Shown piece by piece: positions 1 through 64,000 of a stretch of DNA of 64,000 nucleotides. A program made the position numbers and the translations under genes. The notes under the pieces are model-generated. The model did no database searches, was not told where the DNA came from, and was given only the letters and a program-made list of their open reading frames with translations. Each line of letters opens with the position of its first letter. Position 1 is the stretch's first letter. This DNA comes from an uncultured bacterium (GTDB lineage: Bacteria; Chloroflexota; UBA5177; JANWHV01). The DNA is taken from contig CAWHAE010000016.1 in assembly GCA_963827235.1 (NCBI GenBank), positions 768,001 to 832,000 of the forward strand, written 5' to 3'.

Positions 1-1
1 T

Positions 2-1159
2 GCCGGCGCGACGGCGCCGGAGGCCAGCGTTGCGGCGAGTAGCGGACGGCCGCCTGCCGGCGGAGCCGTTTTTTGCGGAGCCTGCGGCGCGCAGAACGCG
101 CCCGGCGCCAGGTTCTGCGGTGGGTGTGGCGCGCCCATGCCAGCGGGGGCCGTGGATGCCGCGCCACGGCAGAGTCCACAGGTCGCGACACCGGTGGCGC
201 TCACTTGTCCTACCTGCGGGCTGAGTGTCGCGCCGGGCACGCGATTCTGCGGCCGTTGCGGGCAGGCTATCGGACAGGGCGGCGCGCCGGCCGTGTCCGC
301 GCGCCCACCCGCGGCGGTCGTGTGCTCTCGTTGCGGCCTTTCCCAGGAAACGACGGCCCAGTTCTGCGGCCGTTGTGGGCAGCCGCTGGCGTCGGCCGCA
401 GCGGTCCCGCGGGCAGTTCCACAGGTGGTCTTCCCCCGCGCCGTTCCCGCGCAGGCGCGGCAAGGCGTGCCGCACAAGACGGCGGGCGGCATCTCATGGA
501 GCGTGCTCGCCGCGCTGGTGGGCGTTGCGATGGTGGTCCTGGCGATTGTCTCACAGCTCATCATGAGCCATGGCGCCAAGAACTGCGGCGTGAGCTGCCC
601 GGTACCGCATCCCCCGCATCCGCCTACCCCGCTCGGGCCGTCCGGGCCGCCGCTCGCCGCGCAGAGCGCGTTCACGAGCAGCCAGTACGGATTCAGATTG
701 GAGTATCCGGCGGACTTCCTCTCGCCGACCAAGAGCGATGCCCAATCGGTGTCCTGGTCTGCCACGGTGCCTTCCGACGGCTCGGGATTCGCGCTGCTGG
801 TTCAGGGCGAGGCGGCAAACGGCCGCTCGGCGCAGCAGATCGTCGACGCGCTGCAGCAAAGCAAAGCCAGCGGCGCTACCGTCGTGTTCGGCATCAGCGG
901 TGCCGAGCTGGGATCCACCGACGGTTACGGCAACGTCTACGACCTGACCGTAACGCCGCAGAGTGGACAGCAAGCGCACTATCGCTTGGTTATTGAGTCG
1001 GCAGTTCGCAACGGCATCGCCGTCGATCTGCTCGCCGTGAGCAACTTCACCGCTGATCAGAACGAGCATCCCAGCCCGGCCCAGCTGGAGCCCCAGGTCG
1101 AATCGATTGCAGACGTGATTGGCAACACCGTGACCTGGAAGGACGAGCCACCAATCTAG
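2..1159 (+). CDS. Membrane-anchored protein with three double zinc-ribbon modules (5' truncated by window edge)
   Basis: Frame is open from position 2. Three CxxCG..FCxxCG modules (FCGACGAQNAPGARFCGGCG; TCPTCG..FCGRCG; VCSRCG..FCGRCG), one TM helix (SVLAALVGVAMVVLAIV), a Pro-rich linker and a C-terminal extracellular domain. Confidence 0.8.
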   Translation, partial: AGATAPEASVAASSGRPPAGGAVFCGACGAQNAPGARFCGGCGAPMPAGAVDAAPRQSPQVATPVALTCPTCGLSVAPGTRFCGRCGQAIGQGGAPAVSARPPAAVVCSRCGLSQETTAQFCGRCGQPLASAAAVPRAVPQVVFPRAVPAQARQGVPHKTAGGISWSVLAALVGVAMVVLAIVSQLIMSHGAKNCGVSCPVPHPPHPPTPLGPSGPPLAAQSAFTSSQYGFRLEYPADFLSPTKSDAQSVSWSATVPSDGSGFALLVQGEAANGRSAQQIVDALQQSKASGATVVFGISGAELGSTDGYGNVYDLTVTPQSGQQAHYRLVIESAVRNGIAVDLLAVSNFTADQNEHPSPAQLEPQVESIADVIGNTVTWKDEPPI

Positions 1160-1418
1160 CAGGACGCCGGTCAGCAAGTGCTTCGGTGGGGCGAGGTCGC
1201 GCACACTGGCGAGACGTGGAGCGAGGGGGACACCGCGGTGCTGGAGTACCGCGGGTATCAACGACTGAAACCTACTGGACCGGCCCGGCAGAGATCCGCG
1301 GAGTATCACGTGCCTCTGGTCGTCTTTTTGCACCGCCTGTTCGCCTGCGAACGGCAGGAATCGCACGACGCCAGTAGTTGATAAGGCTCTGGCGGCATAT
1401 ACCCGTCTGCCCAGTATA

Positions 1419-1448
1419 TTGCTCAAATGGCGGTCGGGCGCCTATAGT
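1419..1448 (+). promoter_or_regulatory. Possible sigma70-type promoter for the FapA-like gene
   Basis: TTGCTC-N18-TATAGT in a locally AT-richer patch. Confidence 0.35.
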
Positions 1449-1679
1449 GAGGCCACGACGAGATCTGCACGCCACGACGGCGCGCTGGGATTCATTCCCG
1501 GAGGTGCTCACAGTCCGCCAAGTGCGGGATCCATTCCGCCCGTGCCTGTTTCACTGGGGCTTGAGTACAGGTCGTCCCGCCCGAGGGCCGGGACGTGCCC
1601 GCGGCGCCGTGCTTGACGAGGACACGGCGCTCTCGAGACGGGCGGAATCGACTATGCGCCCGGTCAGTGAGGGACAGAG

Positions 1680-3158
1680 ATGTCAAACGTGCCGGATATG
1701 CCTGAGCACAAAGTCGACCCTTTACAGACGCCTGCTGTGCCGGACGGGCCAGACGTCGAGTCCGGGCCCGCGCGACAAGCCACTGAGAGGGAGCGCGCCA
1801 GAATAGCCGAGGAGTTGGAGCGCCTTGTGCAGCTTCGATTGACCCCTGACAGCATGGCGCTGGAGCTATACGTCTATCCCGGCCTCGCACGGTACCACAT
1901 GAGTGACCGCATAGACTGCGTCAAGCGCCAGGCGACGGGGCTGGGTGTGACGGCGGCGATCGACGAGGATACCGTCCGGCGAGCATTCGCCTCCGGCAAG
2001 GAGAAGCAGTGGCTCGTCATCGCCCGCGGCACGCCCGCGGTGCCCCCGGTTCACGGCAGCGTAGAAGTGTTGGTTCCCTCGGTGCCGCCCCTGGGCAAGG
2101 ATCGCTTCCACGAGCGCCCGTATGTCAACCAGGGCGACGTCCTCGTGCTGGTCACCCGGGCTTCCGACGGTGTGCCCGGCGTGAATCTCAAAGGCTGGGC
2201 GCTGCCGTCCACCGCGGCCAGGCGCCCGGCGATTCCCAGCGGAGAGCATACCGTGCTGCGCCAGGAGGGCGAGACGCGAGAGGTCGTGGCCGAGTGCGAC
2301 GGCCTGGTCTACTTCGACCACATGCAGTTTGGCGTCTATCCCATGCAGCACGTGCATTCGAGCGCGCTGCGATACGGCGCAAAAGTCGAATCTGACAACT
2401 CCATCGTCGTCCGCGGAAACGTGCCCTCGGGAGCCACCATCGTCTCGAGCGCCGACATCTATGTCTCGGGAGACGTCGACGACAGCACGCTGATCAGTAC
2501 CTCCGGATCGATCACTGTGCTCGGCTGTGTCACCGGTCATAACCAGCACCACTGCACTGTACGCGCCAAGGGCGACATCATGGTGGCGTCGGCATTGCAC
2601 GTCGATATCACCGGTGAGCAGGACGTCTACATTCAGACCCAGGCCCGCAACTCGACGATTGTCGCGGCGCGCAATTTGATACTGCTCACTCGGCTGCGGA
2701 GCGCTCTGTACGACGTGGACCTCCGCATAGGTGGAGCGGTCATGCCGTCTGACTCCGCCAACGCGCCCGCTGACGTGACGTCGGCGGAGCGAATGGCATT
2801 TGACGTAGAATGCTCTGTTCCCGCGCAGCTCGGTATGTTGGAGGGGCAGGTCGTCTCGTTCAAGCCCGGCCTGATCAACGAGCTGAGCGTCGCGGTTGCG
2901 CGCCTGGTACTGGTCGGCAGCCCGCCGCTTTCCGCCAACAAGACCGTCTATCTCAAGCTGCAGCTTCCGGGCTTCCATCCGCTGCAAATACTCGGCCGAA
3001 CCATGGCGCCAACACATGACGGACGTACGATGGTCGGGTTCCGCCAGATGAGCCACCAGGATGAGGCGGCAATAACGGCGTACTGCCTAAGTTTGGCTCG
3101 CAAGCGCATCGGTGGGGAGCAAGAGGAAAACGGCGAGAACGGCGAGCCGATGGTCTAG
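1680..3158 (+). CDS. FapA (DUF342) family protein with degenerate C-terminal PilZ-like domain
   Basis: IARGTPAVPPVHG, V..GDVL....GVPGVNLKG and beta-helix-like repeats (IVVRGNV..GATIVS..DIYVSGDV) typical of DUF342. C-terminal ~115 aa has a PilZ-like pattern (ERMAF..NELSVAVA..VYLKLQLPG..GRTM..VGF..MS..DEAAITAY). Confidence 0.75.
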   Translation: MSNVPDMPEHKVDPLQTPAVPDGPDVESGPARQATERERARIAEELERLVQLRLTPDSMALELYVYPGLARYHMSDRIDCVKRQATGLGVTAAIDEDTVRRAFASGKEKQWLVIARGTPAVPPVHGSVEVLVPSVPPLGKDRFHERPYVNQGDVLVLVTRASDGVPGVNLKGWALPSTAARRPAIPSGEHTVLRQEGETREVVAECDGLVYFDHMQFGVYPMQHVHSSALRYGAKVESDNSIVVRGNVPSGATIVSSADIYVSGDVDDSTLISTSGSITVLGCVTGHNQHHCTVRAKGDIMVASALHVDITGEQDVYIQTQARNSTIVAARNLILLTRLRSALYDVDLRIGGAVMPSDSANAPADVTSAERMAFDVECSVPAQLGMLEGQVVSFKPGLINELSVAVARLVLVGSPPLSANKTVYLKLQLPGFHPLQILGRTMAPTHDGRTMVGFRQMSHQDEAAITAYCLSLARKRIGGEQEENGENGEPMV

Positions 3159-3512
3159 GGGCCGTACCGCCGCAGGTCGTCTTCTTCATGAGGCAGTCCG
3201 CGACCGCGCTCGACTGAGAACGAACACCCGGTTGCGGTCAAACGTGACGGGCCGGTCGGCTCGACGGCCGGCTGTGGCACGCGAGATTCCTGTCGGAAGC
3301 GCGCCCCGGCAGGGCGCGGCACGACGAAGCAGGTATCAGGACGGAACCAAAGGCTGACCGGCAACCCCGCCGGCCATCCGGCTCTCGCGAGGAACCGAAT
3401 GACGGCCGGCACGACAGCCGGTCACCGTCGGCGCGTCCACGTTCACCTCAGCGGGCGCATCGCCCGCGCCATGCGAGTTCCGGTGCGGGCGGGCGTGCCC
3501 TCGATCCATGGT

Positions 3513-3866
3513 CTATCGGGCGGCGCCCGCGAGCGCGTGCAGCACCCGCTGGGTATGGAACTTCGGGGCCTTGTGCTCGTCGTAGTAGCGGGACACTCGC
3601 GTGTCGCCGTAATCGTACTCGAGCACGAACAGCTCGTAGGGGTACTTCTCGCTTCGCATCAGCAGCTCGGCATCGTGCAGCGTCGTAGTGCCGCCGATAT
3701 ACCCGCACTCAAGCGTACGAACCGGACCCTGCGAATAGCTTGTGTAGTATCCGAATACCCTGCAAGTACCTTCACTGTCACCATCGTTCGACGGATGCTC
3801 AACGTTCACCTGAGTCACTCCTTCACTCTGGCCATCGTGGTGTCCACTGCGTTCTCCCCAGTCCAC
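3513..3866 (-). CDS. Hypothetical protein
   Basis: Protein-like composition (Tyr/Glu rich), unlike the overlapping antisense ORFs. Start uncertain. Confidence 0.45.
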   Translation of the reverse strand: MDWGERSGHHDGQSEGVTQVNVEHPSNDGDSEGTCRVFGYYTSYSQGPVRTLECGYIGGTTTLHDAELLMRSEKYPYELFVLEYDYGDTRVSRYYDEHKAPKFHTQRVLHALAGAAR

Positions 3867-4212
3867 ACCTCCATTCGCTCTGCCGGTGTCGAGGCAGTCA
3901 TGGTCACCCGCGGACGCCGATCGCCATCGCGCCGCAGATTTCTTGCCCGCGAGGTACGGATATACCCCACGGCGAGAGGCAACGGCGATATGTAGGGCAG
4001 CATCCGATCTTACCCCCTACCGATGCCATACTGCCGGACCGGATTGGAGGACTGCGGCCAGGAATCCTTCCAGCATCCATAGTCTATACGAAGAGTGCCG
4101 TCCTCACCAGTGCAGAACGGCATGTTGTTTGGCTCCCACCAGCCTGTGTCCATCACCGAGCAAGCGCCGTGGCGCGGAAATGAAGTAAACACGGCCATAA
4201 CGGCCTGCTTGG

Positions 4213-4593
4213 TCAGCGCGGCACGCTCAAGGCTTGAGCGAGCACCGCCGAGATCTCGTTGAATCCAAACGGTTTTCTGAGCAGATACCAACCGGGTCGC
4301 CCGCTTGCCCGCCGCTCTACCTTGCGTCGATCCTCGTCTGCCGTGAGCAGGATGACCGCGAGATCGGCAGTCGCCGGGTCGCTCCTGACGAGGTCAAGCA
4401 GGGTCCAACTTGGATCCATCACTTTGAGGCGCACTTCGAGAATCAGCGCGTCTGCCTCGCGAGCGCGCAGCTCCTCATGAGCATTCTCGGAGAATTGGAC
4501 GACCTCAGGTTCAAAGCCGTTCAGCTCGATCATCTCGCAGAGAAATGTGCGTAGCACCACGTCGTCGATCATGACGGCAACGCGCTTTGCCAT
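4213..4593 (-). CDS. Stand-alone response regulator receiver domain (atypical, Asp->Glu)
   Basis: VAVMIDD..ALILEVRL..VILLTA..YLLRKPF receiver pattern. GGAG SD before ATG 4593. Confidence 0.8.
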   Translation of the reverse strand: MAKRVAVMIDDVVLRTFLCEMIELNGFEPEVVQFSENAHEELRAREADALILEVRLKVMDPSWTLLDLVRSDPATADLAVILLTADEDRRKVERRASGRPGWYLLRKPFGFNEISAVLAQALSVPR

Positions 4594-5209
4594 GGCACCC
4601 CACTCCATTTGCTTCCGCGTCCTGAAGGCTGGGCGGCGATATCAGTGCGCGCACCCGGCTTATCGACGTTGCCGCGCCAGGCACGCATCCGCCGTGGGAA
4701 CTCCACGTTGCCGAGGGCTCACTCACCGGTACCCGGCCTGCTCACGCCCCGTCGTCACGACGGGCGGCATTATGACGGTCCTCATTATACTGCTTTTCTC
4801 CTCCGGCTCGCGGCCGAGGCCGTCACAACCGGAAGGTCTATCCGGCGATACATTCGGCCCTGATCGCCGTTTGGATAAAGTCGTATCCGCATGGCGAACC
4901 GGCATATACCAGCCGGGTGTTTCTCGGCACCCAGCACCCACGTAGTATCGACGTAGTACCTCTGCTACGGCTATGCAAGGGATCCTAATCGGTCCCAGAC
5001 GACGATTCCGGCCTCGCAAGGATCGCGCATTCTGCATATCCACGCAAGAAGGATGGCGTTGGAGAGCGGGCAGGATGTAGTTGAAGGGCCCATGTCCGGT
5101 GCCGTCGATCAGCGAGGTCAGTGCACGCGGTAGAAACGGCCTTGGGCCAAGGTACTGCCTGGTCTTTCAGTGCGCTCGTGCATTCCAGTTCCTGAGATAG
5201 GTCAAGAAG

Positions 5210-6175
5210 ATGTTGAACAACAGTACAGGCAAGTTTGAGCCCCAAGTGGACGAGCGCATACCGTTCGACATCTCAGTCGATCCGAAGCCGGACCTGCCAT
5301 CGAAGTCCGTGCTCATCGGAGCCAAGACCGTGCTGTACGAAAGCGAGAAATCGCTGGGCTTCGCGGCGAACGTTGCGCCGCAACGCGTCGATCACTCGGC
5401 TGAAGCTGAGCGAACGCATGCCACGCCCGTGGCGAATCCCTGGCCCTGGCCAAGGATCAGCGTGATCATTCCGGCGCGTAATGAAGCGCTCAACCTTCCG
5501 CATGTGCTTGCGCGACTGCCCAAGGATATCTACGAGGTCATCCTGGTCGACGGTCACTCGACGGACGGCACCCCCGACGTTGCTCGCGAGCTCTGGCAGG
5601 GTGTTCGGATCGTGCAGGACACTCGCCGCGGCAAGGGAAATGCTCTGGCCTGCGGCTTCGCCGCCGCGCGAGGCGATATCATCGTCATGCTCGATGCCGA
5701 CGGCTCTGCCGACGGCATCGAGATTCCGCGCTTTGTCCGGGCGCTTCTGGAAGGAGCGGACGTGGCGAAGGGCTCGCGATTTCTGCAAGGTGCAGGCAGC
5801 AGCGACATCACGCACTTGCGGCGGGTGGGCAACTGGGTGTTGACCAAGCTGGTGAACACTATGTACGGCACATCGTATTCGGACCTGTGCTATGGCTACA
5901 ACGCCTTCTGGGCGCGCCACCTGCCCGTACTCAACGTCGACTGCGACGGCTTCGAGGTCGAAACGCTGATCAACATCCGTGTCGCGAAAGCGGGCCTGCG
6001 GGTAGCAGAGGTTCCAAGCTACGAGTACACCCGGTTGCACGGCGCCAGCAACCTCCATGCGCTGAGAGACGGCATCCGCGTTCTCAAGACGATCGTGCGC
6101 GAGAGACAGGCTCGCAGACCGGCGCGGCAGACGTCGATGGCCGAAGGCCCGGCCAGGATGGACGTCGGCGCCTAG
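5210..6175 (+). CDS. GT2 glycosyltransferase, polyprenol-phosphate mannosyltransferase (DPM1)-like
   Basis: ISVIIPARNEA, VILVDGHSTDGT, RGKGNAL, MLDADGS, GSRF, DLCYGY, GFEVETLI. Start uncertain. Confidence 0.9.
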   Translation: MLNNSTGKFEPQVDERIPFDISVDPKPDLPSKSVLIGAKTVLYESEKSLGFAANVAPQRVDHSAEAERTHATPVANPWPWPRISVIIPARNEALNLPHVLARLPKDIYEVILVDGHSTDGTPDVARELWQGVRIVQDTRRGKGNALACGFAAARGDIIVMLDADGSADGIEIPRFVRALLEGADVAKGSRFLQGAGSSDITHLRRVGNWVLTKLVNTMYGTSYSDLCYGYNAFWARHLPVLNVDCDGFEVETLINIRVAKAGLRVAEVPSYEYTRLHGASNLHALRDGIRVLKTIVRERQARRPARQTSMAEGPARMDVGA

Positions 6176-6541
6176 CACGCCGGTCACCTAATGGTTCTGC
6201 TTCACGCGGAGCCGGCGAGAAGCCCGCGGTCCAAAGTCTAGGCCGCGGGCTTCCTGCAATCGTCGAGGAACTGCTCCAAACCCACGTCATCCCGCATTCA
6301 GGACTCCGCGACATATGCCTCAGCCCGCGGTCGTCATTCCAGCGCCCGCACCGACTGCGCGCTGGAATGAGCCTCCCGGCCGACCCAAGGCGTCGAGCAT
6401 GGGCTCCGCGCGCCCTTCTTGGCGGTACTTGCGCGTGCGAAACGCGCTGATCTGGGGATTGAATCCAGGCGTCAGGCCGGTACTCTGAGCCAAGGGACCA
6501 GAGTACGGTCCCGTGTTCTCGCACTCGGAGGAGATCGCCCA

Positions 6542-6964
6542 ATGCCGCTCATAACATGGAACGACCGTCTGTCTGTCGGGTACCAGCCCATCGATGATCA
6601 GCATCGACGCCTCGTCGAGCTGATCAATCAGCTTCACGACGCAATGACCCAGGGCAAGGGGCACGAGTCGTTAGGCAAAACCCTTGACGGGCTCGTTGAC
6701 TATACGCAAACACACTTCGCGTCCGAAGAAGCCATGATGCAGGCTTGCGGGTACAGCGGCTACGCGGGGCAGAAGGCACAGCATGTCGAACTGACACGCA
6801 AGGTGCTGGAACTGCGAAGCCAGTTCCACACCGGCCAGACAGTGATCACCATGGACGTGATGAAATTCCTCAAGGAATGGCTGGTCAACCATATCCAGCA
6901 TGCGGACAAGGTAGCCGGCGCATTCATAGCCGGCGCAACGTCGAACACCCCGGCCGGCGTGTAA
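6542..6964 (+). CDS. Bacteriohemerythrin-like protein
   Basis: W..RLSVG..IDDQH, HFASEE, QKAQH, WLVNHI..AD. GGAGGAG SD upstream of ATG 6542. Confidence 0.9.
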   Translation: MPLITWNDRLSVGYQPIDDQHRRLVELINQLHDAMTQGKGHESLGKTLDGLVDYTQTHFASEEAMMQACGYSGYAGQKAQHVELTRKVLELRSQFHTGQTVITMDVMKFLKEWLVNHIQHADKVAGAFIAGATSNTPAGV

Positions 6965-6996
6965 GCCTATCGCGCCGGGAAGCCGGCAGGGGCCGC

Positions 6997-8562
6997 TCAG
7001 CGCACACTGCTGCTCGTGACCTCTTGCGGCGCGCTCGAGCGGGCGTCTCGCGCCATCGCCCTGTCTGCCCCGGCGGCCGCTTCAAGGTGCGGCGACCGTA
7101 TGAGAGCCGCCGCGATGAACGCCGGCACAATCGTGACCGCTATCACCAGGTAGGTGTCGTGGTACGCGGTGGCCTGTGCGTTGAGAACGGCCGGCGGTAA
7201 GTGCAACACAGGTGTGGCCGAGATGGCCATGGTGTGGACGGCGCGGGCTGCCGCCGGACCGAGCTTCGACACATAGGTTGATGTCCGGTCCTGGAGCAGG
7301 TTGGTCAATACAGCAATGCTGAGCGAGCCCATGACGTTGCGACCGACCACGTTCAGGGTTGTCGCTTCCGGCAACAGCGGACCGTTAATGCCTTCCAGCA
7401 GCACCGTGTTCGTCGACTGCATGGTAAGTGGCAGCCCAACGCCGCGCACGAGCAGAATGAACGGCAGGATGAACAGGTCGGAGGTCGAAGTGGTCCAGAA
7501 GGCAAGATAGAAGCCGGTAAGCGTGACCACGGTTAGCCCAGTGAAGATCAGGCGTCGCGGGCCCACGCGGTTATAGATCTGGCCACTGGTAATCGTGCCT
7601 ATCACCGAGCCGATGCCCTGCCAGAGCAGGAGCAAGCCGGCTGCAAACGGCGTCTCCCGGCGCAGCACCTGCAGATACTGCGGAAGCAGGAAGGCAGGCC
7701 CGAACAAGGCGACCACTCCGAGCAGCACGATCAGCGTCGCCAGCAAGAAGCTCCGCCGGGCGTACAGCCGAAGTTGCAGGAGGGGGTGTGGTCTACGCAG
7801 CTCGGTCGGCACGAACACGGCGAGCAGGGCCAGGGAAACCAGAATCGGTCCTCTCACGGTACCGGTGCTTTGCCAGCCGTCGTAGGCTAGGTTGGAAAGG
7901 CCGAAAAGCAGTAAGCCCAACCCGGTGGCTGCCAGCGCGAAACCAGGTAGGTCGAACTGCCGGTTCGCCTGCGGCCGCTGCTCGCGAAGCACGCGAGCTG
8001 CCATGATCACGCCCACCACTCCGACGGGCAGGTTCACGTAGAACACCCAGCGCCAGTCGACGTACTGGGTCAGATAGCCGCCAAGGCTCGGCCCCAGTGC
8101 AGGAGCCACCATCACGGGAATGCCGAAGATGCCGTTGGCACGGCCGCGGTCCCGGCCGGTAAACACCGAGAACAACAAAGCAAACGAGAGTGGGAACAGA
8201 GCGGCCCCACCCGCCCCTTGCAAGACGCGGAAGGCGATGAGCAGGTCGATATTCGGCGCCAGGCCGCAGAGCGCGGAGCCGAACGTGAAAACGACGAGCG
8301 AGGCAATGTATATCCGCTTGATGCCGAAGCGGTTGGCAAGGAAGCCGGTCGCAGGCACGAGCACGCCTGCGGCAAGAATGTAGGCCGTGGCCACGTACGA
8401 AGCCAGGTGTAGATCGGCGCCGAAATCTCGCTGGATGCGAGGTAAGGCCGTGTTGACGATGGTCGAATCGAGTATGCTGGCGAACGCCCCAAAGACGACC
8501 GTGATGAGCACCCACCATCTATACGAGTCCGGTGCCGTCCCTCCGCTGTCCTGCATAACCAT
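6997..8562 (-). CDS. DHA2 (EmrB/QacA) MFS efflux permease
   Basis: LDSTIVNTALP, GFLANRFG.K, RVLQGAGG, GPSLGGYL, WRWVFYVNLPVG; about 14 TM segments. Confidence 0.93.
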   Translation of the reverse strand: MVMQDSGGTAPDSYRWWVLITVVFGAFASILDSTIVNTALPRIQRDFGADLHLASYVATAYILAAGVLVPATGFLANRFGIKRIYIASLVVFTFGSALCGLAPNIDLLIAFRVLQGAGGAALFPLSFALLFSVFTGRDRGRANGIFGIPVMVAPALGPSLGGYLTQYVDWRWVFYVNLPVGVVGVIMAARVLREQRPQANRQFDLPGFALAATGLGLLLFGLSNLAYDGWQSTGTVRGPILVSLALLAVFVPTELRRPHPLLQLRLYARRSFLLATLIVLLGVVALFGPAFLLPQYLQVLRRETPFAAGLLLLWQGIGSVIGTITSGQIYNRVGPRRLIFTGLTVVTLTGFYLAFWTTSTSDLFILPFILLVRGVGLPLTMQSTNTVLLEGINGPLLPEATTLNVVGRNVMGSLSIAVLTNLLQDRTSTYVSKLGPAAARAVHTMAISATPVLHLPPAVLNAQATAYHDTYLVIAVTIVPAFIAAALIRSPHLEAAAGADRAMARDARSSAPQEVTSSSVR

Positions 8563-8586
8563 GCCGTACCCTATCCCGTGTTTGTC

Positions 8587-9150
8587 CTACTCCACGCTCG
8601 CGTCAAGCCGTACGTCGCGCGTCATTTGGAGCATTGCCTCCGACACCCACGCGTCATCCGCCACCAGTAGGTGGGCACGGCGGTCAAGCGCGCAGAGGAT
8701 CGAATTCCGCTCCGCGTCCTCCATGCCGTCGATCTCGGCAATGCGACGGCGCACCGACTGCACGTAGTCGGCAATACCGCGCAGATGAGTCCGGTACTGC
8801 AAGAGGATTGCTTCGGCCTGCTCAGGCCGGATGTGATGCAGGTTGCAGAGCTTGATCGTGAAGATCTGCGATTGCTCCGCATCGGAGTAGTGACACTCCA
8901 GCATCAGCGCCAGAAATCGTGCGTGACCGGCTTCGGTGATCCGGTACTCCTTCTTCCCGCGCCGGTCCGCGCCGCAGGGAGCACAGTCGGCCTCGATCAG
9001 CCCTTCCGCTTCCAGCTTGCGAATCATGGGATAGAGTGCTCCCCAGCTCAGCCTGCGCACCGGCCCAATCGAGGTCTGCACGATCTGGTGCAGGCGATAT
9101 CCGTGCGCCGGGGCGTCCATCAGCTCGCCAAGGATGCACAGCTCGTACAC
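8587..9150 (-). CDS. PadR family transcriptional regulator
   Basis: ILGEL..P.HGY, SWGALYPM.RKLEAEGLI, KKEYRITEAG. Confidence 0.9.
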   Translation of the reverse strand: MYELCILGELMDAPAHGYRLHQIVQTSIGPVRRLSWGALYPMIRKLEAEGLIEADCAPCGADRRGKKEYRITEAGHARFLALMLECHYSDAEQSQIFTIKLCNLHHIRPEQAEAILLQYRTHLRGIADYVQSVRRRIAEIDGMEDAERNSILCALDRRAHLLVADDAWVSEAMLQMTRDVRLDASVE

Positions 9151-9170
9151 GACTCACAACCGAATCACTC

Positions 9171-9191
9171 GATATACCGGCTCGATATATC
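9171..9191. promoter_or_regulatory. Putative PadR operator
   Basis: Palindrome GATATA-N9-TATATC 20 bp upstream of the padR start. Confidence 0.55.
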
Positions 9192-9335
9192 TCATTGATA
9201 GACAATGTAGGCCGGCTGGCAGGGTCGGTCAAACCGCTCGCCGTGTGACCATGCAAGCCCGCGCGGGCGGCGGAGAGGTGAAGATCCCAGGCAAGAGCCC
9301 CAGCGCCGTTCCGACTGAACGGCGCGGCAGGCGCT

Positions 9336-9908
9336 CTACGCGGAACGGCCGGGCAGGAGCTGTCGTTGCAGAGCGCGCTGGGCTCGGAACAGCAGCGCCC
9401 GTGCCGCTCCCTCGCTCCTGGCCAGCGCCATCCCGATGTCCTTGAGCGATAGCTCCTCGCCGTAGCGCAGCAATACCACCTGTCGCTGCAGCAACGGCAG
9501 GGCCGCGACGGCCGCCATGAGGTCCTCGTGGCGCTCACCCCGCAGCAGCATGTCCTCGGGTCCCAGCGCTTGATCGACGGGCTCCACCGCGGCGGCGATG
9601 CCCACGGTCGTCCTGCGCCGCGTGCGATTGGCAATAGCGCTGCTGGCAATACGATAGAGCCAGGCGCGAAACGGAAGGCCTCTCCATTCATAGCGTGCCA
9701 GGTATTGCAGCGCTCGCTCGAACGTTTCGGCGACGACATCTTCCGCGACCACCGGATCGCGCAGGCAGCGTATCGCGTAGGCGTAGATGCCATTCACATG
9801 CCGCTCATAGAGCTCGCCAAAGGCATCCGGCTCCGAGCTGGCTCGCTCGACGAGCGCGCGCTCGTCCTCGGCCGGTCATGACCCGGCCGAGGACGAGCTC
9901 GACTTCAC
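9336..9908 (-). CDS. ECF (sigma70 group 4) sigma factor with in-frame TGA near the 5' end
   Basis: Region 2 (DAFGELYERHVNGIYAYA..AEDVVAETF..FRAWLYRIA) and region 4 (LP..QRQVVLLRY..LSLKDIG..L..SEGA.R..L.RA). Homology extends upstream of the listed ORF (9797) to an in-frame TGA at 9876-9878; in-frame GTG at 9908. Confidence 0.8.
9860..9898. repeat. Perfect 16-bp inverted repeat with 7-nt loop
   Basis: GCTCGTCCTCGGCCGG-TCATGAC-CCGGCCGAGGACGAGC. Confidence 0.95.
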
Positions 9909-9942
9909 CTGAAAGGCACGTGTCGGCTGTCAGCGTACGCCC

Positions 9943-10383
9943 CTACGCCGAAATAGCCTGAGGCCAGCTCAGGGCTTCGATCCGATCAAACAGCTCCGCG
10001 TGATCGACGCGACCGGTCAAGTAGGCGTCGGTACCTGCCTCGTAGCCGTCGAGAAGATCCTCGAGGCTGCCCTCCGGATGTAGCATGAGGATAGCGGACC
10101 GTGCGTCGAGCTCCCGAAGAGCTCTGCATACCGCGAGCCCGTCGAGCGACGGATCGGTCATGTCCAGCATGATCACGTTTGGCGCCTCGTCTACGTCCGT
10201 CGCGGCAACCGCCTCGTCCGGACCCGCCACGCCCGCGGAGAAGTGGCCGCGCAAGAGGACAGCTCGCCAGTGATTCGCGTTCACGAGGTCATTCGACACA
10301 ATGAGCACAGTCGCGCGGACCTGTGGTCTCGCCGCTGTGCGGATTACTCGCCTGTTCACGATGGTGGATCGCCCGGAAGACAC
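9943..10383 (-). CDS. Stand-alone receiver domain (degenerate)
   Basis: VLIVSND..PNVIMLD..P.LDGLAVCRALR..GYEAGTDAYL..ELFDRIEAL. Start uncertain. Confidence 0.8.
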   Translation of the reverse strand: MSSGRSTIVNRRVIRTAARPQVRATVLIVSNDLVNANHWRAVLLRGHFSAGVAGPDEAVAATDVDEAPNVIMLDMTDPSLDGLAVCRALRELDARSAILMLHPEGSLEDLLDGYEAGTDAYLTGRVDHAELFDRIEALSWPQAISA

Positions 10384-10721
10384 TGCCTGACTCCTTTGCT
10401 CGATCGCCTGTCAGCTCCCAAATCAACCCTACTCTCTAAGCATAGAAAAGCACTATGAGAGCTCCGTGATCAGATCGTTACAGGAATATGACAGCTTGCA
10501 GACGGTTGGACGACACGGTGACCCGATACATACTGCTGTGTGAACCGGGCCGTCGCCACAGAATCGGCTGCTCGATCGCACCCCGATACTCGAGATCAGC
10601 TGGCGATCGGACGGTATTCGCGAACCGTAGGGGCCGGGCCTTTGCTGTCCGGCTGCCTCGGACTGCTATGCTGTACAGGTGTGGCAGCAATCGGGGAACC
10701 ATGAGCATATGCTAGGCTGAT

Positions 10722-11969
10722 GTGACGAGCATCGCGACGCGGGTGAGCCGCGAGCCCGAACGCCCTCTGCGCGGCCGTACCGTTGCCGTGCTCGCTGCGG
10801 CATATTGGTGCTACTTCGTCAACGGCGTGGTCAACAGCATCATCGGGCCGGCGCTGCTCAGCATGGTCCATACGTTTCGTATCGATCTCGCCGCGGCCGG
10901 AGCGATCGTGACTGCCCAGTTCATCGGCTACCTGCCGGGTGCGTTGGGAAGCGGCGTGGCCGCCGAGCGCTGGGGTTACCGCCGCGTTCTCGTCCCGGCG
11001 ACCCTGGTGCTGACCATGGGCACCATTGGAACCGCGCTCGTGGGCTCATGGTTGATCGCTATCTGCCTCACGGGTATCGCGGGGGCCGGATTCGGCGTCG
11101 GCGATTCACTGTGCAACGCGGTGGTCGCGGATGAGACCCCGGGGGCGCACGGCACCACCATGAATCTGCTGCACACGTTCTTCGGAGTCGGCGCGCTCGC
11201 CGGGCCGCTCATTGCCGGTATGCTCCTCTCAAGCCGTGTTGGATGGCAAGGCCTCTTCGTGCTGACCGGTTGCCTGGCAGGCGTCTGCATGCTCCTGTTC
11301 CTGGTCATTCCTCTCCCGACACCCGCTCGCCGCCCCACGACCAAACGTCCGGAGATGTCTCGCTCCCAGGCGCAGCGCGCCAGCCCGGATTCCGCCGTCT
11401 GGCGCAACCGGCATCTGTGGTTGCTGGCTGCCATGCTCCTGCTGTTCGTGGGCATGGAACAACTGGTTGGAGCCTGGGGCTCTGCCTACCTTACCCGCGT
11501 CCAGAGTGCCGACGTCGATACGGCTGCGCGTGCCGCCTCGGTGTACTGGGCTGCCGTGACCTTCGGCCGGTTGCTGGCCAGCGCGGTGGCGCTGAGCGTG
11601 TCCAGCGAACGACTGCTTGGAGGCTCAGCAATACTTGCCCTGGCCGCGGTCTCCGGTCTGGCGCTGGCGCATGGGGTGGGTCAGGCCCTGGTCGCCTTTG
11701 CCATCACCGGATTCGGCTTCGCCGCGATCTATCCCACCATCATGGCCATCACGGCCCGCACACACGCACGACGGTTTGCCACCATCGCAGGCGCGATGGC
11801 CGCGGCCGGCGGAGCTGGGGGAGCGATCTATCCCTGGATCGGCGGCATCGTCGGCCAGGCCTGGGGTCTGCGTGCCACTATGTGGCTGGCGGCAGCGCTC
11901 GCGGCGCTACTCCTGGGTACGTTTGCGCTTTCGCACAGGCTAGAGCCGTCTCAGCCCGACCTTGCCTGA
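10722..11969 (+). CDS. MFS transporter (FucP/TsgA-like sugar permease)
   Basis: About 12 TM segments; G..AERWGYRR, MNLLHTFFGVGALAGP, LFVGME...GAW...YL, AAIYPT. Confidence 0.85.
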   Translation: MTSIATRVSREPERPLRGRTVAVLAAAYWCYFVNGVVNSIIGPALLSMVHTFRIDLAAAGAIVTAQFIGYLPGALGSGVAAERWGYRRVLVPATLVLTMGTIGTALVGSWLIAICLTGIAGAGFGVGDSLCNAVVADETPGAHGTTMNLLHTFFGVGALAGPLIAGMLLSSRVGWQGLFVLTGCLAGVCMLLFLVIPLPTPARRPTTKRPEMSRSQAQRASPDSAVWRNRHLWLLAAMLLLFVGMEQLVGAWGSAYLTRVQSADVDTAARAASVYWAAVTFGRLLASAVALSVSSERLLGGSAILALAAVSGLALAHGVGQALVAFAITGFGFAAIYPTIMAITARTHARRFATIAGAMAAAGGAGGAIYPWIGGIVGQAWGLRATMWLAAALAALLLGTFALSHRLEPSQPDLA

Positions 11970-12030
11970 TGCCGCCGGATGGTGACGGCTCGGCCGCAGC
12001 GAGGTCCATACAGTTGGCGCCCACTCGGCA

Positions 12031-12837
12031 CTACACCGATGGAAATCCCATAGTCGAAAGCACGGTTCCGTCGGCCAGAATGGTCATCGCTTCACAGCCC
12101 GCAAGCCGCGCCGTCCAGGCAGGACCGGCCGAACCCATAGCAAACGCGGCGGTGGCATAGGCATCCACGGTGGCCAGGTCATCGCCCACAATGGTAACCG
12201 ACAGTATGCCGGCGGGGGGAACCCCGGTGTAGGGGTCGACGATATGCTGGCCTCGCTCGTATGCGCCGGACGTGGCAACAGCCCGGTCGCGCAGGGCGAT
12301 CACGGCAGCCAGGCTCTGTCGTTCGAGCGGATGCTGGATGCCGATGCGCCAGTAGGGCTCCGGAAACGGGCACCCGCGCGACACAATGTCCCCGCCCGCG
12401 TTGATCAGGTAGTTGCGCGCGCGCGCGGCGTCCAAGATCGACGCCGCGCGCGCCACTGACCACCCCTTGACCAAGCCGGACGGATCGACGGCACCGGGCC
12501 TGCTGCCCGCTGCCACACGCGAATCCGGGACTCGCGCAGGGGCGCGCACGTCGAAGTAGCCGTTCGTCTCCTGGCGCAGCTCCTCGCAGCGGGCAAGGAC
12601 GTCGCGCACGTCACGGTGTGCGGCCGGCAGATCCAGCTCACCACGATTCAGCCTGCAGATCTCGCTGTCCGGCTTATAGGTGCTGAATCGTGCGTCAACC
12701 TCGCGGAACCAGGCGAATACGTCGTCCAGGGCTCCTGAGCCGACATCCGGGTCGCGGACTTCGACGATGATCGGCATGCCCATGATGTGCTCTATGCGCT
12801 GCCGTGCAGATGCGTTACCGGAAGAAGCCTCACCCAT
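12031..12837 (-). CDS. apbE: FAD:protein FMN transferase
   Basis: MGM.I.V, FSTYKPDSEI.RLN, T.GYFD, DPSGLVKGWSV, INAGGD, ATSG.YERG.HI.DP.TG, DAYATA. Confidence 0.9.
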   Translation of the reverse strand: MGEASSGNASARQRIEHIMGMPIIVEVRDPDVGSGALDDVFAWFREVDARFSTYKPDSEICRLNRGELDLPAAHRDVRDVLARCEELRQETNGYFDVRAPARVPDSRVAAGSRPGAVDPSGLVKGWSVARAASILDAARARNYLINAGGDIVSRGCPFPEPYWRIGIQHPLERQSLAAVIALRDRAVATSGAYERGQHIVDPYTGVPPAGILSVTIVGDDLATVDAYATAAFAMGSAGPAWTARLAGCEAMTILADGTVLSTMGFPSV

Positions 12838-13301
12838 CTGATCAGGCCGGACACGTGGGCCGGCGCACCGAGCGCGACGGCTGGAAGAATAGCTGGCCGG
12901 TCATGTTGGCTTGCGCGGACCTTTCCTCTCCAAGTCGACAATACTCGTCAGGATCGAACGCGGGCTCAAGGCCGTCGTGCGTCAGGATACGCGCTCGCCT
13001 GACACCGTCCACAACCTTACGATACGGCAAGAGCATGATCGTCGCATGACGCCCGAGGTGCAGGAACGTGAGTGAGCCCCCGCGGGCACCGGTCCATCAC
13101 TAAGGTGTGATCCAGCCGATTGCGTGGACGCACCCAACCACTGCCGCGTGTACCATCGGGAGGATGCGGTGTGCAGCCGGCCGCCCGCCGGCACGTTGAG
13201 TATTCGGCACGGTCCGGCAGCATGCCGGCTAGGCGAGCGGATCGGTCTACAGGCCTTCGGCCGGTGGCTACCGAGCGACACTGCCGGAGAGGGGCGCGAC
13301 C

Positions 13302-13970
13302 GTGACCGACAAAGTGCCTTTCGACATTGAAGCCGCGTTTGCCGCGTTGCCGGATGCCGTGGCACCGTATGCCAGGGCCGCTCTATTCGAGCTATTCGAT
13401 GAGGGATATCGCGACCCATTTGAGATATTGGTGGCATGCGTCGTCTCCATACGCACTCGTGACGAGGTGACTCTGCCGGTCGCTCGTCGGGTGTTCGCCC
13501 TTGCCCGCACGCCCAGCAGATTCCTCTCCCTGCCCACTGTCGCTTTGACAGAGGGGCTGATCGGTACGGCGTTTGCCTCCAATAAGGCGGCCAACATCGT
13601 AGCCATTGCGCGGCGATGTGTCGAGGAGCATGCCGGTCGGCTTCCCTGCGACTTCGAGGCCTTGACGTCTCTGCCGGGCGTGGGCCCGAAGTGCGCTAAT
13701 TTGGTGCTGGGCATCGCCTGCGGCAAACCCAGCATAGCCGTGGACATCCACGTGCACCGCGTTACAAACCGCTGGGGTTATGTAAAGACTTCGTCACCCG
13801 AGTCGACGATGGCCGCCCTCGAGCAGAAGCTGCCGAAGGAGTACTGGGTCGCGATCAACCGGCTGCTCGTACCCTTCGGCAAGCATGTGTGCAGTGGAAG
13901 TTTGCCGCGCTGCTCGACCTGCCCGCTCGAGCCGATGTGTGCCCAGGCAGACGTCACCCGGCATCGCTGA
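13302..13970 (+). CDS. nth: Endonuclease III
   Basis: PFEILVA, HhH motif LPGVGPKCA, VDIHVHRV.NRWG, C-terminal 4Fe-4S C-x6-C-x2-C-x5-C. Confidence 0.92.
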   Translation: MTDKVPFDIEAAFAALPDAVAPYARAALFELFDEGYRDPFEILVACVVSIRTRDEVTLPVARRVFALARTPSRFLSLPTVALTEGLIGTAFASNKAANIVAIARRCVEEHAGRLPCDFEALTSLPGVGPKCANLVLGIACGKPSIAVDIHVHRVTNRWGYVKTSSPESTMAALEQKLPKEYWVAINRLLVPFGKHVCSGSLPRCSTCPLEPMCAQADVTRHR

Positions 13971-14030
13971 CCGGCGCAGAGCAGCCGGTTATCGTGTGAG
14001 CGCAGGAAATGCCACCGATTCGTATCGCAT

Positions 14031-14085
14031 TGTCATGCATATGTCATAGAGGCATCACAGCAGTGTCATACTGCAGGGGTAGATT
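14031..14085 (+). promoter_or_regulatory. Pho-box-like (OmpR/PhoB family) array with -10 element
   Basis: TGTCAT (14031), TGTCAT (14042), CATCAC (14053), TGTCAT (14064) at exact 11-bp pitch, followed 10 nt later by TAGATT (14080). Confidence 0.65.
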
Positions 14086-14426
14086 GAGGGTACGCGGGCC
14101 CCGGAAGGTCCCTCACCCACCACGGTGTGCCGCGTCGCGGAAAGCTGCTGTCACGTATCGTTCTCGGCTTTGCCGGACAGTCTCGAAGATCCTGACCTGA
14201 GTGGCGCCGCATGCTGTGGTGTTCTGTCGGGATACCGGGAGTCAGAATGGCAGTGGACACCACTCTTGCAGGTGCGAAGCGGCATTCCGCGATGCAGGTC
14301 AGGTAGCCGGACTTCGGCCTTCCGGCGCAGTGCAGCGCCGCAGTTGAGCGATCCCCGCGTCATGCGTGAATCCAGCAGTTCGCTCAGCCGGGCACCTTGC
14401 TTCTCAAGCGAAAGGAGTCTCAATCC

Positions 14427-16604
14427 ATGCGGCGAATGATCACGAGGGTAGCAATCGCAGTCCTCACCCTCGTCGCGCTCCCGGCGGCCCTACTGCCGGC
14501 AACCACGTACGCCTCCGCCCCAGCAGCTCGACACTGGGGCCCCGGCGCCGGAAGCCAGTGGAGCGTGACCGGCACGCTCGTCGCCACGCCTCAGTCGACG
14601 CTTCCCGCAACCCTGTTCATTCAGGTCGACAATAACACCATCCCGGTCAACATCACGTCGAGCACCAGGGTCGAAGATGCTTCAGGCAATGCGCTCAGCC
14701 CTTCTTCGATGGTGGACGGTGACACGCTTCGCGTGTCGGGACCCGAGGACCAGTCGGGTCAGATCGACGCGAGGCTCGTGCAGGATACATCGCAATCGAG
14801 TGGCACCACAGGCGCGTCCTACCAGGTTACGGGCACGCTCGCCGCGGTGTATACGGGCAGCGACTTGCTCTGCCTTGCGAACACGAGCGTGGTCAGCGGA
14901 TCAATCAACTCCAACGACGTGACGAGCAGCTCCTGTCCCAGTGGTGATCTGGCAGTCTACTACAGCGAGAGTACGAGCTTCGAGAACGCCTCCAGCACCA
15001 CGATCACGGTCGGCATGCTGGCCCCTGGCGACAGCCTGAGCGTGACGGGCACCCTGAGCAGCGGCCAGTTCACTGCCACCCTGGCGCAGGACACCACGCA
15101 GACCACGAGCACAACCTACAACTACGAGGTGACCGGCACGGTGGCAGCCGTCTACACTGGCAGCTACGTCATCTGCCTGGCAAACGCCAGCGTGGTGAGC
15201 GGCTCGATCGGCAGCAACGCCCTGACCAACACCCTGTGCCCCAGCGATGACCTGGCAGTCTACTACACGAGCGGCACCACCTTCGAAAGCGCCTCCGGCA
15301 TCGCGATCACGATCGGCACGCTGGCTACCGGCGACAGCCTGACGGTGACCGGCACCGTGACAAGCAGCCAGTTTACAGCCACGCTGGTGCAGGACACCAC
15401 GCAGACCTCCACCACCACCTACAACTACGAGGTGACCGGCACGGTGGAGGCCGTCGACACCGGCAGCTACGTCATCTGCCTCGCAAACGCCAGCGTGGTG
15501 AGCGGATCGATCACCACCAACGCCCTGACCAACACTCTGTGCCCCAGCGATGACCTGGCAGTCTACTACACGAGCGGCACCACCTTCGAAAACGCTTCCG
15601 GCACCGCGATCACGGTCGGCACGCTGGCCAACGGGGATAGCTTGACCGTGACCGGCACCGTGACGAGCAGCCAGTTTACCGCCACCATCGCGCAGGACAC
15701 CACGCAGTCCTCTGCCACCGCCTACGCGTACGAGGCGATCGGCGCACTGGCAGACGTCTATACGGGCAGCGACGTATTGTGCCTGGCGAGCCCCAGCGTG
15801 GTGAGCGGATCGACGAGCCCAACGTCACTGACCGACACCGCGTGCCCGAGCGGAGACCTAGCCGTCTACTATACCGGGAGCACGACCTTCGAGAATGCCT
15901 CCGGCACTGCGATCACGATCGGCACTCTGGCCACCGGCGACAGCCTGACCGTGACGGGCATCGTGTCCGGCAACGTGCTCACGGCCTCTCTTGTGCAGGA
16001 CACCACGCAGACCACGAGCACAGCCTACAACTATCAGGTGACCGGCACGCTGGCCTTGGTCTACACCAGCAGCAACCTGCTCTGCCTGGCGAACGCCAGT
16101 GTGGTAAGTGGATCGATCGGTGCCAACGCCTTGACGAGCACCGCCTGCCCAACCGATGATCTGGCGGTCTTCTTTGCGAGCAGCTCCGCGTTCGAAAATG
16201 CATCCGGCACTGCCATCGGCGTCGGCACTCTGGTCAGTGGAGACAGCCTGAGCGTGAGCGGCACGATAAGCAATAGCCAGTTCACGGCCGCCCTCGTGCA
16301 GGATGCCACGCGGTCCGGGACGACCAGTAGCTCGACGAGCGATACGGCTCAGTACACTCTCGTCGGCACGGTACAGTCACTTAACTTCTCCGGGCGCAAC
16401 CGCTCGGTGACCTTCCGCGTGCTGCAGGGATCGATGCGGGGTCTCTACACCGTCACCCTGCCGGCCAACGCCCAAGTACTGACCCACACGAATGGCAAGT
16501 CGAGGTTCACCGCCATCCGCAGGGGACAAACCCTGACCATTACCGGTACCTTCAATAGGCGCAGCCATCGCTGGATGGTGATTGCCCGGGTGCAGATCCA
16601 TTAG
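14427..16604 (+). CDS. Secreted Ser/Thr-rich protein with tandem DUF5666-like (OB-fold-like) repeats
   Basis: AAGGAG SD; signal peptide MRRMITRVAIAVLTLVALPAALLPATTYA; repeats VTGT..T.FE...L..GD.L.V.G..F.A..VQ. Confidence 0.8.
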   Translation: MRRMITRVAIAVLTLVALPAALLPATTYASAPAARHWGPGAGSQWSVTGTLVATPQSTLPATLFIQVDNNTIPVNITSSTRVEDASGNALSPSSMVDGDTLRVSGPEDQSGQIDARLVQDTSQSSGTTGASYQVTGTLAAVYTGSDLLCLANTSVVSGSINSNDVTSSSCPSGDLAVYYSESTSFENASSTTITVGMLAPGDSLSVTGTLSSGQFTATLAQDTTQTTSTTYNYEVTGTVAAVYTGSYVICLANASVVSGSIGSNALTNTLCPSDDLAVYYTSGTTFESASGIAITIGTLATGDSLTVTGTVTSSQFTATLVQDTTQTSTTTYNYEVTGTVEAVDTGSYVICLANASVVSGSITTNALTNTLCPSDDLAVYYTSGTTFENASGTAITVGTLANGDSLTVTGTVTSSQFTATIAQDTTQSSATAYAYEAIGALADVYTGSDVLCLASPSVVSGSTSPTSLTDTACPSGDLAVYYTGSTTFENASGTAITIGTLATGDSLTVTGIVSGNVLTASLVQDTTQTTSTAYNYQVTGTLALVYTSSNLLCLANASVVSGSIGANALTSTACPTDDLAVFFASSSAFENASGTAIGVGTLVSGDSLSVSGTISNSQFTAALVQDATRSGTTSSSTSDTAQYTLVGTVQSLNFSGRNRSVTFRVLQGSMRGLYTVTLPANAQVLTHTNGKSRFTAIRRGQTLTITGTFNRRSHRWMVIARVQIH
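14820..16310 (+). repeat. Five intragenic 303-bp (101 aa) tandem repeats
   Basis: Units begin at 14820, 15123, 15426, 15729 and 16032; each has two conserved Cys (CLA, CP). Confidence 0.92.
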
Positions 16605-16645
16605 CACAAGCCGCCGCCTGCCGGCTCCGGCTTGAGACCGTCGCG

Positions 16646-16684
16646 GACGCCGATCCTGCCCACGCAGGGTCGGCGTCGTTCTTG
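16646..16684 (+). terminator. Probable intrinsic terminator
   Basis: GACGCCGATCCTGC-CCAC-GCAGGGTCGGCGTC hairpin followed by GTTCTTG, 40 nt after the stop. Confidence 0.55.
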
Positions 16685-17040
16685 TACGCCCCGACGCCAG
16701 TCCGGCGCGGTGCCGGAATGCAGGACGTCGTGTCTACGGGCATGCGCCGGCCCTGGGCCACCGCGGGCACGCGCAGCTCAACCCGGTCCTCACTTCTGAG
16801 CCCAAACGCCGTGCCATGGCACCCCATCATTGTGTGTTCACCGTGGCGTCATCTCGATTCACTACGATGATAGTGGGGCAGAAGACCCACAGCCCTCCGA
16901 TGAGGCTGTCGTCGCGCAGAGTCTGAGCGCGCGGGCCTCGCATGACTGTGCATCGACTTGTCCGCCTTGCCGGGCGCGACGGTGTCGAGCGTATTGGCCG
17001 CATCGCGCCGGCAAATGCTTCGGAGGAGGCCTAATTCCAC

Positions 17041-17850
17041 ATGGCCGGTCAAAATGTCCCCATTATCGACATGCGTCGTATCAGGAAGACATACGTCATG
17101 GGCGATCAGCAGGTTCTCGCCGTAAGCGGAGTTGATCTGGTGATTGGTGAAGGCGAGTTCGTGGCCATCATGGGTCCGTCAGGCAGCGGCAAGTCGACGG
17201 TGATGCACATTCTCGGTTGCCTCGACCGCCCCACATCCGGTGAATACTTCCTCAATGGCCTCAACGTGGCCACGTTGCGAGACGATGAGCAAGCGGCCGT
17301 CCGCAACGGCACGATAGGATTCATCTTTCAGGCGTTCAATCTCCTGCAGCGCACCTCTGCACTAAGGAATGTCGAGCTCCCGTTGGTGTACGCAGGCGTG
17401 CGGTCCGGTGAGCGAACCGCGCGGGCAAGGGCAGCGCTCGAAGAAGTGGGACTCGGTGCCCGGCTCTTCCATCTGCCAAATCAGCTCTCCGGTGGGCAGC
17501 AGCAGCGCGTAGCGGTGGCGCGTGCCCTGGTAACCAATCCGACCCTCATACTTGCGGACGAGCCGACAGGTAACCTCGACTCGCAGGTAAGCGCCGAGAT
17601 CATGGGCCTGCTGCAGCGACTGAACAAGCGCGGGCTCACCGTCGTCCTGGTGACGCACGAGAGCGATATAGCTGCTTATGCCGACCGGGTCATACACATG
17701 AGAGACGGCCGGATCGTGAGCGATACTCTCTCCCAGCCGGAAGCGCCGCCCGCCGCCGCGCTGGAGCAAGCGCTCGGCGCGAAGGCATCGGCCGACAGCC
17801 ACGAGCAACCGCTCGCGGAGCTCGCAGAGAGCCACGCCGTGCTTACCTGA
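17041..17850 (+). CDS. ABC transporter ATP-binding protein (LolD/MacB type)
   Basis: [48 protein letters not shown]. Confidence 0.95.
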
Positions 17851-17863
17851 AGCGGCTGACCAG

Positions 17864-18784
17864 CTATTGGAAGGCTTCTCGACGCTGGGCTTGTTGCCTC
17901 AGGGCCCGCAACGGCAGGCCGGCCGCTCGCTGAGCCTTCCAGCCCAGGTATCGCCCAAGTAGCCCGTAACATTGGAAGCGATCCGCCTCGCTGATCGGCG
18001 CCCGGGCAACGGTCTTGATATGTTCGATCAGCAGCCGCACCTCGGGATGCAGCGCCAGGCCCTTCCAGGACGGATCCAGTAGAGCGCGGCGACCACTGTG
18101 CGCCGGATTCGCACGCGTGGTGATCTGAGAGTGCAGGCGCCGCACGAATAGGGGCTCAGGAATCTCGTGGAAGGCGCCGCGTAGCGCCAGATCGCCGATC
18201 AACACCACATCCGAGTCGACGTACCTGGCGATCAGTCGCGTGCACCGCAGCACATTCGTGCGCATCAAGCCATAAAGCACGTTGCACAGCGCCCCGTACC
18301 GGTAATGCCACAGAAACCGCCGGTAGCGCCGATATGGGCTGGGTGAATCGAGGTCCAGGCAGTCGTCGTAGACGCTTTCGCCACCGTTCTCGTCCAGTAG
18401 GATGGTTCTGCCGTAAGCGAGGATTACCTCGGGTCGCCTGTCGAGCGCGTCCACGCACCTGGCCAGCAATGGCGGGAGGCAGGCGTCATCATAGCACTGC
18501 CAACGGAAGTAACTGCCGGTCGCCAAGTGCACCACGCGGTTGAAGTTCCAGCTCAGGCCGTGGTTGGTGGAGGTATTGAAGTATCGTACGCGTTGATCGC
18601 GCGCGGCATATTGGCGGCATATCTCCTCGGTGCAATCTGTAGAACCGTTGTTCGAGATGATAAGCTCGAAATCCTCAAACGTCTGCCCGAGCACCGAGTC
18701 TATGGCATCAGCCAGGAATCGCTCGGCATTGTACACCGGCATGCCAATGCTCACACGCGGCTCACGCGGTACCATGGCTGCCAC
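17864..18784 (-). CDS. GT2 glycosyltransferase
   Basis: VSIGMPVYNAERFL..AIDSVL.QTF.DFELIISNNGSTD, N.G...NFN, YF.W..YDD. Start 18775 or 18784. Confidence 0.9.
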   Translation of the reverse strand: MAAMVPREPRVSIGMPVYNAERFLADAIDSVLGQTFEDFELIISNNGSTDCTEEICRQYAARDQRVRYFNTSTNHGLSWNFNRVVHLATGSYFRWQCYDDACLPPLLARCVDALDRRPEVILAYGRTILLDENGGESVYDDCLDLDSPSPYRRYRRFLWHYRYGALCNVLYGLMRTNVLRCTRLIARYVDSDVVLIGDLALRGAFHEIPEPLFVRRLHSQITTRANPAHSGRRALLDPSWKGLALHPEVRLLIEHIKTVARAPISEADRFQCYGLLGRYLGWKAQRAAGLPLRALRQQAQRREAFQ

Positions 18785-19295
18785 ATCCCTCTATCTGGTC
18801 GGTTTCCTGCGCCCGGTGTATGCGGGTCCGCATTGAAGCCTCCTCGCGGCCGACATTGCTCTCACTCAGCCAACATAGCGCCGGCAGCGCTAAGCGACAT
18901 CCTTCGTGCGAAGGGTATGCCACCGCGAAGCGCCCATGCATATGGCGGTCCGCCGCTGCCAGAGCACATCCAGGTAGACCAGAATACGGCCATTGCCTCA
19001 GATGCATCCCGCACCCGGGCACCTGCGCCGAATCGCAAACCGCGGCAGGACACTTCGCGGACCGCACCGGCAATACTGCTACGAGCCCAGAAAAGGGTTC
19101 CTCACGCGGGGCCGCTCAGGAAACGGGCTGGCACCTCCACACATCCGAGCACAGCACCTAGTGGCTTGTCAACTGCGAAACCTCAGGCCCCTCGCGACCG
19201 CGGCCCTCCGGGATGTCGCCCTGCGCGACCTGTCACGACGCGTACCGTGGTCGCAGGTCGCTTGTCTTAGACAGCAAATACCGGTTGACGAACCG

Positions 19296-20255
19296 CTAGT
19301 CCCATTTGGCCAACGCCGTGCCGTCCCACGTGAACTTGTGAACGTCGCCTCCGGCGCTGTCGGTCACGTACACGACAGCGTGGTGTCTGTCGACGACGTC
19401 GAACAGACGCGTGACCCCGGTGAACTGGCCGCGGCCCGTCCCCCACGATCCCCACCAGCCCAGCACCTTGCCGTCGCTCGACAGCATCTGGAGGCGATGA
19501 TTGCCGGAGTCTGCCACATAGACGCTGCCGCTGCTGTCGGTGGCAACGTCGTCCGGCTGGTCGTACTGCCCCAGCCGTTGTCCCCGCTTACCCCAAAGTG
19601 CGAGGAGCTTGCCCTTCGAGGACAACACCTCGATGCGGTTGCTCGCCGTGTCGGCCACGTAGATCTTGCCCTGCTTGCCGATGGCGATGCCCTGCGGCCC
19701 GGATCCCTTGGTCTTCCAGATGGCGAGCGGTACACCGGCCGGCGAGAACACGAGGATTCGGTTGGTGCTGGCATCGGTCAGATAGACACGTCCCTGTGTA
19801 TCTATGGCCAAGCCCTGAGGATCGAATCCCAGAGGCCATAGGGCCAGCCGCCTGCCAGAGCTGGAAAACTCCTGTATCTTGCCGGCGCTGGCAACGTACA
19901 CGTCGTCGTGTGCGTCGATAGCAATCGGCCCCGGTCCGGAGTCAGTTTCCGCGGGACCGCCGAAACTACGCCAGGTGGCGAGTAGCTTGCCCGCGGAAGA
20001 GAGCTTTACCACGCGCCGGTTCGCATTGTCTGCCACGTACACGTTTCCCGCTGCATCGGCCGCGAGATAGGTCGGGTCGCTGAATCGCAGGACTCCGCGT
20101 GCCGGGCCGGTCTGGCTCATGGCCCAGCTCGCCCCTCTCACGACGGTCACCGCCACGACGATGCCTATGCCGATCAGCAGCACTCCAAGCAACATCCCGA
20201 CCAGCGCCGCGGAGCGCGCCTGCTGCCGGGAGACTCCGCTTGTCGCGGATGCCAT
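19296..20255 (-). CDS. Membrane-anchored NHL-repeat beta-propeller protein
   Basis: N-terminal TM helix; repeated P.G.AID..G.VYVAD..N.RI motifs. Confidence 0.88.
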   Translation of the reverse strand: MASATSGVSRQQARSAALVGMLLGVLLIGIGIVVAVTVVRGASWAMSQTGPARGVLRFSDPTYLAADAAGNVYVADNANRRVVKLSSAGKLLATWRSFGGPAETDSGPGPIAIDAHDDVYVASAGKIQEFSSSGRRLALWPLGFDPQGLAIDTQGRVYLTDASTNRILVFSPAGVPLAIWKTKGSGPQGIAIGKQGKIYVADTASNRIEVLSSKGKLLALWGKRGQRLGQYDQPDDVATDSSGSVYVADSGNHRLQMLSSDGKVLGWWGSWGTGRGQFTGVTRLFDVVDRHHAVVYVTDSAGGDVHKFTWDGTALAKWD

Positions 20256-20868
20256 ACCATCACTCCCGTCCCTACACTCTGCGGTGTACGGTACTGTGGC
20301 AGTTTTTTATCGGTCAAGCCTTCACCGGCAGAGGCCGGCGACGTTTCGTTAGCGGCACACACCTCCGTTGCGGGCTGCGATCGGGACGCGTCACCGGGGA
20401 ACCGTCTGCAGCGGCACGGAGCACCACGCGCGAGACACGCGGCAGGTCGGACGGCTCGCACCGCCGTCCAGAGCAGGATTCTGGACTATTAGAAACATCG
20501 TGTCGTTCTCATTTGGCCCGAGACCACCACGATTCGAGCACGCATCGAAGCAATCATGACTGTTTGCATGAACAGCAGTTGCCAACCGTGGCCTGGCAGT
20601 AGTATGGTGGGACAGTCGTGTGTCTGGTTCGGCCGGACATAGCAGCGGCTGTTGCGACAGCAGAGAGGACCCGTTCACCGGTCAGCGAACAGCTTGGGCT
20701 GGAAGCTGCTTGCCGGCACGAATCGGCATCACGCCAGCTCCGGAAGCCGGACGGATGCTCGCGTTCGCCGGTGAAACATAGCAGGCGCCGCTCGACGATG
20801 CGCCCACTGGAGGGAGACGCTGCAAAGCTGCATCCTCGCGCGTGCAGCGCATGGCACGACGCCCATCC

Positions 20869-20952
20869 ACTGAAAGCCGGCTACCCGTCGCGAGATAGGG
20901 CCACGGCACCAATGGTCTCGGACTGACCGAGACAGCCCTGCTGCCGGCGCCA
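20869..20952 (+). ncRNA. Degenerate c-di-GMP-I (GEMM) riboswitch-like element
   Basis: Colinear with the riboswitch at 30441: ACCCGTCGCGAGATAGGG..CCAATGGTCTCGG..CCGAGACAGCCC..TGCC. The GGTAAA and CAAAG ligand-pocket segments are substituted. Confidence 0.6.
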
Positions 20953-21056
20953 ACCTTATCGCGTCCTCCTGGACGTACGTGGGAGGTGTCCAGTACGAAA
21001 AATCTGGTAGGCCGGCTCCGGGAGCTCATCCGATAGAGTTCAACAGAAAGCACGAC

Positions 21057-22703
21057 ATGCGATCGGTATATTCCCTGGTTCTTGCGTTCGGGCTCGTAGC
21101 TCTCGGCATGCCTCGTGCAACCGCGAGCGCGGAGACTGTGAACGTCACTATCGCCAGCGTGACTGTTGCTCCCAGCACGATTCAGCAGACAGATACCGTG
21201 AGCTTGAGCACGTCGGTAACCAGCTTCTCCTCCCTGGCCAACGTGATCGTCGACTTCGAGGTGCTCGACTCAGCGAACAACAGTGTCTATCAGACCTGCC
21301 TGACCGGGATTGACCTCACCGCCAACGCACAGCGCAGCTTCTCGGTTCCCTGGCTGGTCCCCGCCGGCCTGCCGGCAGGCACATATCAGCTCCGGACCGG
21401 CGCGATCAACGCCTGGTGGTCGTACACCTATGCCTGGAGCGACACGGCCGCGGCGATCTCGGTCGAGGGCACCAGCACGAGTATCAGTATCGTGAGCGGC
21501 TCGGTCACTCCGGCTACACTAGCCCCGTCCGGCACCGCCAGCCTGGCCGCCGTGGTGGGCAGCACAGCGGCCTTGTCCGGTGCCCTCGTCGATTTCGAGA
21601 TCTACGACGGGCAGAACAACCGGGTCTTCCAGACCTACCAAAGCGGAATTGCTCTCGCGGCCAACGCCCAGCAGACCGTCACGGCTTTGTGGACTGTTCC
21701 GCCGAGCCAGCCGGGCGGCATCTATCTGCTGCGCGTAGGCGTATTCGACGGGACGTGGTCCTACCGTTATGCCTGGCTCTCCCCAGCCGCGAGCTTCACC
21801 ATCACGGCTCCTCCACCAGCCGGCCCGCCGGGCTCGTCTGCTGTGGCATTCGGTGTGGAGATTCCGGGAGACCTCTGGAATCCGTCGGTGATCGACAGCT
21901 TCACCGCGATGGTTGGTACGGCGCCCAAGATCGTCATGTGGTACCAGGACTGGGTCAGCGATAGCGGCTTCCACCTGGCCTCCATGCAAGCGTACGCCGC
22001 ACGGGGTGAGGTACCCGTAGTGACATGGCTTCCAGATGCGGCTGGTTCGTTGCTCAACTTCGATGCCGCGGTTGCGAGTGGCAGCTACGATGGTTTCCTG
22101 CACCAGTGGGCGCAGGCGGCCGCAGCCTGGGGCCATCCGTTTTACCTGCGATTTGCCCCCGAAATGAATGGTCCCTGGGAAGGATTCTCACCCGGCGTCA
22201 ACGGCAATACGACGGCCGACTATGTCGCGATGTGGCGGCACGTGCACGATCTCTTCGTGCAGGACGGCGCCGTCAACGTCCGCTGGGTTTGGTGCCCGAA
22301 CATCGATTCATACGGCTCGACTCCCTACGCAGCCGTCTATCCGGGCGATGCGTACGTGGACTGGGTCGGCTTCGACGGCTACAACTGGGGGCACTACGAT
22401 CAGTGGCATTGGTGGACCTCGCTGCACGACGTGTTCGCGCTATCGTATGCCGATCTCACGGCTCTCACGAGCAAGCCAATTATGATTGGCGAGACGGCGT
22501 CCACGGAAATCGGCGGAGACAAGGCGGCCTGGATTACCGAGGGATTCCTGAACGACATCCCCGCGTACTTTCCCCGCGTCCGTGCCGTGATCTGGTTTGA
22601 CGAGGACAAAGAGGTCGATTGGCGGGTGAACTCCTCACAGTCCTCGCTTGCCGCGTTCCAGCAGGTGGCAGCTTCCCCACTTTACCAGGGTCAGCTTCCA
22701 TAG
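21057..22703 (+). CDS. Secreted GH26 glycoside hydrolase with two N-terminal Ig-like modules
   Basis: Signal peptide; LRFAPEMNGPW (acid/base), YPGDAYVDWVGFDGYNWG, KPIMIGETAS (nucleophile), WF..DKE.DWR. Confidence 0.9.
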   Translation: MRSVYSLVLAFGLVALGMPRATASAETVNVTIASVTVAPSTIQQTDTVSLSTSVTSFSSLANVIVDFEVLDSANNSVYQTCLTGIDLTANAQRSFSVPWLVPAGLPAGTYQLRTGAINAWWSYTYAWSDTAAAISVEGTSTSISIVSGSVTPATLAPSGTASLAAVVGSTAALSGALVDFEIYDGQNNRVFQTYQSGIALAANAQQTVTALWTVPPSQPGGIYLLRVGVFDGTWSYRYAWLSPAASFTITAPPPAGPPGSSAVAFGVEIPGDLWNPSVIDSFTAMVGTAPKIVMWYQDWVSDSGFHLASMQAYAARGEVPVVTWLPDAAGSLLNFDAAVASGSYDGFLHQWAQAAAAWGHPFYLRFAPEMNGPWEGFSPGVNGNTTADYVAMWRHVHDLFVQDGAVNVRWVWCPNIDSYGSTPYAAVYPGDAYVDWVGFDGYNWGHYDQWHWWTSLHDVFALSYADLTALTSKPIMIGETASTEIGGDKAAWITEGFLNDIPAYFPRVRAVIWFDEDKEVDWRVNSSQSSLAAFQQVAASPLYQGQLP

Positions 22704-22811
22704 GGACGAGCGCGATACAACGTCACGGAGCGTCCAGCCGGGTCTGCTGCCGAACAGACGGAGGCGCGGCCACGCTCGGTTTCGGCAACGCAAGCGACCG
22801 GCACGGAGCGA

Positions 22812-24176
22812 TCATGGAGCACGCCTCTGATAGACCGGCGAGGCCACGACCTGCCGGTATGCCGCGAGCGTGGCAGGAGAAGAGTCTACTCGCCAGTCTT
22901 CCTCCTTGTTCTCATCGAACCAGACCACTGCCCGAACTCGCGGGAAACTGGCGGGTAGGTCGTGAAGCAACCAGTCCACGATCCAGGTTGGCTTGTTCCC
23001 GCCCAGCTCGGTAGAGCCGATCTCCGAAATCATGATCGGTTTTGACGAAAGTCCCATCAAGCTCTCGATCGAGGGACCGAACAGCTGGTACCCACTTATC
23101 CATGTGTGAATATCTCCATTCGGTCCCCAATTGTACCCGTCCAGTCCCATCCAGTCGACGTATGCATCACCGGGATAGACGGAAGCAAACGGCACGCTGC
23201 CTTCAAACTCGATGTTGGGCGCCCACACCCATTGCACGTTCGTCGCGTGCTCCGCGGCGAATAAGTCATGAATATGTCGCCAGGCAGCTACAAATGTTTC
23301 CGCGGTGTTTCCATTTACGCCCGGGCTCCAGGCGTTCCAGTTGCCGTTCTCCTCCCCGGCGAAACGCAGGAGGGTCGGCTTCCGGTACGCAGCAGCATCG
23401 CGTGCATACTGCTGGATAAACGTGTCGTACGATCCATCCAGGATTTTCCCGTCGGGCACGTCGGGCTCCCACGAGATCATCGGCGTCACTCCGCGACGGC
23501 TGTATTCGCGCAGGAGACCGGTGTTGAGATTGCGGGCATCGGGCGAGAGCCACGATTGGTAGTAGTTCACGATCGCCGGCATTCGCCCTGTGAGCTTGGC
23601 GTACTGATCCACCACCCCCGGATCGCTCTCGGCTCCCGGCATCCAGGCACCCAGAGCGATCGTGTTGGGGGCAGCCACGACGAAGAGATCGGTACAACAG
23701 CTCTCCGCGTAGTGAGTCGTCCAGTCTGCACTGAATACGTTGACCAGCGCGTGGTAACTGCCCGCCGGCTGCGTCGCAGGAATAGCCCACGTTGCCGAAA
23801 GAGGCTTGTAGCTGCCCGCCGGCAGGTTGAGCGTGGCTCGATAGGCATACACGCTCGACCACGTTGGGCTGTACACCTCGACCGAGACGCTAACGCCCGT
23901 GAGTGCCATGCTCGATGCGATTGCCGTGTGCAAGACTGTTCGCCTGCCGGCCAGGTGTGCGGAAGGCTGCGTGGTGAGGTCAGCTATCGAGATCGTGACG
24001 CCGTCGATTGTGGCTGGTGCGCGCACCGCGTCGCTCGGATGGTACCTGGGGCCGGCAGTTGGCAGACCCAGGAAAGGCCCTACGTGGGGTCCGGTCGACT
24101 CGGCGCGCAGCACCTGCACGGCGACATAGGTCACGATGAGCAGCCCCACCACGACAGTCACCGCCCTGCGATTCAT
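22812..24176 (-). CDS. GH26 glycoside hydrolase with N-terminal anchor/signal and one Ig-like module
   Basis: ISWEP, LRFAGEENGNW, YPGDAYVDWMGLDGYNWG, KPIMISEIG. Confidence 0.9.
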   Translation of the reverse strand: MNRRAVTVVVGLLIVTYVAVQVLRAESTGPHVGPFLGLPTAGPRYHPSDAVRAPATIDGVTISIADLTTQPSAHLAGRRTVLHTAIASSMALTGVSVSVEVYSPTWSSVYAYRATLNLPAGSYKPLSATWAIPATQPAGSYHALVNVFSADWTTHYAESCCTDLFVVAAPNTIALGAWMPGAESDPGVVDQYAKLTGRMPAIVNYYQSWLSPDARNLNTGLLREYSRRGVTPMISWEPDVPDGKILDGSYDTFIQQYARDAAAYRKPTLLRFAGEENGNWNAWSPGVNGNTAETFVAAWRHIHDLFAAEHATNVQWVWAPNIEFEGSVPFASVYPGDAYVDWMGLDGYNWGPNGDIHTWISGYQLFGPSIESLMGLSSKPIMISEIGSTELGGNKPTWIVDWLLHDLPASFPRVRAVVWFDENKEEDWRVDSSPATLAAYRQVVASPVYQRRAP

Positions 24177-24442
24177 GTATATGGCGACTATCCTGGCGGT
24201 GCGTGGACTGGACCGTTACGTTGATCGTACTGCATATTGAACCTTGGTAGGCACGCAGATGTGCTCGAACCAGGCTCAACGGTACCGACAAGACCGCGGA
24301 GCCGCCTTGCAGCGGGCGCTCTCGTCGTCGATTCTCGACGTCGCATCCCGAGCGACCCATCTCTCAGCCTCGTAGTGTACGTGTTGCGCTGCCCTGGCGA
24401 CGGCCACGCTGGGCCCGCGGCTACATCCATAGCCATAGGAGA

Positions 24443-25882
24443 GTGATAGCTGTGCCCGACCTTGGGATCAGACTCGACTGGCCGAGCGTGCCCGGCTATG
24501 TGATGCTGTTTCTGATCAGCATCATTGGCTTCCGGCTGCTCTACTACTTTGACAGCTACTTCTTTCACTGGCGTCTCTATCGCAAAGTGCAGCGGGTCAC
24601 CAACGACGACCTTCGAGCCCTGGCTGAGTTACCGTTCGTCAAGATCCAGGTTACGACCGCGGGAACAGTTGGTAGCACCGAGGTGATTCGCCGGGGCATC
24701 CAGAACGTGGTCGACCTGGCCATGGAAGCCCCAGAGCTCTACGGCGGCAAGATCAGCGTGGAAGTGATTACCATGCCGTCCGAACAGGTGCAGGCCTTGG
24801 GAGCGGAATTCGCAGGCGCCCCTATACCGGTCGAGATCCTGGTCGTCCCTCCGGAGTACCAGACGCCGCTCGGCACGAAGCTGAAAGCCCGGCAGATGCA
24901 CTGGATCGTAGAGAGGCGGCGGCAGGGATACAACCGAAAGCCGGGGCGAACGTTCATCGTCCACTACGACGAAGACAGCGTGATGATGCCGCGCGAGATG
25001 CGCAAGCTTATCCGGTACCTGGCCACGACGGACAAGAAGCTGACCGAAGGTCCCATCTATTATCCCCTTGAGTATGACCGTGCCAGCCTGATCTGCCAGG
25101 CCATGGAAGCCAATCGACCGGTCGGATGCTTCGAGTGTCGCGAGGTGATGGAAGCCGGCACTCCGCTGCATCTGCACGGGTCGAATCTCGTGCTTGACGA
25201 GGAACTGGAAAACGACCTCGGCTGGGACCTCGGCACGCTCGGCGGCCAGGCGTTCATAGCTGAAGACTTCGTCTTCGGTATGCTGGCCTACCTGAAGGAG
25301 GGGCCGCAGGTCTTCGGCTGGCACGGCGCGGTCATGCTGGAGGAACCGCCGTTCTCCCTCAGGAGCGCCTTCAAGCAGCGCTATCGGTGGGTGCTGGGCA
25401 CCTTGCAAGGCCTGTCGATGATGCATCGCATGCCGGAGTACCATCGCCTGGCGCCTCGGGAGCGCTTCAATCTGATCTGGGGCACAAGGTATCGTATCCT
25501 GACTTTCGCGCTGGGTCTGCCTACCGGCATTACGTCGTTGCTCTACCTGCTCTATCAGGCCTGGCTCCTGATCACCGGGCACAGCTTTCTGCCGCTGCCG
25601 GCACCGTTCATCGTCTGGCTGATCATCGTCGGCGTACTCTGGATCAACTCGCTGCTGATCGGCGTGTGGTACAACCTGGCCGAGCCGGTGCCGGCGCCGG
25701 CAGCCACGCGCTGGATGACGGCGATGCGGGTGCTGACCGTGGCGCCCATCGCCGGCGTGTCGGAGAGCACTGCTGCCGTCTGGGCCGTCTTCAACTGGTT
25801 GCTGGGCAACCGCGCGGTCTCCTGGCAGCCGACGCCCAAGACTGTAGAGGCCGATGGCATCGTCAGCCGCGGAGTGGCCTAG
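24443..25882 (+). CDS. Membrane GT2 glycosyltransferase, Egghead/BRE-3 (beta-1,4-mannosyltransferase)-like, with synthase motifs
   Basis: GGAG SD and GTG start; N-terminal TM; TKLKARQMHW, IVHYDEDS, EGPIYY, HGSNL, IAEDFVFG, EEPPFS...KQRYRW; C-terminal TMs ending W.PTPK. Confidence 0.85.
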   Translation: MIAVPDLGIRLDWPSVPGYVMLFLISIIGFRLLYYFDSYFFHWRLYRKVQRVTNDDLRALAELPFVKIQVTTAGTVGSTEVIRRGIQNVVDLAMEAPELYGGKISVEVITMPSEQVQALGAEFAGAPIPVEILVVPPEYQTPLGTKLKARQMHWIVERRRQGYNRKPGRTFIVHYDEDSVMMPREMRKLIRYLATTDKKLTEGPIYYPLEYDRASLICQAMEANRPVGCFECREVMEAGTPLHLHGSNLVLDEELENDLGWDLGTLGGQAFIAEDFVFGMLAYLKEGPQVFGWHGAVMLEEPPFSLRSAFKQRYRWVLGTLQGLSMMHRMPEYHRLAPRERFNLIWGTRYRILTFALGLPTGITSLLYLLYQAWLLITGHSFLPLPAPFIVWLIIVGVLWINSLLIGVWYNLAEPVPAPAATRWMTAMRVLTVAPIAGVSESTAAVWAVFNWLLGNRAVSWQPTPKTVEADGIVSRGVA

Positions 25883-28428
25883 TGAGGCGACTGCGGGCGC
25901 TGGTGGTGTTTCTGCTCTTCAGCTGCAGCGGAGCCGCGGTATTTGCAGTCTATCTCATCGTGCCGTCGATCATCGCGGTGAACGCCATCTTCCAGGGCAG
26001 CGTGGTGGGATTGATCGCCGTCCTGGCAACGCTCGCGGTTACGGAAGTGCTGATCTTCGGCGTGCTGATCAGGACAACCTGGCGTCGAGCGGCGCTGCTC
26101 ATCCTGCAAGAGCGTCGCGCATCGGTTCGTCAGAAGGCCAGCTTCCACGTCGAGATCAGTGAGCCACACGCCGGTGCGCTGGCTCCGGGTCAAAGGATCC
26201 GTGCTTTGGCCGTCGACTCGAGTGCCGGCGGACTGGCCGTCCTCGTGGAGCCGAATCAGTGGGCAGCGGGCCGAGCAGGCTCGCGCATGTGCCTGCACTT
26301 GCGGGAGAATGCGACCGTAGAGGCTGAACCGGTCGATCTCGCCCGCGTCGTGGTCGACGGCCGCCCTCACGACCTGATCAGACTTCGCCTAGCCGACGCC
26401 GGTGCAATCCTGCGACCTCCGAACGGCGGTCTGGTCGACCGACAGTCCAATGGGCACGGCCCGTCGGTCGACGGCAGCATTGCCATCCCGAGCAACGGTC
26501 ACGTCGTAACCGGTAGCCACGACGCAGCCGGTAGGCATGTGGGAGCGGGCGTGCTGTCCGTGCTGGCGGCGTTGGGCCTTGGGATCCGCCGGCTGGCCGC
26601 GGTTCTGCCATGGCCGCTTTGGCTCGTTCTGGGCGTGCAGGCGGGCGCAGCGCTCAGCCTGAGCAATACGGCCTTCCAGGATGAAGCCACGTACCTCTTC
26701 GCGGGCCGGCAGATCGTCCACCACCTCGTGGGCGGTCCCGCTCCGACCATGTATGTGGGCGACTTCCTTGCCGGCACCACGCTGTATCCCACGCTGGCAG
26801 GTGCGCTCGACCTCGCGGGCGGGTTGGAAGCGGCGCGATTGTTCAGCCTCTTCTGCATGCTGTGTGCGACGCTAGGAGTCTACCTGGCTGCCAAGGTCCT
26901 CTACGACCGCACCAGCGGGCTCTTCGCCGCGTCCTTGTTCGGCGTCCAGGGATCCGTCCTGTTTCTCAGCCACTTCGCCACGTTTGACGCGATGTGCGTG
27001 GGACTGCTGTCGCTCGCCGCCGCCATGGCCGTCTGCGCCGGTGCGTCGCGCAGGCTCTGGCTTTCCCCGGCTGTCTCGGTCGTAGTGCTGCTTGCCGTCG
27101 CCACGACGTACATTGCCGTTCTCTATGTGCCGACGATACTGGCTCTTCTCTGCTGGAAGGCATTCGTGGAACACGGATGGCGACAGATGCTGCTCCGCGG
27201 CGCGCTGGCAGGCGGAGTGCTGGGCGCTGCCGGCGGCTACGCCTTGTCCCGGTATCCTACCGCAATCTCCGCCTTCGACTCGGCCATCCTGCACCGCAAT
27301 GCCGCTGTCCCAGAACCCTGGACGGTGCTCGTGCAGCTAGTTGTCTACCTGACCGTCCTCGTAACGGTACTGGCAGTCGCAGGCGTGTTCTTCAGTGGCG
27401 GCGCCCGCCTCCCGCTGGCCCTGTCGCTGCTCGTGACGTCACTGGCAGCTCCCGCGTACCACATCTACGACGGCGAGTTCACCTCGCTTCAGAAACATGT
27501 TACCTACGGCCTCATCTTCATCGCGCCCGTGGCCGGCTATGCGCTGACTCGGCTGGGCGGCCATCGCCGGCTGCTCGGCGTTGTGCTCTGCCTGCTCATC
27601 TTCACGACCGGGTACCAGGCAGATCGGCGGCTCTTCGATTGGTGGCCCAACAGCAGCTCCATGATTGCCGTGGTGCGGAGCCAGGTGCAGCCGGGCGATC
27701 GTATCCTTGCCGAGGAAGATGAGGTGCTTCAGTATTATCTGACGAAGTATGAGGCAAGTCTCGGACACCTGCAATGGAGCCAAACGTACAATTTCTCCTA
27801 CTACAATGCCAAGGGGCAGTTCCTACAGGGCGTGCCGGCCTACAAGGCGGCGATCTCCGACGGCTACTTCGACCTGGTGATCCTGCGCTATAGTCCTACT
27901 GTCACCATGGATCGTGCGATCGACGGTGGTCTGCGCGACGGCACCAGGTACGAGCTGGTGGCCAAGATTCCATACGATACCGCCTTTGGCCCGAGTGCCT
28001 ATTGGATCTGGCGCAAGCGCCCGTTGACGGCGGCTCCCAGGCCGCCCCTGCCTGCTCAGGCTGCCGTGCCGCTTCTGGTCGTGCACAACGAGCTCCACAC
28101 GGTCCTCGGCGGCCGGACTCAGCCCTGCAGCCTGCGCGCCAATACGAACGGTCCCATTCAACGCGGCTGCGTCGTGATCTCCAGCCGGTGGCTGCCCTAC
28201 GGCTCCGTAACCTACTCTCTCCGCTATCCTGACGGCACGACACAGACATTCTCGGACAGGGCGGATGGACGGGGACATTCGCTGCACCCATTCGCCGTGC
28301 ACTATCTACCGCCGCTGCACGCGGCGCATGGAGAGCCCTCCACCGTGGTATCGATCCAGGTCACGGCAACAAGCAAGGATGGCACGCAACGACAGGTGGC
28401 GAGCACCCGCTTCACCGTGATGCGGTAG
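25882..28428 (+). CDS. Fusion protein: 2TM + PilZ + GT-C (PMT/ArnT-like) glycosyltransferase + C-terminal extracellular domain
   Basis: GTG overlaps the upstream TAG. PilZ motifs ERRASVR (26110-26130) and DSSAGG (26215-26232); GT-C start FQDEATYL..G, GGLEAARLFSL, ATFDA; multi-TM region; C-terminal beta-rich domain. Confidence 0.85.
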   Translation: MRRLRALVVFLLFSCSGAAVFAVYLIVPSIIAVNAIFQGSVVGLIAVLATLAVTEVLIFGVLIRTTWRRAALLILQERRASVRQKASFHVEISEPHAGALAPGQRIRALAVDSSAGGLAVLVEPNQWAAGRAGSRMCLHLRENATVEAEPVDLARVVVDGRPHDLIRLRLADAGAILRPPNGGLVDRQSNGHGPSVDGSIAIPSNGHVVTGSHDAAGRHVGAGVLSVLAALGLGIRRLAAVLPWPLWLVLGVQAGAALSLSNTAFQDEATYLFAGRQIVHHLVGGPAPTMYVGDFLAGTTLYPTLAGALDLAGGLEAARLFSLFCMLCATLGVYLAAKVLYDRTSGLFAASLFGVQGSVLFLSHFATFDAMCVGLLSLAAAMAVCAGASRRLWLSPAVSVVVLLAVATTYIAVLYVPTILALLCWKAFVEHGWRQMLLRGALAGGVLGAAGGYALSRYPTAISAFDSAILHRNAAVPEPWTVLVQLVVYLTVLVTVLAVAGVFFSGGARLPLALSLLVTSLAAPAYHIYDGEFTSLQKHVTYGLIFIAPVAGYALTRLGGHRRLLGVVLCLLIFTTGYQADRRLFDWWPNSSSMIAVVRSQVQPGDRILAEEDEVLQYYLTKYEASLGHLQWSQTYNFSYYNAKGQFLQGVPAYKAAISDGYFDLVILRYSPTVTMDRAIDGGLRDGTRYELVAKIPYDTAFGPSAYWIWRKRPLTAAPRPPLPAQAAVPLLVVHNELHTVLGGRTQPCSLRANTNGPIQRGCVVISSRWLPYGSVTYSLRYPDGTTQTFSDRADGRGHSLHPFAVHYLPPLHAAHGEPSTVVSIQVTATSKDGTQRQVASTRFTVMR

Positions 28429-28681
28429 ATCTCGGGCGCGACACCCAGCGGACGTCGCGATGTCGACTGCACGGTCTGCCTCTTCCCCGGAAGCGCTGCC
28501 CGGGGTATCGTGGGATGTACCGGGACGTCCTGCCGGCTGACCACGATGCGCGGCCTAGTATCCGCACCGACCCCGCAAGCCTCTTTGAGCGCGTACCGCG
28601 CTTCAGTGAACGATATGTCCAATGCCTCGCAGCCTGCCACATGGTGGCCCTTGCGATGTGATGCAGAGAACGGTCGGCGCA

Positions 28682-29989
28682 ATGATCAAGCGAAACTCGG
28701 TGGCGGTAGTCACCTGGCTGCTGGCCCTGCTCACGCTCCTGGCTCAGCCGATAGACGGCGCTCCCGCCGCGGTACGGGCGAGTGCTCAGCACGCTGCCGG
28801 CGGCACGGTCCGCATCACGGGCCTGCTGGCACGACCTACGACGGCGCTGGCAGGCAGCAGCGTCATCCTGCAGACGGCGGTAGCCGCGCAGACCGCGTTC
28901 AGAGCGCTCATCGTATCGATCGAGGTCTACGGTCCGACGTGGAAGAGCGTCTACGCCATTCGCGCGTCGGTCGACATCGCGGCTCAAGGATCCCGCTCGG
29001 TCGCGGCGTCGTGGAGTATCCCGTCTTCCGAGGCAACCGGCACCTACCATGCGCTGGTGAACGTCTTCAGCGGCGACTGGACGATCCACTATGCGGAGCG
29101 CTGTTGCATCGACCTTCACGTGACCAACGCCTCCGGCGCCATCGCACTCGGCGCCTGGGTCCCTGGGGCTGACTCGAATCCGGCCGTTATTGACCAGTAC
29201 GCGCGTCTCACGGGCAGATACCCCGCCATCGTCAACTACTACCAATCGTGGTTACCTCCCAACCCGCGCGATCTCAACCTGGGGCTGCTGCGAGAATACG
29301 AGCGCCGGGGCATCACGCCGATGATCTCGTGGGAGCCCGACGTGCCGGACGAGAAGATCATCGGAGGCTCGTACGACTCGTTCATCCGCCGGTACGCGCT
29401 GGACGCCGCCACGTTCGGGAAGACCATTCTGCTGCGCTTCGCTTGGGAGGAAAACGGGAGCTGGACCGCGTGGAGCCCCGGTGTGAACGGTAACACCGCG
29501 CTCACCTTCATCGCGGCCTGGCGCCACATCCACGACATCTTCGTGGGGGAACACGCGACCAACGTCCAGTGGGTGTGGGCGCCCAACGTCGTCTTTCCCG
29601 GAAGCGCTCCCTACTCTGGCCTGTATCCCGGGGACGACTACGTCGATTGGCTGGGACTCGACGGCTACAACTGGGGAACTTCGACCACTTACAGCTACTG
29701 GTCCAGCGGTGACCAGATCTTCGGTCCCTCGATCGAAAGCCTGATGGCATTGTCGAGCAAGCCGATCATGATCTCAGAAATCGGATCGGCGGAGCAAGGC
29801 GGAAACAAGGCCACCTGGATAACGGACTGGTTCCTGCGTGATTTGCCCACCAGCTTCCCGCGCGTGCGAGCGGTCGTGTGGTTCGATCAGAACAAGGAAG
29901 CCGACTGGCAGATAGACTCGTCTGCCTCGTCCCTGGCTGCCTTCAGGCAGGTCGTGGCATCACCGCTCTACCAGGGACGGCTACCGTAG
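28682..29989 (+). CDS. Secreted GH26 glycoside hydrolase with one Ig-like module (paralogue of 22812-24176)
   Basis: Signal peptide; ISWEP, LRFAWEENGSW, YPGDDYVDWLGLDGYNWG, KPIMISEIG. Confidence 0.9.
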   Translation: MIKRNSVAVVTWLLALLTLLAQPIDGAPAAVRASAQHAAGGTVRITGLLARPTTALAGSSVILQTAVAAQTAFRALIVSIEVYGPTWKSVYAIRASVDIAAQGSRSVAASWSIPSSEATGTYHALVNVFSGDWTIHYAERCCIDLHVTNASGAIALGAWVPGADSNPAVIDQYARLTGRYPAIVNYYQSWLPPNPRDLNLGLLREYERRGITPMISWEPDVPDEKIIGGSYDSFIRRYALDAATFGKTILLRFAWEENGSWTAWSPGVNGNTALTFIAAWRHIHDIFVGEHATNVQWVWAPNVVFPGSAPYSGLYPGDDYVDWLGLDGYNWGTSTTYSYWSSGDQIFGPSIESLMALSSKPIMISEIGSAEQGGNKATWITDWFLRDLPTSFPRVRAVVWFDQNKEADWQIDSSASSLAAFRQVVASPLYQGRLP

Positions 29990-30440
29990 CCCGATTCTCC
30001 TCTATCGGTCGCCGGACTAGTGCGTAGTGCTGGGCTTGCGGCGAGGACCGCGTTCATTCCGCCCTGCTTGATCGAACCTGACCAGTACTTATTTCCCCCG
30101 GTTCGCAGGACTACTGTCCCAGGTGTGAGGACTAGCACAACGCCTGCCATACCACTAGCATTGTGTCTGCAGGGAGACCCGCAATGTAACTGCCGCTAGT
30201 GAGGTCGTCTTGGCAGCACATGTGAGATTCGTCCGCGATCGGTCGACGTACGACAATGCTCAGGTCATGGCGGGTGCCCGGTTCGCGCGGCAACCAGGCT
30301 GCCTGCTCGTACGCACACCGGTGACCCGCCGGCTCGTGTCAGCATGCAGCAACGCTGCGAGCAGCGGAGGGGAGAGTCTTAGCGTCACGTAGACGATAAT
30401 TGGTCGTGGCGACCGGTAACACACCGGCGCGGCGTGACGC

Positions 30441-30523
30441 CGCTGTAAAAAGGTAAACCCATCGCGAGGTGGGGACACAAAGCCAAGGGTCTCGGCGCTG
30501 CCGAGATAGCCCGGTTGCCAGCA
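30441..30523 (+). ncRNA. Cyclic di-GMP-I (GEMM) riboswitch
   Basis: GGTAAACCCATC-GCGA-GGTGGGGACACAAAGCCAAGGGTCTCGG..CCGAGATAGCCCGGTTGCC matches the class-I consensus: GNRA loop, GGYAAACC/GGACRCAAAG, P3, P1 GCTG/CAGC. About 110 nt upstream of the GH26 start. Confidence 0.88.
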
Positions 30524-30631
30524 CCACAAGCTGACTACCCTCCTGTGTCGCGACCGGAGGTTCCAAGCCCGAAGAACCTGGTGCATCGGCTCCGGCAACT
30601 CACCAAAACAGAGTTAGGCGGAGATCACGAC

Positions 30632-33082
30632 ATGTGTACGTCTGTTGCACTGTGGCGGGTACCACTCGCCCTGCTCCTCATTTTGTCGGTGGCTCACTTT
30701 ACGCTGCCCGGCCCGGGGGCACGTGCCGATTCCTCCAGCATCGGCATCTCCAATGGTGCCGTCAGCCCAAGTACCGTCGCGCCGCCCAATAGCGCTGCGC
30801 TCTCCGCCACCATCTCTTCGCCGGCGGCTATGCCCGGCTCGATCATCGACTTCGAGGTGTTCAGCGCGGCGGGCACCCGCGTCTATCAGACGTACCTGAG
30901 CGGAGTGAACCTGGCGGCGAACAGCAGCCAGACGTTCACCGCCACATGGCCGGTGCCGGTCAATACCGCCGTCGGCACCTACACGGTCAACGTGGGCGTC
31001 TTCAATCAGTGGTGGTCCTATCGCTATGCCTGGGCATCACCAGCCACCTCCTTCCAGGTGACCACTTCCCTGCCCACGCCCACCAGCACGCCCGTCCCGG
31101 TGAGCATCTCCGGCGTCGTCGTGACTCCCGCGAGCATCGCCGCGAACAGCAGCGCAAACCTATCCGCCAAGGTGACCACGGTCAGCGCGATGCCCGGCTC
31201 GATCATCGACTTCGAGGTCTTCAACGCGGCAGGCACTCGCATCTACCAGACGTATCAGACCGGAGTGAACCTGGCTGCCGGCAACACCCAGAGCTTCGGC
31301 GCGATCTGGCCGGTACCTCTCGCGCAGGCCACCGGCACCTACACGGTCGACGTAGGTGTCTTCAACCAGTGGTGGTCCTACCGCTATGCCTGGGCTGCGC
31401 CTGCCGCCTCGTTCCAGGTCACCGCCGCTCTTCCGACCAACACGCCGCTGCCGACGGCAACCAGCACACCGGTGCCGGTTGGCATCTCCGGTGTCGCAGT
31501 CAGCCCATCCAGCGTCCCCGCGAACAGCAACGCGGCGATGTCGGCCAAAGTCACCACGGTCAATGCCGTGCCCGGCAGCATCATCGACTTCGAGGTGTTC
31601 AATGCATCCGGTGCTCGCGTCTACCAGACCTATCAATCGGGCGTGAACCTGGCGGCCAACAGCGCGCAGACCTTCACCGCTGCATGGCCTGTTCCGCTCA
31701 GCCAGGCTGCCGGCGCCTACTCGGTCGACATCGGAGTGTTCAGCCAGAACTGGGCGTCTCGCTACGCCTGGGCTGCACCAGCTACGTCGTTCCAGGTGAC
31801 CGCGGCGCTCCCGACCAACACGCCGCTGCCCACGGCAACCAGTACGCAGGTGGCGGTCAGCGTTTCGAGCGTTGCCGTCAACCCCTCCACGGTGTCTGCA
31901 AGCAGCAGCGCCGCGCTCTCAGCCAAGGTTACCACGGCTGGCGCGATGGCCAGCTCCATCATCGACTTCGAGGTATTCGACGCATCCGGCACTCGCCAGT
32001 ACCAGACATATCAGACCGGCGTTAATCTGGCGGCGAATGCCACGCAGAGCTTTAGCGCCGCCTGGCCCGTGCCCGCTTCGACGGCACCGGGCACCTATAC
32101 GCTCGATGTCGGCGTCTTCAATCAATGGTGGTCCTATCGCTTCGCCTGGACCGGCGCTTCATTCCACGTGGCGGCGCCGATACCTACCGCGACCAGCACG
32201 CCTGGACCGCCGTCGGCACCGCTTGCACTGGGTGCCTGGATTCCCGGCGACGAGAGCGATCCGTCGGTCGTCGATAGCTTCGCCTCCATGGTCGGCGTAA
32301 CGCCCAAGGTCGTCTCGTGGTACCAGGACTGGGAAGATAACCCAGGTTTCCAGGTGAACGCAATGAACGCCTACCTTTCCCGTGGCGAGATGCCCATCAT
32401 ATCCTGGCTGCCAGACGGCAGCAGCGCCACCCCGACCTTTGACCGGGCCGTCGCCAACGGGAGCTACGACAGCTTCATCAACCAGTGGGCCATGGCCGCT
32501 GCCGCGTGGGGACATCCGTTCTACCTTCGTTTTGCCTGGGAGATGAACGGCTACTGGCAGCCATTCTCGCCCGGTGTGAGCGGGAACACCACTGCAGACT
32601 ACGTTGCCATGTGGCAGCACGTGCACGACCTGTTCGTGCAGGACGGCGCCACGAACGCGCGCTGGGTCTGGAGCCCCAACGTGGAATACTACGGCAGCAC
32701 GCCGTTCGCTAGTGTCTACCCAGGCGATGCCTATGTCGACTATATCGGCATGAGTGGCTTCAACGACGGGCATACAGACCAGTACCATTGGTGGACCTCG
32801 CTGCACGACGTCTTCGCGCAGTCCTATACCGACCTGACCACCATGTCCGCCAAGCCGATGATCATCACGGAGACGGCCTCCACGGAGACAGGCGGAGACA
32901 AGGCAGCCTGGATCACGCAGGGCTTTCTGACGGACATACCTGTCTCGTTCCCGCGTGTCAGGGCCGTCGTCTGGTTCGACGAGAACAAAGAGCAGGACTG
33001 GCGAGTCAACTCGTCGGCCGCGTCCCTTGCTGCTTACCAGCAGGTCGCAGCGTCGCCGCTCTACCAGGGGCAGCTCTCGTAG
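30632..33082 (+). CDS. Secreted GH26 glycoside hydrolase with four Ig-like modules and Pro/Thr linkers
   Basis: Signal peptide; four repeats containing IIDFEVF (DNA at ~30842, 31202, 31580, 31958); LRFAWEMNGYW, YPGDAYVDY, KPMIITETAS. Confidence 0.92.
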   Translation: MCTSVALWRVPLALLLILSVAHFTLPGPGARADSSSIGISNGAVSPSTVAPPNSAALSATISSPAAMPGSIIDFEVFSAAGTRVYQTYLSGVNLAANSSQTFTATWPVPVNTAVGTYTVNVGVFNQWWSYRYAWASPATSFQVTTSLPTPTSTPVPVSISGVVVTPASIAANSSANLSAKVTTVSAMPGSIIDFEVFNAAGTRIYQTYQTGVNLAAGNTQSFGAIWPVPLAQATGTYTVDVGVFNQWWSYRYAWAAPAASFQVTAALPTNTPLPTATSTPVPVGISGVAVSPSSVPANSNAAMSAKVTTVNAVPGSIIDFEVFNASGARVYQTYQSGVNLAANSAQTFTAAWPVPLSQAAGAYSVDIGVFSQNWASRYAWAAPATSFQVTAALPTNTPLPTATSTQVAVSVSSVAVNPSTVSASSSAALSAKVTTAGAMASSIIDFEVFDASGTRQYQTYQTGVNLAANATQSFSAAWPVPASTAPGTYTLDVGVFNQWWSYRFAWTGASFHVAAPIPTATSTPGPPSAPLALGAWIPGDESDPSVVDSFASMVGVTPKVVSWYQDWEDNPGFQVNAMNAYLSRGEMPIISWLPDGSSATPTFDRAVANGSYDSFINQWAMAAAAWGHPFYLRFAWEMNGYWQPFSPGVSGNTTADYVAMWQHVHDLFVQDGATNARWVWSPNVEYYGSTPFASVYPGDAYVDYIGMSGFNDGHTDQYHWWTSLHDVFAQSYTDLTTMSAKPMIITETASTETGGDKAAWITQGFLTDIPVSFPRVRAVVWFDENKEQDWRVNSSAASLAAYQQVAASPLYQGQLS

Positions 33083-33162
33083 CAGGACATAGCGGCACGG
33101 CGCAGACCACGGAGGCCCGCAGAGCCCTGCCTGGCCGTGTTGCCCTCTGGCAGAGAGTAAGC

Positions 33163-33211
33163 GTGGATTGCATCCGGCCCGCGTACTCTCTCGCGGCCGG
33201 ATGCAATCCAC
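33163..33211. terminator. 17-bp perfect inverted repeat between convergent genes (possible bidirectional terminator)
   Basis: GTGGATTGCATCCGGCC-N15-GGCCGGATGCAATCCAC; no U tract. Confidence 0.55.
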
Positions 33212-33279
33212 CCCTCATGCATGCGGGAAGCGAAACACCGGTGAGACGGCGATCAGTTGGCGACGTGGGGCTGATTCGC

Positions 33280-34266
33280 TCAGTGGGAGTGGCTGAGCCA
33301 TCGCCAGGTATAGCCGTAGAGCGTGGCATACGTGGACAGCGCCTTGAGCGGCCGAAACCCCAGCCGCCACTGGCGCTTGGGATCGAAATATAGGCTGATG
33401 AACAGGCTGGGCACGAACAGCGCGGGCGAAAGCGCCACCAGCAGCTTGCCATACCACCGGTCCAGCGGCACCACCTGCATCCGCCGCTCCGGTGCCAGCA
33501 ACGCCTCCTGCGCGTGCCCCATGCCGTAGCTGAACCCCTTTCGCACCAGGGCACGCACGTGGCTGGGCGGGCCATGGTATACCCAGCAGTGGCCGGGAAT
33601 CACGAAGCGATAGCCCGCCCGGCGGATGCGGAAGAAGAACTCCGTGTCCTCGCCTGCCTGGAGTTCCTCGTTGAAGCCGCCCACCTCCTCGAAGACCGAT
33701 CGCCGCACCAGGCAGCAGGTGGTGGTGATGCCCGTGAAGCCGTAGTGATCCAGGGTCGGATTGCTCTCCGTGTCCCGTTCCATCACCGGATAGACCCACC
33801 GCGGCACCTCCTCAGCGACCCGCTGCTGAAACCGGCTCGCGTCGGGCGGCAGCAACTTCGAGGTGCCCGTCACGCCGATCGATGGATCGGCCCGCATGCT
33901 CTCGACCAGCCGCTCGAGGTCGCGGTCGCCGCCGAAGTACGCGTCGTCGTCGACGAAGAGGATGAACTCGCCGCGCGTCTGGGCCACGCCGAGGTTGCGT
34001 GCCCGACCAGCCGGATTGACGCCCCGTACTACGACGACCTCAAAGTCGGCAAATGTCTGCCCGTCCAGGCTCTGCAGCACTCGCTCTACGTCCCCACTCC
34101 ACGACGCGATCACCACGGCCACGGTGCGCGCCGGCACCCTGACGGTACCCGTGTCGGGCTGCTCCCGGGCCGCCGTGCCTTCGATAGCCCGCACGTCGTA
34201 GGTCCGCGCCGGCGATCTGGACCTGATGCTCGTATGTGCTTGATCCACCCTCATGCTCCCCACCAT
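33280..34266 (-). CDS. GT2 glycosyltransferase (twin A)
   Basis: VAVVIAS, ARNLGV..RGEFILFVDDD, VFEEVGGFNE..AGEDTEF. GGAG SD before ATG 34266. Confidence 0.88.
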   Translation of the reverse strand: MVGSMRVDQAHTSIRSRSPARTYDVRAIEGTAAREQPDTGTVRVPARTVAVVIASWSGDVERVLQSLDGQTFADFEVVVVRGVNPAGRARNLGVAQTRGEFILFVDDDAYFGGDRDLERLVESMRADPSIGVTGTSKLLPPDASRFQQRVAEEVPRWVYPVMERDTESNPTLDHYGFTGITTTCCLVRRSVFEEVGGFNEELQAGEDTEFFFRIRRAGYRFVIPGHCWVYHGPPSHVRALVRKGFSYGMGHAQEALLAPERRMQVVPLDRWYGKLLVALSPALFVPSLFISLYFDPKRQWRLGFRPLKALSTYATLYGYTWRWLSHSH

Positions 34267-35151
34267 GCTCGTCTTTTCTCCAGCTTGATGCAACGCCCGG
34301 CGCCCCGGCGTGGCCGTCAACCGGATGGCGTGGCAAACGCTGCCCGATTTCCCATGTGGCGGCGCGTCGGTCGCGCTACTACACCCCTTCTCTACGTGGC
34401 CGGCATAGCGTTCAGTGAGGGTGACTGAACCACCTCCAGGTATAGCCGTAGAGCGTGGCATACGTGGACAGCGCCTTGAGCGGCCGAAACCCCAGCCGCC
34501 ACTGGCGCTTGGGATCGAAATATAGGCTGATGAACAGGCTGGGCACGAACAGCGCGGGCGAAAGCGCCACCAGCAGCTTGCCATACCACCGGTCCAGCGG
34601 CACCACCTGCATCCGCCGCTCCGGTGCCAGCAACGCCTCCTGCGCGTGCCCCATGCCGTAGCTGAACCCCTTTCGCACCAGGGCACGCACGTGGCTGGGC
34701 GGGCCATGGTATACCCAGCAGTGGCCGGGAATCACGAAGCGATAGCCCGCCCGGCGGATGCGGAAGAAGAACTCCGTGTCCTGGCCGGTCTGCAGGTTCT
34801 CGTTGAAGCCGCCCACCTCCTCGAAGACCGATCGCCGCACCAGGCAGCAGGTGGTGGTGATGCCCGTGAAGCCGTAGTGATCCAGGGTCGGATTGCTCTC
34901 CGTGTCCCGTTCCATCACCGGATAGACCCACCGCGGCACCTCCTCAGCGACCCGCTGCTGAAACCGGCTCGCGTCGGGCGGCAGCAACTTCGAGGTGCCC
35001 GTCACGCCGATCGATGGATCGGCCCGCATGCTCTCGACCAGCCGCTCGAGGTCGCGGTCGCCGCCGAAGTACGCGTCGTCGTCGACGAAGAGGATGAACT
35101 CGCCGCGCGTCTGGGCCACGCCGAGGTTGCGTGCCCGACCAGCCGGATTGA
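33304..35151. repeat. Near-identical ~716-bp direct duplication (33304-34019 and 34436-35151; offset 1132)
   Basis: Compared by eye: identical except 6 substitutions at 33651-33666 vs 34783-34798. Confidence 0.9.
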
Positions 35152-35410
35152 TGCCGCGCACCACCACCACGGCGACATCGGTGAACGACTGGCGATCCAG
35201 GCTAGCCAGCACACGCTCAACGTTGCCGTTCCAGGAAGGTACGATCACGGCTACCTCGGCCGTCCAAGGGAGCGGCTCGTCCGGCGGTGGGTGACCGTCC
35301 GTGCCGCCGATCACGATGCTCCGACGGACCGGCCGGTTGCTTGACTCCTTGTGCGCGCCGGACGACTGTGGCACCGGTACTCTGTCGCTGACTGTTTTGC
35401 TAGCTTGCAT
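34412..35410 (-). CDS. GT2 glycosyltransferase (twin B)
   Basis: VAVIVPSWN, FVDDD, GGFNENLQTGQDTEF. Start overlaps the stop of the upstream GT4. Confidence 0.88.
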   Translation of the reverse strand: MQASKTVSDRVPVPQSSGAHKESSNRPVRRSIVIGGTDGHPPPDEPLPWTAEVAVIVPSWNGNVERVLASLDRQSFTDVAVVVVRGINPAGRARNLGVAQTRGEFILFVDDDAYFGGDRDLERLVESMRADPSIGVTGTSKLLPPDASRFQQRVAEEVPRWVYPVMERDTESNPTLDHYGFTGITTTCCLVRRSVFEEVGGFNENLQTGQDTEFFFRIRRAGYRFVIPGHCWVYHGPPSHVRALVRKGFSYGMGHAQEALLAPERRMQVVPLDRWYGKLLVALSPALFVPSLFISLYFDPKRQWRLGFRPLKALSTYATLYGYTWRWFSHPH

Positions 35411-36563
35411 GATGCCCTGCTCCCGCGAAGACTGCACTTTTCTTCCTTGCACGAACGTAGGCCTCCAGAGTCTGGCCCGCCGTGCGATCCCACGAGAACG
35501 ATCGCGCGCGTGCCGACCCCCGGGCCACCAGGTCTGCACGCAGACTCGTATCGCCGACCACGCAGAGCAGGCCGTCGGCGAGATCTTGCTCGTCGGTCGG
35601 ATCGATGAGCACCGCGGCGTCGCCGCCAACTTCGGCCATCGACGTGGATTGGCTCGTAACCACCGGCACCTCACAAGCCATCGCCTCGAGCACCGGTAGA
35701 CCGAAGCCTTCGATAATCGATGGGCTAGCGAGCACATCGGCCGCCGAGTAGACTGCCGGCAGATCCTCTTCCGGTACCTTCGGCAGCTCTAGAACCCGCT
35801 CACGCAAGCCGAGCTCGTCGAGGAGCGCCGGTACCGGATCGTCGAACCGCCGGTCCGGCTCACCGACGAGAACCAGATTGTGCGGAATCTGGTGCCGGAT
35901 GCGACCGAAGGCTCGCACAATTCCGGCGACGTTCTTATGTGGACGGCGCGCTCCAACTGCCAGCACGTATTTCACGGGCAGTGCGTAGCGCTCCCTTGCC
36001 TTCTCCTTCTGTGTCGCCGTGGCAGGACGATAGATTGACCCCGCAGCCAGCGGAGTGACGTCGATGGTAGCAATCGGCATCCTGTAGTACCGGCTCAAGT
36101 CGCGGCGAGTGGCCTCGGAGACTACGAGCACGGCCGCGGCCCGACGCAGCGCTGCCCACGTCCAGCCCCGATAGCACGCACGGGCCCACCGCCTGGGCAT
36201 GTAGTCGGGATAGCGCTCGAAGATGAGATCGTGAATGGTGACCACAAGCGGACAGGGGCAAGCGACGGGCGCCGCGAAGTACGGAACATGGAGCACGTCG
36301 AGATGGCGGCGAGTCGCGATGAGAGGCAGCAGCATCTGGCTGCGGGGCGAGTAAAGCGGTACCCCGCATTCTACTGCTTCCACGTTTGGTGCCGCCAAGA
36401 GGGTCCGCAAATCGAAGCGTGTGTTTGGGACTCCGGGACTCCAGAGCACCACGAACGTATGCTCGCGCCCCAGGTCAATCCCATGCCGCAGCAGCTCAAA
36501 TGCATAACGCCCGATTCCGTGGTACCGATCCTGGATGAACCGCGCGTCGAAGCCGATTCTCAT
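35400..36563 (-). CDS. GT4 glycosyltransferase (MtfB/WbdB mannosyltransferase-like)
   Basis: MRIGFDAR..GIGRY, VVTIHDL, VSEAT, VG..PHKN, EGFGLPVLEAMAC, FSW..TA. Confidence 0.92.
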   Translation of the reverse strand: MRIGFDARFIQDRYHGIGRYAFELLRHGIDLGREHTFVVLWSPGVPNTRFDLRTLLAAPNVEAVECGVPLYSPRSQMLLPLIATRRHLDVLHVPYFAAPVACPCPLVVTIHDLIFERYPDYMPRRWARACYRGWTWAALRRAAAVLVVSEATRRDLSRYYRMPIATIDVTPLAAGSIYRPATATQKEKARERYALPVKYVLAVGARRPHKNVAGIVRAFGRIRHQIPHNLVLVGEPDRRFDDPVPALLDELGLRERVLELPKVPEEDLPAVYSAADVLASPSIIEGFGLPVLEAMACEVPVVTSQSTSMAEVGGDAAVLIDPTDEQDLADGLLCVVGDTSLRADLVARGSARARSFSWDRTAGQTLEAYVRARKKSAVFAGAGHHAS

Positions 36564-36675
36564 CGCCGTTGTCTGCCACCAGCTGACGGGATTTCTGCGT
36601 TGCCCGGGATAGCGGGATACGTATGGTCTTTGGCCAACATGGTCATGCCCTTCCGTACAGATCGGCACCACCCAC

Positions 36676-38382
36676 CTACCTGCGGTGCCCTGGAGCAGAG
36701 TCCGAGAGTGCGACGGCGGATCTCGGCGCCTGGTATGTCTGCGGCAAGCGGTAGAGGGCAAGCACGCCATATGTGGGATCTTTGAACGCGAACAGGCGCC
36801 TGCCGTGCGTCTGAAGCCATCGGTAGAGGGCCGGCGTGCCGGCGTCGTAGCCGTTGAAGGTAAGGGCCGAGCTCACGATCGCGTATTGCTCGTGGTACTG
36901 CTCGAGCTGCTGAACCGAGCCCCAGTAGTCATCCTGATAATCCAGGCCATACAGCAGCCGATTCGCCGGAAGATTCGTCGCCGCGATGCGACTGCCGGCC
37001 GGTACGTGAGCCTGCATGTAGACGAACAGCCGCTGGAAGCCATTGTCCGGCGTAGTATGGCGGTCCACCCAGTTGTAGCCCGCCCAGACCACGAAGCCGA
37101 GCATACACAGCGACGTGGCCACTGGTGCCCAGCGGAGCGCCATCGACGGCAGGCAGCCCGAGCGAAGCAAGAGCGTCGCCGCTGTCACGTCTGCCAGCAG
37201 CGTCGGTGCCACGAGGTAGTAGTAGTATTGCGCCTCATTCGTGCCGAACTTGATGCTGTAAGTCTGCAGCACGTAGGCACACACGGTCCAGACCGCCAGC
37301 AGGCGCACCGCACCGTCGTGCCGAAGCAGCAGGTAGACGACGGCAACAGCGCCGAGGGCGATCAACGCGTATGTAGTGGCGTATTGGGCCAAGTCAGCCA
37401 GCAGGGCATGCACGAAGGACGGCGTCGCAGCGGCGGCCGGAGTCGCTGGGCTTACGGCGTGGCCCGACACCGGGCCAGGATTCGCCCGTCCGGTGGGCGA
37501 CGGGCTACCGAATCCCGAGACGTGCAGCACGCCAAACAGGCGTCCAATGCCGTCGAACTTGGCTTGCGAGAAATTGCTCCACCCGCCTGCCGCGACGACG
37601 CAGGCGACGAGCGCGGCGTACATGGCGAAGGGAATAGCGCCGATCAGCAGGGCCACGCGGCGCGGTATCGACCAATTTAGCGCGAAGCATGCCGCGAGCG
37701 GCAGCAGTGTGTGGAACGCTGTTTCCTCCTCGGTCAGCAGCGCGGCGCCAAATGCGAGACCTGCTACGCAAGCCCGCCGGACCCCTGGCTTGCCGCCTGC
37801 GGCCGTGAGCAATGCGGCGTAGCCGGCCAGCACCCAGAACAGTGCCGAGGGTTGCAGCAAGTTGCGGCTGCTCATCGCAATCATGAACGGGTCCAGGGAG
37901 AAAATCAGTGCTGCTGCGAGGCCTGCCCACCAGCCCGCGACGCGGTGCGCAATCGCGAACAGCAGGGCCGCGGACATCCCGGCAAACGCTACGTTCAGCC
38001 ACCTCGAATCGAGCACGAGCTGAACCGTAGTGGCGTTCTGGAAGAACAGCCGCAGATAGCCGCCTTCGATGAGAAAGAGCATTGGAGGATGGACGAAGGC
38101 CGGGTCGCCCTGGAAGTTAAGCGTGAGAGAATGCGCCACGCTCGCCGAGAGCTGGCTGTAGATGATCTCGTCACTGTACACGTCGAACGCGTGGGCAAGA
38201 TTGACGGCGCGCAATAGCGCCGCAAGTGCGCCGGTGATCAGCGCGGCCATCCATACGGCCCGGGTGATATTCCGGTCCGCCCGCACGGCAGCAGACAGAC
38301 TTTGGCTTGTCATGCCTGCCCACGGCAATCGAGCGCGCAAAGATTGGATCGGCGGTACGAACACTCTTCCGGTGAGATCCAT
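36676..38382 (-). CDS. GT-C (PMT_2/ArnT-like) membrane glycosyltransferase
   Basis: DVYSDEIIY, FVHPPMLFL, R.LN, multi-TM region, C-terminal soluble domain. Start uncertain (38313-38433). Confidence 0.8.
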   Translation of the reverse strand: MDLTGRVFVPPIQSLRARLPWAGMTSQSLSAAVRADRNITRAVWMAALITGALAALLRAVNLAHAFDVYSDEIIYSQLSASVAHSLTLNFQGDPAFVHPPMLFLIEGGYLRLFFQNATTVQLVLDSRWLNVAFAGMSAALLFAIAHRVAGWWAGLAAALIFSLDPFMIAMSSRNLLQPSALFWVLAGYAALLTAAGGKPGVRRACVAGLAFGAALLTEEETAFHTLLPLAACFALNWSIPRRVALLIGAIPFAMYAALVACVVAAGGWSNFSQAKFDGIGRLFGVLHVSGFGSPSPTGRANPGPVSGHAVSPATPAAAATPSFVHALLADLAQYATTYALIALGAVAVVYLLLRHDGAVRLLAVWTVCAYVLQTYSIKFGTNEAQYYYYLVAPTLLADVTAATLLLRSGCLPSMALRWAPVATSLCMLGFVVWAGYNWVDRHTTPDNGFQRLFVYMQAHVPAGSRIAATNLPANRLLYGLDYQDDYWGSVQQLEQYHEQYAIVSSALTFNGYDAGTPALYRWLQTHGRRLFAFKDPTYGVLALYRLPQTYQAPRSAVALSDSAPGHRR

Positions 38383-39894
38383 AGGATGGGGATTTCCTTG
38401 CCTTGGATTGTTCTGGAGGGACCGATGCGGCACAGCAGTCCGATGGAACGGATCACCCTATGAAGGAAGGGAGTGCCGGAAATGCAGCACAGGCCTCCAG
38501 ACGGCCCGCCTCATCGTGACGACGGCCTGGAGAGTGCACATCGTGCGGCAGGGCAGGTCGACCGAGGACCGCCCACCCTGTCTCCCGCCCTGTCGTCGAG
38601 CGGCCTAGCTGATCCCCACAGTGTTAGCGACCGGCGCCGCCTCGCGACCCAAGGCAACTCATGCCGTGCGTCAAGCCTCAGGCATCGTCGCCCGATTAGC
38701 ACGATGAACATTATAGCATAAGCATTGCGTGTGTTTGTCAATCTCGGTTGTCAACACAGCAATGTACGATTGACGTTTCCTTTTCGACTCCGCTGAGTGC
38801 GCGACAGCCATCTATCCACAATTCATTCGATTGCCATACTGGTCACGGCTATTTCGGAATGTCAACGATATGCTCGTCCTCTGGGAGCGATCAGCCCACG
38901 CCAGAGAGCAGATCTATTCATAACCTCCGTGGCCTTGATTCAGGCCATATAGACGTACATCGCACCGAATTGCGGCATATCCGGCTAAACTCTGTTGGTC
39001 ATTGCCACCAAACTGCTTGCATTCTAGCGACTTGGTCCCTTACGATACGTATTGCAAGGACGCGGACTATGGCTGAGCCGATAGAATTGGTGGCACGTAC
39101 CGCAGATGCTGTGGTATTGGATCAGTTTGATCCGGCTTAGGCGGACATTTGGTCCCAGCGTTTAGCAGAAGAATCTACTTGAGATCGCAGCTCGTTCTCA
39201 ACAGCGAGCATGGTGCTCTACAACAGTCATCGCCGAAAGTCTCTCGCTTCGCGAATGGCGATTGTAGTCTGACGTCGTGATCCAGCGCTGGATCGCGGCA
39301 GTTGTACCATTGGGTTGTACGCCGGTCGTACCGCCCGAAGGTGAATCGTGCGTGGTTGCCGCGGGAGCCGAGCAGTCGGCACCGGCAGGAGCCGCGAGTT
39401 TCAGATTGAGCACAGCGCGGAAAGCTCACTAACCGGCCGTCGGCCGGTGTGGACAGGATCCATGCTCTCGAGCACCAGCTCGAATGGCTCCTGAACGCAG
39501 CTCTCTGCAGCAGATGTTGAACCTAGCGGAAGGGCCTAGTCTGCCTGACGAAGATGCCGACAGTGCCAAACGCGGAGCGTGCCGGTGCGGTTGGGCGGGC
39601 CCGAGTCGGGTCCGCATCAATGGTGATGCACGGGCAGATCACCTTCACGCAGTGGCAGTCAACAGACCGGAAAGGTAGGGACTACTCTATGCGCACCTGT
39701 ACGCGGTGAGCCCTTCTGATCGGTAGCCAGCGATAACGCCGTCCCTCACGGCGCCGAACACCCTGTTCGTTTACAGTCGCCATCCAGGCATCGACTGCGT
39801 GGAATAGCTCGTCGCGTTCCCGTGCAGTTGCCATTACGCGGAGCGGAGCAGCTTTGCTGCGTCCATTCAGCCCGCAACCTTGTTCCAGTGAGGA

Positions 39895-41457
39895 ATGGAC
39901 ATGCTCAAAATTCTGATGGTCATTTCCGAAGCGCCGCCCGTCGCAAGCGGAGTGGCGCGTGTTGCAGGTCATCTGCAAGATGGTATGGAAGCGCTGGGCC
40001 ATCGCATCGACGTGATCTCGCTGCGCGATGTGCCACGTTTCGTGAAAGGTGAGGTGCGGATTTCCAGCATGTTGTGGATGGCGCCTCGCCTCTTGCTGCG
40101 CCGCCTGAGCGAATACGATATCGTGCATATCCACGGCCCTGTGCCCACCTTCAGCGATATCGCGCTCCTGCTCAGCGCGGTTCGCGCCGGGCGTAACGGC
40201 CCGCGGGTCGTCTACACACACCATTGCGAGGTCGACTTGCAACAGCGAGGTTACAGAGCGCTCTGCACGACTTACAACTGGATGCACAAGCACATGGCGA
40301 AGCTGGCCGATCAAGTCATCGTCTCCACGCCAGCCTACGCCGCCGAGCTCGGCCGCTTCGTCGCCGACAAGCACATCGCCACCGTGCCCTGGGGCGTGGA
40401 GAGCGAATGGTACGAGGACGACACGCCCAAGGCCGATCGATTCACGGTCCTGTTCGTCGGGCAGCTCCGTCCCTATAAGGGAGTGGACACGCTCCTACAC
40501 GCCGCCGCCGTGCTGCCGGACGTCGACTTCCAGGTCATTGGATCCGGATTCCTCGAAGCAGATGTTCGGCGCATGGCCGAGGCTGGAGGGCTGACCAACC
40601 TGGCGTTGCGGGGAAGGGTGAGCGACGAGGAGCTGCGGGCAGCCTATGCGGCGTCGCATGTTCTGGTCCTACCGTCCACCTCGCGCCAGGAAGCATTTGG
40701 CCTGGTGCTGCTCGAGGGCATGGTTGCCGGTTGCATCCCGGTCGCATCGGCTTTGCCGGGCGTCGCCGATATCGTGGGAAACGCGGGCCTGTGCTTCCCG
40801 GTCGGTGACTTCGAGGCACTCGCGTCTATCCTGGGCCGGCTACGTGACGAGCCGCTGGCCCGCGAAGCCTACCGGCATCGGGCAAAGGAGCGGGCGCGCT
40901 CCTATTCATGGAGCCGCACTATCCAGGCGCATCGCTCCATCTACAGCCAGCTTGTTGCGCTGCAGCGATTCGGCAAGGCGCTGCGGACAGAGGACGGACA
41001 CGCCCAAGCGCTGCATGTGCTTCTAGAATCCGCGATAGACAACCTGGATGCGTCGGCGGGCTCCATCATGGTGCTCGAGCGGGACAACAGAGTGATGGAG
41101 CGGGACAACCTGGTGCTGCGGCTGCTGGCGACCAGTGGCCTGCCGACAAGTCTGCCCGGTAGGATTCGGCAGCCTCTGGGCCAGGGTATCGCCGGCTTCG
41201 TTGCCTCTCGCAGGATGCCGCTGCTGCTGCCGGAAGCGTTCGACAGCGACCTCACCCGTGATCTGGCACGCCACGATCGCCGTTCGCACATCCACTCAGC
41301 CATCTCCGTGCCGATTCATACCGAGGACGAGGTACTCGGCGTGATCAACCTCTCCAGCCATGTCGAGCAGCGGCGCTTCCAGGAAGCCGATCTGCAGTGG
41401 CTGAGCGGCGTGGCCCGCCACGCCGCGGATAGTCTGCGGAGGGCAATCCCGGCCTAG
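39895..41457 (+). CDS. GT4 glycosyltransferase fused to C-terminal GAF domain
   Basis: LFVGQLRPYKGV, VLPS..EAFGLVLLEGM; GAF part GSIMV..L..ATSGL..GQGIAGFVA..SAISVPI..VLGVINL..RF..DL. Confidence 0.9.
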   Translation: MDMLKILMVISEAPPVASGVARVAGHLQDGMEALGHRIDVISLRDVPRFVKGEVRISSMLWMAPRLLLRRLSEYDIVHIHGPVPTFSDIALLLSAVRAGRNGPRVVYTHHCEVDLQQRGYRALCTTYNWMHKHMAKLADQVIVSTPAYAAELGRFVADKHIATVPWGVESEWYEDDTPKADRFTVLFVGQLRPYKGVDTLLHAAAVLPDVDFQVIGSGFLEADVRRMAEAGGLTNLALRGRVSDEELRAAYAASHVLVLPSTSRQEAFGLVLLEGMVAGCIPVASALPGVADIVGNAGLCFPVGDFEALASILGRLRDEPLAREAYRHRAKERARSYSWSRTIQAHRSIYSQLVALQRFGKALRTEDGHAQALHVLLESAIDNLDASAGSIMVLERDNRVMERDNLVLRLLATSGLPTSLPGRIRQPLGQGIAGFVASRRMPLLLPEAFDSDLTRDLARHDRRSHIHSAISVPIHTEDEVLGVINLSSHVEQRRFQEADLQWLSGVARHAADSLRRAIPA

Positions 41458-43886
41458 TCGGCGGCGTCTATCCTGTACCCTTCAAGATCGCCGCCCAGCA
41501 CGGTGATTCGCGACTGACCGCGGCCGGCTTCGGTCCGAACCTGGGTGAAAAGTCCCCAGCCTGCCCCGCACGTGAAAAGCACACTAAAGCTGGCCTGGGT
41601 CATAGCCGGCCTGAAACACAGCAGCTTGCGTTCGGCGTCGCAGGTGAAGCCGGTCAAGGCCGGGAGTAATGCCCAGCTTGCCATGGATCGTGCATAGTGG
41701 TGTCCGCACTCCACCTCGTCCCAGGGATTTCGGCGGTAGCCGTCATAGCGCTCGCGCACTGCTGCCGCCACCTCGATGCCTTTGGCGGCCTCGCCCTCGT
41801 AGATGAGGTGCGAGGCTACCTGGTATTCGGTACCGGTCCACACTTCATCCGAGTAGACGAACGGCAGCCGCGGTTCTCCGCCCCGCGGCCAGCTGCAAAG
41901 GAGGAGGCCCGACTCGTCCGGCATAGCGAAGCTCCGCTGCAGATTGACGTGCATGCCGAGCGGGTGGCGGAAGTTGTATCGCCAGACGGACTCGATGGCG
42001 CTCCGCACGTGGTCTGCAGGCAGCAGGTGGCCGAGGCCCGCCACGTGGGCGAGCTGCTGGCCGAGGAGCTGGTCCGACAGGCAACCCTCACCGAACTGAT
42101 ACGGGTGAGAATCCACGTCGTCGAGGAGCTGCCGGTAGTACTCGCCGTTCCAGGTCAGCTCCTCCAGGCGGGCGGCACCGCGATTCGCCGCCTCACGGTA
42201 TCGAATTGCTGCTCCCTCGTCCTCCAGTCGTTCTGCAATGGCCGCCGCCGCTTTGAGCGCGCCGATCATCATGACGCCCGTCAACGGATTGGGACCGTAG
42301 AACTCAATGTCGTACGTATTGTGCTGCTGGCCATCGGGCACGCCGTCGCCATCCGTATCCCACGTTTCCATCGCGTACCGCAACGTCTTCTGCACGTTCG
42401 GCCAGAGCTCGCGAAGAAGAGAACGGTCGCCCGTCAACGTGAACGCTCGCCAGAGGCGAATCACCATGCCGAGCTGTCCGTCCGCGGCGGCGTGCGGAAC
42501 CGCGAAAAGGCTGCCGAACGGTCTCTCGGTCCGGAACCGCATCATGCCCGCATCGTCGACCTCGTCGAGGAATGCAGTGCGCAGCATGCTTATCTCGAGC
42601 GCGGGAAAGAGAAAGGCCAGTGTCTGCGCGTAGTTCCACACGTGCGTGCAATTGCCGTGGCAGGATCCGCCGCGGTCGAAACACCCCTCCCAGCCAAAGA
42701 AACTGCCGTTCGCCAACCAGAAGCAGGTGTTGCTGCGCAAGGTCGCCACGTTGCTGGAGAGCGCATCGAGAACGGCCTGAGGCAGGGTGCTCCCGAACAG
42801 GGCGCCGCGGAAGGCCAGCGTGGCGTGCTCGAGCCGCGCCAGGTGCTGCGCGGCATAACCGGCTACTGCCCAGGCGTCCGCAAAGCGCGCGGCATAGCGA
42901 ACGCGAGTGGTCGGAGGCACGCCGGGCGCAGCAGCGCTCCATCCATTGACGCGGTTTGGAAAGTGCCAGCAGAGTATGAACGTGGTCGTCCGGCTCTCGC
43001 CCGATGCCAGGCTGAGTGGCGTGCCCAGAGAGCCCGGATCGACGTTCGCGGCGCGAGGACCGATGGCCGTCCACTCCGCTCGCTCAGCCGGCGCGGACAG
43101 CATGCCGTCCGCTGCCAGGTCGCTCCAGAACTCGCGCAGGGCGTCGTACCATCCGCCCTGCTGCCAGGCGACCTTCGCCGTGGTCTCCGTCTCGATCGTG
43201 GCCAGGGCAGCGCTCCCAAAGGTTAGATCGGTTGAGCCGGCAGGGGGGCCTTCGAAGAAGACGCCGCGCAAACCTTCCGCCTCTCGCCACGAGTTGCGCG
43301 GATCGCCGTCCGGGTTGCTGCGAAGGTTGCCGAACTCGTCGACGCCGGCATAGCCCGCCGGGTTGAGCAGCGACGCCACGACGGTCGCCTGCACCGGCCG
43401 CGGACCGGGATTGGTCACTCGCCAGCGAAAGACGATGCACGGCAGTCCGGAATCGTCGGCCTCCAGAGGAACCAGCGGGGTGTAGGCTAGCAGGTCTACC
43501 TCGACCGGCACGTCGGGATCGCGGAGTGCAAGCTCTGCCACGGGATACTGTCCGCGGAAGCGGCTCCCAGCGAAACGGGGAAGACCGCCGCCATGATTCG
43601 GATGGATGCCGTGCGAAGCCGAATACGGCGGCGGAACCGGTCCCTCCAGCAGACGGGTAACGCTCTGCTCTCCCTCTTGCTGAGCCCAGACGGCGAAGTG
43701 CGTGTACGGCAGCACCAGGCCCTTACGCGGCTCGTTCCAGATCTCGAAGTCGCGCAGGTCTCCGCGCGCGCCAAGGGAGATGTTTCCCGTTCCTATGCCG
43801 CCCAGAGGAAACGCGACTTCGGTCGCAGAAGGGTCGAACCATCCTTCGTGGCCCAGCCAACTGTTGTCCGAGGTATGATGCGACAT
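41454..43886 (-). CDS. GH116 glycosidase (non-lysosomal glucosylceramidase family)
   Basis: FPLGGIGTG, FFGWEGC..C.GNCTHVWNYAQ, AADGQLG, QHNTYD, SDQLLGQ, EVWTG.EY, NPWDEVECGHHYARSM. Confidence 0.92.
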   Translation of the reverse strand: MSHHTSDNSWLGHEGWFDPSATEVAFPLGGIGTGNISLGARGDLRDFEIWNEPRKGLVLPYTHFAVWAQQEGEQSVTRLLEGPVPPPYSASHGIHPNHGGGLPRFAGSRFRGQYPVAELALRDPDVPVEVDLLAYTPLVPLEADDSGLPCIVFRWRVTNPGPRPVQATVVASLLNPAGYAGVDEFGNLRSNPDGDPRNSWREAEGLRGVFFEGPPAGSTDLTFGSAALATIETETTAKVAWQQGGWYDALREFWSDLAADGMLSAPAERAEWTAIGPRAANVDPGSLGTPLSLASGESRTTTFILCWHFPNRVNGWSAAAPGVPPTTRVRYAARFADAWAVAGYAAQHLARLEHATLAFRGALFGSTLPQAVLDALSSNVATLRSNTCFWLANGSFFGWEGCFDRGGSCHGNCTHVWNYAQTLAFLFPALEISMLRTAFLDEVDDAGMMRFRTERPFGSLFAVPHAAADGQLGMVIRLWRAFTLTGDRSLLRELWPNVQKTLRYAMETWDTDGDGVPDGQQHNTYDIEFYGPNPLTGVMMIGALKAAAAIAERLEDEGAAIRYREAANRGAARLEELTWNGEYYRQLLDDVDSHPYQFGEGCLSDQLLGQQLAHVAGLGHLLPADHVRSAIESVWRYNFRHPLGMHVNLQRSFAMPDESGLLLCSWPRGGEPRLPFVYSDEVWTGTEYQVASHLIYEGEAAKGIEVAAAVRERYDGYRRNPWDEVECGHHYARSMASWALLPALTGFTCDAERKLLCFRPAMTQASFSVLFTCGAGWGLFTQVRTEAGRGQSRITVLGGDLEGYRIDAAD

Positions 43887-43977
43887 AATCTCCCAACTTT
43901 CCACGCCACTGCCAACATCTTCCTGGATCATCCGCGCGCCCGGCCGCGGCGGAAAGCGGGCTCCATCTGCCCGCCCG

Positions 43978-46597
43978 TCAGTCGCAGTTGCCTGCCCGCG
44001 GCCTGACGTCGATGCTCAGAGCCTGGCCGGCGCTTACGGTAACCGGCACCTCGAAGACCAGGCGGCCGTCGGCCATTCCATAGGCCGGCGAGTCCGACGT
44101 TCCGGCGCGAACGGAGGCCGCCTCGCCGAAGAGACTATCTCCGTAGCTGCTCAGCGAGAGCGCTCCCTGCTCCACCTGCACCTCGATCCGGCTGCCGCTG
44201 CGCCGGTATACGCCCCAAGCGCAGTCCAGCGACCAGAAGCACGAGAATGCTTCACCCGCTGCCGGCGGTGCGAATCCGATGTGCCCCGCCACCATGTCGA
44301 ACTCGAAGCCGGAGAGGGCCGGGAGAAGGGAATAGCTGGCCATCGAGCGGGCGTAGTTGGAACCGCATTCGATCTCGTTCCACGGGTTCCGCTTCGCCCC
44401 GTCGTAGCGGTCGCGCACCGACCGCACCACCTCCAATCCCTCTCGAACCATGCCTTCCTGGATCATGTGCGCGGCGGCCTGGTACTCGTAGCCATGCATG
44501 GCCTCCTCGGCGTAGCAGAGCGGAATGGCAGGCTTGCCGGCGCCCTCGGGCCAGTCGCAGATGATGAGCGCTGACTCGTCATTCAGGGCAAACACGCGGC
44601 AGGGGTTGAAGAACTCCCGCATGCTCTTCTTGAAGTTATGCCGGTAGATCGCCGAGAGCGCGGACCTGACCTTGTGAGGATCGAAGATCTCGCCCAGGCC
44701 GCAGATATTCGCGTGCCACTGGGCGATCACCTGGTCGACATGACAACCGCCGGCGATCTGGTACTTGATCTCACCGTGTTCAGCGTCCCAGTATGCTTCC
44801 TCGACGCTGCCGTAGTGATCGTCGGCATCGCGGAACCGCTCGAGCATCTGCTTGTCCCTGAGGTCGATACGCTGCTGGTAGTACTCGCCGTTGAAGAGGT
44901 TGGCATCGACCCACTGCCTGCCCTTGTCGAAGAGCGTCCGATACTCAGCCGCCGTTGTCGCCTCGCCGAAATGCAGTGCAATCTCCGATGCCGCCTTGAG
45001 GGCGCCCAAGTAGAAGCCGGTGAGATACGAGTTCGGGCCAAACAGTTCGGTATCCAGGGTGTGGTGCTGGCGGCCCTGCAATACTCCGGTCTTCTCCGGA
45101 TCCCACTTGTCTTCGTTCGTGTTGCACCAAGCAAAATCAATCGATTTCTTGATGGCATCCCAGTTGCGGCGTAGCCAAGCGTCGTCGCCGCTCACTTTCC
45201 AATCGCGGTACGACTTGATCACGCCGCCGAACTGGCCATCGGCCGCGGCATGGTAGTCGGAGAATGGCCGGCCAAGGGGAAGCTGCAGGCGGAATCCCAT
45301 CTTGCCGTCGAAGCGCGTGTTGAACTTGTAGTCGAGATCGCGCATCGATCGCTCAAGCGTGGGAAAGAGAAACGGCAGGGCGTACGCGTAGTTCCACACG
45401 TGGGTGCAGGATCCCTCGCAGCTCCCCTCCGTGCTGTGACAGCCTTCAAACCCGTAGAAGGAGCCGTCCTCCAGACGGAGGACTGTCGGGGACTTCAGGA
45501 TAGAGAGGTTTGCCGACACCGCGTCGAGCACGGATACGGGAAGGGTAGATGAAAACAGGGCCGTCTTGAAGCGCAGGGTGTCCCGGTACAGTGTGTCCCA
45601 ATGCGTCAGGCCATATTCTGCGCTGCACGTCGAATCGGCGAACAGCGAGGCGTAGTAGTTCCGCCACGACGCGGAGCGGGATGGAGCGCCGGTGCTCTCG
45701 CCGGGCTCCGGGTTCCAGTAGTTCGTCACGTTCGGGAAGTTCCACGAGATCAGGAACCGCGCGATGCCCTTCTCGCCCGGCGCGAGCTCCAGACGGGCTG
45801 CCAGAACACAATGATCGTCATTCGGCTCGGAGTGCAGCCCTCTCGCGCTCGTACGTCCGGTTCTCGAACGGGCCGGGGGCGAGCAGGTCCCGCCAGTACA
45901 CCTGCAGATTGTCCCACCAGGCGCCGCGGTACCAGTACTGCTGGTAGCTGACGTCCTTGGCGTCCGTGGCAATGGTGACGTCGCCGAAGCCCAGGTCGCC
46001 CAATGAAAGCGCGGTGCTCGCGGATTTCAGCAGATGCACCGCACCCCGCTGCTCGAAGGTGCACACCGTCGCGGTAGACTGAGGGTTCTTCAACACTCCG
46101 CAGACGGTGTACACGACGGCGCTCGCCGACGTGTTCTCGACCTCGATCGAGAAGAACGCAGCCGGGATGCTCGAATCGGCATCGTTCAGTGGTATGAGGG
46201 GATTGAAGGCCGTAAGCCTCACTGAGCCCGGAAAGCGTTCTTCGCCGAAGCTCAGCGTGGCGAATGGGTATTCGCCCAGAAACTCAACCGTGCGGAAGTG
46301 AGGCACGCCGGCCAGCGAGGCACGGCGAGCGCCGAAGCCAAAGCCGGTGTACCTCTCGGTCGTCTCGCCCATATACGGGCCCGGATGGTCGCCCTGCAGC
46401 ACACGTGCATCGAGCACGCGACCGTCGCGCTCCGCCTTGACGGCGAAGTGCGAGAAGCCGTTCACGCTGCCTTTGTTCGGCCGGTTGAAGATCTCCCAGT
46501 CCAGCAGGCGCCCGTTGCCGGCCAGTCCGATACAGCCACTCCCGATCCCGCCAAGCGGGAAAGAGATCTCCTTTGTGCGCGTTCCGGTGTACAGCAC
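43978..46597 (-). CDS. GH116 glycosidase, split by one frameshift near 45840 (pseudogene or assembly indel)
   Basis: N-part 45818-46597 (ISFPLGGIGSG..WEIFNRPNKG) and C-part 43978-~45845 (FYGFEGC..CTHVWNYA, HHTLD, NPWNEIECGSNYARSM) in different frames. Confidence 0.85.
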
Positions 46598-46628
46598 TAC
46601 GGCCTCCTTGCAGAGTGAATGACCGGAC

Positions 46629-47510
46629 TCATCCTTTTAGGCCCGTCAGAGCGATGCCCTGAATGATGTACCGCTGCGCGAACAAATAGACGACGAGTAC
46701 CGGTATGACGGCCAGCGTCACGCCGGCCATGACTACCGACTGTCCCTGGCTATGGTCGCCCACCACGAAGGCAAGTCCGAGAGGAATGGTCATGTTGTGC
46801 ACGCTGCTGAGAAAGATTAGCGGCCGGAAGAACTCGTTCCAGAAGAAGTTGAATGTGAAGATGGCCAGCGTGGCCAGCGCCGATCCCGAAAGAGGTATGA
46901 AGACGGTCGTCAGAATTCGGAACGGACCGGCACCATCGACGCGCGCGGCCTCTTCCAGTTCGATGGGGATAGATAGGAAGAACTGGCGCAGCAGAAACGT
47001 GCCGAAGGCGCTGGTCAGCGAGGGCAGGATCAGCGAAGAGAGATTGTCGAGCAAGCCCAGATGCTTGATCAGGACGTACAGCGGGATGATCGTCACCTGA
47101 GCCGGCACGAATAGCGAGGAGAGATAGACGCCGAACAGCAATCCTCGGCCCGGGAAGTGCAGCCTGGCGAAAGCAAAGGCAGCGGACGAGCAGAACACGA
47201 GCTGGCCCACCGTGATCGTCCCGGCGACAATGAAGCTGTTGAGATAGAAGCTGCCAAAAGGTACGAGGCTCAGCAATGATTGGAAGTTGTCGGTGATGAT
47301 CGGAGATGGTATCCAGTCCGGTGGCTGGTCGAATACTTGCATTCCTTCCTTGAAGGCCGTGGACAACATCCAGAGGAAAGGAAGCAGCATGAACAATAGA
47401 GCGACGATGACGACGAGATGAACCAGCAGCTTGCTGGCCAGCAGACCGGGGTTGACATGCCGGGTCGGCTTCGGCGTAGGCTCAGCATGCTGGGGTGTTG
47501 CAGCAGCCAT
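46629..47510 (-). CDS. Carbohydrate ABC transporter permease (MalG-like)
   Basis: LRQFF.SIP.ELEEAARVDGA EAA motif; ends QGIALTGLKG. Confidence 0.93.
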   Translation of the reverse strand: MAAATPQHAEPTPKPTRHVNPGLLASKLLVHLVVIVALLFMLLPFLWMLSTAFKEGMQVFDQPPDWIPSPIITDNFQSLLSLVPFGSFYLNSFIVAGTITVGQLVFCSSAAFAFARLHFPGRGLLFGVYLSSLFVPAQVTIIPLYVLIKHLGLLDNLSSLILPSLTSAFGTFLLRQFFLSIPIELEEAARVDGAGPFRILTTVFIPLSGSALATLAIFTFNFFWNEFFRPLIFLSSVHNMTIPLGLAFVVGDHSQGQSVVMAGVTLAVIPVLVVYLFAQRYIIQGIALTGLKG

Positions 47511-47542
47511 GTTCGAGAAACCTTTCTGTTTTCTGCCAACCA

Positions 47543-48484
47543 CTAGCCGTAGAACACCCATCGATTGCTGAACTTGACCTGGACGAACGTGATCGCCCCA
47601 ATGATCACGAACAGCAGCATGGCAACCGTCGCGCCGTAGCCCAGGCGGAAGAACTGGAACGATGTGGAGTAAATGTAGTAGACCAGCGTGCGCGTGCTGT
47701 CTCCCGGGCCACCCTGCGTCATCACGTATGACAGATCGAAGAACTGGAAGCCGTCGATCAGTGCGATTACCAGCAGGAAGAACGTGGTCGGCGACAGCAT
47801 AGGCAGAGTGATGCGCAGAAACTGCTGCAGTCCGTTCGCCCCATCGATCTCGGCCGCCTCATAGTACTGCCTGCTGATGCCTTGCAGGCCGGCTGTAAAC
47901 ACCACGAAATCAAAGCCGACGTTGCGCCATACGTCCACCAGCACGAGCGAGCGCATCGACCATTCATTGCTATCCAGCCAGCCTATCTGCAGCCCGCCCA
48001 GCTTCTGCAGATAGAAATTGATCAGGCCGAAGTCGGTGCTCATCATCCAGCCCCAGATGGTCCCCGCGGCAACCGCCGAGATGATGACGGGGAAGAAGAC
48101 GACAGTGCGGAATGTGTAGCGGAGGGGCGCGATCACGAAACGGTCGGCCAGGACTGCCAGCACCAGGCCCAGTACGATCTTGAGCATCACGTCGGGTATG
48201 ACATAGCTGATCGTGTTCCAGAGCGTGGTGAGCACGAGCGAGTCGGTGAACAGAGTGTGGTAGTTCTGCCAGCCGACGAACTTGGCCGGCGAGAGGGCAT
48301 CCCATTGAAAGAAGGTCAGACCCGTCCCATAGAGGATCGGCCCTAACAGGAAGAGCAAGAAACTGAGAATCGTCGGCGCCAGCATGATGTACGCGGCGAC
48401 GCGATCGCTGCGAAACAGATCGTTCCGGCGCAGATTTCGCCGTGGAGCGCTCGCCGGATCCTGTGGCGCGGACTTCGTGAACAT
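47543..48484 (-). CDS. Carbohydrate ABC transporter permease (MalF-like)
   Basis: FVG.QNY, AGLQGI..YYEAAEIDGA, ITLPMLSPT, MTQGGP. Confidence 0.93.
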   Translation of the reverse strand: MFTKSAPQDPASAPRRNLRRNDLFRSDRVAAYIMLAPTILSFLLFLLGPILYGTGLTFFQWDALSPAKFVGWQNYHTLFTDSLVLTTLWNTISYVIPDVMLKIVLGLVLAVLADRFVIAPLRYTFRTVVFFPVIISAVAAGTIWGWMMSTDFGLINFYLQKLGGLQIGWLDSNEWSMRSLVLVDVWRNVGFDFVVFTAGLQGISRQYYEAAEIDGANGLQQFLRITLPMLSPTTFFLLVIALIDGFQFFDLSYVMTQGGPGDSTRTLVYYIYSTSFQFFRLGYGATVAMLLFVIIGAITFVQVKFSNRWVFYG

Positions 48485-48513
48485 ACGCTACCGGCCTTTC
48501 TCGGCTGTCATCC

Positions 48514-48567
48514 GCCGGCGCTGAAGGCCGATCCATGGCCGGCATGGATGTGCCTTCAGCGTCCGGC
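48514..48567. other. Intercistronic hairpin after the SBP gene (likely mRNA stabiliser)
   Basis: CGCTGAAGGC..ATCCATG/CATGGAT..GCCTTCAGCG inverted repeat between the SBP and permease genes. Confidence 0.5.
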
Positions 48568-48603
48568 GTGCGCAACAGACTGGGGAGGACAGGTACTGCC
48601 GCC

Positions 48604-49980
48604 CTAGGCAGGTTTGGCCAGAATCGAGGTCAAGTCCTTATCAAGCCCGGCCAGGGCGGCCTGCGGCGTGACGGACTGGGCAAGCATCTCGGTATACCAC
48701 TTGGTGATCGCGGTATCCATCTCGTTGTACTGCGGTGGCGCGCTCACCGGCGTGGCGGCGGGGCCGAGCAACGAGTCGAAGAATATCCTGTAGTGTGCGG
48801 GCGGGTTCATCCAGCTGGCATAGGCCAGGGACTTGCGGCAAGGGACATTGGTACCCTGCTTCATCCAGTCGGTCATCACTTCCCGCGTAGATAGGAACTT
48901 CGCCAACTCCCACGTCTCCTGCGGGTACTTGGTCGTCTTGATGATCGGGTAGCCGTCGATGCCGAATATCACCTTGCGCGGTCCCTTCCCCAGGATGGGG
49001 AAGTACTGGATGTCAGTCGGGCAGTTGGTCGGCGTGCAGAACTTGTTCATCTCGAACGTCTGCAAAGGCCAGCGGCCGGCAGGAACAAAGCCGACCTTCC
49101 CCGTGGAGAACAACGTGCCGAGCGCGATCGTCGCGTTGGGCTTGGGAGAATACTTGTACGTGTTGACCATGTCGTTGAAGAGTTTCCAGGCGGTCAGGTT
49201 TCCTGGAGCCAACGCGTTCGACTTCGTCCAATCCGGGCTGAGCAGATTCGTGCCGGCCGACAGGGACCAGCATTCCAGGCCGAACGTGCCGCTGGACCAC
49301 TGTTCCATGCCGTAGTATCCGAGCTTCTTGAGCTTGGCGCATGCGGTCATGAAGTCGTCCTCGGACCAGTCGTCCTTCGGCCGGGTAATACCGATTTGCT
49401 TCATAAGGTTCGTGTTGTACCAGAGGATCATGTTGTTGTAGGAGAACGGCAGAGCCAGTTGCTTGCCCTTGTAGGAGAGGGCCTTCCACATGGCAGGCAG
49501 CGTGTCGTTCTTTAGGTCCTCTACGTACGCGGTGTCCTTCTTCATGAAGTCGTCGATCGGCAGCGCGAGGTCCTTCGCCCCAAACAGAGCCATGCCTTCG
49601 ATGGCGATGCGCAGAATGTCGGGCGCGTTCCCTGCCGCCATGCGGCTCAGGATCACCTCGAACAGCGCGGTCCATCCGTTGTTGGGGATGACGATGAGGT
49701 TCACCTTGATATTGGGGTTCTGCGCCATGAACTTGTTCATGGTCGGCTGGAACTGTTGCGCCGCGTTGGGCGTACCCCAGGCAGCGAAAGTGATGGTTGC
49801 CTGTGCCCGACCGGTGATGTTGAAATGCGCCTTGTTCGTGGCGGCCGAAACGCGGTCCGCGCCGGCTGCCAACGCGCTGCCGCCAAGGATGGTGGCGGCA
49901 ACGGTGGCGCCACCCTTCAAGAATCGTTCGCGGGAGACACCTGAGTCCGGGCGAGACTGCTGCTGATCGGTGGCTGACAT
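48604..49980 (-). CDS. Sugar ABC transporter substrate-binding protein
   Basis: AGGAGG SD; Tat-like signal SRERFLK; F..NP.IKV, AGNAPDI, ALP..LWYN, F..GKV. Confidence 0.9.
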   Translation of the reverse strand: MSATDQQQSRPDSGVSRERFLKGGATVAATILGGSALAAGADRVSAATNKAHFNITGRAQATITFAAWGTPNAAQQFQPTMNKFMAQNPNIKVNLIVIPNNGWTALFEVILSRMAAGNAPDILRIAIEGMALFGAKDLALPIDDFMKKDTAYVEDLKNDTLPAMWKALSYKGKQLALPFSYNNMILWYNTNLMKQIGITRPKDDWSEDDFMTACAKLKKLGYYGMEQWSSGTFGLECWSLSAGTNLLSPDWTKSNALAPGNLTAWKLFNDMVNTYKYSPKPNATIALGTLFSTGKVGFVPAGRWPLQTFEMNKFCTPTNCPTDIQYFPILGKGPRKVIFGIDGYPIIKTTKYPQETWELAKFLSTREVMTDWMKQGTNVPCRKSLAYASWMNPPAHYRIFFDSLLGPAATPVSAPPQYNEMDTAITKWYTEMLAQSVTPQAALAGLDKDLTSILAKPA

Positions 49981-50175
49981 TGTCACGTCGTCCCTCCTTG
50001 CATCTTCCTTGTCTCGAGGTATGATGGCGGTTCCGGTCTGCGACCGGACTCCCAGCCGATAGGTCACTGCGCGGCACTCCTATGTGGGCCTGCCAGTAGC
50101 CCTGTGCGTACCCGTACGCGTCACTGCCCGCCTCCAGCAACCCTCCTTTCTGCGCCGTTCAACGGGGGCAATCAA

Positions 50176-51216
50176 TCAGCGGAGCTCATCGACGGAAGCC
50201 GCCGGCAGGCCGGCACCCGATGACTCGCGAACGACGAGCTCCGTATAGAGGACCGTCTTGCATGAGCTGCTGCGGTCGTCCTCCATTCGTGCGATCAACT
50301 GCTGCACGGCTACGGCACCGATCGCTTGCATGGGCAACCGCACCGTGGTCAGCGGCGGTACCAGATGGGCGCTCTCGGCAATGTCGTCAAAGCCCACCAG
50401 CGCCATGTCCTCAGGCACGCGCAGACCGGCGTTTCGCAACGCCTCGAGCGCGCCCATCGCAGTCTTGTCGCTGATGGCGAAGATCGCGGTCGGGCGCTGT
50501 GACGGCGGCAACTCCAGCAGATCCGTGGCCTCGCGATAGCCCTTGCGCGGGCTGCCCGGATGCGGCCTGACCATCAAAGCCGGATCGAGCGCCATTCCTG
50601 CCTGCTCGAGCGCTCGCACGTATCCCTGCCGGCGCTCGACCAGTGTCTTGTATTTCCGCGGACCTTCGAGAATGGCTATTCGCCGGTGACCCAGTTCGAC
50701 CAGATGCCGCGTCGCCAGGTAAGCACCGGTCTCGTTGTCGCCCAGCACGCATGCTACCGCGAGATCGTCGACAAAGTTGTCTGCAAGCACGAGCGGCAAG
50801 CCGGACGCCGCCAGGCGGCGAATGTAATCGTCACGGATGTCGCCGCCGCCCAGGACTACGACTCCTCCCACGCGCCGCTCGCTCACCATGGGCGGGAGCT
50901 CCTCGGAGCCCGAGTCTATGGAGGCCAGCACGACATGGTAGCCGTGGCTCCCAGCCTCACTTTCGACACCGTGAACCATCAAACCGACCGCAGGATCCGC
51001 ATAGGCAGGAACCGGAAGACGCTCGATAAGCAGGCCGATCGAGGACGACGTCTCGGTGCGGTCGCGCCGCTGGTACCCCACCTGCTGTGCCGCGGCCAGC
51101 ACCCGGCGTCTGGTGTCGGCACTGACGCCCTTGCGGTTGTTAAGCACCATGGAGACAGTCGCCATCGAGACGCCGGCTTCCTCGGCAACGCCGCGCAATG
51201 TTGGGCGAAGACGCAC
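50176..51216 (-). CDS. LacI family transcriptional regulator
   Basis: TLRGVAEEAGVSMATVSMVLN, HLVELGHRRIA, PTAIFA.SD, VGFDDI, PPLTTV, LVVRES. GTG 51216 preferred because ATG 51252 lies in the -10 box. Confidence 0.93.
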   Translation of the reverse strand: MRLRPTLRGVAEEAGVSMATVSMVLNNRKGVSADTRRRVLAAAQQVGYQRRDRTETSSSIGLLIERLPVPAYADPAVGLMVHGVESEAGSHGYHVVLASIDSGSEELPPMVSERRVGGVVVLGGGDIRDDYIRRLAASGLPLVLADNFVDDLAVACVLGDNETGAYLATRHLVELGHRRIAILEGPRKYKTLVERRQGYVRALEQAGMALDPALMVRPHPGSPRKGYREATDLLELPPSQRPTAIFAISDKTAMGALEALRNAGLRVPEDMALVGFDDIAESAHLVPPLTTVRLPMQAIGAVAVQQLIARMEDDRSSSCKTVLYTELVVRESSGAGLPAASVDELR

Positions 51217-51250
51217 CTGCTGGTCCCCCTCATCTGAAGAGTTCGCAGCC

Positions 51251-51279
51251 ATAGTATATGAAGTTAATAGAGATGTCAA
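51251..51279 (-). promoter_or_regulatory. Sigma70 promoter of the lacI-family gene
   Basis: TTGACA-N17-TACTAT on the minus strand. Confidence 0.75.
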
Positions 51280-51902
51280 CAGAAATGCGAGATCGATTCT
51301 ACGAACTTTCAGAAGGAGGTCGAGCGTCACGGACGCTGACCTGTGCATCCGCGGCACGTCAGAGCCACCAGCTGGTCCGGCAAAGCAGCTCGCTCTGGCG
51401 ACTCGCGGTGTCGCCGTTATAGCTCGTTCCAGTCCAACAAACAAACCTTTTTCCGCGTTAAACGCTCGAAAAGGTGCCTAATTCCTGCAAGAGGCTCTGC
51501 CAGGTTTGCGGCGTTCCCTGCGGTCACCGGCGCAGAAGACTACCGAGCTCAGCGTTGTTCAATTCCTTCAATACATGGCACTCCTGCCTGTGGCGCCGAT
51601 GATCTGCCTCGTTGCCCGCCGGCCACGCCCGGCGTCACTTGCCTCTACCGGCAGGTCACCCTGCTTCAATACGTGCCAATCCTTACCACCGATGGTCGAG
51701 GCAGGCCTCCGCGCATAAGCGCTCGAGCGCGAATTCGGTCGCCTCGGGTACGCGTCTCCGATCAGCGGTGACACCTTGCCGCGCCGCGGGACGGTCGCGC
51801 GGGGCACTCCATGCACTTCACAACTTCTTCATGGGCGCTCGCCAGAATAGATCCCGGGCCCACACAGGATTGCATGCAGGTCACACGACGAGAAGGGAAT
51901 CC

Positions 51903-52181
51903 ATGCTCATGTTTGCACATCGGATCATTGCCCCGCTCCTGTTCAGCGCGATGCTGACGTTTGTGCCGGCGGCCGGCGTGCTTGCGGCATCGAGCTCGAG
52001 TAAATCGCCGCGCATTTTCGACCGCTTCTATCGTGCTGATCCCTCGCGCACGCGTGGCACCGGTGGTCACGGGAGTGGCCTGAGCGTAGCCGAGAGCATG
52101 GTAGAGGCCCACGGCGGTGCGATTGTAATGAGGAGCATTGTGAGTCAAGGAACGGAGTTTCGCATCGCGTTGCCCGCGTAA
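51903..52181 (+). pseudogene. Chimeric remnant: signal peptide fused to the C-terminal part of a histidine-kinase ATPase domain
   Basis: MLMFAHRIIAPLLFSAMLTFVPAAGVLA followed directly by RIFDRFYRADPSR..G.GSGLSV..VEAHGG.I..S..GTEFRI.LP (F and G2 boxes only). Confidence 0.7.
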
Positions 52182-52637
52182 GTGTCGCGAGCGCACGTCC
52201 GGGCGCACGCTAAAGCGCCTTGGCGATTTGACCGCTCAGGAAGTAGCTAACGAGAGTCGTCCCCCGCCTCGAGCCTGCGCGGCTGCAAGCAGCACACGGC
52301 GCTGCGTACGCGCCCCGCGACTCCAGCAAGCCAATTCGCTAGTTGCCCGCACGCCGCAGCCAACCAGCTACAGGTGAGGTGTATGCTGAACGAGCGCGTG
52401 CCCGGTCGCCCGTGTTGAAGTTAGTAATCGGGCACAGCCAATCACGCGTCTGCCCGCGCGCTATTTTGCAGCGCTCGGCCGGCGGATTAGGTCGATGCTG
52501 CTTCCACATTTGTGGCATTCGTGCAGTTCGTCTTATAAATGGACTGCCTCGCCCTCCCCCACTAGACTTCCTCCCCCAAAAGTACTAGACTATAGGAAAT
52601 TGCTGTGTCCGCCGTTCTCAGAGAGGTCGCACTCCCT

Positions 52638-53378
52638 ATGTCACTCGTCCTGGATGCCCCGAAGGCCCCGACCTTCCGCTCGCTGCAAATGGCCCAGGAG
52701 TATCTCACTTCCATGCACTCGATCCTCGACGCCATCCCCCTCGATGCCGTCTCCCGACTCGCTCGCCTCATCTTCGCCGTCACCGAGCGCGGCCGTGCCG
52801 TCTACGTCTTCGGCAACGGCGGCAGTGCCGCCACCGCCAACCACATGGCCTGCGACCTGAGCAAGAATACCCGCGTGCCCGGTGCCCCGGCCATCCGCTG
52901 CCTCTCCCTCGTCGCCATGCCCGCCACCATGACCGCGCTGGGCAACGACGTCGCCTACGCCAGCATCTTCTCCGAGACCCTCCGCATCTACGGCCAGCCC
53001 GGCGACCTCGCCCTCGGCATCAGCACCAGCGGCAACTCCGCCAACGTGCTCGAGGCCTTCACCCTCGCCCACTCCCTGGGCCTGCACACCGCCGCCCTCT
53101 TGGGCTGTCAGGGTGGCAACGCCCTCGCCCTGGTCGACCTGCCCGTCGTCGTTCAGGACCGCTCGGTGCCCCACCTCGAGGACGCCCACAACGTGATCAG
53201 CCACATGCTCACCAACTGCCTGCGCGGCATGCTCGCCACCTACGTGACCAGCACCGCCAAGGACCTGCCCGCTCCCTTCGCCAAGGCCGACGCTCACGCC
53301 GGCAAGACCCCCGACGATGCCGGCGCTCCCTCCGACCTTCCCGTCGAGCGCCGGCAGCCTGTTGGTTCTACTTCATAG
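52638..53378 (+). CDS. SIS-domain phosphoheptose isomerase (GmhA-like)
   Basis: VFGNGGSAATANHMACDL, TALGND..Y..IF, PGD..GISTSGNSANV, EDAH..ISH. Confidence 0.88.
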   Translation: MSLVLDAPKAPTFRSLQMAQEYLTSMHSILDAIPLDAVSRLARLIFAVTERGRAVYVFGNGGSAATANHMACDLSKNTRVPGAPAIRCLSLVAMPATMTALGNDVAYASIFSETLRIYGQPGDLALGISTSGNSANVLEAFTLAHSLGLHTAALLGCQGGNALALVDLPVVVQDRSVPHLEDAHNVISHMLTNCLRGMLATYVTSTAKDLPAPFAKADAHAGKTPDDAGAPSDLPVERRQPVGSTS

Positions 53379-54038
53379 GGAGGTAACCTGCTTTCGCGAG
53401 CGCGACAGGGCAAATCGCGGCGCGTCCCGCAGAGTGAGCGTGCTGAAGCTGGGGCCGGCTATCACCGGAGCGGTTGCGCGCCAGAACAGCCGTGTGCGCA
53501 CTCCGGAGCGCTGCTCTCCTTGGCGTGGGTCGGTACAACGCGGGCAAACCTACCGCACCCAGCCGGCCGGACCGTCGCCAGCTCAGTCGGCGTGGCGACG
53601 TAGAAACCGGCGATCTGGCCGGCGCTGTTGAATGCGGCGATCGTGGTCGGGCTCGCACCCGGTACGACGATCGATGGCCGGTCATCGAATTCTCCTCTGC
53701 CGGAACCGCGGTGCCCGATAGGGCGGCGCGCGCCGGCCGCGCCGGCCGGCCAGTGCTGAGCGGGAGCCAACGGCAGCACGCGCACTTGCCGCCAGCCTCC
53801 CAGGTCGCCAGCCGGCGCGGTCCGCTGCGTCTCGGCGTCCGCATCGACAGGATTCCTGGCCGCGATCCATACCAGGCGTATCGCGTCGAATGGCACCGGA
53901 CTGGTCGGTCTCGGGCTGTGCCGTCGACGTATTGCGCCCGCGCGAAGTGTACTAATACTGAACACGAGTTTACCGGCAGTATCATGGATTCCACGACATA
54001 GAGAGGTATAGGCATAGGAATGGAACGAGGTCGAGCCG

Positions 54039-54278
54039 ATGGTATCCGAGCACGACGTGCGCAGTCGACTGGCGAAGACTGAGGAGCAGCTCCAATTCCT
54101 GATCTCCCACATCGGGCCGCTTCAGGATCTGGTTGGCAGTGGCGCCAATGGCTGGCTGCAAGCACTGCAGAACCTGGCCGATTGCTACAAGTAGCAACGC
54201 GACCTCGAGATTCGGCGCGCCACCTTGATCTGGGTGCTGGCTCGTGATCAGGAGCCGGCGCTTGAGCTCGCCAACTGA
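54039..54278 (+). pseudogene. Small helical hypothetical ORF with internal TAG at 54192
   Basis: GAGG SD; MVSEHDVRSRLAKTEEQLQFLISHI..CYK*QRDLEIRRATLIWVL..; protein-like on both sides of the stop. Confidence 0.35.
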
Positions 54279-54343
54279 GTCGTTCCGAGCGCGTCTCCAG
54301 TCATGCCACGGTCGGCAACTGCGGCTCCATGCGATCTACAGAC

Positions 54344-54428
54344 CGCTAAGCCTGGATCCGGTTCAACATGATCTGAGTCAACGCTGAGCCTGGATCCGGT
54401 TCAACATGATCTGAGTCAACGCTGAGCC
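54344..54428. repeat. 38-bp tandem repeat, about 2.2 copies
   Basis: CGCT(A/G)AGCCTGGATCCGGTTCAACATGATCTGAGTCAA at 54344 and 54382, partial at 54420. Confidence 0.95.
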
Positions 54429-54554
54429 CAAGAAGCAGCTGGCACCGGAATTCACTTGGTTGCTTTCGGGTGCGCCCACCACCGTGGTCGCAACGCCGTC
54501 CTCGGCCTGTTATCGTGAGCTTGTGCGCCGTCGAGACAAATGGAAAGGGCTGAC

Positions 54555-54746
54555 ATGAACAAGGATTGGCATCGCGAGCATCCCATGCCGGTGAAACCGA
54601 CGCTCGAGCAACGCATAGAGTGGCATCGGCAGCACAGTCGGCATTGTGCCTGCCGAGAGGTGCCCAAGGATCTGCGCCGCTATGTGGAGGAGCGCGACAG
54701 AGATCAGGCGCGAGCTCTTCCGGCCGACGTCACGTCCGAACGCTAG
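54555..54746 (+). CDS. Small His/Cys-rich hypothetical protein
   Basis: AAGGG SD; MNKDWH..HPMP..PTLEQRIEWH..H..HCACR.VP. Confidence 0.7.
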   Translation: MNKDWHREHPMPVKPTLEQRIEWHRQHSRHCACREVPKDLRRYVEERDRDQARALPADVTSER

Positions 54747-54915
54747 CGCGTGAAGTGGGTGTGGCGTTGCACTCGACCGAGCAGTCGGTGCGCGGCGCGC
54801 ACATGTCTGCAGGCCAGAGCCCGCATCGGACCCAGCTTGCGAGCTCTATTTCGACCTGAGTACAGTGCCCGTCACCGCCGTTGCGCTATTGTGGCAGTGC
54901 CACCCGCGAAGGAAA

Positions 54916-55455
54916 TCAGGCGACCCACTTGATGGTGCAGCCGACGGGCTCGGTCTCGATGCTGGCTACAACGCCGCTCCCCAGTATCGCATCGAGCGCC
55001 TCCCGGATGAAGGCATGTGTGACCGCGGGCTCGTCCTCGTAGTTGTCGTCCGGAGCGCCGTGATAGCGCAGGGTACCGCTGCTGTCGAATACGAATACCT
55101 CAGGCGTGCGCTCCGCCCCATAGGCACGCGCTACCTCTTGCGTCTGGTCGCGGAGATAGGGATAGACCAGCCCGTTCTGCTTCACCCGCTCTGCCATTGC
55201 CTCGACGCTGTCGCCGGGCGCTTTCTTGACGTCGTTCGAGTTGATTGCCACGAGCTTGACGCCGCGCGCGGCGTAATCCCGCGCCACCGCATTGATGCGG
55301 CCCTCCCAGGCCTGGGCGTACGGGCAATGGTTGCACGTGAACACGACCACCAGGGCGGTACCCTCGCCTTGCAGCTGGCGGGCATTGTACTCCCGGCCGT
55401 CGGTCGACGGCAGCGTGAAGTCGATCAGACGATCCCCATGCTTGATGTTGGCCAT
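54916..55455 (-). CDS. Thioredoxin-fold AhpC/TSA-like protein
   Basis: DFTLP..DG, VFTCNHCPY, AINSND, YL.D.TQEVARAYGA.RTPE.F, Y.G..DD, VGCTIKW. Confidence 0.9.
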   Translation of the reverse strand: MANIKHGDRLIDFTLPSTDGREYNARQLQGEGTALVVVFTCNHCPYAQAWEGRINAVARDYAARGVKLVAINSNDVKKAPGDSVEAMAERVKQNGLVYPYLRDQTQEVARAYGAERTPEVFVFDSSGTLRYHGAPDDNYEDEPAVTHAFIREALDAILGSGVVASIETEPVGCTIKWVA

Positions 55456-55814
55456 CAGTCATTCCTTTCTTGACGATCGGGCGAGCTTCCGACCGGTCCG
55501 TGCAGCGCCGCGGCAATCAGCTCGCGCGGAGGTAGCGGGCTGATGCGGCCCTCCGGCGTGCTATAGGCCCGGCAGCCCAGGGCCGCCTGCGGAATGCCGT
55601 CGGGCAGCGGGTCTATGTCCACTCCGTCCACGCGGATGGTAGGCGAGCCGAAGAAGCCGTAGCGCTGCGCATCCGCATCCGACTCCACCAGGATCACCTC
55701 GATGGGCGCATCAATGCCTTCGTGCGCGACCACCTCGCGGAGCCGCTCCAGCGCAGTGTCGTGGCTGGGGCAATCCTCGCAGTAGAAGAACTCAATCCTG
55801 GGCACTGATTCCAC
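55455..55814 (-). CDS. Small thioredoxin-like protein (DUF2703/MerB-associated type)
   Basis: IEFFYCEDCPSH, F.GSPTIRVDG.D, LGCRAY..G..SP.P. Confidence 0.8.
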   Translation of the reverse strand: MESVPRIEFFYCEDCPSHDTALERLREVVAHEGIDAPIEVILVESDADAQRYGFFGSPTIRVDGVDIDPLPDGIPQAALGCRAYSTPEGRISPLPPRELIAAALHGPVGSSPDRQERND

Positions 55815-56040
55815 CCTTCGGGTCTACGTCTGCATTGACCGCGCCGAGATCGCCGCATCGCGTAGCATAGCAGCCGGGAGGCTGAGCAGCGATCCGGCCT
55901 CTGCGAGGTACTATAGCACTCCAATGAACTTCGAAGACTCGACCAAGCCCGGCCGTGGCGTTCCGCGGCACGCTCAATCAACGACTCCGATACGACACGG
56001 GAAGACGATGCACGAGGCGGCGGACCAGCACCTCCTCCTT

Positions 56041-56222
56041 CCCGCCGTCCCGGTACCGGCAGGGGACATGACTGTAGAGCGAACGCCGGAGCTGCTCGAC
56101 TTTTACGGCTCCAGTGCTATCTTGCTGATCGGCGGCGCTCTGCTCGCCGCGGGCGACAGGCTGACCGATGCCACCGCCGCCTTCACAACCGCGGTCCGCA
56201 GCCACCACTACCTGGAAACGCT

Positions 56223-56226
<4 letters not shown>
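56041..56226 (+). pseudogene. C-terminal fragment of a form IV RuBisCO-like protein
   Basis: PVPAGDMTVERTPELLDFYG...LLIGGALL..G.RL..A.AAF resembles the RLP PAGGM..ER..E..FYG.D..LLIGG.L C-terminus. Confidence 0.65.
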
Positions 56227-56520
<294 letters not shown>

Positions 56521-56537
56521 TGATGGAAAGGCACACG

Positions 56538-57065
56538 ATGAGCTTCGACCTGCGCGCACGCCAGAAGCCGCTCAAGGATCGCTACCGAGACGACGCCGCC
56601 AGCGCTCGCCTGGTGCACAGCGTCCATAGCGAGCCGCTGCTCGACGATCCCACGCGAGTCCGCATTACCAGCGGCACCGCTACCTGGGAGTTTGCCGCCC
56701 ACGCTATGGCCGGTGGCCCCGATGGCGAGCCGTGCTCCGGCGACGTGCTGCTGGCGGCGCTGGCCGGCTGTCAGGAGGTGACCATCAAGATGGTTGCCGC
56801 CTCGATGGGGATTGTGCTCGACGATCTGCGGGTCACCGTGACCGGAGAGATGGACTTCCGCGGTACCATGGGCATCGACCGCGCGGTGCCGGTAGGTTAC
56901 AGCCGGATCCGTTGCGCAATAGCGCTGCGTGCACAGGGTGACCCTGAGAGGCTTCGGCGCCTGGTGGAGAGGGCGGAGCAGTACTGCGTGGTGCGCGACA
57001 CCCTGGCACGCGGTACCCAGGTGACGAGCGAGATCCGCGTCAACGGCGGAGGCGACGATCGCTGA
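56538..57065 (+). CDS. OsmC family protein
   Basis: LRARQ.PLK.RYRD, H...GG....CSGD.LL.AL.GC, G.MDFRGT.G, VPVG..IR, AEQYCVV..TL. Confidence 0.88.
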   Translation: MSFDLRARQKPLKDRYRDDAASARLVHSVHSEPLLDDPTRVRITSGTATWEFAAHAMAGGPDGEPCSGDVLLAALAGCQEVTIKMVAASMGIVLDDLRVTVTGEMDFRGTMGIDRAVPVGYSRIRCAIALRAQGDPERLRRLVERAEQYCVVRDTLARGTQVTSEIRVNGGGDDR

Positions 57066-57095
57066 GCGAGTATGGCAGACTCTCGCCGGCTCGCG

Positions 57096-57704
57096 TCAAT
57101 ATCCGACGGTAAAGCGCTGCCGCCGATGCCTGGGCGATTCCAGCTCGTCTGCAAGGGCGATCACGAAGTCCTCGGCGGAGATCCAGCTCTTGCCGTCGGC
57201 GCCAGTCAGAAGCTGATCCTTCCCCAGCCGGAACGTGCCGGTCTTCAGGCCCGGCGCAAGGAAGGCGGACGGCGAGAGATAGGTCCAGTCCAGGTCCTGG
57301 TCCGCGCGCAAGACCTCGAGGAACTCGCGGCCGGCCAGGGCCTCGGGCTTGTATTCAGCCGGGAACTCCGGCGTGTCCACGAGTGCCAGGCCGGGCGCCA
57401 CTTCCAAGCTTCCCGCGCCGCCAACCACCAGCAACCGCGCGCCGGCCTGCTTGGCGGCGGCAATAACCGCCCGGCTATCCGTGCCGGCAAAGCGTACGCT
57501 GTGCACCACGGCATCATGGCCGGCGAGCAGCCGGGCAAGCGCCAACTCATCGTGGACGTCGCCCTGGACCGCCCTGACGCCCGATCGCTCCGCCTCGTTC
57601 TCGGGATGCCTGCTGATAGACGTGACTTCGTGACCCCGGCCCGCCAGCTCGCCGGCCAGCCGAGACCCGACCATCCCCGTTCCACCGAGAATCGCCACCT
57701 TCAT
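57096..57704 (-). CDS. NAD(P)-dependent oxidoreductase (YwnB/flavin reductase-like)
   Basis: MKVAILGGTGMVG, LLVVGGAGSL, WTYLSP, IS.EDF..A..DELE..H.R.RFTV. Confidence 0.9.
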   Translation of the reverse strand: MKVAILGGTGMVGSRLAGELAGRGHEVTSISRHPENEAERSGVRAVQGDVHDELALARLLAGHDAVVHSVRFAGTDSRAVIAAAKQAGARLLVVGGAGSLEVAPGLALVDTPEFPAEYKPEALAGREFLEVLRADQDLDWTYLSPSAFLAPGLKTGTFRLGKDQLLTGADGKSWISAEDFVIALADELESPRHRRQRFTVGY

Positions 57705-57843
57705 GTCATTGCCCTCCATTACGTTGATGTACAGCAAGTGTTGCCAGGGCGGATACCATCGTGCGCCCGGCTAGTTCAGGTCTCTCGCCGAGCGACCATC
57801 TCGCCGGCAAATTCGCCTGTTCCCCGCGATCCCGCGTGCCGCG

Positions 57844-58965
57844 TCATGCGGGAGCGGCGACGCCGGACATCTGTGTGCAAACATCCTTGAGCACGTCGGC
57901 AAACGCCGCGCGCTGAGCTGCCGGTGCCACCGTCACGCGAACCAGACGGTCCAGAGGAGTCGCGCTGCCCGTGCGCGCGAATACGCCGCGCGCTGCCAGT
58001 CCCTGCAGAACCGCCTGAGCGCGTTCGCGCGTCCCCAGGTCGAAGGCCACGAAGTTCGCCATGGATGGGAGTGCCGGCAAGCCGAGCGATCGAGCCAGCG
58101 CCAAGTAGTCCTCCCGTCCTTGCCGAACGGAGTCCACCACGGAGTGCAGGTACTCGGAATCGGCGGCGGAGGCGAGCGCACCGGCCTGGGCCACGCGATT
58201 GACGCCGAAGTGCAGCCGGATCTTCTCGAACGCGGCGACGGTGTTGCCGTGTCCGACGGCGTATCCTATCCGGGCGCCGGCCATGCCGTGCGCCTTGGAG
58301 AACGTCCTCAGCCGGAGCACATTTGCACGCGTCACATCGATAGGCAACACGTCCCGCGGCGGTGCGAAGTCGACGTAGGCCTCGTCGAGCGCCAGCATAC
58401 AGTGATCAGGCAGCCGGTCCACGAAGGCCGCGAGGCCGGCAGAGCCATGCCAGCTTCCGGTCGGATTGTCTGGATTGGCGAGGTAGACCAGACGCGCGCC
58501 CGAACGCTCCACCGCGGCCAGCAGGGCGTCGAGGTCGGGGCGATCCCGCAAATAGGGCACGGGCACGAGCCGGCCGGCAAAGCCGCCGGTGAGGTAGTTG
58601 AAGGTTGGATACGTGCCGCGCGATGTCACGGCCACGTCGCCTGGCTCGAGCACGGCGCGAGCGATCCAGGCGAGCAGCTCGTCGATGCCGCTGCCGATCA
58701 CCAGGTTCTCGATCGTGACGCCGTGCAAGTGCGCAAGCTCGACCCGCAAGTCGAAGCTCTCCGGATCGCCGTACATCCAGACGCCCTCCGCAGCAGCGCG
58801 CATGGCTGCCCGCGCGCGCGGTGACGGCCCGAACATGCTCTCATTTGCTCCAAGGCGGAGGGCCAGCGCCCGGCCGTCGGCACGCTCGATTGCCTCCGGT
58901 CCCACGAAGGGCACACTTCGCGGCAAGCCGCGTACAAGCCGCGTGAAGAACGAGTGCTCCGCCAT
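57844..58965 (-). CDS. PLP-dependent aminotransferase, HisC-like
   Basis: LGANE..FGPSP, YLANPDNPTG, DEAY.DF, RTFSKAHGMAGARIGY. Confidence 0.9.
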   Translation of the reverse strand: MAEHSFFTRLVRGLPRSVPFVGPEAIERADGRALALRLGANESMFGPSPRARAAMRAAAEGVWMYGDPESFDLRVELAHLHGVTIENLVIGSGIDELLAWIARAVLEPGDVAVTSRGTYPTFNYLTGGFAGRLVPVPYLRDRPDLDALLAAVERSGARLVYLANPDNPTGSWHGSAGLAAFVDRLPDHCMLALDEAYVDFAPPRDVLPIDVTRANVLRLRTFSKAHGMAGARIGYAVGHGNTVAAFEKIRLHFGVNRVAQAGALASAADSEYLHSVVDSVRQGREDYLALARSLGLPALPSMANFVAFDLGTRERAQAVLQGLAARGVFARTGSATPLDRLVRVTVAPAAQRAAFADVLKDVCTQMSGVAAPA

Positions 58966-59438
58966 GATTTCCCTTCCACATGGAACCACGGGCTGAAGAT
59001 TCCTATATACTCGATATTCTACCTACAGTTTACACCGTTCGCCGGAACAGCTTCTGCGCTCCCATGCTCTGCGCATCGCCGCCTACGGTCCAGTGTTCAA
59101 GGCCTTCGCGGTGCTCTCGCCCGACATGCACGAGATCGTCAGGGCCGCAGAGGCGGCGAGGACCCGCGGCTACTGGAGCATGTTGTCCGGGCTCCCGGTC
59201 ACTCTGGAACAGGCCGCATATGGCGGCGATCCCCTGTGCCCGGACCCCATCTCGTGCGCAGGGCCGCCGTCGCGGTACCCGGATAGCCCTTGTCCAGCGG
59301 CAGCGGAGCCGCCGGTGTGATTCTCTCCGATCGCAGTCGGATCGCGCGCGGCCACCGGTCATAGGGTCCGACTCTGCCCAAGCGCCGATCCGGCCCGGTA
59401 TGGATGCGCTGGCAGGCTGGCAATTCTCGGCCGGCGCC

Positions 59439-59861
59439 CTAGTCGGCGATGCTCACCGGCACCTCGCGAACCATGCCGTCCACGATGCGGAAGGCGCGGA
59501 GCTGAGGATGTTCGGCCTCCTGCAGCGTGAGGATAGCGTAATAGGCCTCGGGATAGAACGCCAGGCTGATGTCCGTGGGCGAAGGATAGGCAGGCGTGTG
59601 CGTGTGCGAATGGTAGATCACCAGCAGATCCCAGTCGCGGGCTTCCATGTCCTGCATCGCCACCAACTGGGAGCGCGGGTCCATGTTGTAGCGGTAGATG
59701 CTGGCATCCGCGTTCGGCACGGGATAAAGATGGACCGCCCGGCCTTGCGCGCCGGCGATCAGCCCGCAGGCCTCCGCCGGCACCGCCGCGCGAGATTGCT
59801 CCACGATAGCCTCGAGGTACGCGCGCGGAATAACCAGATGCTCGCCATCACCACCAGACAC
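59439..59861 (-). CDS. mec: JAMM/MPN+ (M67) peptidase, CysO-cysteine hydrolase Mec-like
   Basis: P.EACGLIAG, IYHSHT...AYPS.TD; overlaps the cysM stop. Confidence 0.85.
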   Translation of the reverse strand: MSGGDGEHLVIPRAYLEAIVEQSRAAVPAEACGLIAGAQGRAVHLYPVPNADASIYRYNMDPRSQLVAMQDMEARDWDLLVIYHSHTHTPAYPSPTDISLAFYPEAYYAILTLQEAEHPQLRAFRIVDGMVREVPVSIAD

Positions 59862-60786
59862 TGCGCTCCATCTCCTCCTCGAGCCGCGGCACGTCCGCCG
59901 TCCACAGCCGCGCGCTCATATACTTCCATCCGCCGTCGGCCAGTAGGGTGACGATATTCGCCTGCTCGCACTCCCGCGCCATGCGCAGGGCAACCTGCAG
60001 GCAGGCGCCGCCCGATACCCCGGCGAAGATGCCTTCGCGCTCGGCGAGCAGCCTCATGCCGGCCACCGCTTCCCGGTTGCTGACCAGGATGCGGCGATCG
60101 AGCATGCCGGCATCCAGGATAGGTGGCACGAATCCGTCCTCCAGGCTGCGCAGACCCTGCACCAGCTCGCCCGGCAGCGGCTCGGCGGCCACGATGCGCG
60201 CGACCGGATTGTGCTCCCGCAGGTAGCGCCCTACACCCATCAGGGTGCCGCCGGTACCTAGCCCGGCCACGAACACGTCGACGGCGGGCAGGTCGGCCAG
60301 AATCTCCGGCCCCGTGGTCCGATAGTGCGCCTCCGGATTGGCTCCGTTGCCGTACTGGTAGGGATAGTAGTACCGGCCTGGCGCCGATGAGGCGAGCTCT
60401 TTGGCGCGCATCACGGCGCCGTTGCTTCCTTGCTCGGCGGGCGAATAGACGATCTCGGCCCCGAAGACGCGCAGCAGATCCGTGCGCTCCGGCGTCAGGT
60501 TCTCCGGCATCACCACGGTCACTGGATAGCCCTTCAAGCGTCCCAGCATAGCCAGGGCGATACCCGTGTTCCCGCTGGTCGATTCCAGGATGGTCATGCC
60601 GGGTCGAAGCGCGCCGTTCTGCTCCGCGACCTCGATCATCGATCGCGCGATGCGATCCTTCACACTACCCGTGGGGTTCAGCCCCTCGAGCTTGGCGAAC
60701 AGTCGCACCGAGGGGCTGGGAGACAGTCGAGGCAGCTCAACGAGCGGGGTGTGCCCGATCGCCGTGGCCAGGTCTGGAAAGCGCAC
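59848..60786 (-). CDS. cysM: Cysteine synthase, CysM type (sulfur-carrier dependent)
   Basis: GHTPLV.L, AKLE..NPTGSVKDR, TSGNTGI, GLGTGGT, ADGGWKY, C-terminal WW; adjacent to sulfur carrier and Mec genes. Confidence 0.88.
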   Translation of the reverse strand: MRFPDLATAIGHTPLVELPRLSPSPSVRLFAKLEGLNPTGSVKDRIARSMIEVAEQNGALRPGMTILESTSGNTGIALAMLGRLKGYPVTVVMPENLTPERTDLLRVFGAEIVYSPAEQGSNGAVMRAKELASSAPGRYYYPYQYGNGANPEAHYRTTGPEILADLPAVDVFVAGLGTGGTLMGVGRYLREHNPVARIVAAEPLPGELVQGLRSLEDGFVPPILDAGMLDRRILVSNREAVAGMRLLAEREGIFAGVSGGACLQVALRMARECEQANIVTLLADGGWKYMSARLWTADVPRLEEEMERSVWW

Positions 60787-60792
60787 GAAGCC

Positions 60793-61068
60793 TCAGGATC
60801 CTCCGCCGGCCATGGCGGGCAACAGGATTATCGTGTCTGCACTGGACACGGCCGTGTCAACGCCTTGCAGCGTGCGCACGTCCTCGCCGTTCAGGTAGAC
60901 GTTGACGAACGACGAGAGCCCGTCCGCCACGCGAAGCTGGGCTCGAAGCTGGGGATACTGTTCGTAGAGGTGGCGCAGCAGCGATCCGAGATCCGATCCC
61001 TCCGCCTGCACGCGCTTCTCCCCGCCGGTCGCTTGGCGGAGCACCGGCGGAATCTGTACCGTGGCCAT
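60793..61068 (-). CDS. cysO: MoaD/ThiS/CysO ubiquitin-like sulfur carrier
   Basis: V.IP..LR..TGG, FVNVYLNGEDVR.L.G.DT, ILLPAMAGG(GS). Confidence 0.85.
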   Translation of the reverse strand: MATVQIPPVLRQATGGEKRVQAEGSDLGSLLRHLYEQYPQLRAQLRVADGLSSFVNVYLNGEDVRTLQGVDTAVSSADTIILLPAMAGGGS

Positions 61069-61135
61069 TGTTGACTGTTCCCTTCTGATCGATGAGCAAT
61101 TGGGCCGTACCGGCGGTCGCCTGCCGTCGTTGCTT

Positions 61136-62305
61136 CTACCGTGCAGGCACCGCGCATGCATAGTCGAGATCGGTCACGTGCGCGAGCGTGGCATGCTCGC
61201 CGCAGGCCGGACAATCGGGATTGGTACGCAGGTGCAGCTCCCGGAAGCTGGGCTCCAGCGCATCGAAAAGCAATAGCCGGCCCACCAGCGAGTCACCGAT
61301 GTGCAGCAGCAGCTTCAGGGCTTCCAGCGCCTGCAGGGATCCCACGATGCCGGGCAGCACGCCCAGCACGCCGGCTTCCGAGCAAGAGGGAGCCAGCTCC
61401 GGCGGCGGCGGCTCGGGGAACACGCACCGGTAACATGGACCCTGGCCGGGCTGGAACACCGTCACCTGGCCTTCGAAGCGGAAGACGCTGCCGTGGACGA
61501 CGGGTTTCCCCGTAAGCTGGCTCGCGTCGTTGAGCAGGTAGCGGGTGGGGAAGTTGTCGGCGCCGTCGACGATCACGTCGTACCGGCCGATGATGTCCAG
61601 AACGTTCTCGGCCACCAGACGCTCGTTGTGCTCGACCACGCGCACATCCGGATTCAGCGCCTCCAGCGCCTGGCGGGCGGACGAGGTCTTCGGCTGGCCG
61701 AGACGCGCCATGGTGTGCACGATCTGGCGCTGAAGGTTGGACGACTCGACCACGTCCGAATCGACCAGGCCTATGGTGCCGACGCCGGCCGCGGCCAGGT
61801 AAGAGCGCGCCGGGGAGCCGAGGCCACCCGCGCCGACCAGCAGCACCTTGCCGTCCAGCAGGGCAATCTGGCCGGCTTCCCCGATCTCCGGCAGCAACAG
61901 GTGCCGGCTATAGCGGTTCCGCTGGGCGGCGTCGAGCACCCGCGGCAGCCGGTAGGGCAGCCCGGCCTCCTTCCAGCCGTTAAAGCCCTGCCGCATCGAC
62001 ACCACGTCGGTGTAGCCCAGTCCCTGCAAAGACACGGCGGCGAGCGCCGACCGCACCCCGCCGGCGCAGTACAGGACCACGCGTCGTTCGCGGTCGGGTA
62101 CCTCCTGCTCGACGCGCATCTCGAGGTAGCCGCGAGGAATGTGCTTCGCACCGGACAGAGCGCCTTGCTCGAACTCGTCAGCCTCGCGCACGTCGATCAG
62201 GATAGGCGGATTCGGTCCCCGCAGGGACTCGAAGACCTCTGCTGGACCGGCCTCGCGTATATGTTCCCGCACCCGGCGTAGCAGCTGGGGAAAACTCTCT
62301 GCCAT
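61136..62305 (-). CDS. moeB: Rhodanese + ThiF/MoeB adenylyltransferase-sulfurtransferase (MoeZ-like, N-terminal rhodanese)
   Basis: IDVRE..E, YCAGGVRS; RYSRHLLLPEIG..GQ, VGAGGLGSP, SNLQRQ, DNFPTRY, PCYRC, SCSEAGVLG, CPAC. Confidence 0.92.
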   Translation of the reverse strand: MAESFPQLLRRVREHIREAGPAEVFESLRGPNPPILIDVREADEFEQGALSGAKHIPRGYLEMRVEQEVPDRERRVVLYCAGGVRSALAAVSLQGLGYTDVVSMRQGFNGWKEAGLPYRLPRVLDAAQRNRYSRHLLLPEIGEAGQIALLDGKVLLVGAGGLGSPARSYLAAAGVGTIGLVDSDVVESSNLQRQIVHTMARLGQPKTSSARQALEALNPDVRVVEHNERLVAENVLDIIGRYDVIVDGADNFPTRYLLNDASQLTGKPVVHGSVFRFEGQVTVFQPGQGPCYRCVFPEPPPPELAPSCSEAGVLGVLPGIVGSLQALEALKLLLHIGDSLVGRLLLFDALEPSFRELHLRTNPDCPACGEHATLAHVTDLDYACAVPAR

Positions 62306-62494
62306 GTTCACGCCCCTCGAGCGGCCATCCGCCGCGCGCTCAGCTCGCTACTATCATGTCTATCTACTTTATATACTTTTCGCGGCTATGGCGCCAACTG
62401 ACTCCGTGGCGTGCGACCTCGAAGCCCTGTCTCGATCCTGCTCGGTGGTGAGCAGGCCCTGGACCAAGGGGCGAGTGAAGTCCTGCTTCGGCCC

Positions 62495-64000
62495 TCAGGC
62501 AACCTGGATGGCCGGCTGCTGGGTCTCTTCGGCGGGATAGGTGCGCCGCAGCACGATGCCCATCAGAGTGCCCACGATTGCCACGGCCACGACTACCTTG
62601 AAGGTATCGGAGAACGCCGATGCCGCGGCCTGCCCCGAGGCGAACTGCAGCTGCTGGGTCATGGCCGCCTTGGCGCTCGCCGACAGCTGCTGTACGCCCT
62701 GGTACTGCGCCATGACGTGCGCCTGGGCGTTGGCGACGTTCGTATGCGTGCGCTGAGTCAGGATGGTGGCCAGGGTGCCACCGTGATCGAGGTCACGACC
62801 TGCGACAAGGCATTGGTCAACGACGTGACGCGGCTCACCAGCTTTCGCGGCGCCGCGTTGATCAGGTGCGTGTTCATCGGCATCAGCAGCAAGCCCATGC
62901 CCACGCCGTAGAGCGCGAGCGGCAGGATGAGGTCCAGGGCCGGTAGTGGAGAGGCTGACGCCGGTCAGGATATACGCGGCACAGCGCGACCACCGCGCCG
63001 CCGCTCAGCACGAGCGGGCGAGCGCCGAGCTTGTCAAAGAGGATGCCGCCGATGGGCATGGCCACCGCCGCGCCAAACGCCAGCGGCAGCAGGCTGAGGC
63101 CGGTATCGAAGGCGCCGTAGCCGCGCACGCCTTGCAGGAAGAGCGGCACGAGCAGCAAGGCGCCGAACATGCCGAACAGCGTGATCCATTGCACAGGGAT
63201 CGCCAGGCTGAAGTCCACGGACTTGAAGACGCGCAGCTCGAGCAGCGGCGCCTCGCGCGCAGCTCGGCCACGACGAACAGCACCAGCGCCACCACGCCCA
63301 CCACGATGCCGCCGATCGTGTTGACAGAGGTCCAGCTCGTGCTGCCCTCGCTGATGCCGTAGCAGAGCGCGGCAAAGGCCAGCGGTGCCAGGATCATTCC
63401 GGTGAGGTCGAGCGCGGCCACCGTCTGGCGCTCGATCTTGGGCAGGCTGCGGATGCCCAAGGTGACGCCGGTGATGCCGACCGGTAGGTTGAGCAGGAAG
63501 ATCCAGCGCCAGCTGTGATACTGCACCAGCCAGCCGGCCAGCACGGGGCCGATGGCGGGGGCGAAGAGGGTCGGTATGCCCATGATCGCCATCAGCAAGC
63601 CGACCTTTTCCGGCGGGCTGAGCCGGAACGTGTAGGCCATGGCAATGGGAATCACACAGCCGCCGCCGATACCCTGCAGGACCCGGAAAGCAATGAGCGC
63701 ATCGGCGCCCTGCGCCGTGGCGCAGAGCACGGAGCCGAGAGTGAACAGGGCGACGGAAGTCAGGAAAATATACTTGGCGCCAAATCGGTCCGAAAGCCAG
63801 CCGGCAAGAGGGATGACCGCCGCCTGGGCAAGGGTGTAGCCGGTGACCGTCCACTGCACCGTACTGAGCGGGGTCTTGAAGTCGACGACGAGCCTCTGCA
63901 GGGCGACGTTGACGGCGGTACCGTCGAGCACGACCATGAAGATGCCGATGATGATGGTGATGAGCGGCACGAGCACGGAGCGCAGCCTGAACGGAACGGC
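62495..64000 (-). pseudogene. DHA2 MFS transporter with several frameshifts, 5' end beyond window
   Basis: LDGTAVNVAL, GWLSDRFGAK, WRWIFLLNLPVG; continues in other frames after ~63255 (PLLELRVFKS..LVPLFLQ), ~62980-62940 and ~62800, ending SAFSDTF..QVA at 62495. Confidence 0.8.

Follow-up and report, generated by a model that had tools for sequence, protein, structure and literature searches.

A putative synthase-dependent beta-glycan locus in a Chloroflexota bacterium, with lichenase-like GH26 enzymes and a PilZ-GT-C fusion beside a minimal cellulose-synthase-like GT2

Several described systems resemble the locus reported here. In BcsA-BcsB-BcsZ, a membrane GT2 with a QxxRW motif carries its gating loop, two transmembrane (TM) helices and PilZ on one polypeptide, and is accompanied by BcsB/BcsC and a GH8 hydrolase. 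In Alg8/Alg44, PilZ stands in trans on a membrane partner of the GT2, and within Alg44 the PilZ comes first, followed by one TM helix and a domain of membrane-fusion type, while in E. coli the phosphoethanolamine transferase BcsG is attached to BcsA. Drosophila Egghead and P. calidifontis PcManGT are small PF13632 membrane GT2 mannosyltransferases, not known to have endo-hydrolases or PilZ alongside. Mixed-linkage synthases (BgsA, the Romboutsia ilealis synthase, fungal Tft1 and plant CslF6) are GT2s whose product is diagnosed with lichenase, and BgsA of S. meliloti is activated by c-di-GMP according to PMC5567048.

In this study, we analysed a stretch of 64,000 nucleotides (the window) from an 8-Mb metagenome-assembled genome of a Chloroflexota bacterium (estimated contamination 9%), in which four GH26 enzymes, a GT2 termed GT2syn, a PilZ-GT-C fusion, twin GT2s, a GT4, a second GT-C and a GT4-GAF fusion cluster at 20.9-41.5 kb, all on one contig (Table 1). 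The cluster probably serves to build and trim a sugar polymer of the cell surface, and taken as a whole it is best explained, with somewhat better than even probability, as a synthase-dependent system whose beta-glycan product is secreted or bound to the wall. An initial annotation had proposed a glycan synthesis and remodelling system of this type, and this outline was borne out: Pfam, Rfam and motif checks recovered all its elements at or near their proposed places, Pfam over the ORFs confirming the GH26, GT2, GT4 and GT4-GAF domains with weak matches for the GT-Cs, no described pathway matched, and no published description of such a system was found. Pfam families for Wzx, Wzy, Wzm/Wzt, BcsB/C, Pel and Pga, already reported as missing, had no match among the 41 larger ORFs scanned. 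No flippase/polymerase or ABC-2 exporter genes occur among these ORFs, the Wzt_C matches being modules on GH26a and GH26d and the ABC ATPase at 17041-17850 being MacB/LolD-like. The locus holds no precursor gene for UDP-Glc or GDP-Man. Elsewhere in the window lie an AglJ/dolichyl-phosphate-hexose-transferase-like GT2 (5210-6175) and, at 41454-51444, GH116 genes, an ABC sugar importer and LacI.

Table 1. Positions in the window of the features discussed, with the evidence for each
Feature	Position	Strand	Evidence and remarks
NHL-repeat beta-propeller protein (ScyF-like)	19296..20255	-	Pfam NHL E 4.7e-30; NCBIfam ScyF-like below cut-off; outside the initially annotated interval
Decayed c-di-GMP-I riboswitch copy, GH26a leader	20865..20951	+	65/106 positions identical to intact aptamer
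GH26a, exported lichenase-like GH26, two Wzt_C/FxLYD-like modules	20979..22703	+	Pfam; both catalytic Glu conserved
GH26b, membrane-anchored or exported CtLic26A-like GH26	22812..24176	-	Pfam, PDB search
GT2syn, membrane-embedded PF13632 GT2	24452..25882	+	Pfam, fold, motifs; longer ORF from 24443, gene caller start 24452
PilZ-GT-C fusion	25882..28428	+	Motifs, fold, homologues; start overlaps GT2syn stop (TAGTG)
GH26c, GH26b paralogue (catalytic domain 74% identical)	28622..29989	+	Pfam
Intact c-di-GMP-I riboswitch aptamer	30442..30522	+	RF01051, 62.1 bits vs gathering score 35; 109 nt upstream of GH26d start codon
GH26d, exported GH26, four to five Wzt_C/FxLYD-like modules and signal peptide	30632..33082	+	Pfam; ORF from 30515
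Twin PF00535 GT2s, GT2x and GT2y	33280..35737	-	Pfam; 33280-34707 and 34412-35737
GT4 glycosyltransferase	35400..36770	-	Pfam Glycos_transf_1 E 9e-30
Second GT-C, ArnT/PMT-like	36676..38433	-	Pfam PMT weak, E 0.003; protein atlas ArnT/PMT clusters 0.99
GT4-GAF fusion	39895..41457	+	Pfam; same-genus adjacency; fusions to GT2syn elsewhere

GT2syn is a single copy in the genome. Its family is compact, with 60 representatives out of 1.84 billion reaching E<=1e-30; members occur in both Chloroflexota and Actinomycetota, and relatives exist among archaea of the Asgard and Nitrososphaerota groups. GT2syn has QRYRW at aa 309-313 and a W458-x-P-T-P-K463 tail; across 72 sequences no variation is seen in the tail, R310, R312, E271-D272 or D173, and Q309 and W313 are kept in at least 90%. 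The AF2 model (pLDDT 91.6) adopts a minimal cellulose-synthase-like fold, for which the fold search (VIA) gave BcsA (Z 22.9), PcManGT (22.1 over 321 residues), Chs1 (20.3), CesA (20.2) and HAS (~20). The BcsA/HAS/Chs/CesA class aligned over 360-395 residues including the TM region (model 3-476, Z 18-23), whereas soluble GT-A enzymes reached just ~15. Sequence identity to BcsA is ~12-14%, and a PDB sequence search with the family profile returned no match. The putative link to Egghead is by family PF13632 and similar size, together with the JGI name 'egghead protein' on a GT2syn-GT-C fusion homologue (P0197). Since the match to PcManGT, which has four TM helices, is as good as that to BcsA, the fold does not settle processivity, which we infer for GT2syn.

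GT2syn and its neighbour together resemble BcsA in having a QxxRW membrane GT2 with a similar channel region, a putative gating-loop-like segment, two TM helices and then PilZ, with cognate clan GH-A endo-hydrolases encoded alongside. Unlike in BcsA-BcsB-BcsZ, the TM-TM-PilZ part belongs to a second polypeptide, where it is joined to a GT-C, BcsB/BcsC do not occur among the 41 ORFs, the hydrolase is GH26 or GH113 and not GH8, and the synthase has one N-terminal TM helix. Residues 2-476 of the model align with chain residues 86-516 of R. sphaeroides BcsA, whose gating loop is described, in the review PMC8892547, as lying between TM6 and TM7, with a pivot at R499/E514 and an FXVTXK motif, and as followed by TM7-8 and PilZ; with the loop so placed, the alignment, which reaches chain residue 516, ends at the gating loop. 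WxPTPK (458-463) stands at this end of the alignment, its equivalence to the FxVTxK-type motif being by position and not by residue-level alignment.

The PilZ-GT-C protein consists of two TM helices (aa 8-66), PilZ (~aa 67-175, nt 26080-26406), the GT-C part and extracytoplasmic C-terminal domains, and we read GT2syn and this N-terminus as a BcsA core putatively split over two genes. Complex prediction placed the two-helix segment on GT2syn with a score of 0.74 (runs 0.72-0.76; best of three controls 0.00), contact agreement of at least 64% and partner pLDDT of at least 65, passing a mark that 116 of 157 solved complexes attained, as did 2 of 215 mismatched pairs, although alignments of our own were used and the pass may mirror the model's memory of BcsA. 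The predicted interface joins partner aa 10-36 and 51-67 to GT2syn 36-46 and 366-432, and its confident portion is made by the TM helices, not by PilZ against the GT domain.

The PilZ segment contains RRASVR (aa 78-83) and DSSAGG (aa 112-117). A PilZ extension is present in 6 of 23 GT-C homologues, and all six, at 32-52% identity, keep RRxxxR and (D/N)xSxxG. Pfam PF07238 had no match on PilZ-GT-C even at E<=1, and its search of the whole genome found six other genes, to whose PilZ domains hhalign related the segment weakly (probability 5.5%). Against PDB sequences, the sole match at E<=10 was the PilZ of B. subtilis YpfA (E 0.0088), with both motifs aligned. The 115-aa AF2 model (pLDDT 74.4, medium confidence) has six strands and its best Foldseek matches are MotI/DgrA, YcgR PilZ, MrkH, PlzA and BcsA PilZ (TM ~0.55), with 21 of the 22 matches listed up to rank 25 being PilZ, c-di-GMP receptor structures or BcsA; Alg44 PilZ is also among the matches. 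As in Alg8/Alg44, PilZ is in trans on a membrane partner with an extracytoplasmic domain, but here two TM helices precede PilZ, a catalytic GT-C follows it, and polymer and accessory genes differ; in BgsA, by contrast, c-di-GMP is bound by a non-PilZ C-terminal domain.

The GT-C part scored 20.5 bits with PMT_2 against a cut-off of 26.1, while precomputed Pfam annotation gives PF13231 and/or PF02366 for 19 of 23 homologues, and its FQDEA motif places D267-E268, at least 90% conserved in the 23 homologues, in the first outside loop. A polymer-modifying membrane enzyme attached to a synthase recalls E. coli BcsA-BcsG, complex structures of which (9fmz, 9fmv) are among the fold matches, except that the partner here is a GT39/PMT_2-like glycosyltransferase.

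It had been suggested that c-di-GMP acts on this locus at both the protein and the RNA level. Both inputs are plausible, the former from PilZ motifs and fold and the latter from the intact riboswitch, yet both are narrow in range, PilZ and riboswitch being restricted to a narrow lineage or to this genome. In the whole 64 kb, Rfam matches the intact aptamer alone, the genome holds 27 GGDEF matches, and no c-di-GMP-I riboswitch was found in 83 related sources. The second, degenerate riboswitch is real as a homologous remnant but no longer fits the c-di-GMP-I model: Rfam gave no match to it in a search of 221 bases even at E<=10, while our covariance model R1, built from this genome's six c-di-GMP-I riboswitches, returned it as the only other significant match in 1.45 Mb (23 bits, E 0.0036, many broken pairs). 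The other c-di-GMP-I riboswitches of the genome precede secreted proteins, namely a CBM_4_9 protein, a papain-like protease and a GHL15-like protein.

Fusions and gene neighbourhood tie the parts together. Fifty-five long GT2syn homologues comprise 48 GH113 fusions, one GH26, two GT4-GAF, one PMT-type GT-C, two TIG and one sortase fusion. The GH113 fusions have an extra TM helix ahead of the hydrolase domain, which would place the hydrolase outside, at the channel exit. In 47 of 68 bacterial loci (23/27 in Chloroflexota, 24/41 in Actinomycetota) GT2syn has a GH26- or GH113-like gene no more than 7 kb away, mostly directly downstream, and GT2syn is fused to or adjoins GT-C enzymes in bacteria and Asgard archaea. 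In same-genus loci, GT2syn, PilZ-GT-C, NHL, GT4-GAF and GT2x are contiguous, with the NHL orthologue directly after PilZ-GT-C in both; GT4-GAF adjoins the synthase pair in a same-genus locus, a single GT2x/GT2y orthologue stands beside GT4-GAF in a same-genus locus, and a GT4 orthologue is on the synthase's contig in one same-genus genome. The functional link between GT2, GT-C, GH26 and GT4-GAF in the initial proposal stands: judged from fusions and conserved neighbourhood, these parts are one system. GT4-GAF, N-terminal to GT2syn in fusions P0146 and P0150, probably partners the synthase and brings in a second sensory domain, and the NHL protein is probably an accessory component.

The nature of the sugar is best approached through the hydrolases. 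PF02156 matched all four GH26 proteins (30.6-37.9 bits, cut-off 20.2), and the catalytic E275 and E385 (GH26b numbering) are invariant in 6/6; for GH26a, the ATG at 21057, ahead of the signal peptide, is the likely true start. In the PDB, GH26b was closest to CtLic26A, the GH26 lichenase domain of C. thermocellum CelH ('Endoglucanase H'; 2bv9 and others), at E 2.6e-51 over 274 aa, against 4.5e-10 for the best mannanase. The likeness extends over the whole catalytic domain, at ~40% identity by eye, with both catalytic Glu aligned, though the proteins here differ in their Wzt_C/FxLYD-like modules and in being encoded beside a synthase, and their lichenase activity is a prediction. A Ktedonobacterales GH26 adjoining GT2syn matched CtLic26A similarly (E 1.1e-51). 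The genome holds eight CtLic26A-like GH26 domains, four of them within 12 kb around the lone GT2syn and the other four elsewhere, a clustering that is not chance. A GT2syn accompanied by lichenase-like GH26 recalls the mixed-linkage synthases by analogy.

Because the GH26 domains are far closer to this lichenase branch than to mannanases, the beta-mannan product first suggested is weakened and, as stated, is not upheld; the polymer looks more like a beta-glucan, while GH113 partners elsewhere would suit a possible (gluco)mannan. We nevertheless consider it unlikely that GT2syn is an Egghead-like GDP-mannose enzyme making beta-1,4-mannan or glucomannan, with GH26/GH113 as cognate beta-mannanases. 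The 48 GH113 fusions would suit such an enzyme, since PMC9032380 gives mannanase or mannobiosidase as the activity of the characterised GH113 clades 1-4, and so would the GH113-like partners in Ktedonobacteria, whose nearest solved relatives are beta-1,4-mannanases (E 3e-11), the mannosyltransferase PcManGT as a fold match, the JGI name, and the PMT/GT87/PIG-V-type GT-C neighbours, which belong to mannosyltransferase families. However, the GH26 of the window and of Ktedonobacterales are ~40 orders of magnitude in E-value nearer CtLic26A than any mannanase, the GH113 likeness to solved mannanases is weak (E 1e-11), PMC9032380 describes a large GH113 clade 5, near GT2 genes, without known substrate, and no GDP-mannose gene is in the locus.

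A glycoconjugate pathway, in which a non-processive, Egghead/PcManGT-like GT2syn builds a lipid-linked sugar or short glycan for the GT-Cs to pass on to wall polymers or secreted proteins while PilZ controls the GT-C, appears to us quite improbable. It would account for the equal PcManGT and BcsA matches, the GT-C fusions and adjacency in bacteria and Asgard archaea, the GtrA/DPMS-type TM domain in P0146, the AglJ-like GT2 of the window and the Pro/Thr/Ser-rich linkers of the GH26 proteins as possible O-glycosylation targets, but not readily for the conserved QxxRW and gating-loop-like tail, nor for an alignment that takes in all of the TM channel region in BcsA, HAS, Chs and CesA. In 49 of 55 long forms the synthase bears a fused extracytoplasmic endo-hydrolase, which would be difficult to account for unless a polymer emerges at the enzyme. 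The view that there is no single system, with the GH26 enzymes foraging foreign beta-glucans as secreted lichenases together with the GH116, ABC importer and LacI operon beside unrelated GT genes, is very doubtful, as the degrader-like multi-module exported GH26, that operon, the further riboswitches ahead of secreted proteins and the four GH26 copies elsewhere are outweighed by the GT2syn-GH26/GH113 adjacency and 49 fusion proteins, by the half of the genomic GH26 copies that flank the sole GT2syn, and by the fetched same-genus loci, in which GH116 genes were not found.

Gene content, folds, motifs, fusions and neighbourhood are what the analysis shows, and processivity, c-di-GMP binding and gating, the role of the GT-C and the identity of the polymer are inferred. 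Within a synthase-dependent beta-glycan system, we propose that GT2syn would polymerise a nucleotide-sugar on the cytoplasmic face and thread the chain through its own membrane channel, like BcsA, HAS and chitin synthases, stopping at its gating-loop-like tail. In BcsA the gating loop is followed by two helices and a PilZ barrel; here the next gene, translationally coupled, would contribute these through its N-terminus, so that c-di-GMP on PilZ would open the synthase from a separate protein, in the manner of Alg44 with Alg8. The GT-C part, with an outward-facing active site, may decorate or transfer the emerging chain using a polyprenyl-phosphate sugar, GT4-GAF may act as another partner on the cytoplasmic side, sensing a ligand of its own, and the four exported lichenase-like GH26 would cut or trim the product, one of them under c-di-GMP via the riboswitch. 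The product is most likely gluco-configured, with a beta-1,4 or mixed beta-1,3/1,4 glucan backbone, possibly branched.

Tentatively, and with less than even likelihood, GT2syn may found an unrecognised family of minimal cellulose-synthase-like synthases, always with a clan GH-A hydrolase of its own, and in this lineage the BcsA-type TM7-TM8-PilZ module may have been split off and welded to a GT-C. If true, one c-di-GMP-binding polypeptide would open a cytoplasmic synthase and also perform lipid-linked glycosylation of the emerging chain outside, a hybrid between the synthase-dependent route and the GT-C route whose product would be a polymer of wall or matrix, branched and resembling a mixed-linkage beta-glucan.

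As for the remaining glycosyltransferases, BLASTP of the second GT-C against PilZ-GT-C showed no similarity, and GT2x and GT2y, 85% identical, derive from a recent 1132-bp tandem duplication.

The genes of the locus form one system, and the strongest evidence for this is the natural fusions of GT2syn, a family 2 glycosyltransferase (GT2) of PF13632. Among 55 GT2syn homologues longer than 834 aa, 48 are GT2syn-GH113 fusions, two are GT4-GAF-GT2syn fusions (one with a GtrA-type transmembrane domain between the parts), and single proteins join GT2syn to a GH26 domain or to a PMT-type GT-C; the others carry TIG domains (2/55) or a sortase (1/55). Natural fusions thus covalently join each partner class named in the initial annotation to GT2syn somewhere. 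TIG domains, a sortase or long N-terminal regions (300-770 residues) are fused to GT2syn in P0198, P0199, P0200 and P0203-P0207.

The neighbourhood of GT2syn was surveyed in 80 public loci by targeted tblastn; single-linkage clustering of neighbour ORFs was dropped, since families merged through fusion proteins. GT2syn has a GH26- or GH113-like gene no further than 7 kb away in 23 of 27 Chloroflexota, 24 of 41 Actinomycetota, 0 of 11 archaeal and 0 of 1 Bacteroidota loci, some of the loci lacking it being short contigs. Immediately downstream stands a GH113-like gene in Ktedonobacteria and a divergent GH26-like gene in Actinomycetota. These counts, together with the fusions, point to a functional link between GT2syn and its GH26- or GH113-like hydrolases. 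GT2syn is present in two of four genomes of the same genus, and in both it is directly followed by an orthologue (54% identity) of the next gene of our locus, PilZ-GT-C, and then by the gene of the beta-propeller protein NHL; the longer of these loci continues with GT4-GAF and an orthologue of GT2x, one of the twin PF00535 GT2s, and has a GT4 and two GH26 genes on the same contig. In loci from Ktedonobacterales, Acidimicrobiia and Asgard archaea, GT2syn also has neighbours of other GT-C types (PMT_2, PIG-V-like and GT87-like). Five of the 41 Actinomycetota loci (Arthrobacter L029, 13433-15637; L047, L055, L058 and L063) contain an AT3-SGNH acyltransferase close to GT2syn, a hint that the product may be O-acylated in those Actinomycetota.

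The window belongs to a 1.22-Mb contig in an 8-Mb Chloroflexota genome, a MAG with a completeness of 95.9% and a contamination of 9%. Pfam matches for the large ORFs between 17 and 46 kb agree with the gene inventory of the initial annotation, and its statement that export genes were not recognised also held, as Wzx, Wzy, ABC-2, BcsB/C, Pel and Pga families were absent from the 41 ORFs scanned with Pfam. NCBIfam gave no match for GT2syn, PilZ-GT-C, the second and third GH26 proteins (GH26b and GH26c) or GT-C2, a second GT-C (36676-38433, minus strand). GT-C2 was assigned to ArnT/PMT clusters in the protein atlas with a score of 0.99 and has no sequence similarity to PilZ-GT-C. The twin GT2s are 85% identical and represent a 1132-bp tandem duplication; their 3' parts (33277-34708) share 98% DNA identity over at least 300 nt, reflecting either a very recent duplication or possibly an assembly duplication in the MAG. 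The 1.46 kb that separate the divergent GT-C2 operon from GT4-GAF (38434-39894) contain no convincing gene and no Rfam match, and the 2-kb bin 38001-40000 has a G+C content of 0.58 against about 0.64.

Genes of the locus in the Pfam inventory, in window coordinates
Feature	Position	Strand	Basis and remarks
GH26 (GH26a)	20979-22703	+	Pfam
GH26 (GH26b)	22812-24176	-	Pfam
PF13632 GT2 (GT2syn)	24443-25882	+	Pfam; gene caller's start 24452
Membrane protein, 848 aa (PilZ-GT-C)	25882-28428	+	Weak PMT_2 Pfam match
GH26 (GH26c)	28622-29989	+	Pfam
GH26 (GH26d)	30515-33082	+	Pfam; likely start ATG 30632
Two PF00535 GT2s (GT2x, GT2y)	33280-35737	-	Pfam
GT4			Pfam
Weak-PMT membrane protein			Pfam
GT4-GAF			Pfam

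The start of GT2syn chosen by the gene caller is preceded by a GGAGA ribosome-binding site 9 nt upstream. Close homologues of GT2syn occur in Chloroflexota (55-77% identity; Ktedonobacteria and others) and in Actinomycetota (about 50-58%; among them Arthrobacter, Sinomonas, Nocardioides, Rhodococcus, Nocardia and Acidimicrobiia), and more distant ones in Asgard and Nitrososphaerota archaea (26-35%). An exhaustive phmmer search of 1.84 billion representatives returned 60 sequences at E<=1e-30 and 425 at E<=0.001, and the family is thus compact and well separated. A profile of 12 GT2syn sequences found no match at E<=0.01 among PDB sequences. The AF2 model (pLDDT 91.6) aligns with synthases over 360-395 residues, transmembrane region included, with Z values of 22.9 for E. 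coli BcsA, about 20 for hyaluronan synthases, 20.3 for yeast Chs1 and 20.2 for plant CesA, against about 15 for soluble GT-A enzymes; the small archaeal mannosyltransferase PcManGT aligns equally well (Z 22.1, 321 residues). Invariant or near-invariant positions include D173, E271-D272, QRxRW (309-313) and the C-terminal W458-x-P-T-P-K463. The gene order in Asgard archaea (L076-L081) is PF00535 GT2, DUF2064, GT2syn and a GT87-like GT-C homologous to a Ktedonobacterales GT2syn neighbour; further archaeal relatives occur in Nitrososphaerota/Thermoproteota (L083-L087), GH26 and GH113 are absent from the archaeal GT2syn loci, and the protein atlas contains related eukaryotic clusters (Chytridiomycota and Chlorophyta).

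The GT-C family of PilZ-GT-C, found in 23 proteins, has a length of about 500-550 aa and a first outside loop with the near-invariant motif FQDEA. Only six of the 23 carry an N-terminal extension of about 240 aa, consisting of two transmembrane helices and a segment that bears RRxxxR and (D/N)xSxxG; all six keep these motifs, at 32-52% identity. Pfam PilZ matched neither the whole protein nor the domain alone at E<=1, and hhalign of the PilZ-like alignment with the six Pfam PilZ domains of the genome covered the DxSxxG region only, at a probability of 5.5%. The profile of the six segments gave a single match in PDB at E<=10, the PilZ domain of B. subtilis YpfA (MotI/DgrA) at E 0.0088, with an alignment running through both PilZ motifs. 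The AF2 model of aa 64-178 (pLDDT 74.4) has six strands, and in a fold search with it 21 of the 22 matches shown, up to rank 25, were PilZ, c-di-GMP receptor or BcsA structures, including MotI/DgrA, YcgR, MrkH, PlzA, PP4397, VCA0042, PA0012 and the CeSA PilZ; the odd one is titled 'methyltransferase complex'. On the strength of the motifs, the YpfA match and the predicted fold, we accept the segment as a divergent PilZ domain, and with it the PilZ-GT-C fusion originally suggested. The genome contains 27 GGDEF matches.

According to PMC8892547, BcsA has a gating loop between TM6 and TM7 whose FXVTXK motif holds UDP, followed by TM7-TM8 and PilZ, in which an arginine of RxxxR frees that loop once c-di-GMP binds. 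In structural alignment GT2syn matches R. sphaeroides BcsA from 2 to 476 of the model and from 86 to 516 of the chain, so that the match stops at the gating loop, and the invariant WxPTPK lies at the tail of GT2syn, where this alignment ends. The stop codon of GT2syn overlaps the start of PilZ-GT-C (TAGTG), and PilZ-GT-C opens with exactly two transmembrane helices and PilZ. Positive charges ahead of the first helix (MRRLRA) and behind the second (RTTWRRA) place PilZ in the cytoplasm and the GT-C DE motif outside. When GT2syn was modelled together with aa 1-200 of PilZ-GT-C, in a prediction that used our own alignments and may draw on the model's knowledge of BcsA, the median run scored 0.74 (0.72-0.76) against 0.00 for the best of three controls; 116 of 157 solved complexes attained that mark, as did 2 of 215 mismatched pairs. 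The runs share at least 64% of contacts with a partner pLDDT of at least 65, and the predicted interface sets partner helices aa 10-36 and 51-67 against GT2syn helices 36-46 and 366-432, which supports binding of the two proteins as far as models allow. Taken together, the alignment end, WxPTPK, the gene overlap, the order of helices and PilZ, and the complex prediction lead us to read GT2syn and PilZ-GT-C as one BcsA-like core divided between two genes. PilZ-GT-C would then gate GT2syn by c-di-GMP in trans, and its GT-C would be tethered to the synthase, where it might attach sugars taken from a polyprenyl-phosphate donor to the chain as it emerges, or transfer that chain; GT4-GAF would work on the cytoplasmic side under a second ligand. 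A GT2 at 5210-6175 (plus strand) resembles AglJ and dolichyl-phosphate hexose transferases (NCBIfam E 3.7e-40, below cut-off), and could be the source of polyprenyl-phosphate sugar donor for the two GT-C enzymes 15-30 kb away.

All four GH26 proteins begin with a hydrophobic signal or anchor and contain one to five copies of a Wzt_C/FxLYD-like module of about 125 aa; the genome has eight GH26 domains of this type, four of them on either side of its single GT2syn gene. Among PDB sequences, GH26b is matched by the GH26 domain of 'Endoglucanase H' from C. thermocellum at E 2.6e-51 over 274 aa, against 4.5e-10 for the best mannanase and 5.8e-7 for a beta-1,3-xylanase, and a Ktedonobacterales GH26 adjoining GT2syn follows the same pattern (E 1.1e-51). 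The 'Endoglucanase H' domain is CtLic26A, which Taylor et al. 2005 call a lichenase in their title. All six aligned sequences keep both catalytic glutamates. The Arthrobacter-type hydrolase downstream of GT2syn resembles GH26 only marginally (Pfam E 4.7e-6 over 41 aa; best PDB E 0.0018). Because of the two CtLic26A matches and the invariant glutamates a gluco-configured product is favoured, and a beta-glucan, beta-1,4 or mixed beta-1,3/1,4, is our tentative assignment, a little short of an even chance. The beta-mannan initially suggested on the basis of GH26 loses that footing, given the far weaker mannanase match of GH26b, and a mannan or glucomannan seems unlikely, even though the accompanying GT-C families are mannosyltransferase families and the sole solved relatives of the GH113-like partners are, weakly (E 3e-11), beta-1,4-mannanases. 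PMC9032380 gives mannans as the substrate of all characterised GH113 clades, but also describes a large clade 5, near GT2 genes, with no known substrate. What is left of the probability falls to some other product.

Across the 64 kb the sole Rfam family is a c-di-GMP-I riboswitch, at 30442-30522 (plus strand; 62.1 bits, gathering score 35). The most likely start of GH26d is ATG 30632, followed by a signal peptide, leaving an expression platform of 109 nt from the aptamer end. The terminator scan found no intrinsic terminator after the intact aptamer. In the folded GH26d leader the GGCGGAG ribosome-binding site forms a hairpin with CUCCGGC; another pairing, which involves the 3' half of the aptamer, can be drawn and would make an ON switch, but this stays a guess, the z-scores being -0.75 and -0.79. 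The second, 'degenerate' riboswitch of the initial annotation (20865-20951) is a true remnant, identical to the intact aptamer at 65 of 106 positions and the only other significant match (23 bits; E 0.0036 in 1.45 Mb searched, such E-values being rough) of R1, a covariance model built from the six c-di-GMP-I riboswitches of the genome, but it has many broken pairs and no Rfam score: at E<=5, 19000-42000 yielded the intact riboswitch and two chance-level matches only, and 20780-21000 no c-di-GMP family. It lies about 105 nt ahead of the likely start (21057) of GH26a, a paralogue of GH26d, so that leader and gene were duplicated together, after which this copy decayed or switched ligand. An Rfam gathering scan found no riboswitch in seven related loci, nor did R1 at E<0.5 in 83 further sources. 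The c-di-GMP riboswitches of the source genome seem to govern mostly secreted proteins. The genes behind its five others (L088, L089, L090, L092 and L093) encode a CBM_4_9 protein, a papain-like protease, a GHL15-like protein and two ORFs without Pfam family.

Synthase-dependent exopolysaccharide systems are known mainly in Proteobacteria and Firmicutes, and to our knowledge very little is known about matrix and wall glycans of Chloroflexota. The locus would work like the PilZ-gated synthase systems Bcs and Alg and is a member of none: BcsB/C were not found among the 41 ORFs scanned, its GT2 and hydrolase belong to other families, and its PilZ sits on a GT-C. The putative gating in trans recalls Alg8/Alg44, and the GT-C that would be tethered to GT2syn recalls BcsG tethered to BcsA in E. 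coli. In the literature outside subscription-only papers no description of the GT2syn family, the PilZ-GT-C fusion or the gene set was found, in line with the view of the system as undescribed. The locus is a testable entry to a compact, unstudied GT2 family whose partners (GH113, lichenase-like GH26, GT4-GAF and GT-C) are set by natural fusions, and it may yield a new polymer of beta-glucan or glucomannan type with matching hydrolases; as a putative natural split BcsA it could show the PilZ/gating-loop mechanism working in trans, and GH113 clade 5, as delimited in PMC9032380, may act on products of GT2syn-type synthases.

The downstream GH116, ABC importer and LacI genes (41454-51444) are absent from the same-genus loci fetched and are probably a separate catabolic unit. 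One GH116 gene (43978-46597, minus strand) appears to be split, ORF 45818-46597 covering positions 2-236 of the N-terminal domain and the overlapping ORF 43978-45972 the remainder of that domain and the catalytic domain, probably through a frameshift or assembly error; a second GH116 gene, at 41454-43931, is intact.

Follow-up and report, generated by a model that had tools for sequence, protein, structure and literature searches.

A GT2 synthase gene ending at its gating loop and an adjoining PilZ-GT-C fusion gene that may complete the synthase in trans

Does a protein that joins two TM helices, a PilZ-like barrel, and a GT-C glycosyltransferase serve as the missing tail of the BcsA-like synthase encoded immediately upstream? 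This question is raised by two adjoining genes in a 64,000-nucleotide stretch of DNA (the window) from an uncultured Chloroflexota bacterium (assembly GCA_963827235.1, contig CAWHAE010000016.1). The GT2 open reading frame (ORF) closes with a TAG stop codon, and its neighbor opens with GTG at 25882 and encodes an 848-amino-acid protein with two TM helices, a PilZ-like barrel, a disordered linker, a GT-C enzyme, and extracytoplasmic domains (Table 1). An initial annotation had proposed that this second protein supplies the last helices and the c-di-GMP switch of the synthase while adding side groups to the polymer outside the membrane.

Table 1. Features of the locus, with positions in the window.
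Feature	Position	Strand	Basis
GH26-like (lichenase-like) hydrolase paralogue, Wzt_C-like N-terminal domain	20979..22703	+	Pfam
GH26-like hydrolase paralogue	22812..24176	-	Pfam
Processive membrane GT2 synthase, 479 aa	24443..25882	+	Pfam Glyco_trans_2_3, E 3e-17
Gating-loop-like motif WxPTPK, W461-Q-P-T-P-K466	25823..25840	+	13 residues ahead of GT2 stop
Stop/start overlap TAGTG (stop 25880-25882)	25880..25884	+	Sequence; overlaps in L109, L110
Two-helix TM hairpin, residues 1-68, ends in RTT motif	25882..26085	+	AF2, profile
RRxxxR c-di-GMP motif, R78-R79-A-S-V-R83, linker past TM2	26113..26130	+	Sequence
Divergent PilZ beta-barrel, residues 86-172, predicted cytoplasmic	26137..26397	+	AF2, PDB profile, Foldseek
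(D/N)xSxxG c-di-GMP motif, D112-S-S114-A-G-G117	26215..26232	+	Sequence
Disordered Gly/Pro/Asn-rich linker, PilZ to GT-C, residues 173-213	26398..26520	+	AF2
GT-C (PMT_2/ArnT-like) membrane glycosyltransferase domain, residues 214-590	26521..27651	+	Pfam, Foldseek
Extracytoplasmic alpha/beta domain, residues 591-715	27652..28026	+	AF2, 10-residue block pLDDT about 63-87
C-terminal beta-rich region, residues 716-848	28027..28428	+	AF2, low pLDDT
GH26-like hydrolase paralogue, nearest C. thermocellum lichenase CtLic26A	28622..29989	+	PDB 2bv9
GH26-like hydrolase paralogue with Wzt_C-like, FxLYD, MG2-like domains	30515..33082	+	Domain search

The GT2 protein starts with a single TM helix, continues with a GT-A domain and C-terminal TM/interface helices, and stops just past the gating-loop-like motif. 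Its invariant GT-A residues are D176, E274-D275, and Q312-R-Y-R-W316, and residues W461, T464, P465, and K466 of the terminal motif, which is comparable to FxVTxK of BcsA, are invariant across 32 family members. The closest folds to its AF2 model (pLDDT 89.3) are BcsA and the hyaluronan, chitin, and plant cellulose synthases, with BcsA as the best structural match. Residues 11-479 superimpose on residues 94-516 of Rhodobacter sphaeroides BcsA (4p00_A; Z 19.9, rmsd 5.2, 388 aligned) and residues 9-479 on residues 221-630 of Escherichia coli BcsA (9b8v_E; Z 23.7, rmsd 4.7, 377 aligned). In this superposition, which had been proposed as a check, the alignment reaches no further than the gating loop, where the GT2 C-terminus corresponds to BcsA residue 516. 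The available text of PMC8892547 and PMC10374906 places the BcsA gating loop, with its FxVTxK motif, at residues 499-517, followed by TM7, TM8, R580xxxR584, and PilZ (584-676), and counts the two TM helices past the loop as part of the minimal synthase core.

In the neighboring protein, AF2 places helices at residues 2-36 and 41-84, in agreement with the two TM helices first noted, and we propose that this hairpin corresponds to the helix pair found past the gating loop of BcsA-type synthases. A search of 401 genomes from the phylum detects the GT2 in 13 (E <= 1e-60); with G000 left aside, the hairpin module adjoins it in 10 of the other 12. A hairpin profile at E <= 1e-12 matches 12 of the 401 genomes and lies beside a GT2 in all 12, including G336, whose GT2 is broken by a contig end; counted by GT2-bearing genomes, the hairpin is beside the GT2 in 12 of 14. 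The hairpin accompanies the GT2 on the same strand, as a neighbor or as part of a fusion, at 70 of 80 metagenome loci, which like the kin genomes are non-independent samples. It lies upstream at 23 of these, downstream at 37, and within a single ORF with the GT2 at 10, where it starts about 20-45 residues past WxPTPK. At eight of the 10 hairpin-free loci, the flanking sequence is shorter than 1 kb in one or both directions, and the other two (L133, L153) have longer flanks. Apart from the gene itself, no off-target hairpin match was found in 13,282 control ORFs (1.30 Mb).

These surveys also overturn the impression that the split is special to this gene. The hairpin alone, without PilZ, is spanned by 49 of the 70 metagenome matches, and 114 of the 120 GT2 homologues among the matches listed are 325-544 amino acids long and have no tail. 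In this family of ~475-amino-acid GT2 proteins, the hairpin most often has a very small gene of its own, which lacks PilZ and can be upstream or downstream. The split is therefore a trait of the whole family and is not peculiar to the gene at 25882-28428.

Complex prediction, likewise among the checks first suggested, gave the GT2 and its neighbor a score of 0.77, a mark that is reached by 116 of 157 solved complexes and two of 215 mismatched pairs and that may here be partly due to likeness to solved single-chain synthases; the best of three controls scored 0.00. The runs agree on at least 71% of contacts (partner pLDDT at least 69), and the predicted interface pairs GT2 residues 39-49 and 366-435 with partner residues 10-67, which is the hairpin. 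Thus, the truncation point, the recurring hairpin-GT2 neighborhood, and the complex score support in silico the original idea that the GT2 is missing its two final membrane helices and that the neighboring gene provides them in trans.

The same layout would result if an assembly or annotation error had divided a single GT2-PilZ ORF or had merged separate PilZ and GT-C genes. The initial annotation had asked that both points be verified, and we now see hardly any chance of such an artefact. The overlap of stop and start codons is present as described, with a GGAG 8-11 nucleotides ahead of the GTG start. Moreover, two genomes of the same genus, whose GT2 proteins are 68-69% identical, have 4-nucleotide overlaps at the equivalent split (GTGA in L109 and ATGA in L110), and because they keep the split, it is not an indel artefact. 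The two-ORF layout also recurs in metagenome contig L121, and the numerous tail-less GT2 homologues speak against an artefact as well. The linker between PilZ and GT-C varies in sequence, and its frame is continuous in all relatives; from PilZ to GT-C, the frame is unbroken in seven independent sequences (P0004, P0005, P0142, P0143, L109, L110, and L121). Judging from the codon overlap, the two genes may be translationally coupled.

For the PilZ assignment, the evidence runs both ways. The RxxxR (RASVR) and DxSxxG (DSSAGG) motifs are intact, as had been stated, and are kept in relatives P0004, P0005, L109, and L110, and the R78-R83 motif aligns with the RRxxxR of YpfA. When a family profile was compared with the PDB, YpfA (E 8.7e-5) and the BcsA PilZ 4i86 (E 0.089) were two of the three matches at E <= 10, and Pfam PilZ matches weakly in nine of 14 relatives of the module (four exceed the cut-off). 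However, Pfam PilZ gives no match at E <= 1 on the 848-amino-acid protein itself, and the six-stranded barrel has a pLDDT of 50-77. When the genome was searched with PF07238 at E <= 10, six other PilZ domains were found, and the barrel of 25882-28428 was not among them; a comparison by hhalign with the PilZ domains of the same genome gave only 25% probability over 39 columns. In favor of the assignment, PilZ of YcgR ranks 41st among the Foldseek matches of the whole model (E 0.026, target TM 0.48, rmsd 3.3 over 97 columns).

In the reading that we favor, the barrel and linker would bind c-di-GMP and thereby gate the synthase. An unlikely but serious alternative is that the partner is a structural co-polymerase only, whose hairpin completes or stabilizes the synthase and whose barrel is a scaffold or spacer that senses no c-di-GMP, with regulation occurring elsewhere (e.g., at transcription). 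The divergence of the barrel from Pfam PilZ would fit this alternative, as would the stand-alone hairpin-PilZ proteins of G042, G264, and G368, which share the fold and have lost both motifs, and the majority of family hairpins, which have no PilZ. Given these observations, c-di-GMP control is not intrinsic to the system, and PilZ is a lineage-specific addition to it. Furthermore, RiGT2 has a PilZ with both motifs that is needed for activity, yet according to the available text of PMC10374906 neither c-di-GMP binding nor activation was detected in vitro, so intact motifs are no guarantee of binding. On the other hand, both motifs are retained in all seven GT-C fusions (P0001, P0004, P0005, P0142, P0143, L109, and L110) across 32-60% identity, and their loss together elsewhere suggests joint selection where they are present. 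The genome also holds a large c-di-GMP network, with 27 GGDEF matches.

Past the PilZ-like barrel, residues 173-221 have pLDDT values below 50. The PMT/ArnT-like domain was correctly recognized at the outset: Pfam PMT_2 scores 20.5 bits, under its cut-off of 26.1, and Foldseek matches ALG12, STT3, ArnT, and PglB (E 9e-9 to 1e-5), and also AftD. Its DE motif (D267-E268, nucleotides 26680-26685) lies in the first outside loop and is invariant in 18 sequences. The presumed extracellular beta domain is borne out in part: residues 591-712 are alpha/beta, and residues 716-848 form a beta region of low confidence. The alpha/beta domain is common to stand-alone GT-C relatives (79 of 80 GT-C loci match up to about residue 712). 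The region from 716 to 848 has no tblastn match in the 80 GT-C loci and is confined to the closest relatives, being conserved in P0004 and P0005 with Cys749 and Cys763 kept. The initial annotation did not recognize this architecture from described systems, and in our literature search no account of a PilZ-GT-C fusion turned up.

Few proteins have the fusion to GT-C, namely three close relatives and two distant ones. Because 79 of 80 GT-C relatives are unlinked to this GT2, it is through the fusion itself that a role for GT-C in the polymer is suggested. Speaking for the GT-C, a Dpm1/ArnC-like GT2 is encoded at 5210-6175, and its homologue adjoins 26 of the 79 stand-alone GT-C relatives; speaking against a role in the polymer, this gene lies 20 kb away. 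Perhaps the target of PilZ is not the GT2 but the GT-C on its own chain, whose glycosylation of, for example, a protein, a lipid, or a wall polymer it would gate, and the hairpin mainly keeps the enzyme near the synthase. Intramolecular control would be the simplest wiring for PilZ and GT-C on one chain, the subfamily functions without this GT2 at those 79 loci, and the complex model contains no confident PilZ-GT2 contact (confident partner contacts all fall within residues 10-67). We nevertheless consider this arrangement quite improbable. A disordered linker of ~40 residues parts PilZ from GT-C, whereas PilZ directly follows the hairpin, as in BcsA. Hairpin-PilZ proteins without GT-C also adjoin GT2 genes (P0144-P0148 and L162), and the existence of such stand-alone proteins means that the PilZ-hairpin unit is older than, or independent of, the GT-C fusion.

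The flanking hydrolases offer a hint to the product. The protein encoded at 28622-29989 matches PDB 2bv9 with E 1.7e-55 (residues 168-446 versus 3-281), and 2BV9 is described in the available text of PMC10470212 as CtLic26A, a beta-1,3/1,4-glucanase. The hydrolases encoded at 20979-22703 and 22812-24176 are homologous to GH domains that lie beside or are fused with GT2 elsewhere. These lichenase-like neighbors suggest a beta-glucan product, possibly of mixed linkage, and thus the polymer need not be cellulose.

We favor, as somewhat more probable than not, a joint explanation in which a split synthase is completed by the hairpin, switched by c-di-GMP via PilZ, and accompanied by GT-C decoration. 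Of this, the in silico work shows the domain order, the point of truncation, the pairing of hairpin and GT2, and the conserved motifs, whereas c-di-GMP binding, gating, the GT-C acceptor, and the identity of the polymer are inferred. The GT2 would be a processive synthase-translocase of the BcsA/hyaluronan-synthase type that is naturally truncated past its gating loop, and residues 1-68 of the neighboring protein would be the TM helices that finish the channel, as in single-chain synthases, such that the two gene products would assemble into one synthase. The RRxxxR motif twelve residues past the predicted membrane exit of the hairpin, followed by the PilZ-like barrel with DxSxxG, matches the order TM8, RxxxR, PilZ of BcsA. 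Most likely, c-di-GMP at the linker and barrel would release the C-terminal gating loop of the GT2 and turn polymerization on. Beyond the flexible linker, a GT-C with an outward-facing active site would be tethered to the channel and would therefore use a polyprenyl-phosphate sugar donor to glycosylate either the polymer as it emerges (by branching or decoration) or an acceptor close by.

Among known systems, BcsA of R. sphaeroides and E. coli shares with this locus a processive GT2 with Q(Q/R)xRW and a gating-loop motif, as well as the order of gating loop, two TM helices, RxxxR linker, and PilZ barrel. Unlike BcsA, the chain here is cut past the gating loop, the two TM helices and PilZ form a separate gene product, and the PilZ chain runs on into GT-C. 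The gating motif is WxPTPK rather than FxVTxK, a single TM helix precedes the GT domain, and the hydrolases are GH26 lichenase-like rather than GH8 enzymes such as BcsZ. The BcsB family has no match in the genome (95.9% complete).

In the Alg8-Alg44 system, as described in the available text of PMC8461298, PilZ on a separate inner-membrane protein with an extracytoplasmic domain similarly regulates a GT2. However, PilZ is N-terminal in Alg44 and is accompanied there by a single TM helix and a periplasmic membrane-fusion domain, whereas here two TM helices precede PilZ, the outside domain is a GT-C enzyme, and the hairpin is homologous to segments otherwise fused to the synthase. The IcaA-IcaD PNAG synthase consists of a GT2 and a small membrane partner, as does PgaC-PgaD. 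In the latter, according to the available text of PMC8461298 and PMC8892547, the synthase needs a small inner-membrane protein encoded beside it, and c-di-GMP acts at the interface of the two. Unlike the protein studied here, PgaD has neither PilZ nor a known fold, and its family has no match at E <= 1 in the genome or in the 14 module proteins.

BcsA-BcsG offers a parallel for the outer half of the protein, since an outward-facing, membrane-anchored modifier docks on the synthase and decorates the polymer as it emerges (titles of PDB 9fmv and 9fmz; available text of PMC8892547). BcsG is a phosphoethanolamine transferase that binds an N-terminal extension of BcsA, whereas here a GT-C glycosyltransferase is covalently joined to the putative channel-forming hairpin and PilZ. 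Finally, BgsA and RiGT2, compared by description, are c-di-GMP-linked GT2 synthases of mixed-linkage beta-glucan (available text of PMC5567048 and PMC10374906), and the lichenase-like hydrolases suggest that the polymer made here is related to theirs. Both are single-chain enzymes, with a non-PilZ C-terminal binding domain in BgsA and a cis PilZ in RiGT2. Regulation in cis (BcsA), a PilZ protein or co-subunit in trans (Alg44, PgaD), and decoration at the synthase (BcsG) were thus known before. What we have not found described in print is the fusion of the proposed last helices of a synthase to a likely c-di-GMP sensor and an outward-facing second glycosyltransferase.

The 479-amino-acid GT2 protein, a processive membrane synthase, matches the Pfam model Glyco_trans_2_3 (E 3e-17) and carries the catalytic and gating-loop motifs of a BcsA-type enzyme. 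D176, E274-D275, Q312RYRW316 and the gating-loop-like W461-x-P-T-P-K466 (hereafter WxPTPK) are invariant in 32 of its homologues. The 120 homologues listed share 53-77% identity with it, 114 of them are 325-544 amino acids long, and their hosts belong to Chloroflexota/Ktedonobacteria and to actinobacteria such as Arthrobacter, Nocardioides and Sinomonas. Because a sequence search against the PDB gave no match for GT2 at E<=0.01, a fold search was required. With an AF2 model of pLDDT 89.3 as the query, Foldseek placed E. coli BcsA first (2.2e-9), with hyaluronan, chitin and plant cellulose synthases ranked next. VIA-align superposed the model on 9b8v_E (Z 23.7, rmsd 4.7, 377 residues aligned; model 9-479 on chain 221-630) and on R. 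sphaeroides BcsA 4p00_A (Z 19.9, rmsd 5.2, 388 residues aligned; model 11-479 on chain 94-516).

This alignment locates the end of the protein precisely. According to the accessible sections of two papers (PMC8892547, PMC10374906), the gating loop of BcsA (4p00 residues 499-517, with the motif FxVTxK) links TM6 to TM7, beyond which come TM8, R580xxxR584 and a PilZ domain (584-676), and the proposed minimal synthase core has two TM helices past the gating loop. GT2 ends 13 residues beyond WxPTPK, level with BcsA residue 516. As modeled, its chain finishes at the very point where a BcsA-type synthase should start its last two helices. The two helices and PilZ domain that BcsA holds in the same polypeptide are absent from GT2, and the tail is encoded by the next open reading frame (ORF). 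No partner resembling BcsB (PF03170) was found at E<=0.01 in the genome, which is 95.9% complete.

The junction between GT2 and PilZ was examined by comparative genomics. The GT2 gene (24443-25882, +) is closed by TAG at 25880-25882, and a GTG at 25882, with GGAG 8-11 nucleotides 5' of it, opens the 848-amino-acid ORF that encodes the PilZ-GT-C protein, giving the overlap TAGTG. The initial annotation had called for a check that the stop at 25880-25882 and the continuity of PilZ with GT-C are real, and both hold. The split is no artefact, because an overlapping stop and start recur in two same-genus loci (GTGA in L109, ATGA in L110) and the PilZ-to-GT-C frame is unbroken in seven sequences. 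The window has a G+C content of 63.8%, and the source genome (7.98 Mb in 21 contigs, 9.06% contamination) contains 27 GGDEF matches. At this locus, its closest relative with a name is a Chloroflexota MAG.

The first 68 residues of the 848-amino-acid protein form a two-helix hairpin, which together with the PilZ-like barrel behind it makes up an N-terminal module. GT2 occurs in 13 of 401 sampled phylum genomes (E<=1e-60). Leaving G000 aside, the module profile matches an ORF directly adjoining GT2 on the same strand in 10 of the remaining 12. The module lies downstream and stands alone in G042, G264 and G368, lies downstream and is fused to GT-C in the same-genus genomes G172 and G181, and lies upstream in G400, G376, G280, G232 and G392. 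The two genomes with no module match, G164 and G287, have the most distant GT2 proteins (41-42% identity). A reverse search with a 19-row profile (E<=1e-12) recovered the hairpin in 12 of the 401 genomes, in a single copy each. These are 11 of the genomes already known, including G000, plus G336, where the hairpin lies just upstream of a GT2 gene cut by the contig end. Three weaker matches (E 1e-4 to 9e-4) fall mostly on the PilZ half.

Metagenomic GT2 loci give a similar picture, on contigs that are not independent and of which several are near-identical. The hairpin is present on the same strand in 70 of 80 (23 upstream, 37 downstream and 10 within the ORF of GT2 itself). In the single ORFs, WxPTPK and a linker of about 20-45 residues precede the hairpin, and after it come a third TM helix and a glycoside hydrolase (GH) domain on the outside. 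Of the 10 loci lacking a hairpin, eight have a flank shorter than 1 kb on one or both sides; the exceptions are L133 and L153. As a control, the hairpin profile matched only its own gene among 13,282 ORFs from 1.30 Mb of membrane-protein-rich loci.

We also predicted the complex of GT2 (32-row alignment) with residues 1-180 of the 848-amino-acid protein (17-row alignment), alongside three controls. The best control scored 0.00 and the pair 0.77, a mark attained by 116 of 157 solved complexes versus 2 of 215 mismatched pairs; this result is read as likeness to solved synthases and not as proof of binding, because likeness to solved structures can itself yield a pass and single-chain synthases have been solved. 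Contact agreement between runs was at least 71%, and partner pLDDT was at least 69. Confident contacts join GT2 residues 39-49 and 366-435, in TM helices, to partner residues 10-67 of the hairpin, and none of those listed involves the PilZ barrel. Genomic adjacency, metagenomic adjacency and fusion, profile specificity and the predicted interface on the hairpin all favor the proposal, made from the DNA alone, that this protein supplies the last helices missing from the synthase. In silico, then, GT2 and the hairpin are predicted to form one BcsA-like synthase.

An AF2 model of the full 848-amino-acid protein (18-row alignment, mean pLDDT 69.5) and its sequence together reproduce the order of parts first described, with two TM helices, a PilZ-like region bearing both motifs, a linker and a GT-C domain. 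The extracellular beta domain proposed for the C-terminus fared less well. The last stretch is indeed beta-rich, though poorly predicted, and the part between it and the GT-C domain is modeled as alpha/beta. An NCBIfam scan returned nothing useful for either protein.

Features of the 848-amino-acid protein (residues) and GH26-like genes flanking the GT2/PilZ-GT-C pair (window positions)
Feature	Location	Basis or remark
Two long TM helices	residues 2-36, 41-84	AF2
PilZ-like six-strand beta region	residues 88-170	AF2, pLDDT 50-77
Disordered stretch	residues 173-221	AF2
Multi-TM GT-C domain	residues 214-586	AF2; many 10-residue blocks above 90 pLDDT, most 74-96
Alpha/beta domain	residues 591-712	AF2
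Beta-rich tail, poorly predicted	residues 716-848	AF2
Arginine motif	R78-R79-A-S-V-R83	sequence; 12 residues past the RTT end of TM2
(D/N)xSxxG motif	D112-S-S-A-G-G117	sequence; within barrel
Acidic motif	D267-E268	first extracytoplasmic loop; invariant in 18 aligned GT-C sequences
GH26-like paralogue	20979-22703 (+)	Pfam
GH26-like paralogue	22812-24176 (-)	Pfam
GH26-like paralogue	28622-29989 (+)	Pfam
GH26-like paralogue	30515-33082 (+)	Pfam

The Pfam model PF07238 gave no match to the 848-amino-acid protein at E<=1, let alone one at the gathering score, and a genome-wide scan at E<=10 found six PilZ domains at other loci, with this barrel absent. HMMER retrieved 40 relatives at E<=1e-3 among 1.84 billion representative sequences. 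A Pfam scan of 14 relatives matched PilZ in 9, and 4 of these exceed the 22.5-bit cut-off. Searched against the PDB at E<=10, a three-sequence profile returned a single match, the PilZ protein YpfA (E 0.056), in an alignment spanning both motifs. A 17-sequence profile returned YpfA over the whole domain (8.7e-5), the BcsA PilZ domain 4i86 (0.089) and one unrelated protein (0.63). In these profile alignments, both motifs line up with those of YpfA and BcsA, the arginine motif (R79-R83, preceded by R78) ahead of the barrel and the other inside it. Foldseek on the whole model placed the YcgR PilZ domain 5y6g 41st (E 0.026, TM 0.48 on target, rmsd 3.3). A weak signal came from hhalign of the three-sequence N-terminal profile with the six PilZ domains of the same genome (25% probability, 39 columns). 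By these comparisons, the N-terminal domain is probably a true, if divergent, member of the PilZ superfamily, and it carries both putative c-di-GMP motifs.

The motifs RxxxR (RASVR) and DxSxxG (DSSAGG) are intact here, as originally reported, and are conserved in all seven GT-C fusions and in stand-alone forms such as P0144-P0148 and L162. G042, G264 and G368 encode stand-alone hairpin-PilZ proteins from which the second arginine and the (D/N)xSxxG motif are both gone. At these loci (L115, L114 and L113, respectively), where the protein is encoded downstream of GT2, RRQAFS or RAPAFT stands in place of RRxxxR and AAGPDE or PAGPDL in place of (D/N)xSxxG, so that the two motifs are lost together. 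PilZ motifs alone are no proof of c-di-GMP binding, because the synthase RiGT2 has both and needs its PilZ domain for activity, yet showed no in vitro c-di-GMP binding or activation (PMC10374906).

The middle domain is a GT-C. The only Pfam match on the 848-amino-acid protein is PMT_2, whose 20.5 bits fall below the 26.1 cut-off, and relatives match PF13231; P0143 scores 47.4 bits. Foldseek on the model, whose GT-C region is multi-TM and well predicted, returned ALG12 (9.3e-9), STT3 (6e-8; both the yeast and the human protein are among the matches), ArnT (2.8e-6) and PglB (1.5e-5), with AftD and DPY19 also among the matches. Together with the invariant acidic pair in the first extracytoplasmic loop, this bears out the PMT/ArnT-like domain with a DE motif described in the initial annotation. 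A separate, Dpm1/ArnC-like GT2 gene at 5210-6175 (+) resembles dolichyl- and undecaprenyl-phosphate sugar synthases, with matches to the AglJ, ArnC and PpgS models that all stay under the cut-off. Among 79 stand-alone GT-C relatives, 26 have a homologue of it no more than 8 kb away, often immediately downstream. This is consistent with the GT-C subfamily taking its sugar from a polyprenyl-phosphate donor. The 5210-6175 protein is a candidate maker of that donor, but its gene is 20 kb from the PilZ-GT-C locus.

The complete fusion is rare. A search of 5.8 billion clustered proteins yielded just two more full-length relatives, P0004 (59% identity) and P0005 (58%). Among the 80 best loci in GTDB representative genomes, the N-terminal part is present in one (L015); the remaining 79 match the GT-C domain only, with neither the module nor this GT2 within 8 kb. 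The representative search also found two distant fusions with their domains in the same order, P0142 (709 amino acids) and P0143 (981 amino acids, with a C-terminal domain resembling 3-keto-disaccharide hydrolases), and about 10 stand-alone hairpin-PilZ proteins of 180-255 amino acids. In the main texts of open-access papers and bioRxiv preprints, neither a PilZ-GT-C fusion nor the GT2-hairpin family turned up, and a search of open-access papers and bioRxiv for PilZ with GH26 and a synthase gave no match. The accessible part of a PilZ census preprint (10.1101/814665) gives no PilZ-GT-C architecture.

Judged from these sequences, the hairpin is the constant part and the domains attached to it vary. 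Alignments of the 70 metagenomic matches cover the hairpin only in 49, extend part-way into the barrel in 14 and reach the barrel end in 7, one of which (L197) arises from a spurious fragment. GT-C is present in L121 alone. Proteins of about 125 amino acids encoded downstream of GT2 (L137, L140, L141, L143, L145, L146, L150, L154-L156, L158, L171 and L188) match the profile only to about residue 123 and end in the barrel just past the second motif; they look like carriers of a truncated PilZ domain. Because the hairpin is constant while PilZ and its motifs are variable among relatives, c-di-GMP control seems to have been added, in particular lineages, to an older synthase made of two pieces.

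Fusions to hydrolases are also found. In L132, L134, L135, L149, L151, L152, L157 and L172, the layout is GT2-hairpin-TM-GH, in about 970-1030 amino acids from stop to stop. The long GT2 homologues P0032, P0037, P0043 and P0057 (645-721 amino acids) were expected to hold the hairpin, and this idea was dropped when none of the 120 homologues matched it even at E<=10. In these four, a single TM helix and then a GH domain (Pfam GH113-like in three) come after WxPTPK, and the chain contains no hairpin, which gives the layout GT2-TM-GH. Both layouts fuse a lichenase/GH113-like hydrolase to the synthase.

Homologues of the four GH26-like paralogues in the window occur near GT2 or fused to it in other lineages. 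A beta-mannan product, suggested by the Pfam GH26 and GH113 matches, was set aside when a lichenase proved by far the best PDB match. The paralogue at 28622-29989 aligns with C. thermocellum 'endoglucanase H' 2bv9 over 279 residues at E 1.7e-55, versus 6.7e-8 for the best mannanase, and 2BV9 is the beta-1,3/1,4-glucanase CtLic26A in the accessible text of PMC10470212. By analogy with synthase-linked hydrolases (PMC8892547), a beta-glucan, mixed-linkage or of a related kind, is a possible product.

Several neighboring genes merit mention. The paralogues at 20979-22703 and 30515-33082 (+) have Wzt_C-like, FxLYD, GEVED and MG2-like N-terminal domains, possibly glycan-binding modules. About 11 kb from the locus, 39895-41457 (+) encodes a 520-amino-acid GT4 protein (Glyco_transf_4 and Glycos_transf_1) with a C-terminal GAF domain, which by its domain content would be a second sensor-glycosyltransferase fusion. 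Two same-strand GT2 ORFs, 33280-34707 and 34412-35737 (-), overlap by about 300 nucleotides, which could reflect tandem paralogues with a mis-set start, or else a frameshift; G172 has a homologue near its fusion gene (L109). An NHL-repeat (ScyF-like) gene at 19296-20255 (-) lies 5.6 kb upstream of the PilZ-GT-C gene, with GH26 paralogues between; in the same-genus loci L109 and L110, it is directly downstream on the opposite strand, and this difference in position points to local rearrangement. The genes at 14397-16604 (+; 735 amino acids, with unusual codon-position G+C of 0.50, 0.57 and 0.83) and 36676-38433 (-; 585 amino acids) have no Pfam or NCBIfam match. A sugar-utilization cluster at 41454-51444 (-) combines a LacI-family regulator and components of ABC sugar transporters with GH116 beta-glucosidase-like genes, one of which is apparently divided over 43978-46597.

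How these parts might work together can be sketched. With the N-terminus inside, the two TM helices would return the chain to the cytoplasm and place the barrel beside the GT domain and C-terminal gating loop of GT2. Binding of c-di-GMP at RRxxxR and DxSxxG would then free the gating loop, as in BcsA. The GT-C domain would begin in the cytoplasm, with D267-E268 and the terminal domains outside, and, tethered to the channel, could attach side residues to the emerging chain. We tentatively speculate, while considering it rather unlikely to prove right in full, that the hairpin is a portable docking module of a naturally split synthase, with which evolution has plugged in nothing, PilZ, a hydrolase or PilZ with GT-C, and that in this genus it builds one machine, its cytoplasmic active site opened by c-di-GMP and its tethered GT-C glycosylating nascent beta-glucan at the channel exit. 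If this is true, a GT-C would for the first time be linked to c-di-GMP, and synthase-dependent pathways would gain their first co-synthetic branching enzyme.

Synthase-dependent exopolysaccharide systems (cellulose, alginate, PNAG and hyaluronan) are models for coupled polymerization and secretion and for matrix control by c-di-GMP. The GT2 family offers a natural dissection of such a machine, with the channel-completing helices apart from the catalytic chain. Because the hairpin is seen by itself and joined to the synthase, to a sensor, or to a sensor plus a second enzyme, the roles of TM7-8 and the communication between PilZ and gating loop are testable by mixing natural parts. A channel-tethered GT-C would be a novel means of branching or decorating a polymer on its way out. 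The system as a whole would bring c-di-GMP-controlled matrix synthesis to Chloroflexota, where it is little studied. A mixed-linkage or branched beta-glucan product would also have biotechnological relevance.

Known systems each share some of these arrangements, as far as the accessible parts of the cited papers describe them. Alg8-Alg44 is alike in having PilZ in trans (PMC8461298), and BcsA-BcsG in having a docked decorating enzyme (PMC8892547). PgaC-PgaD resembles the pair in its small membrane co-subunit with a c-di-GMP interface (PMC8461298, PMC8892547), but the 848-amino-acid protein is not a member of the PgaD family (PF13994), for which neither the genome (at E<=1) nor 14 module proteins gave a match. 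BcsA itself would work alike in cis, although the GT2/PilZ-GT-C pair does not have its single-chain architecture.
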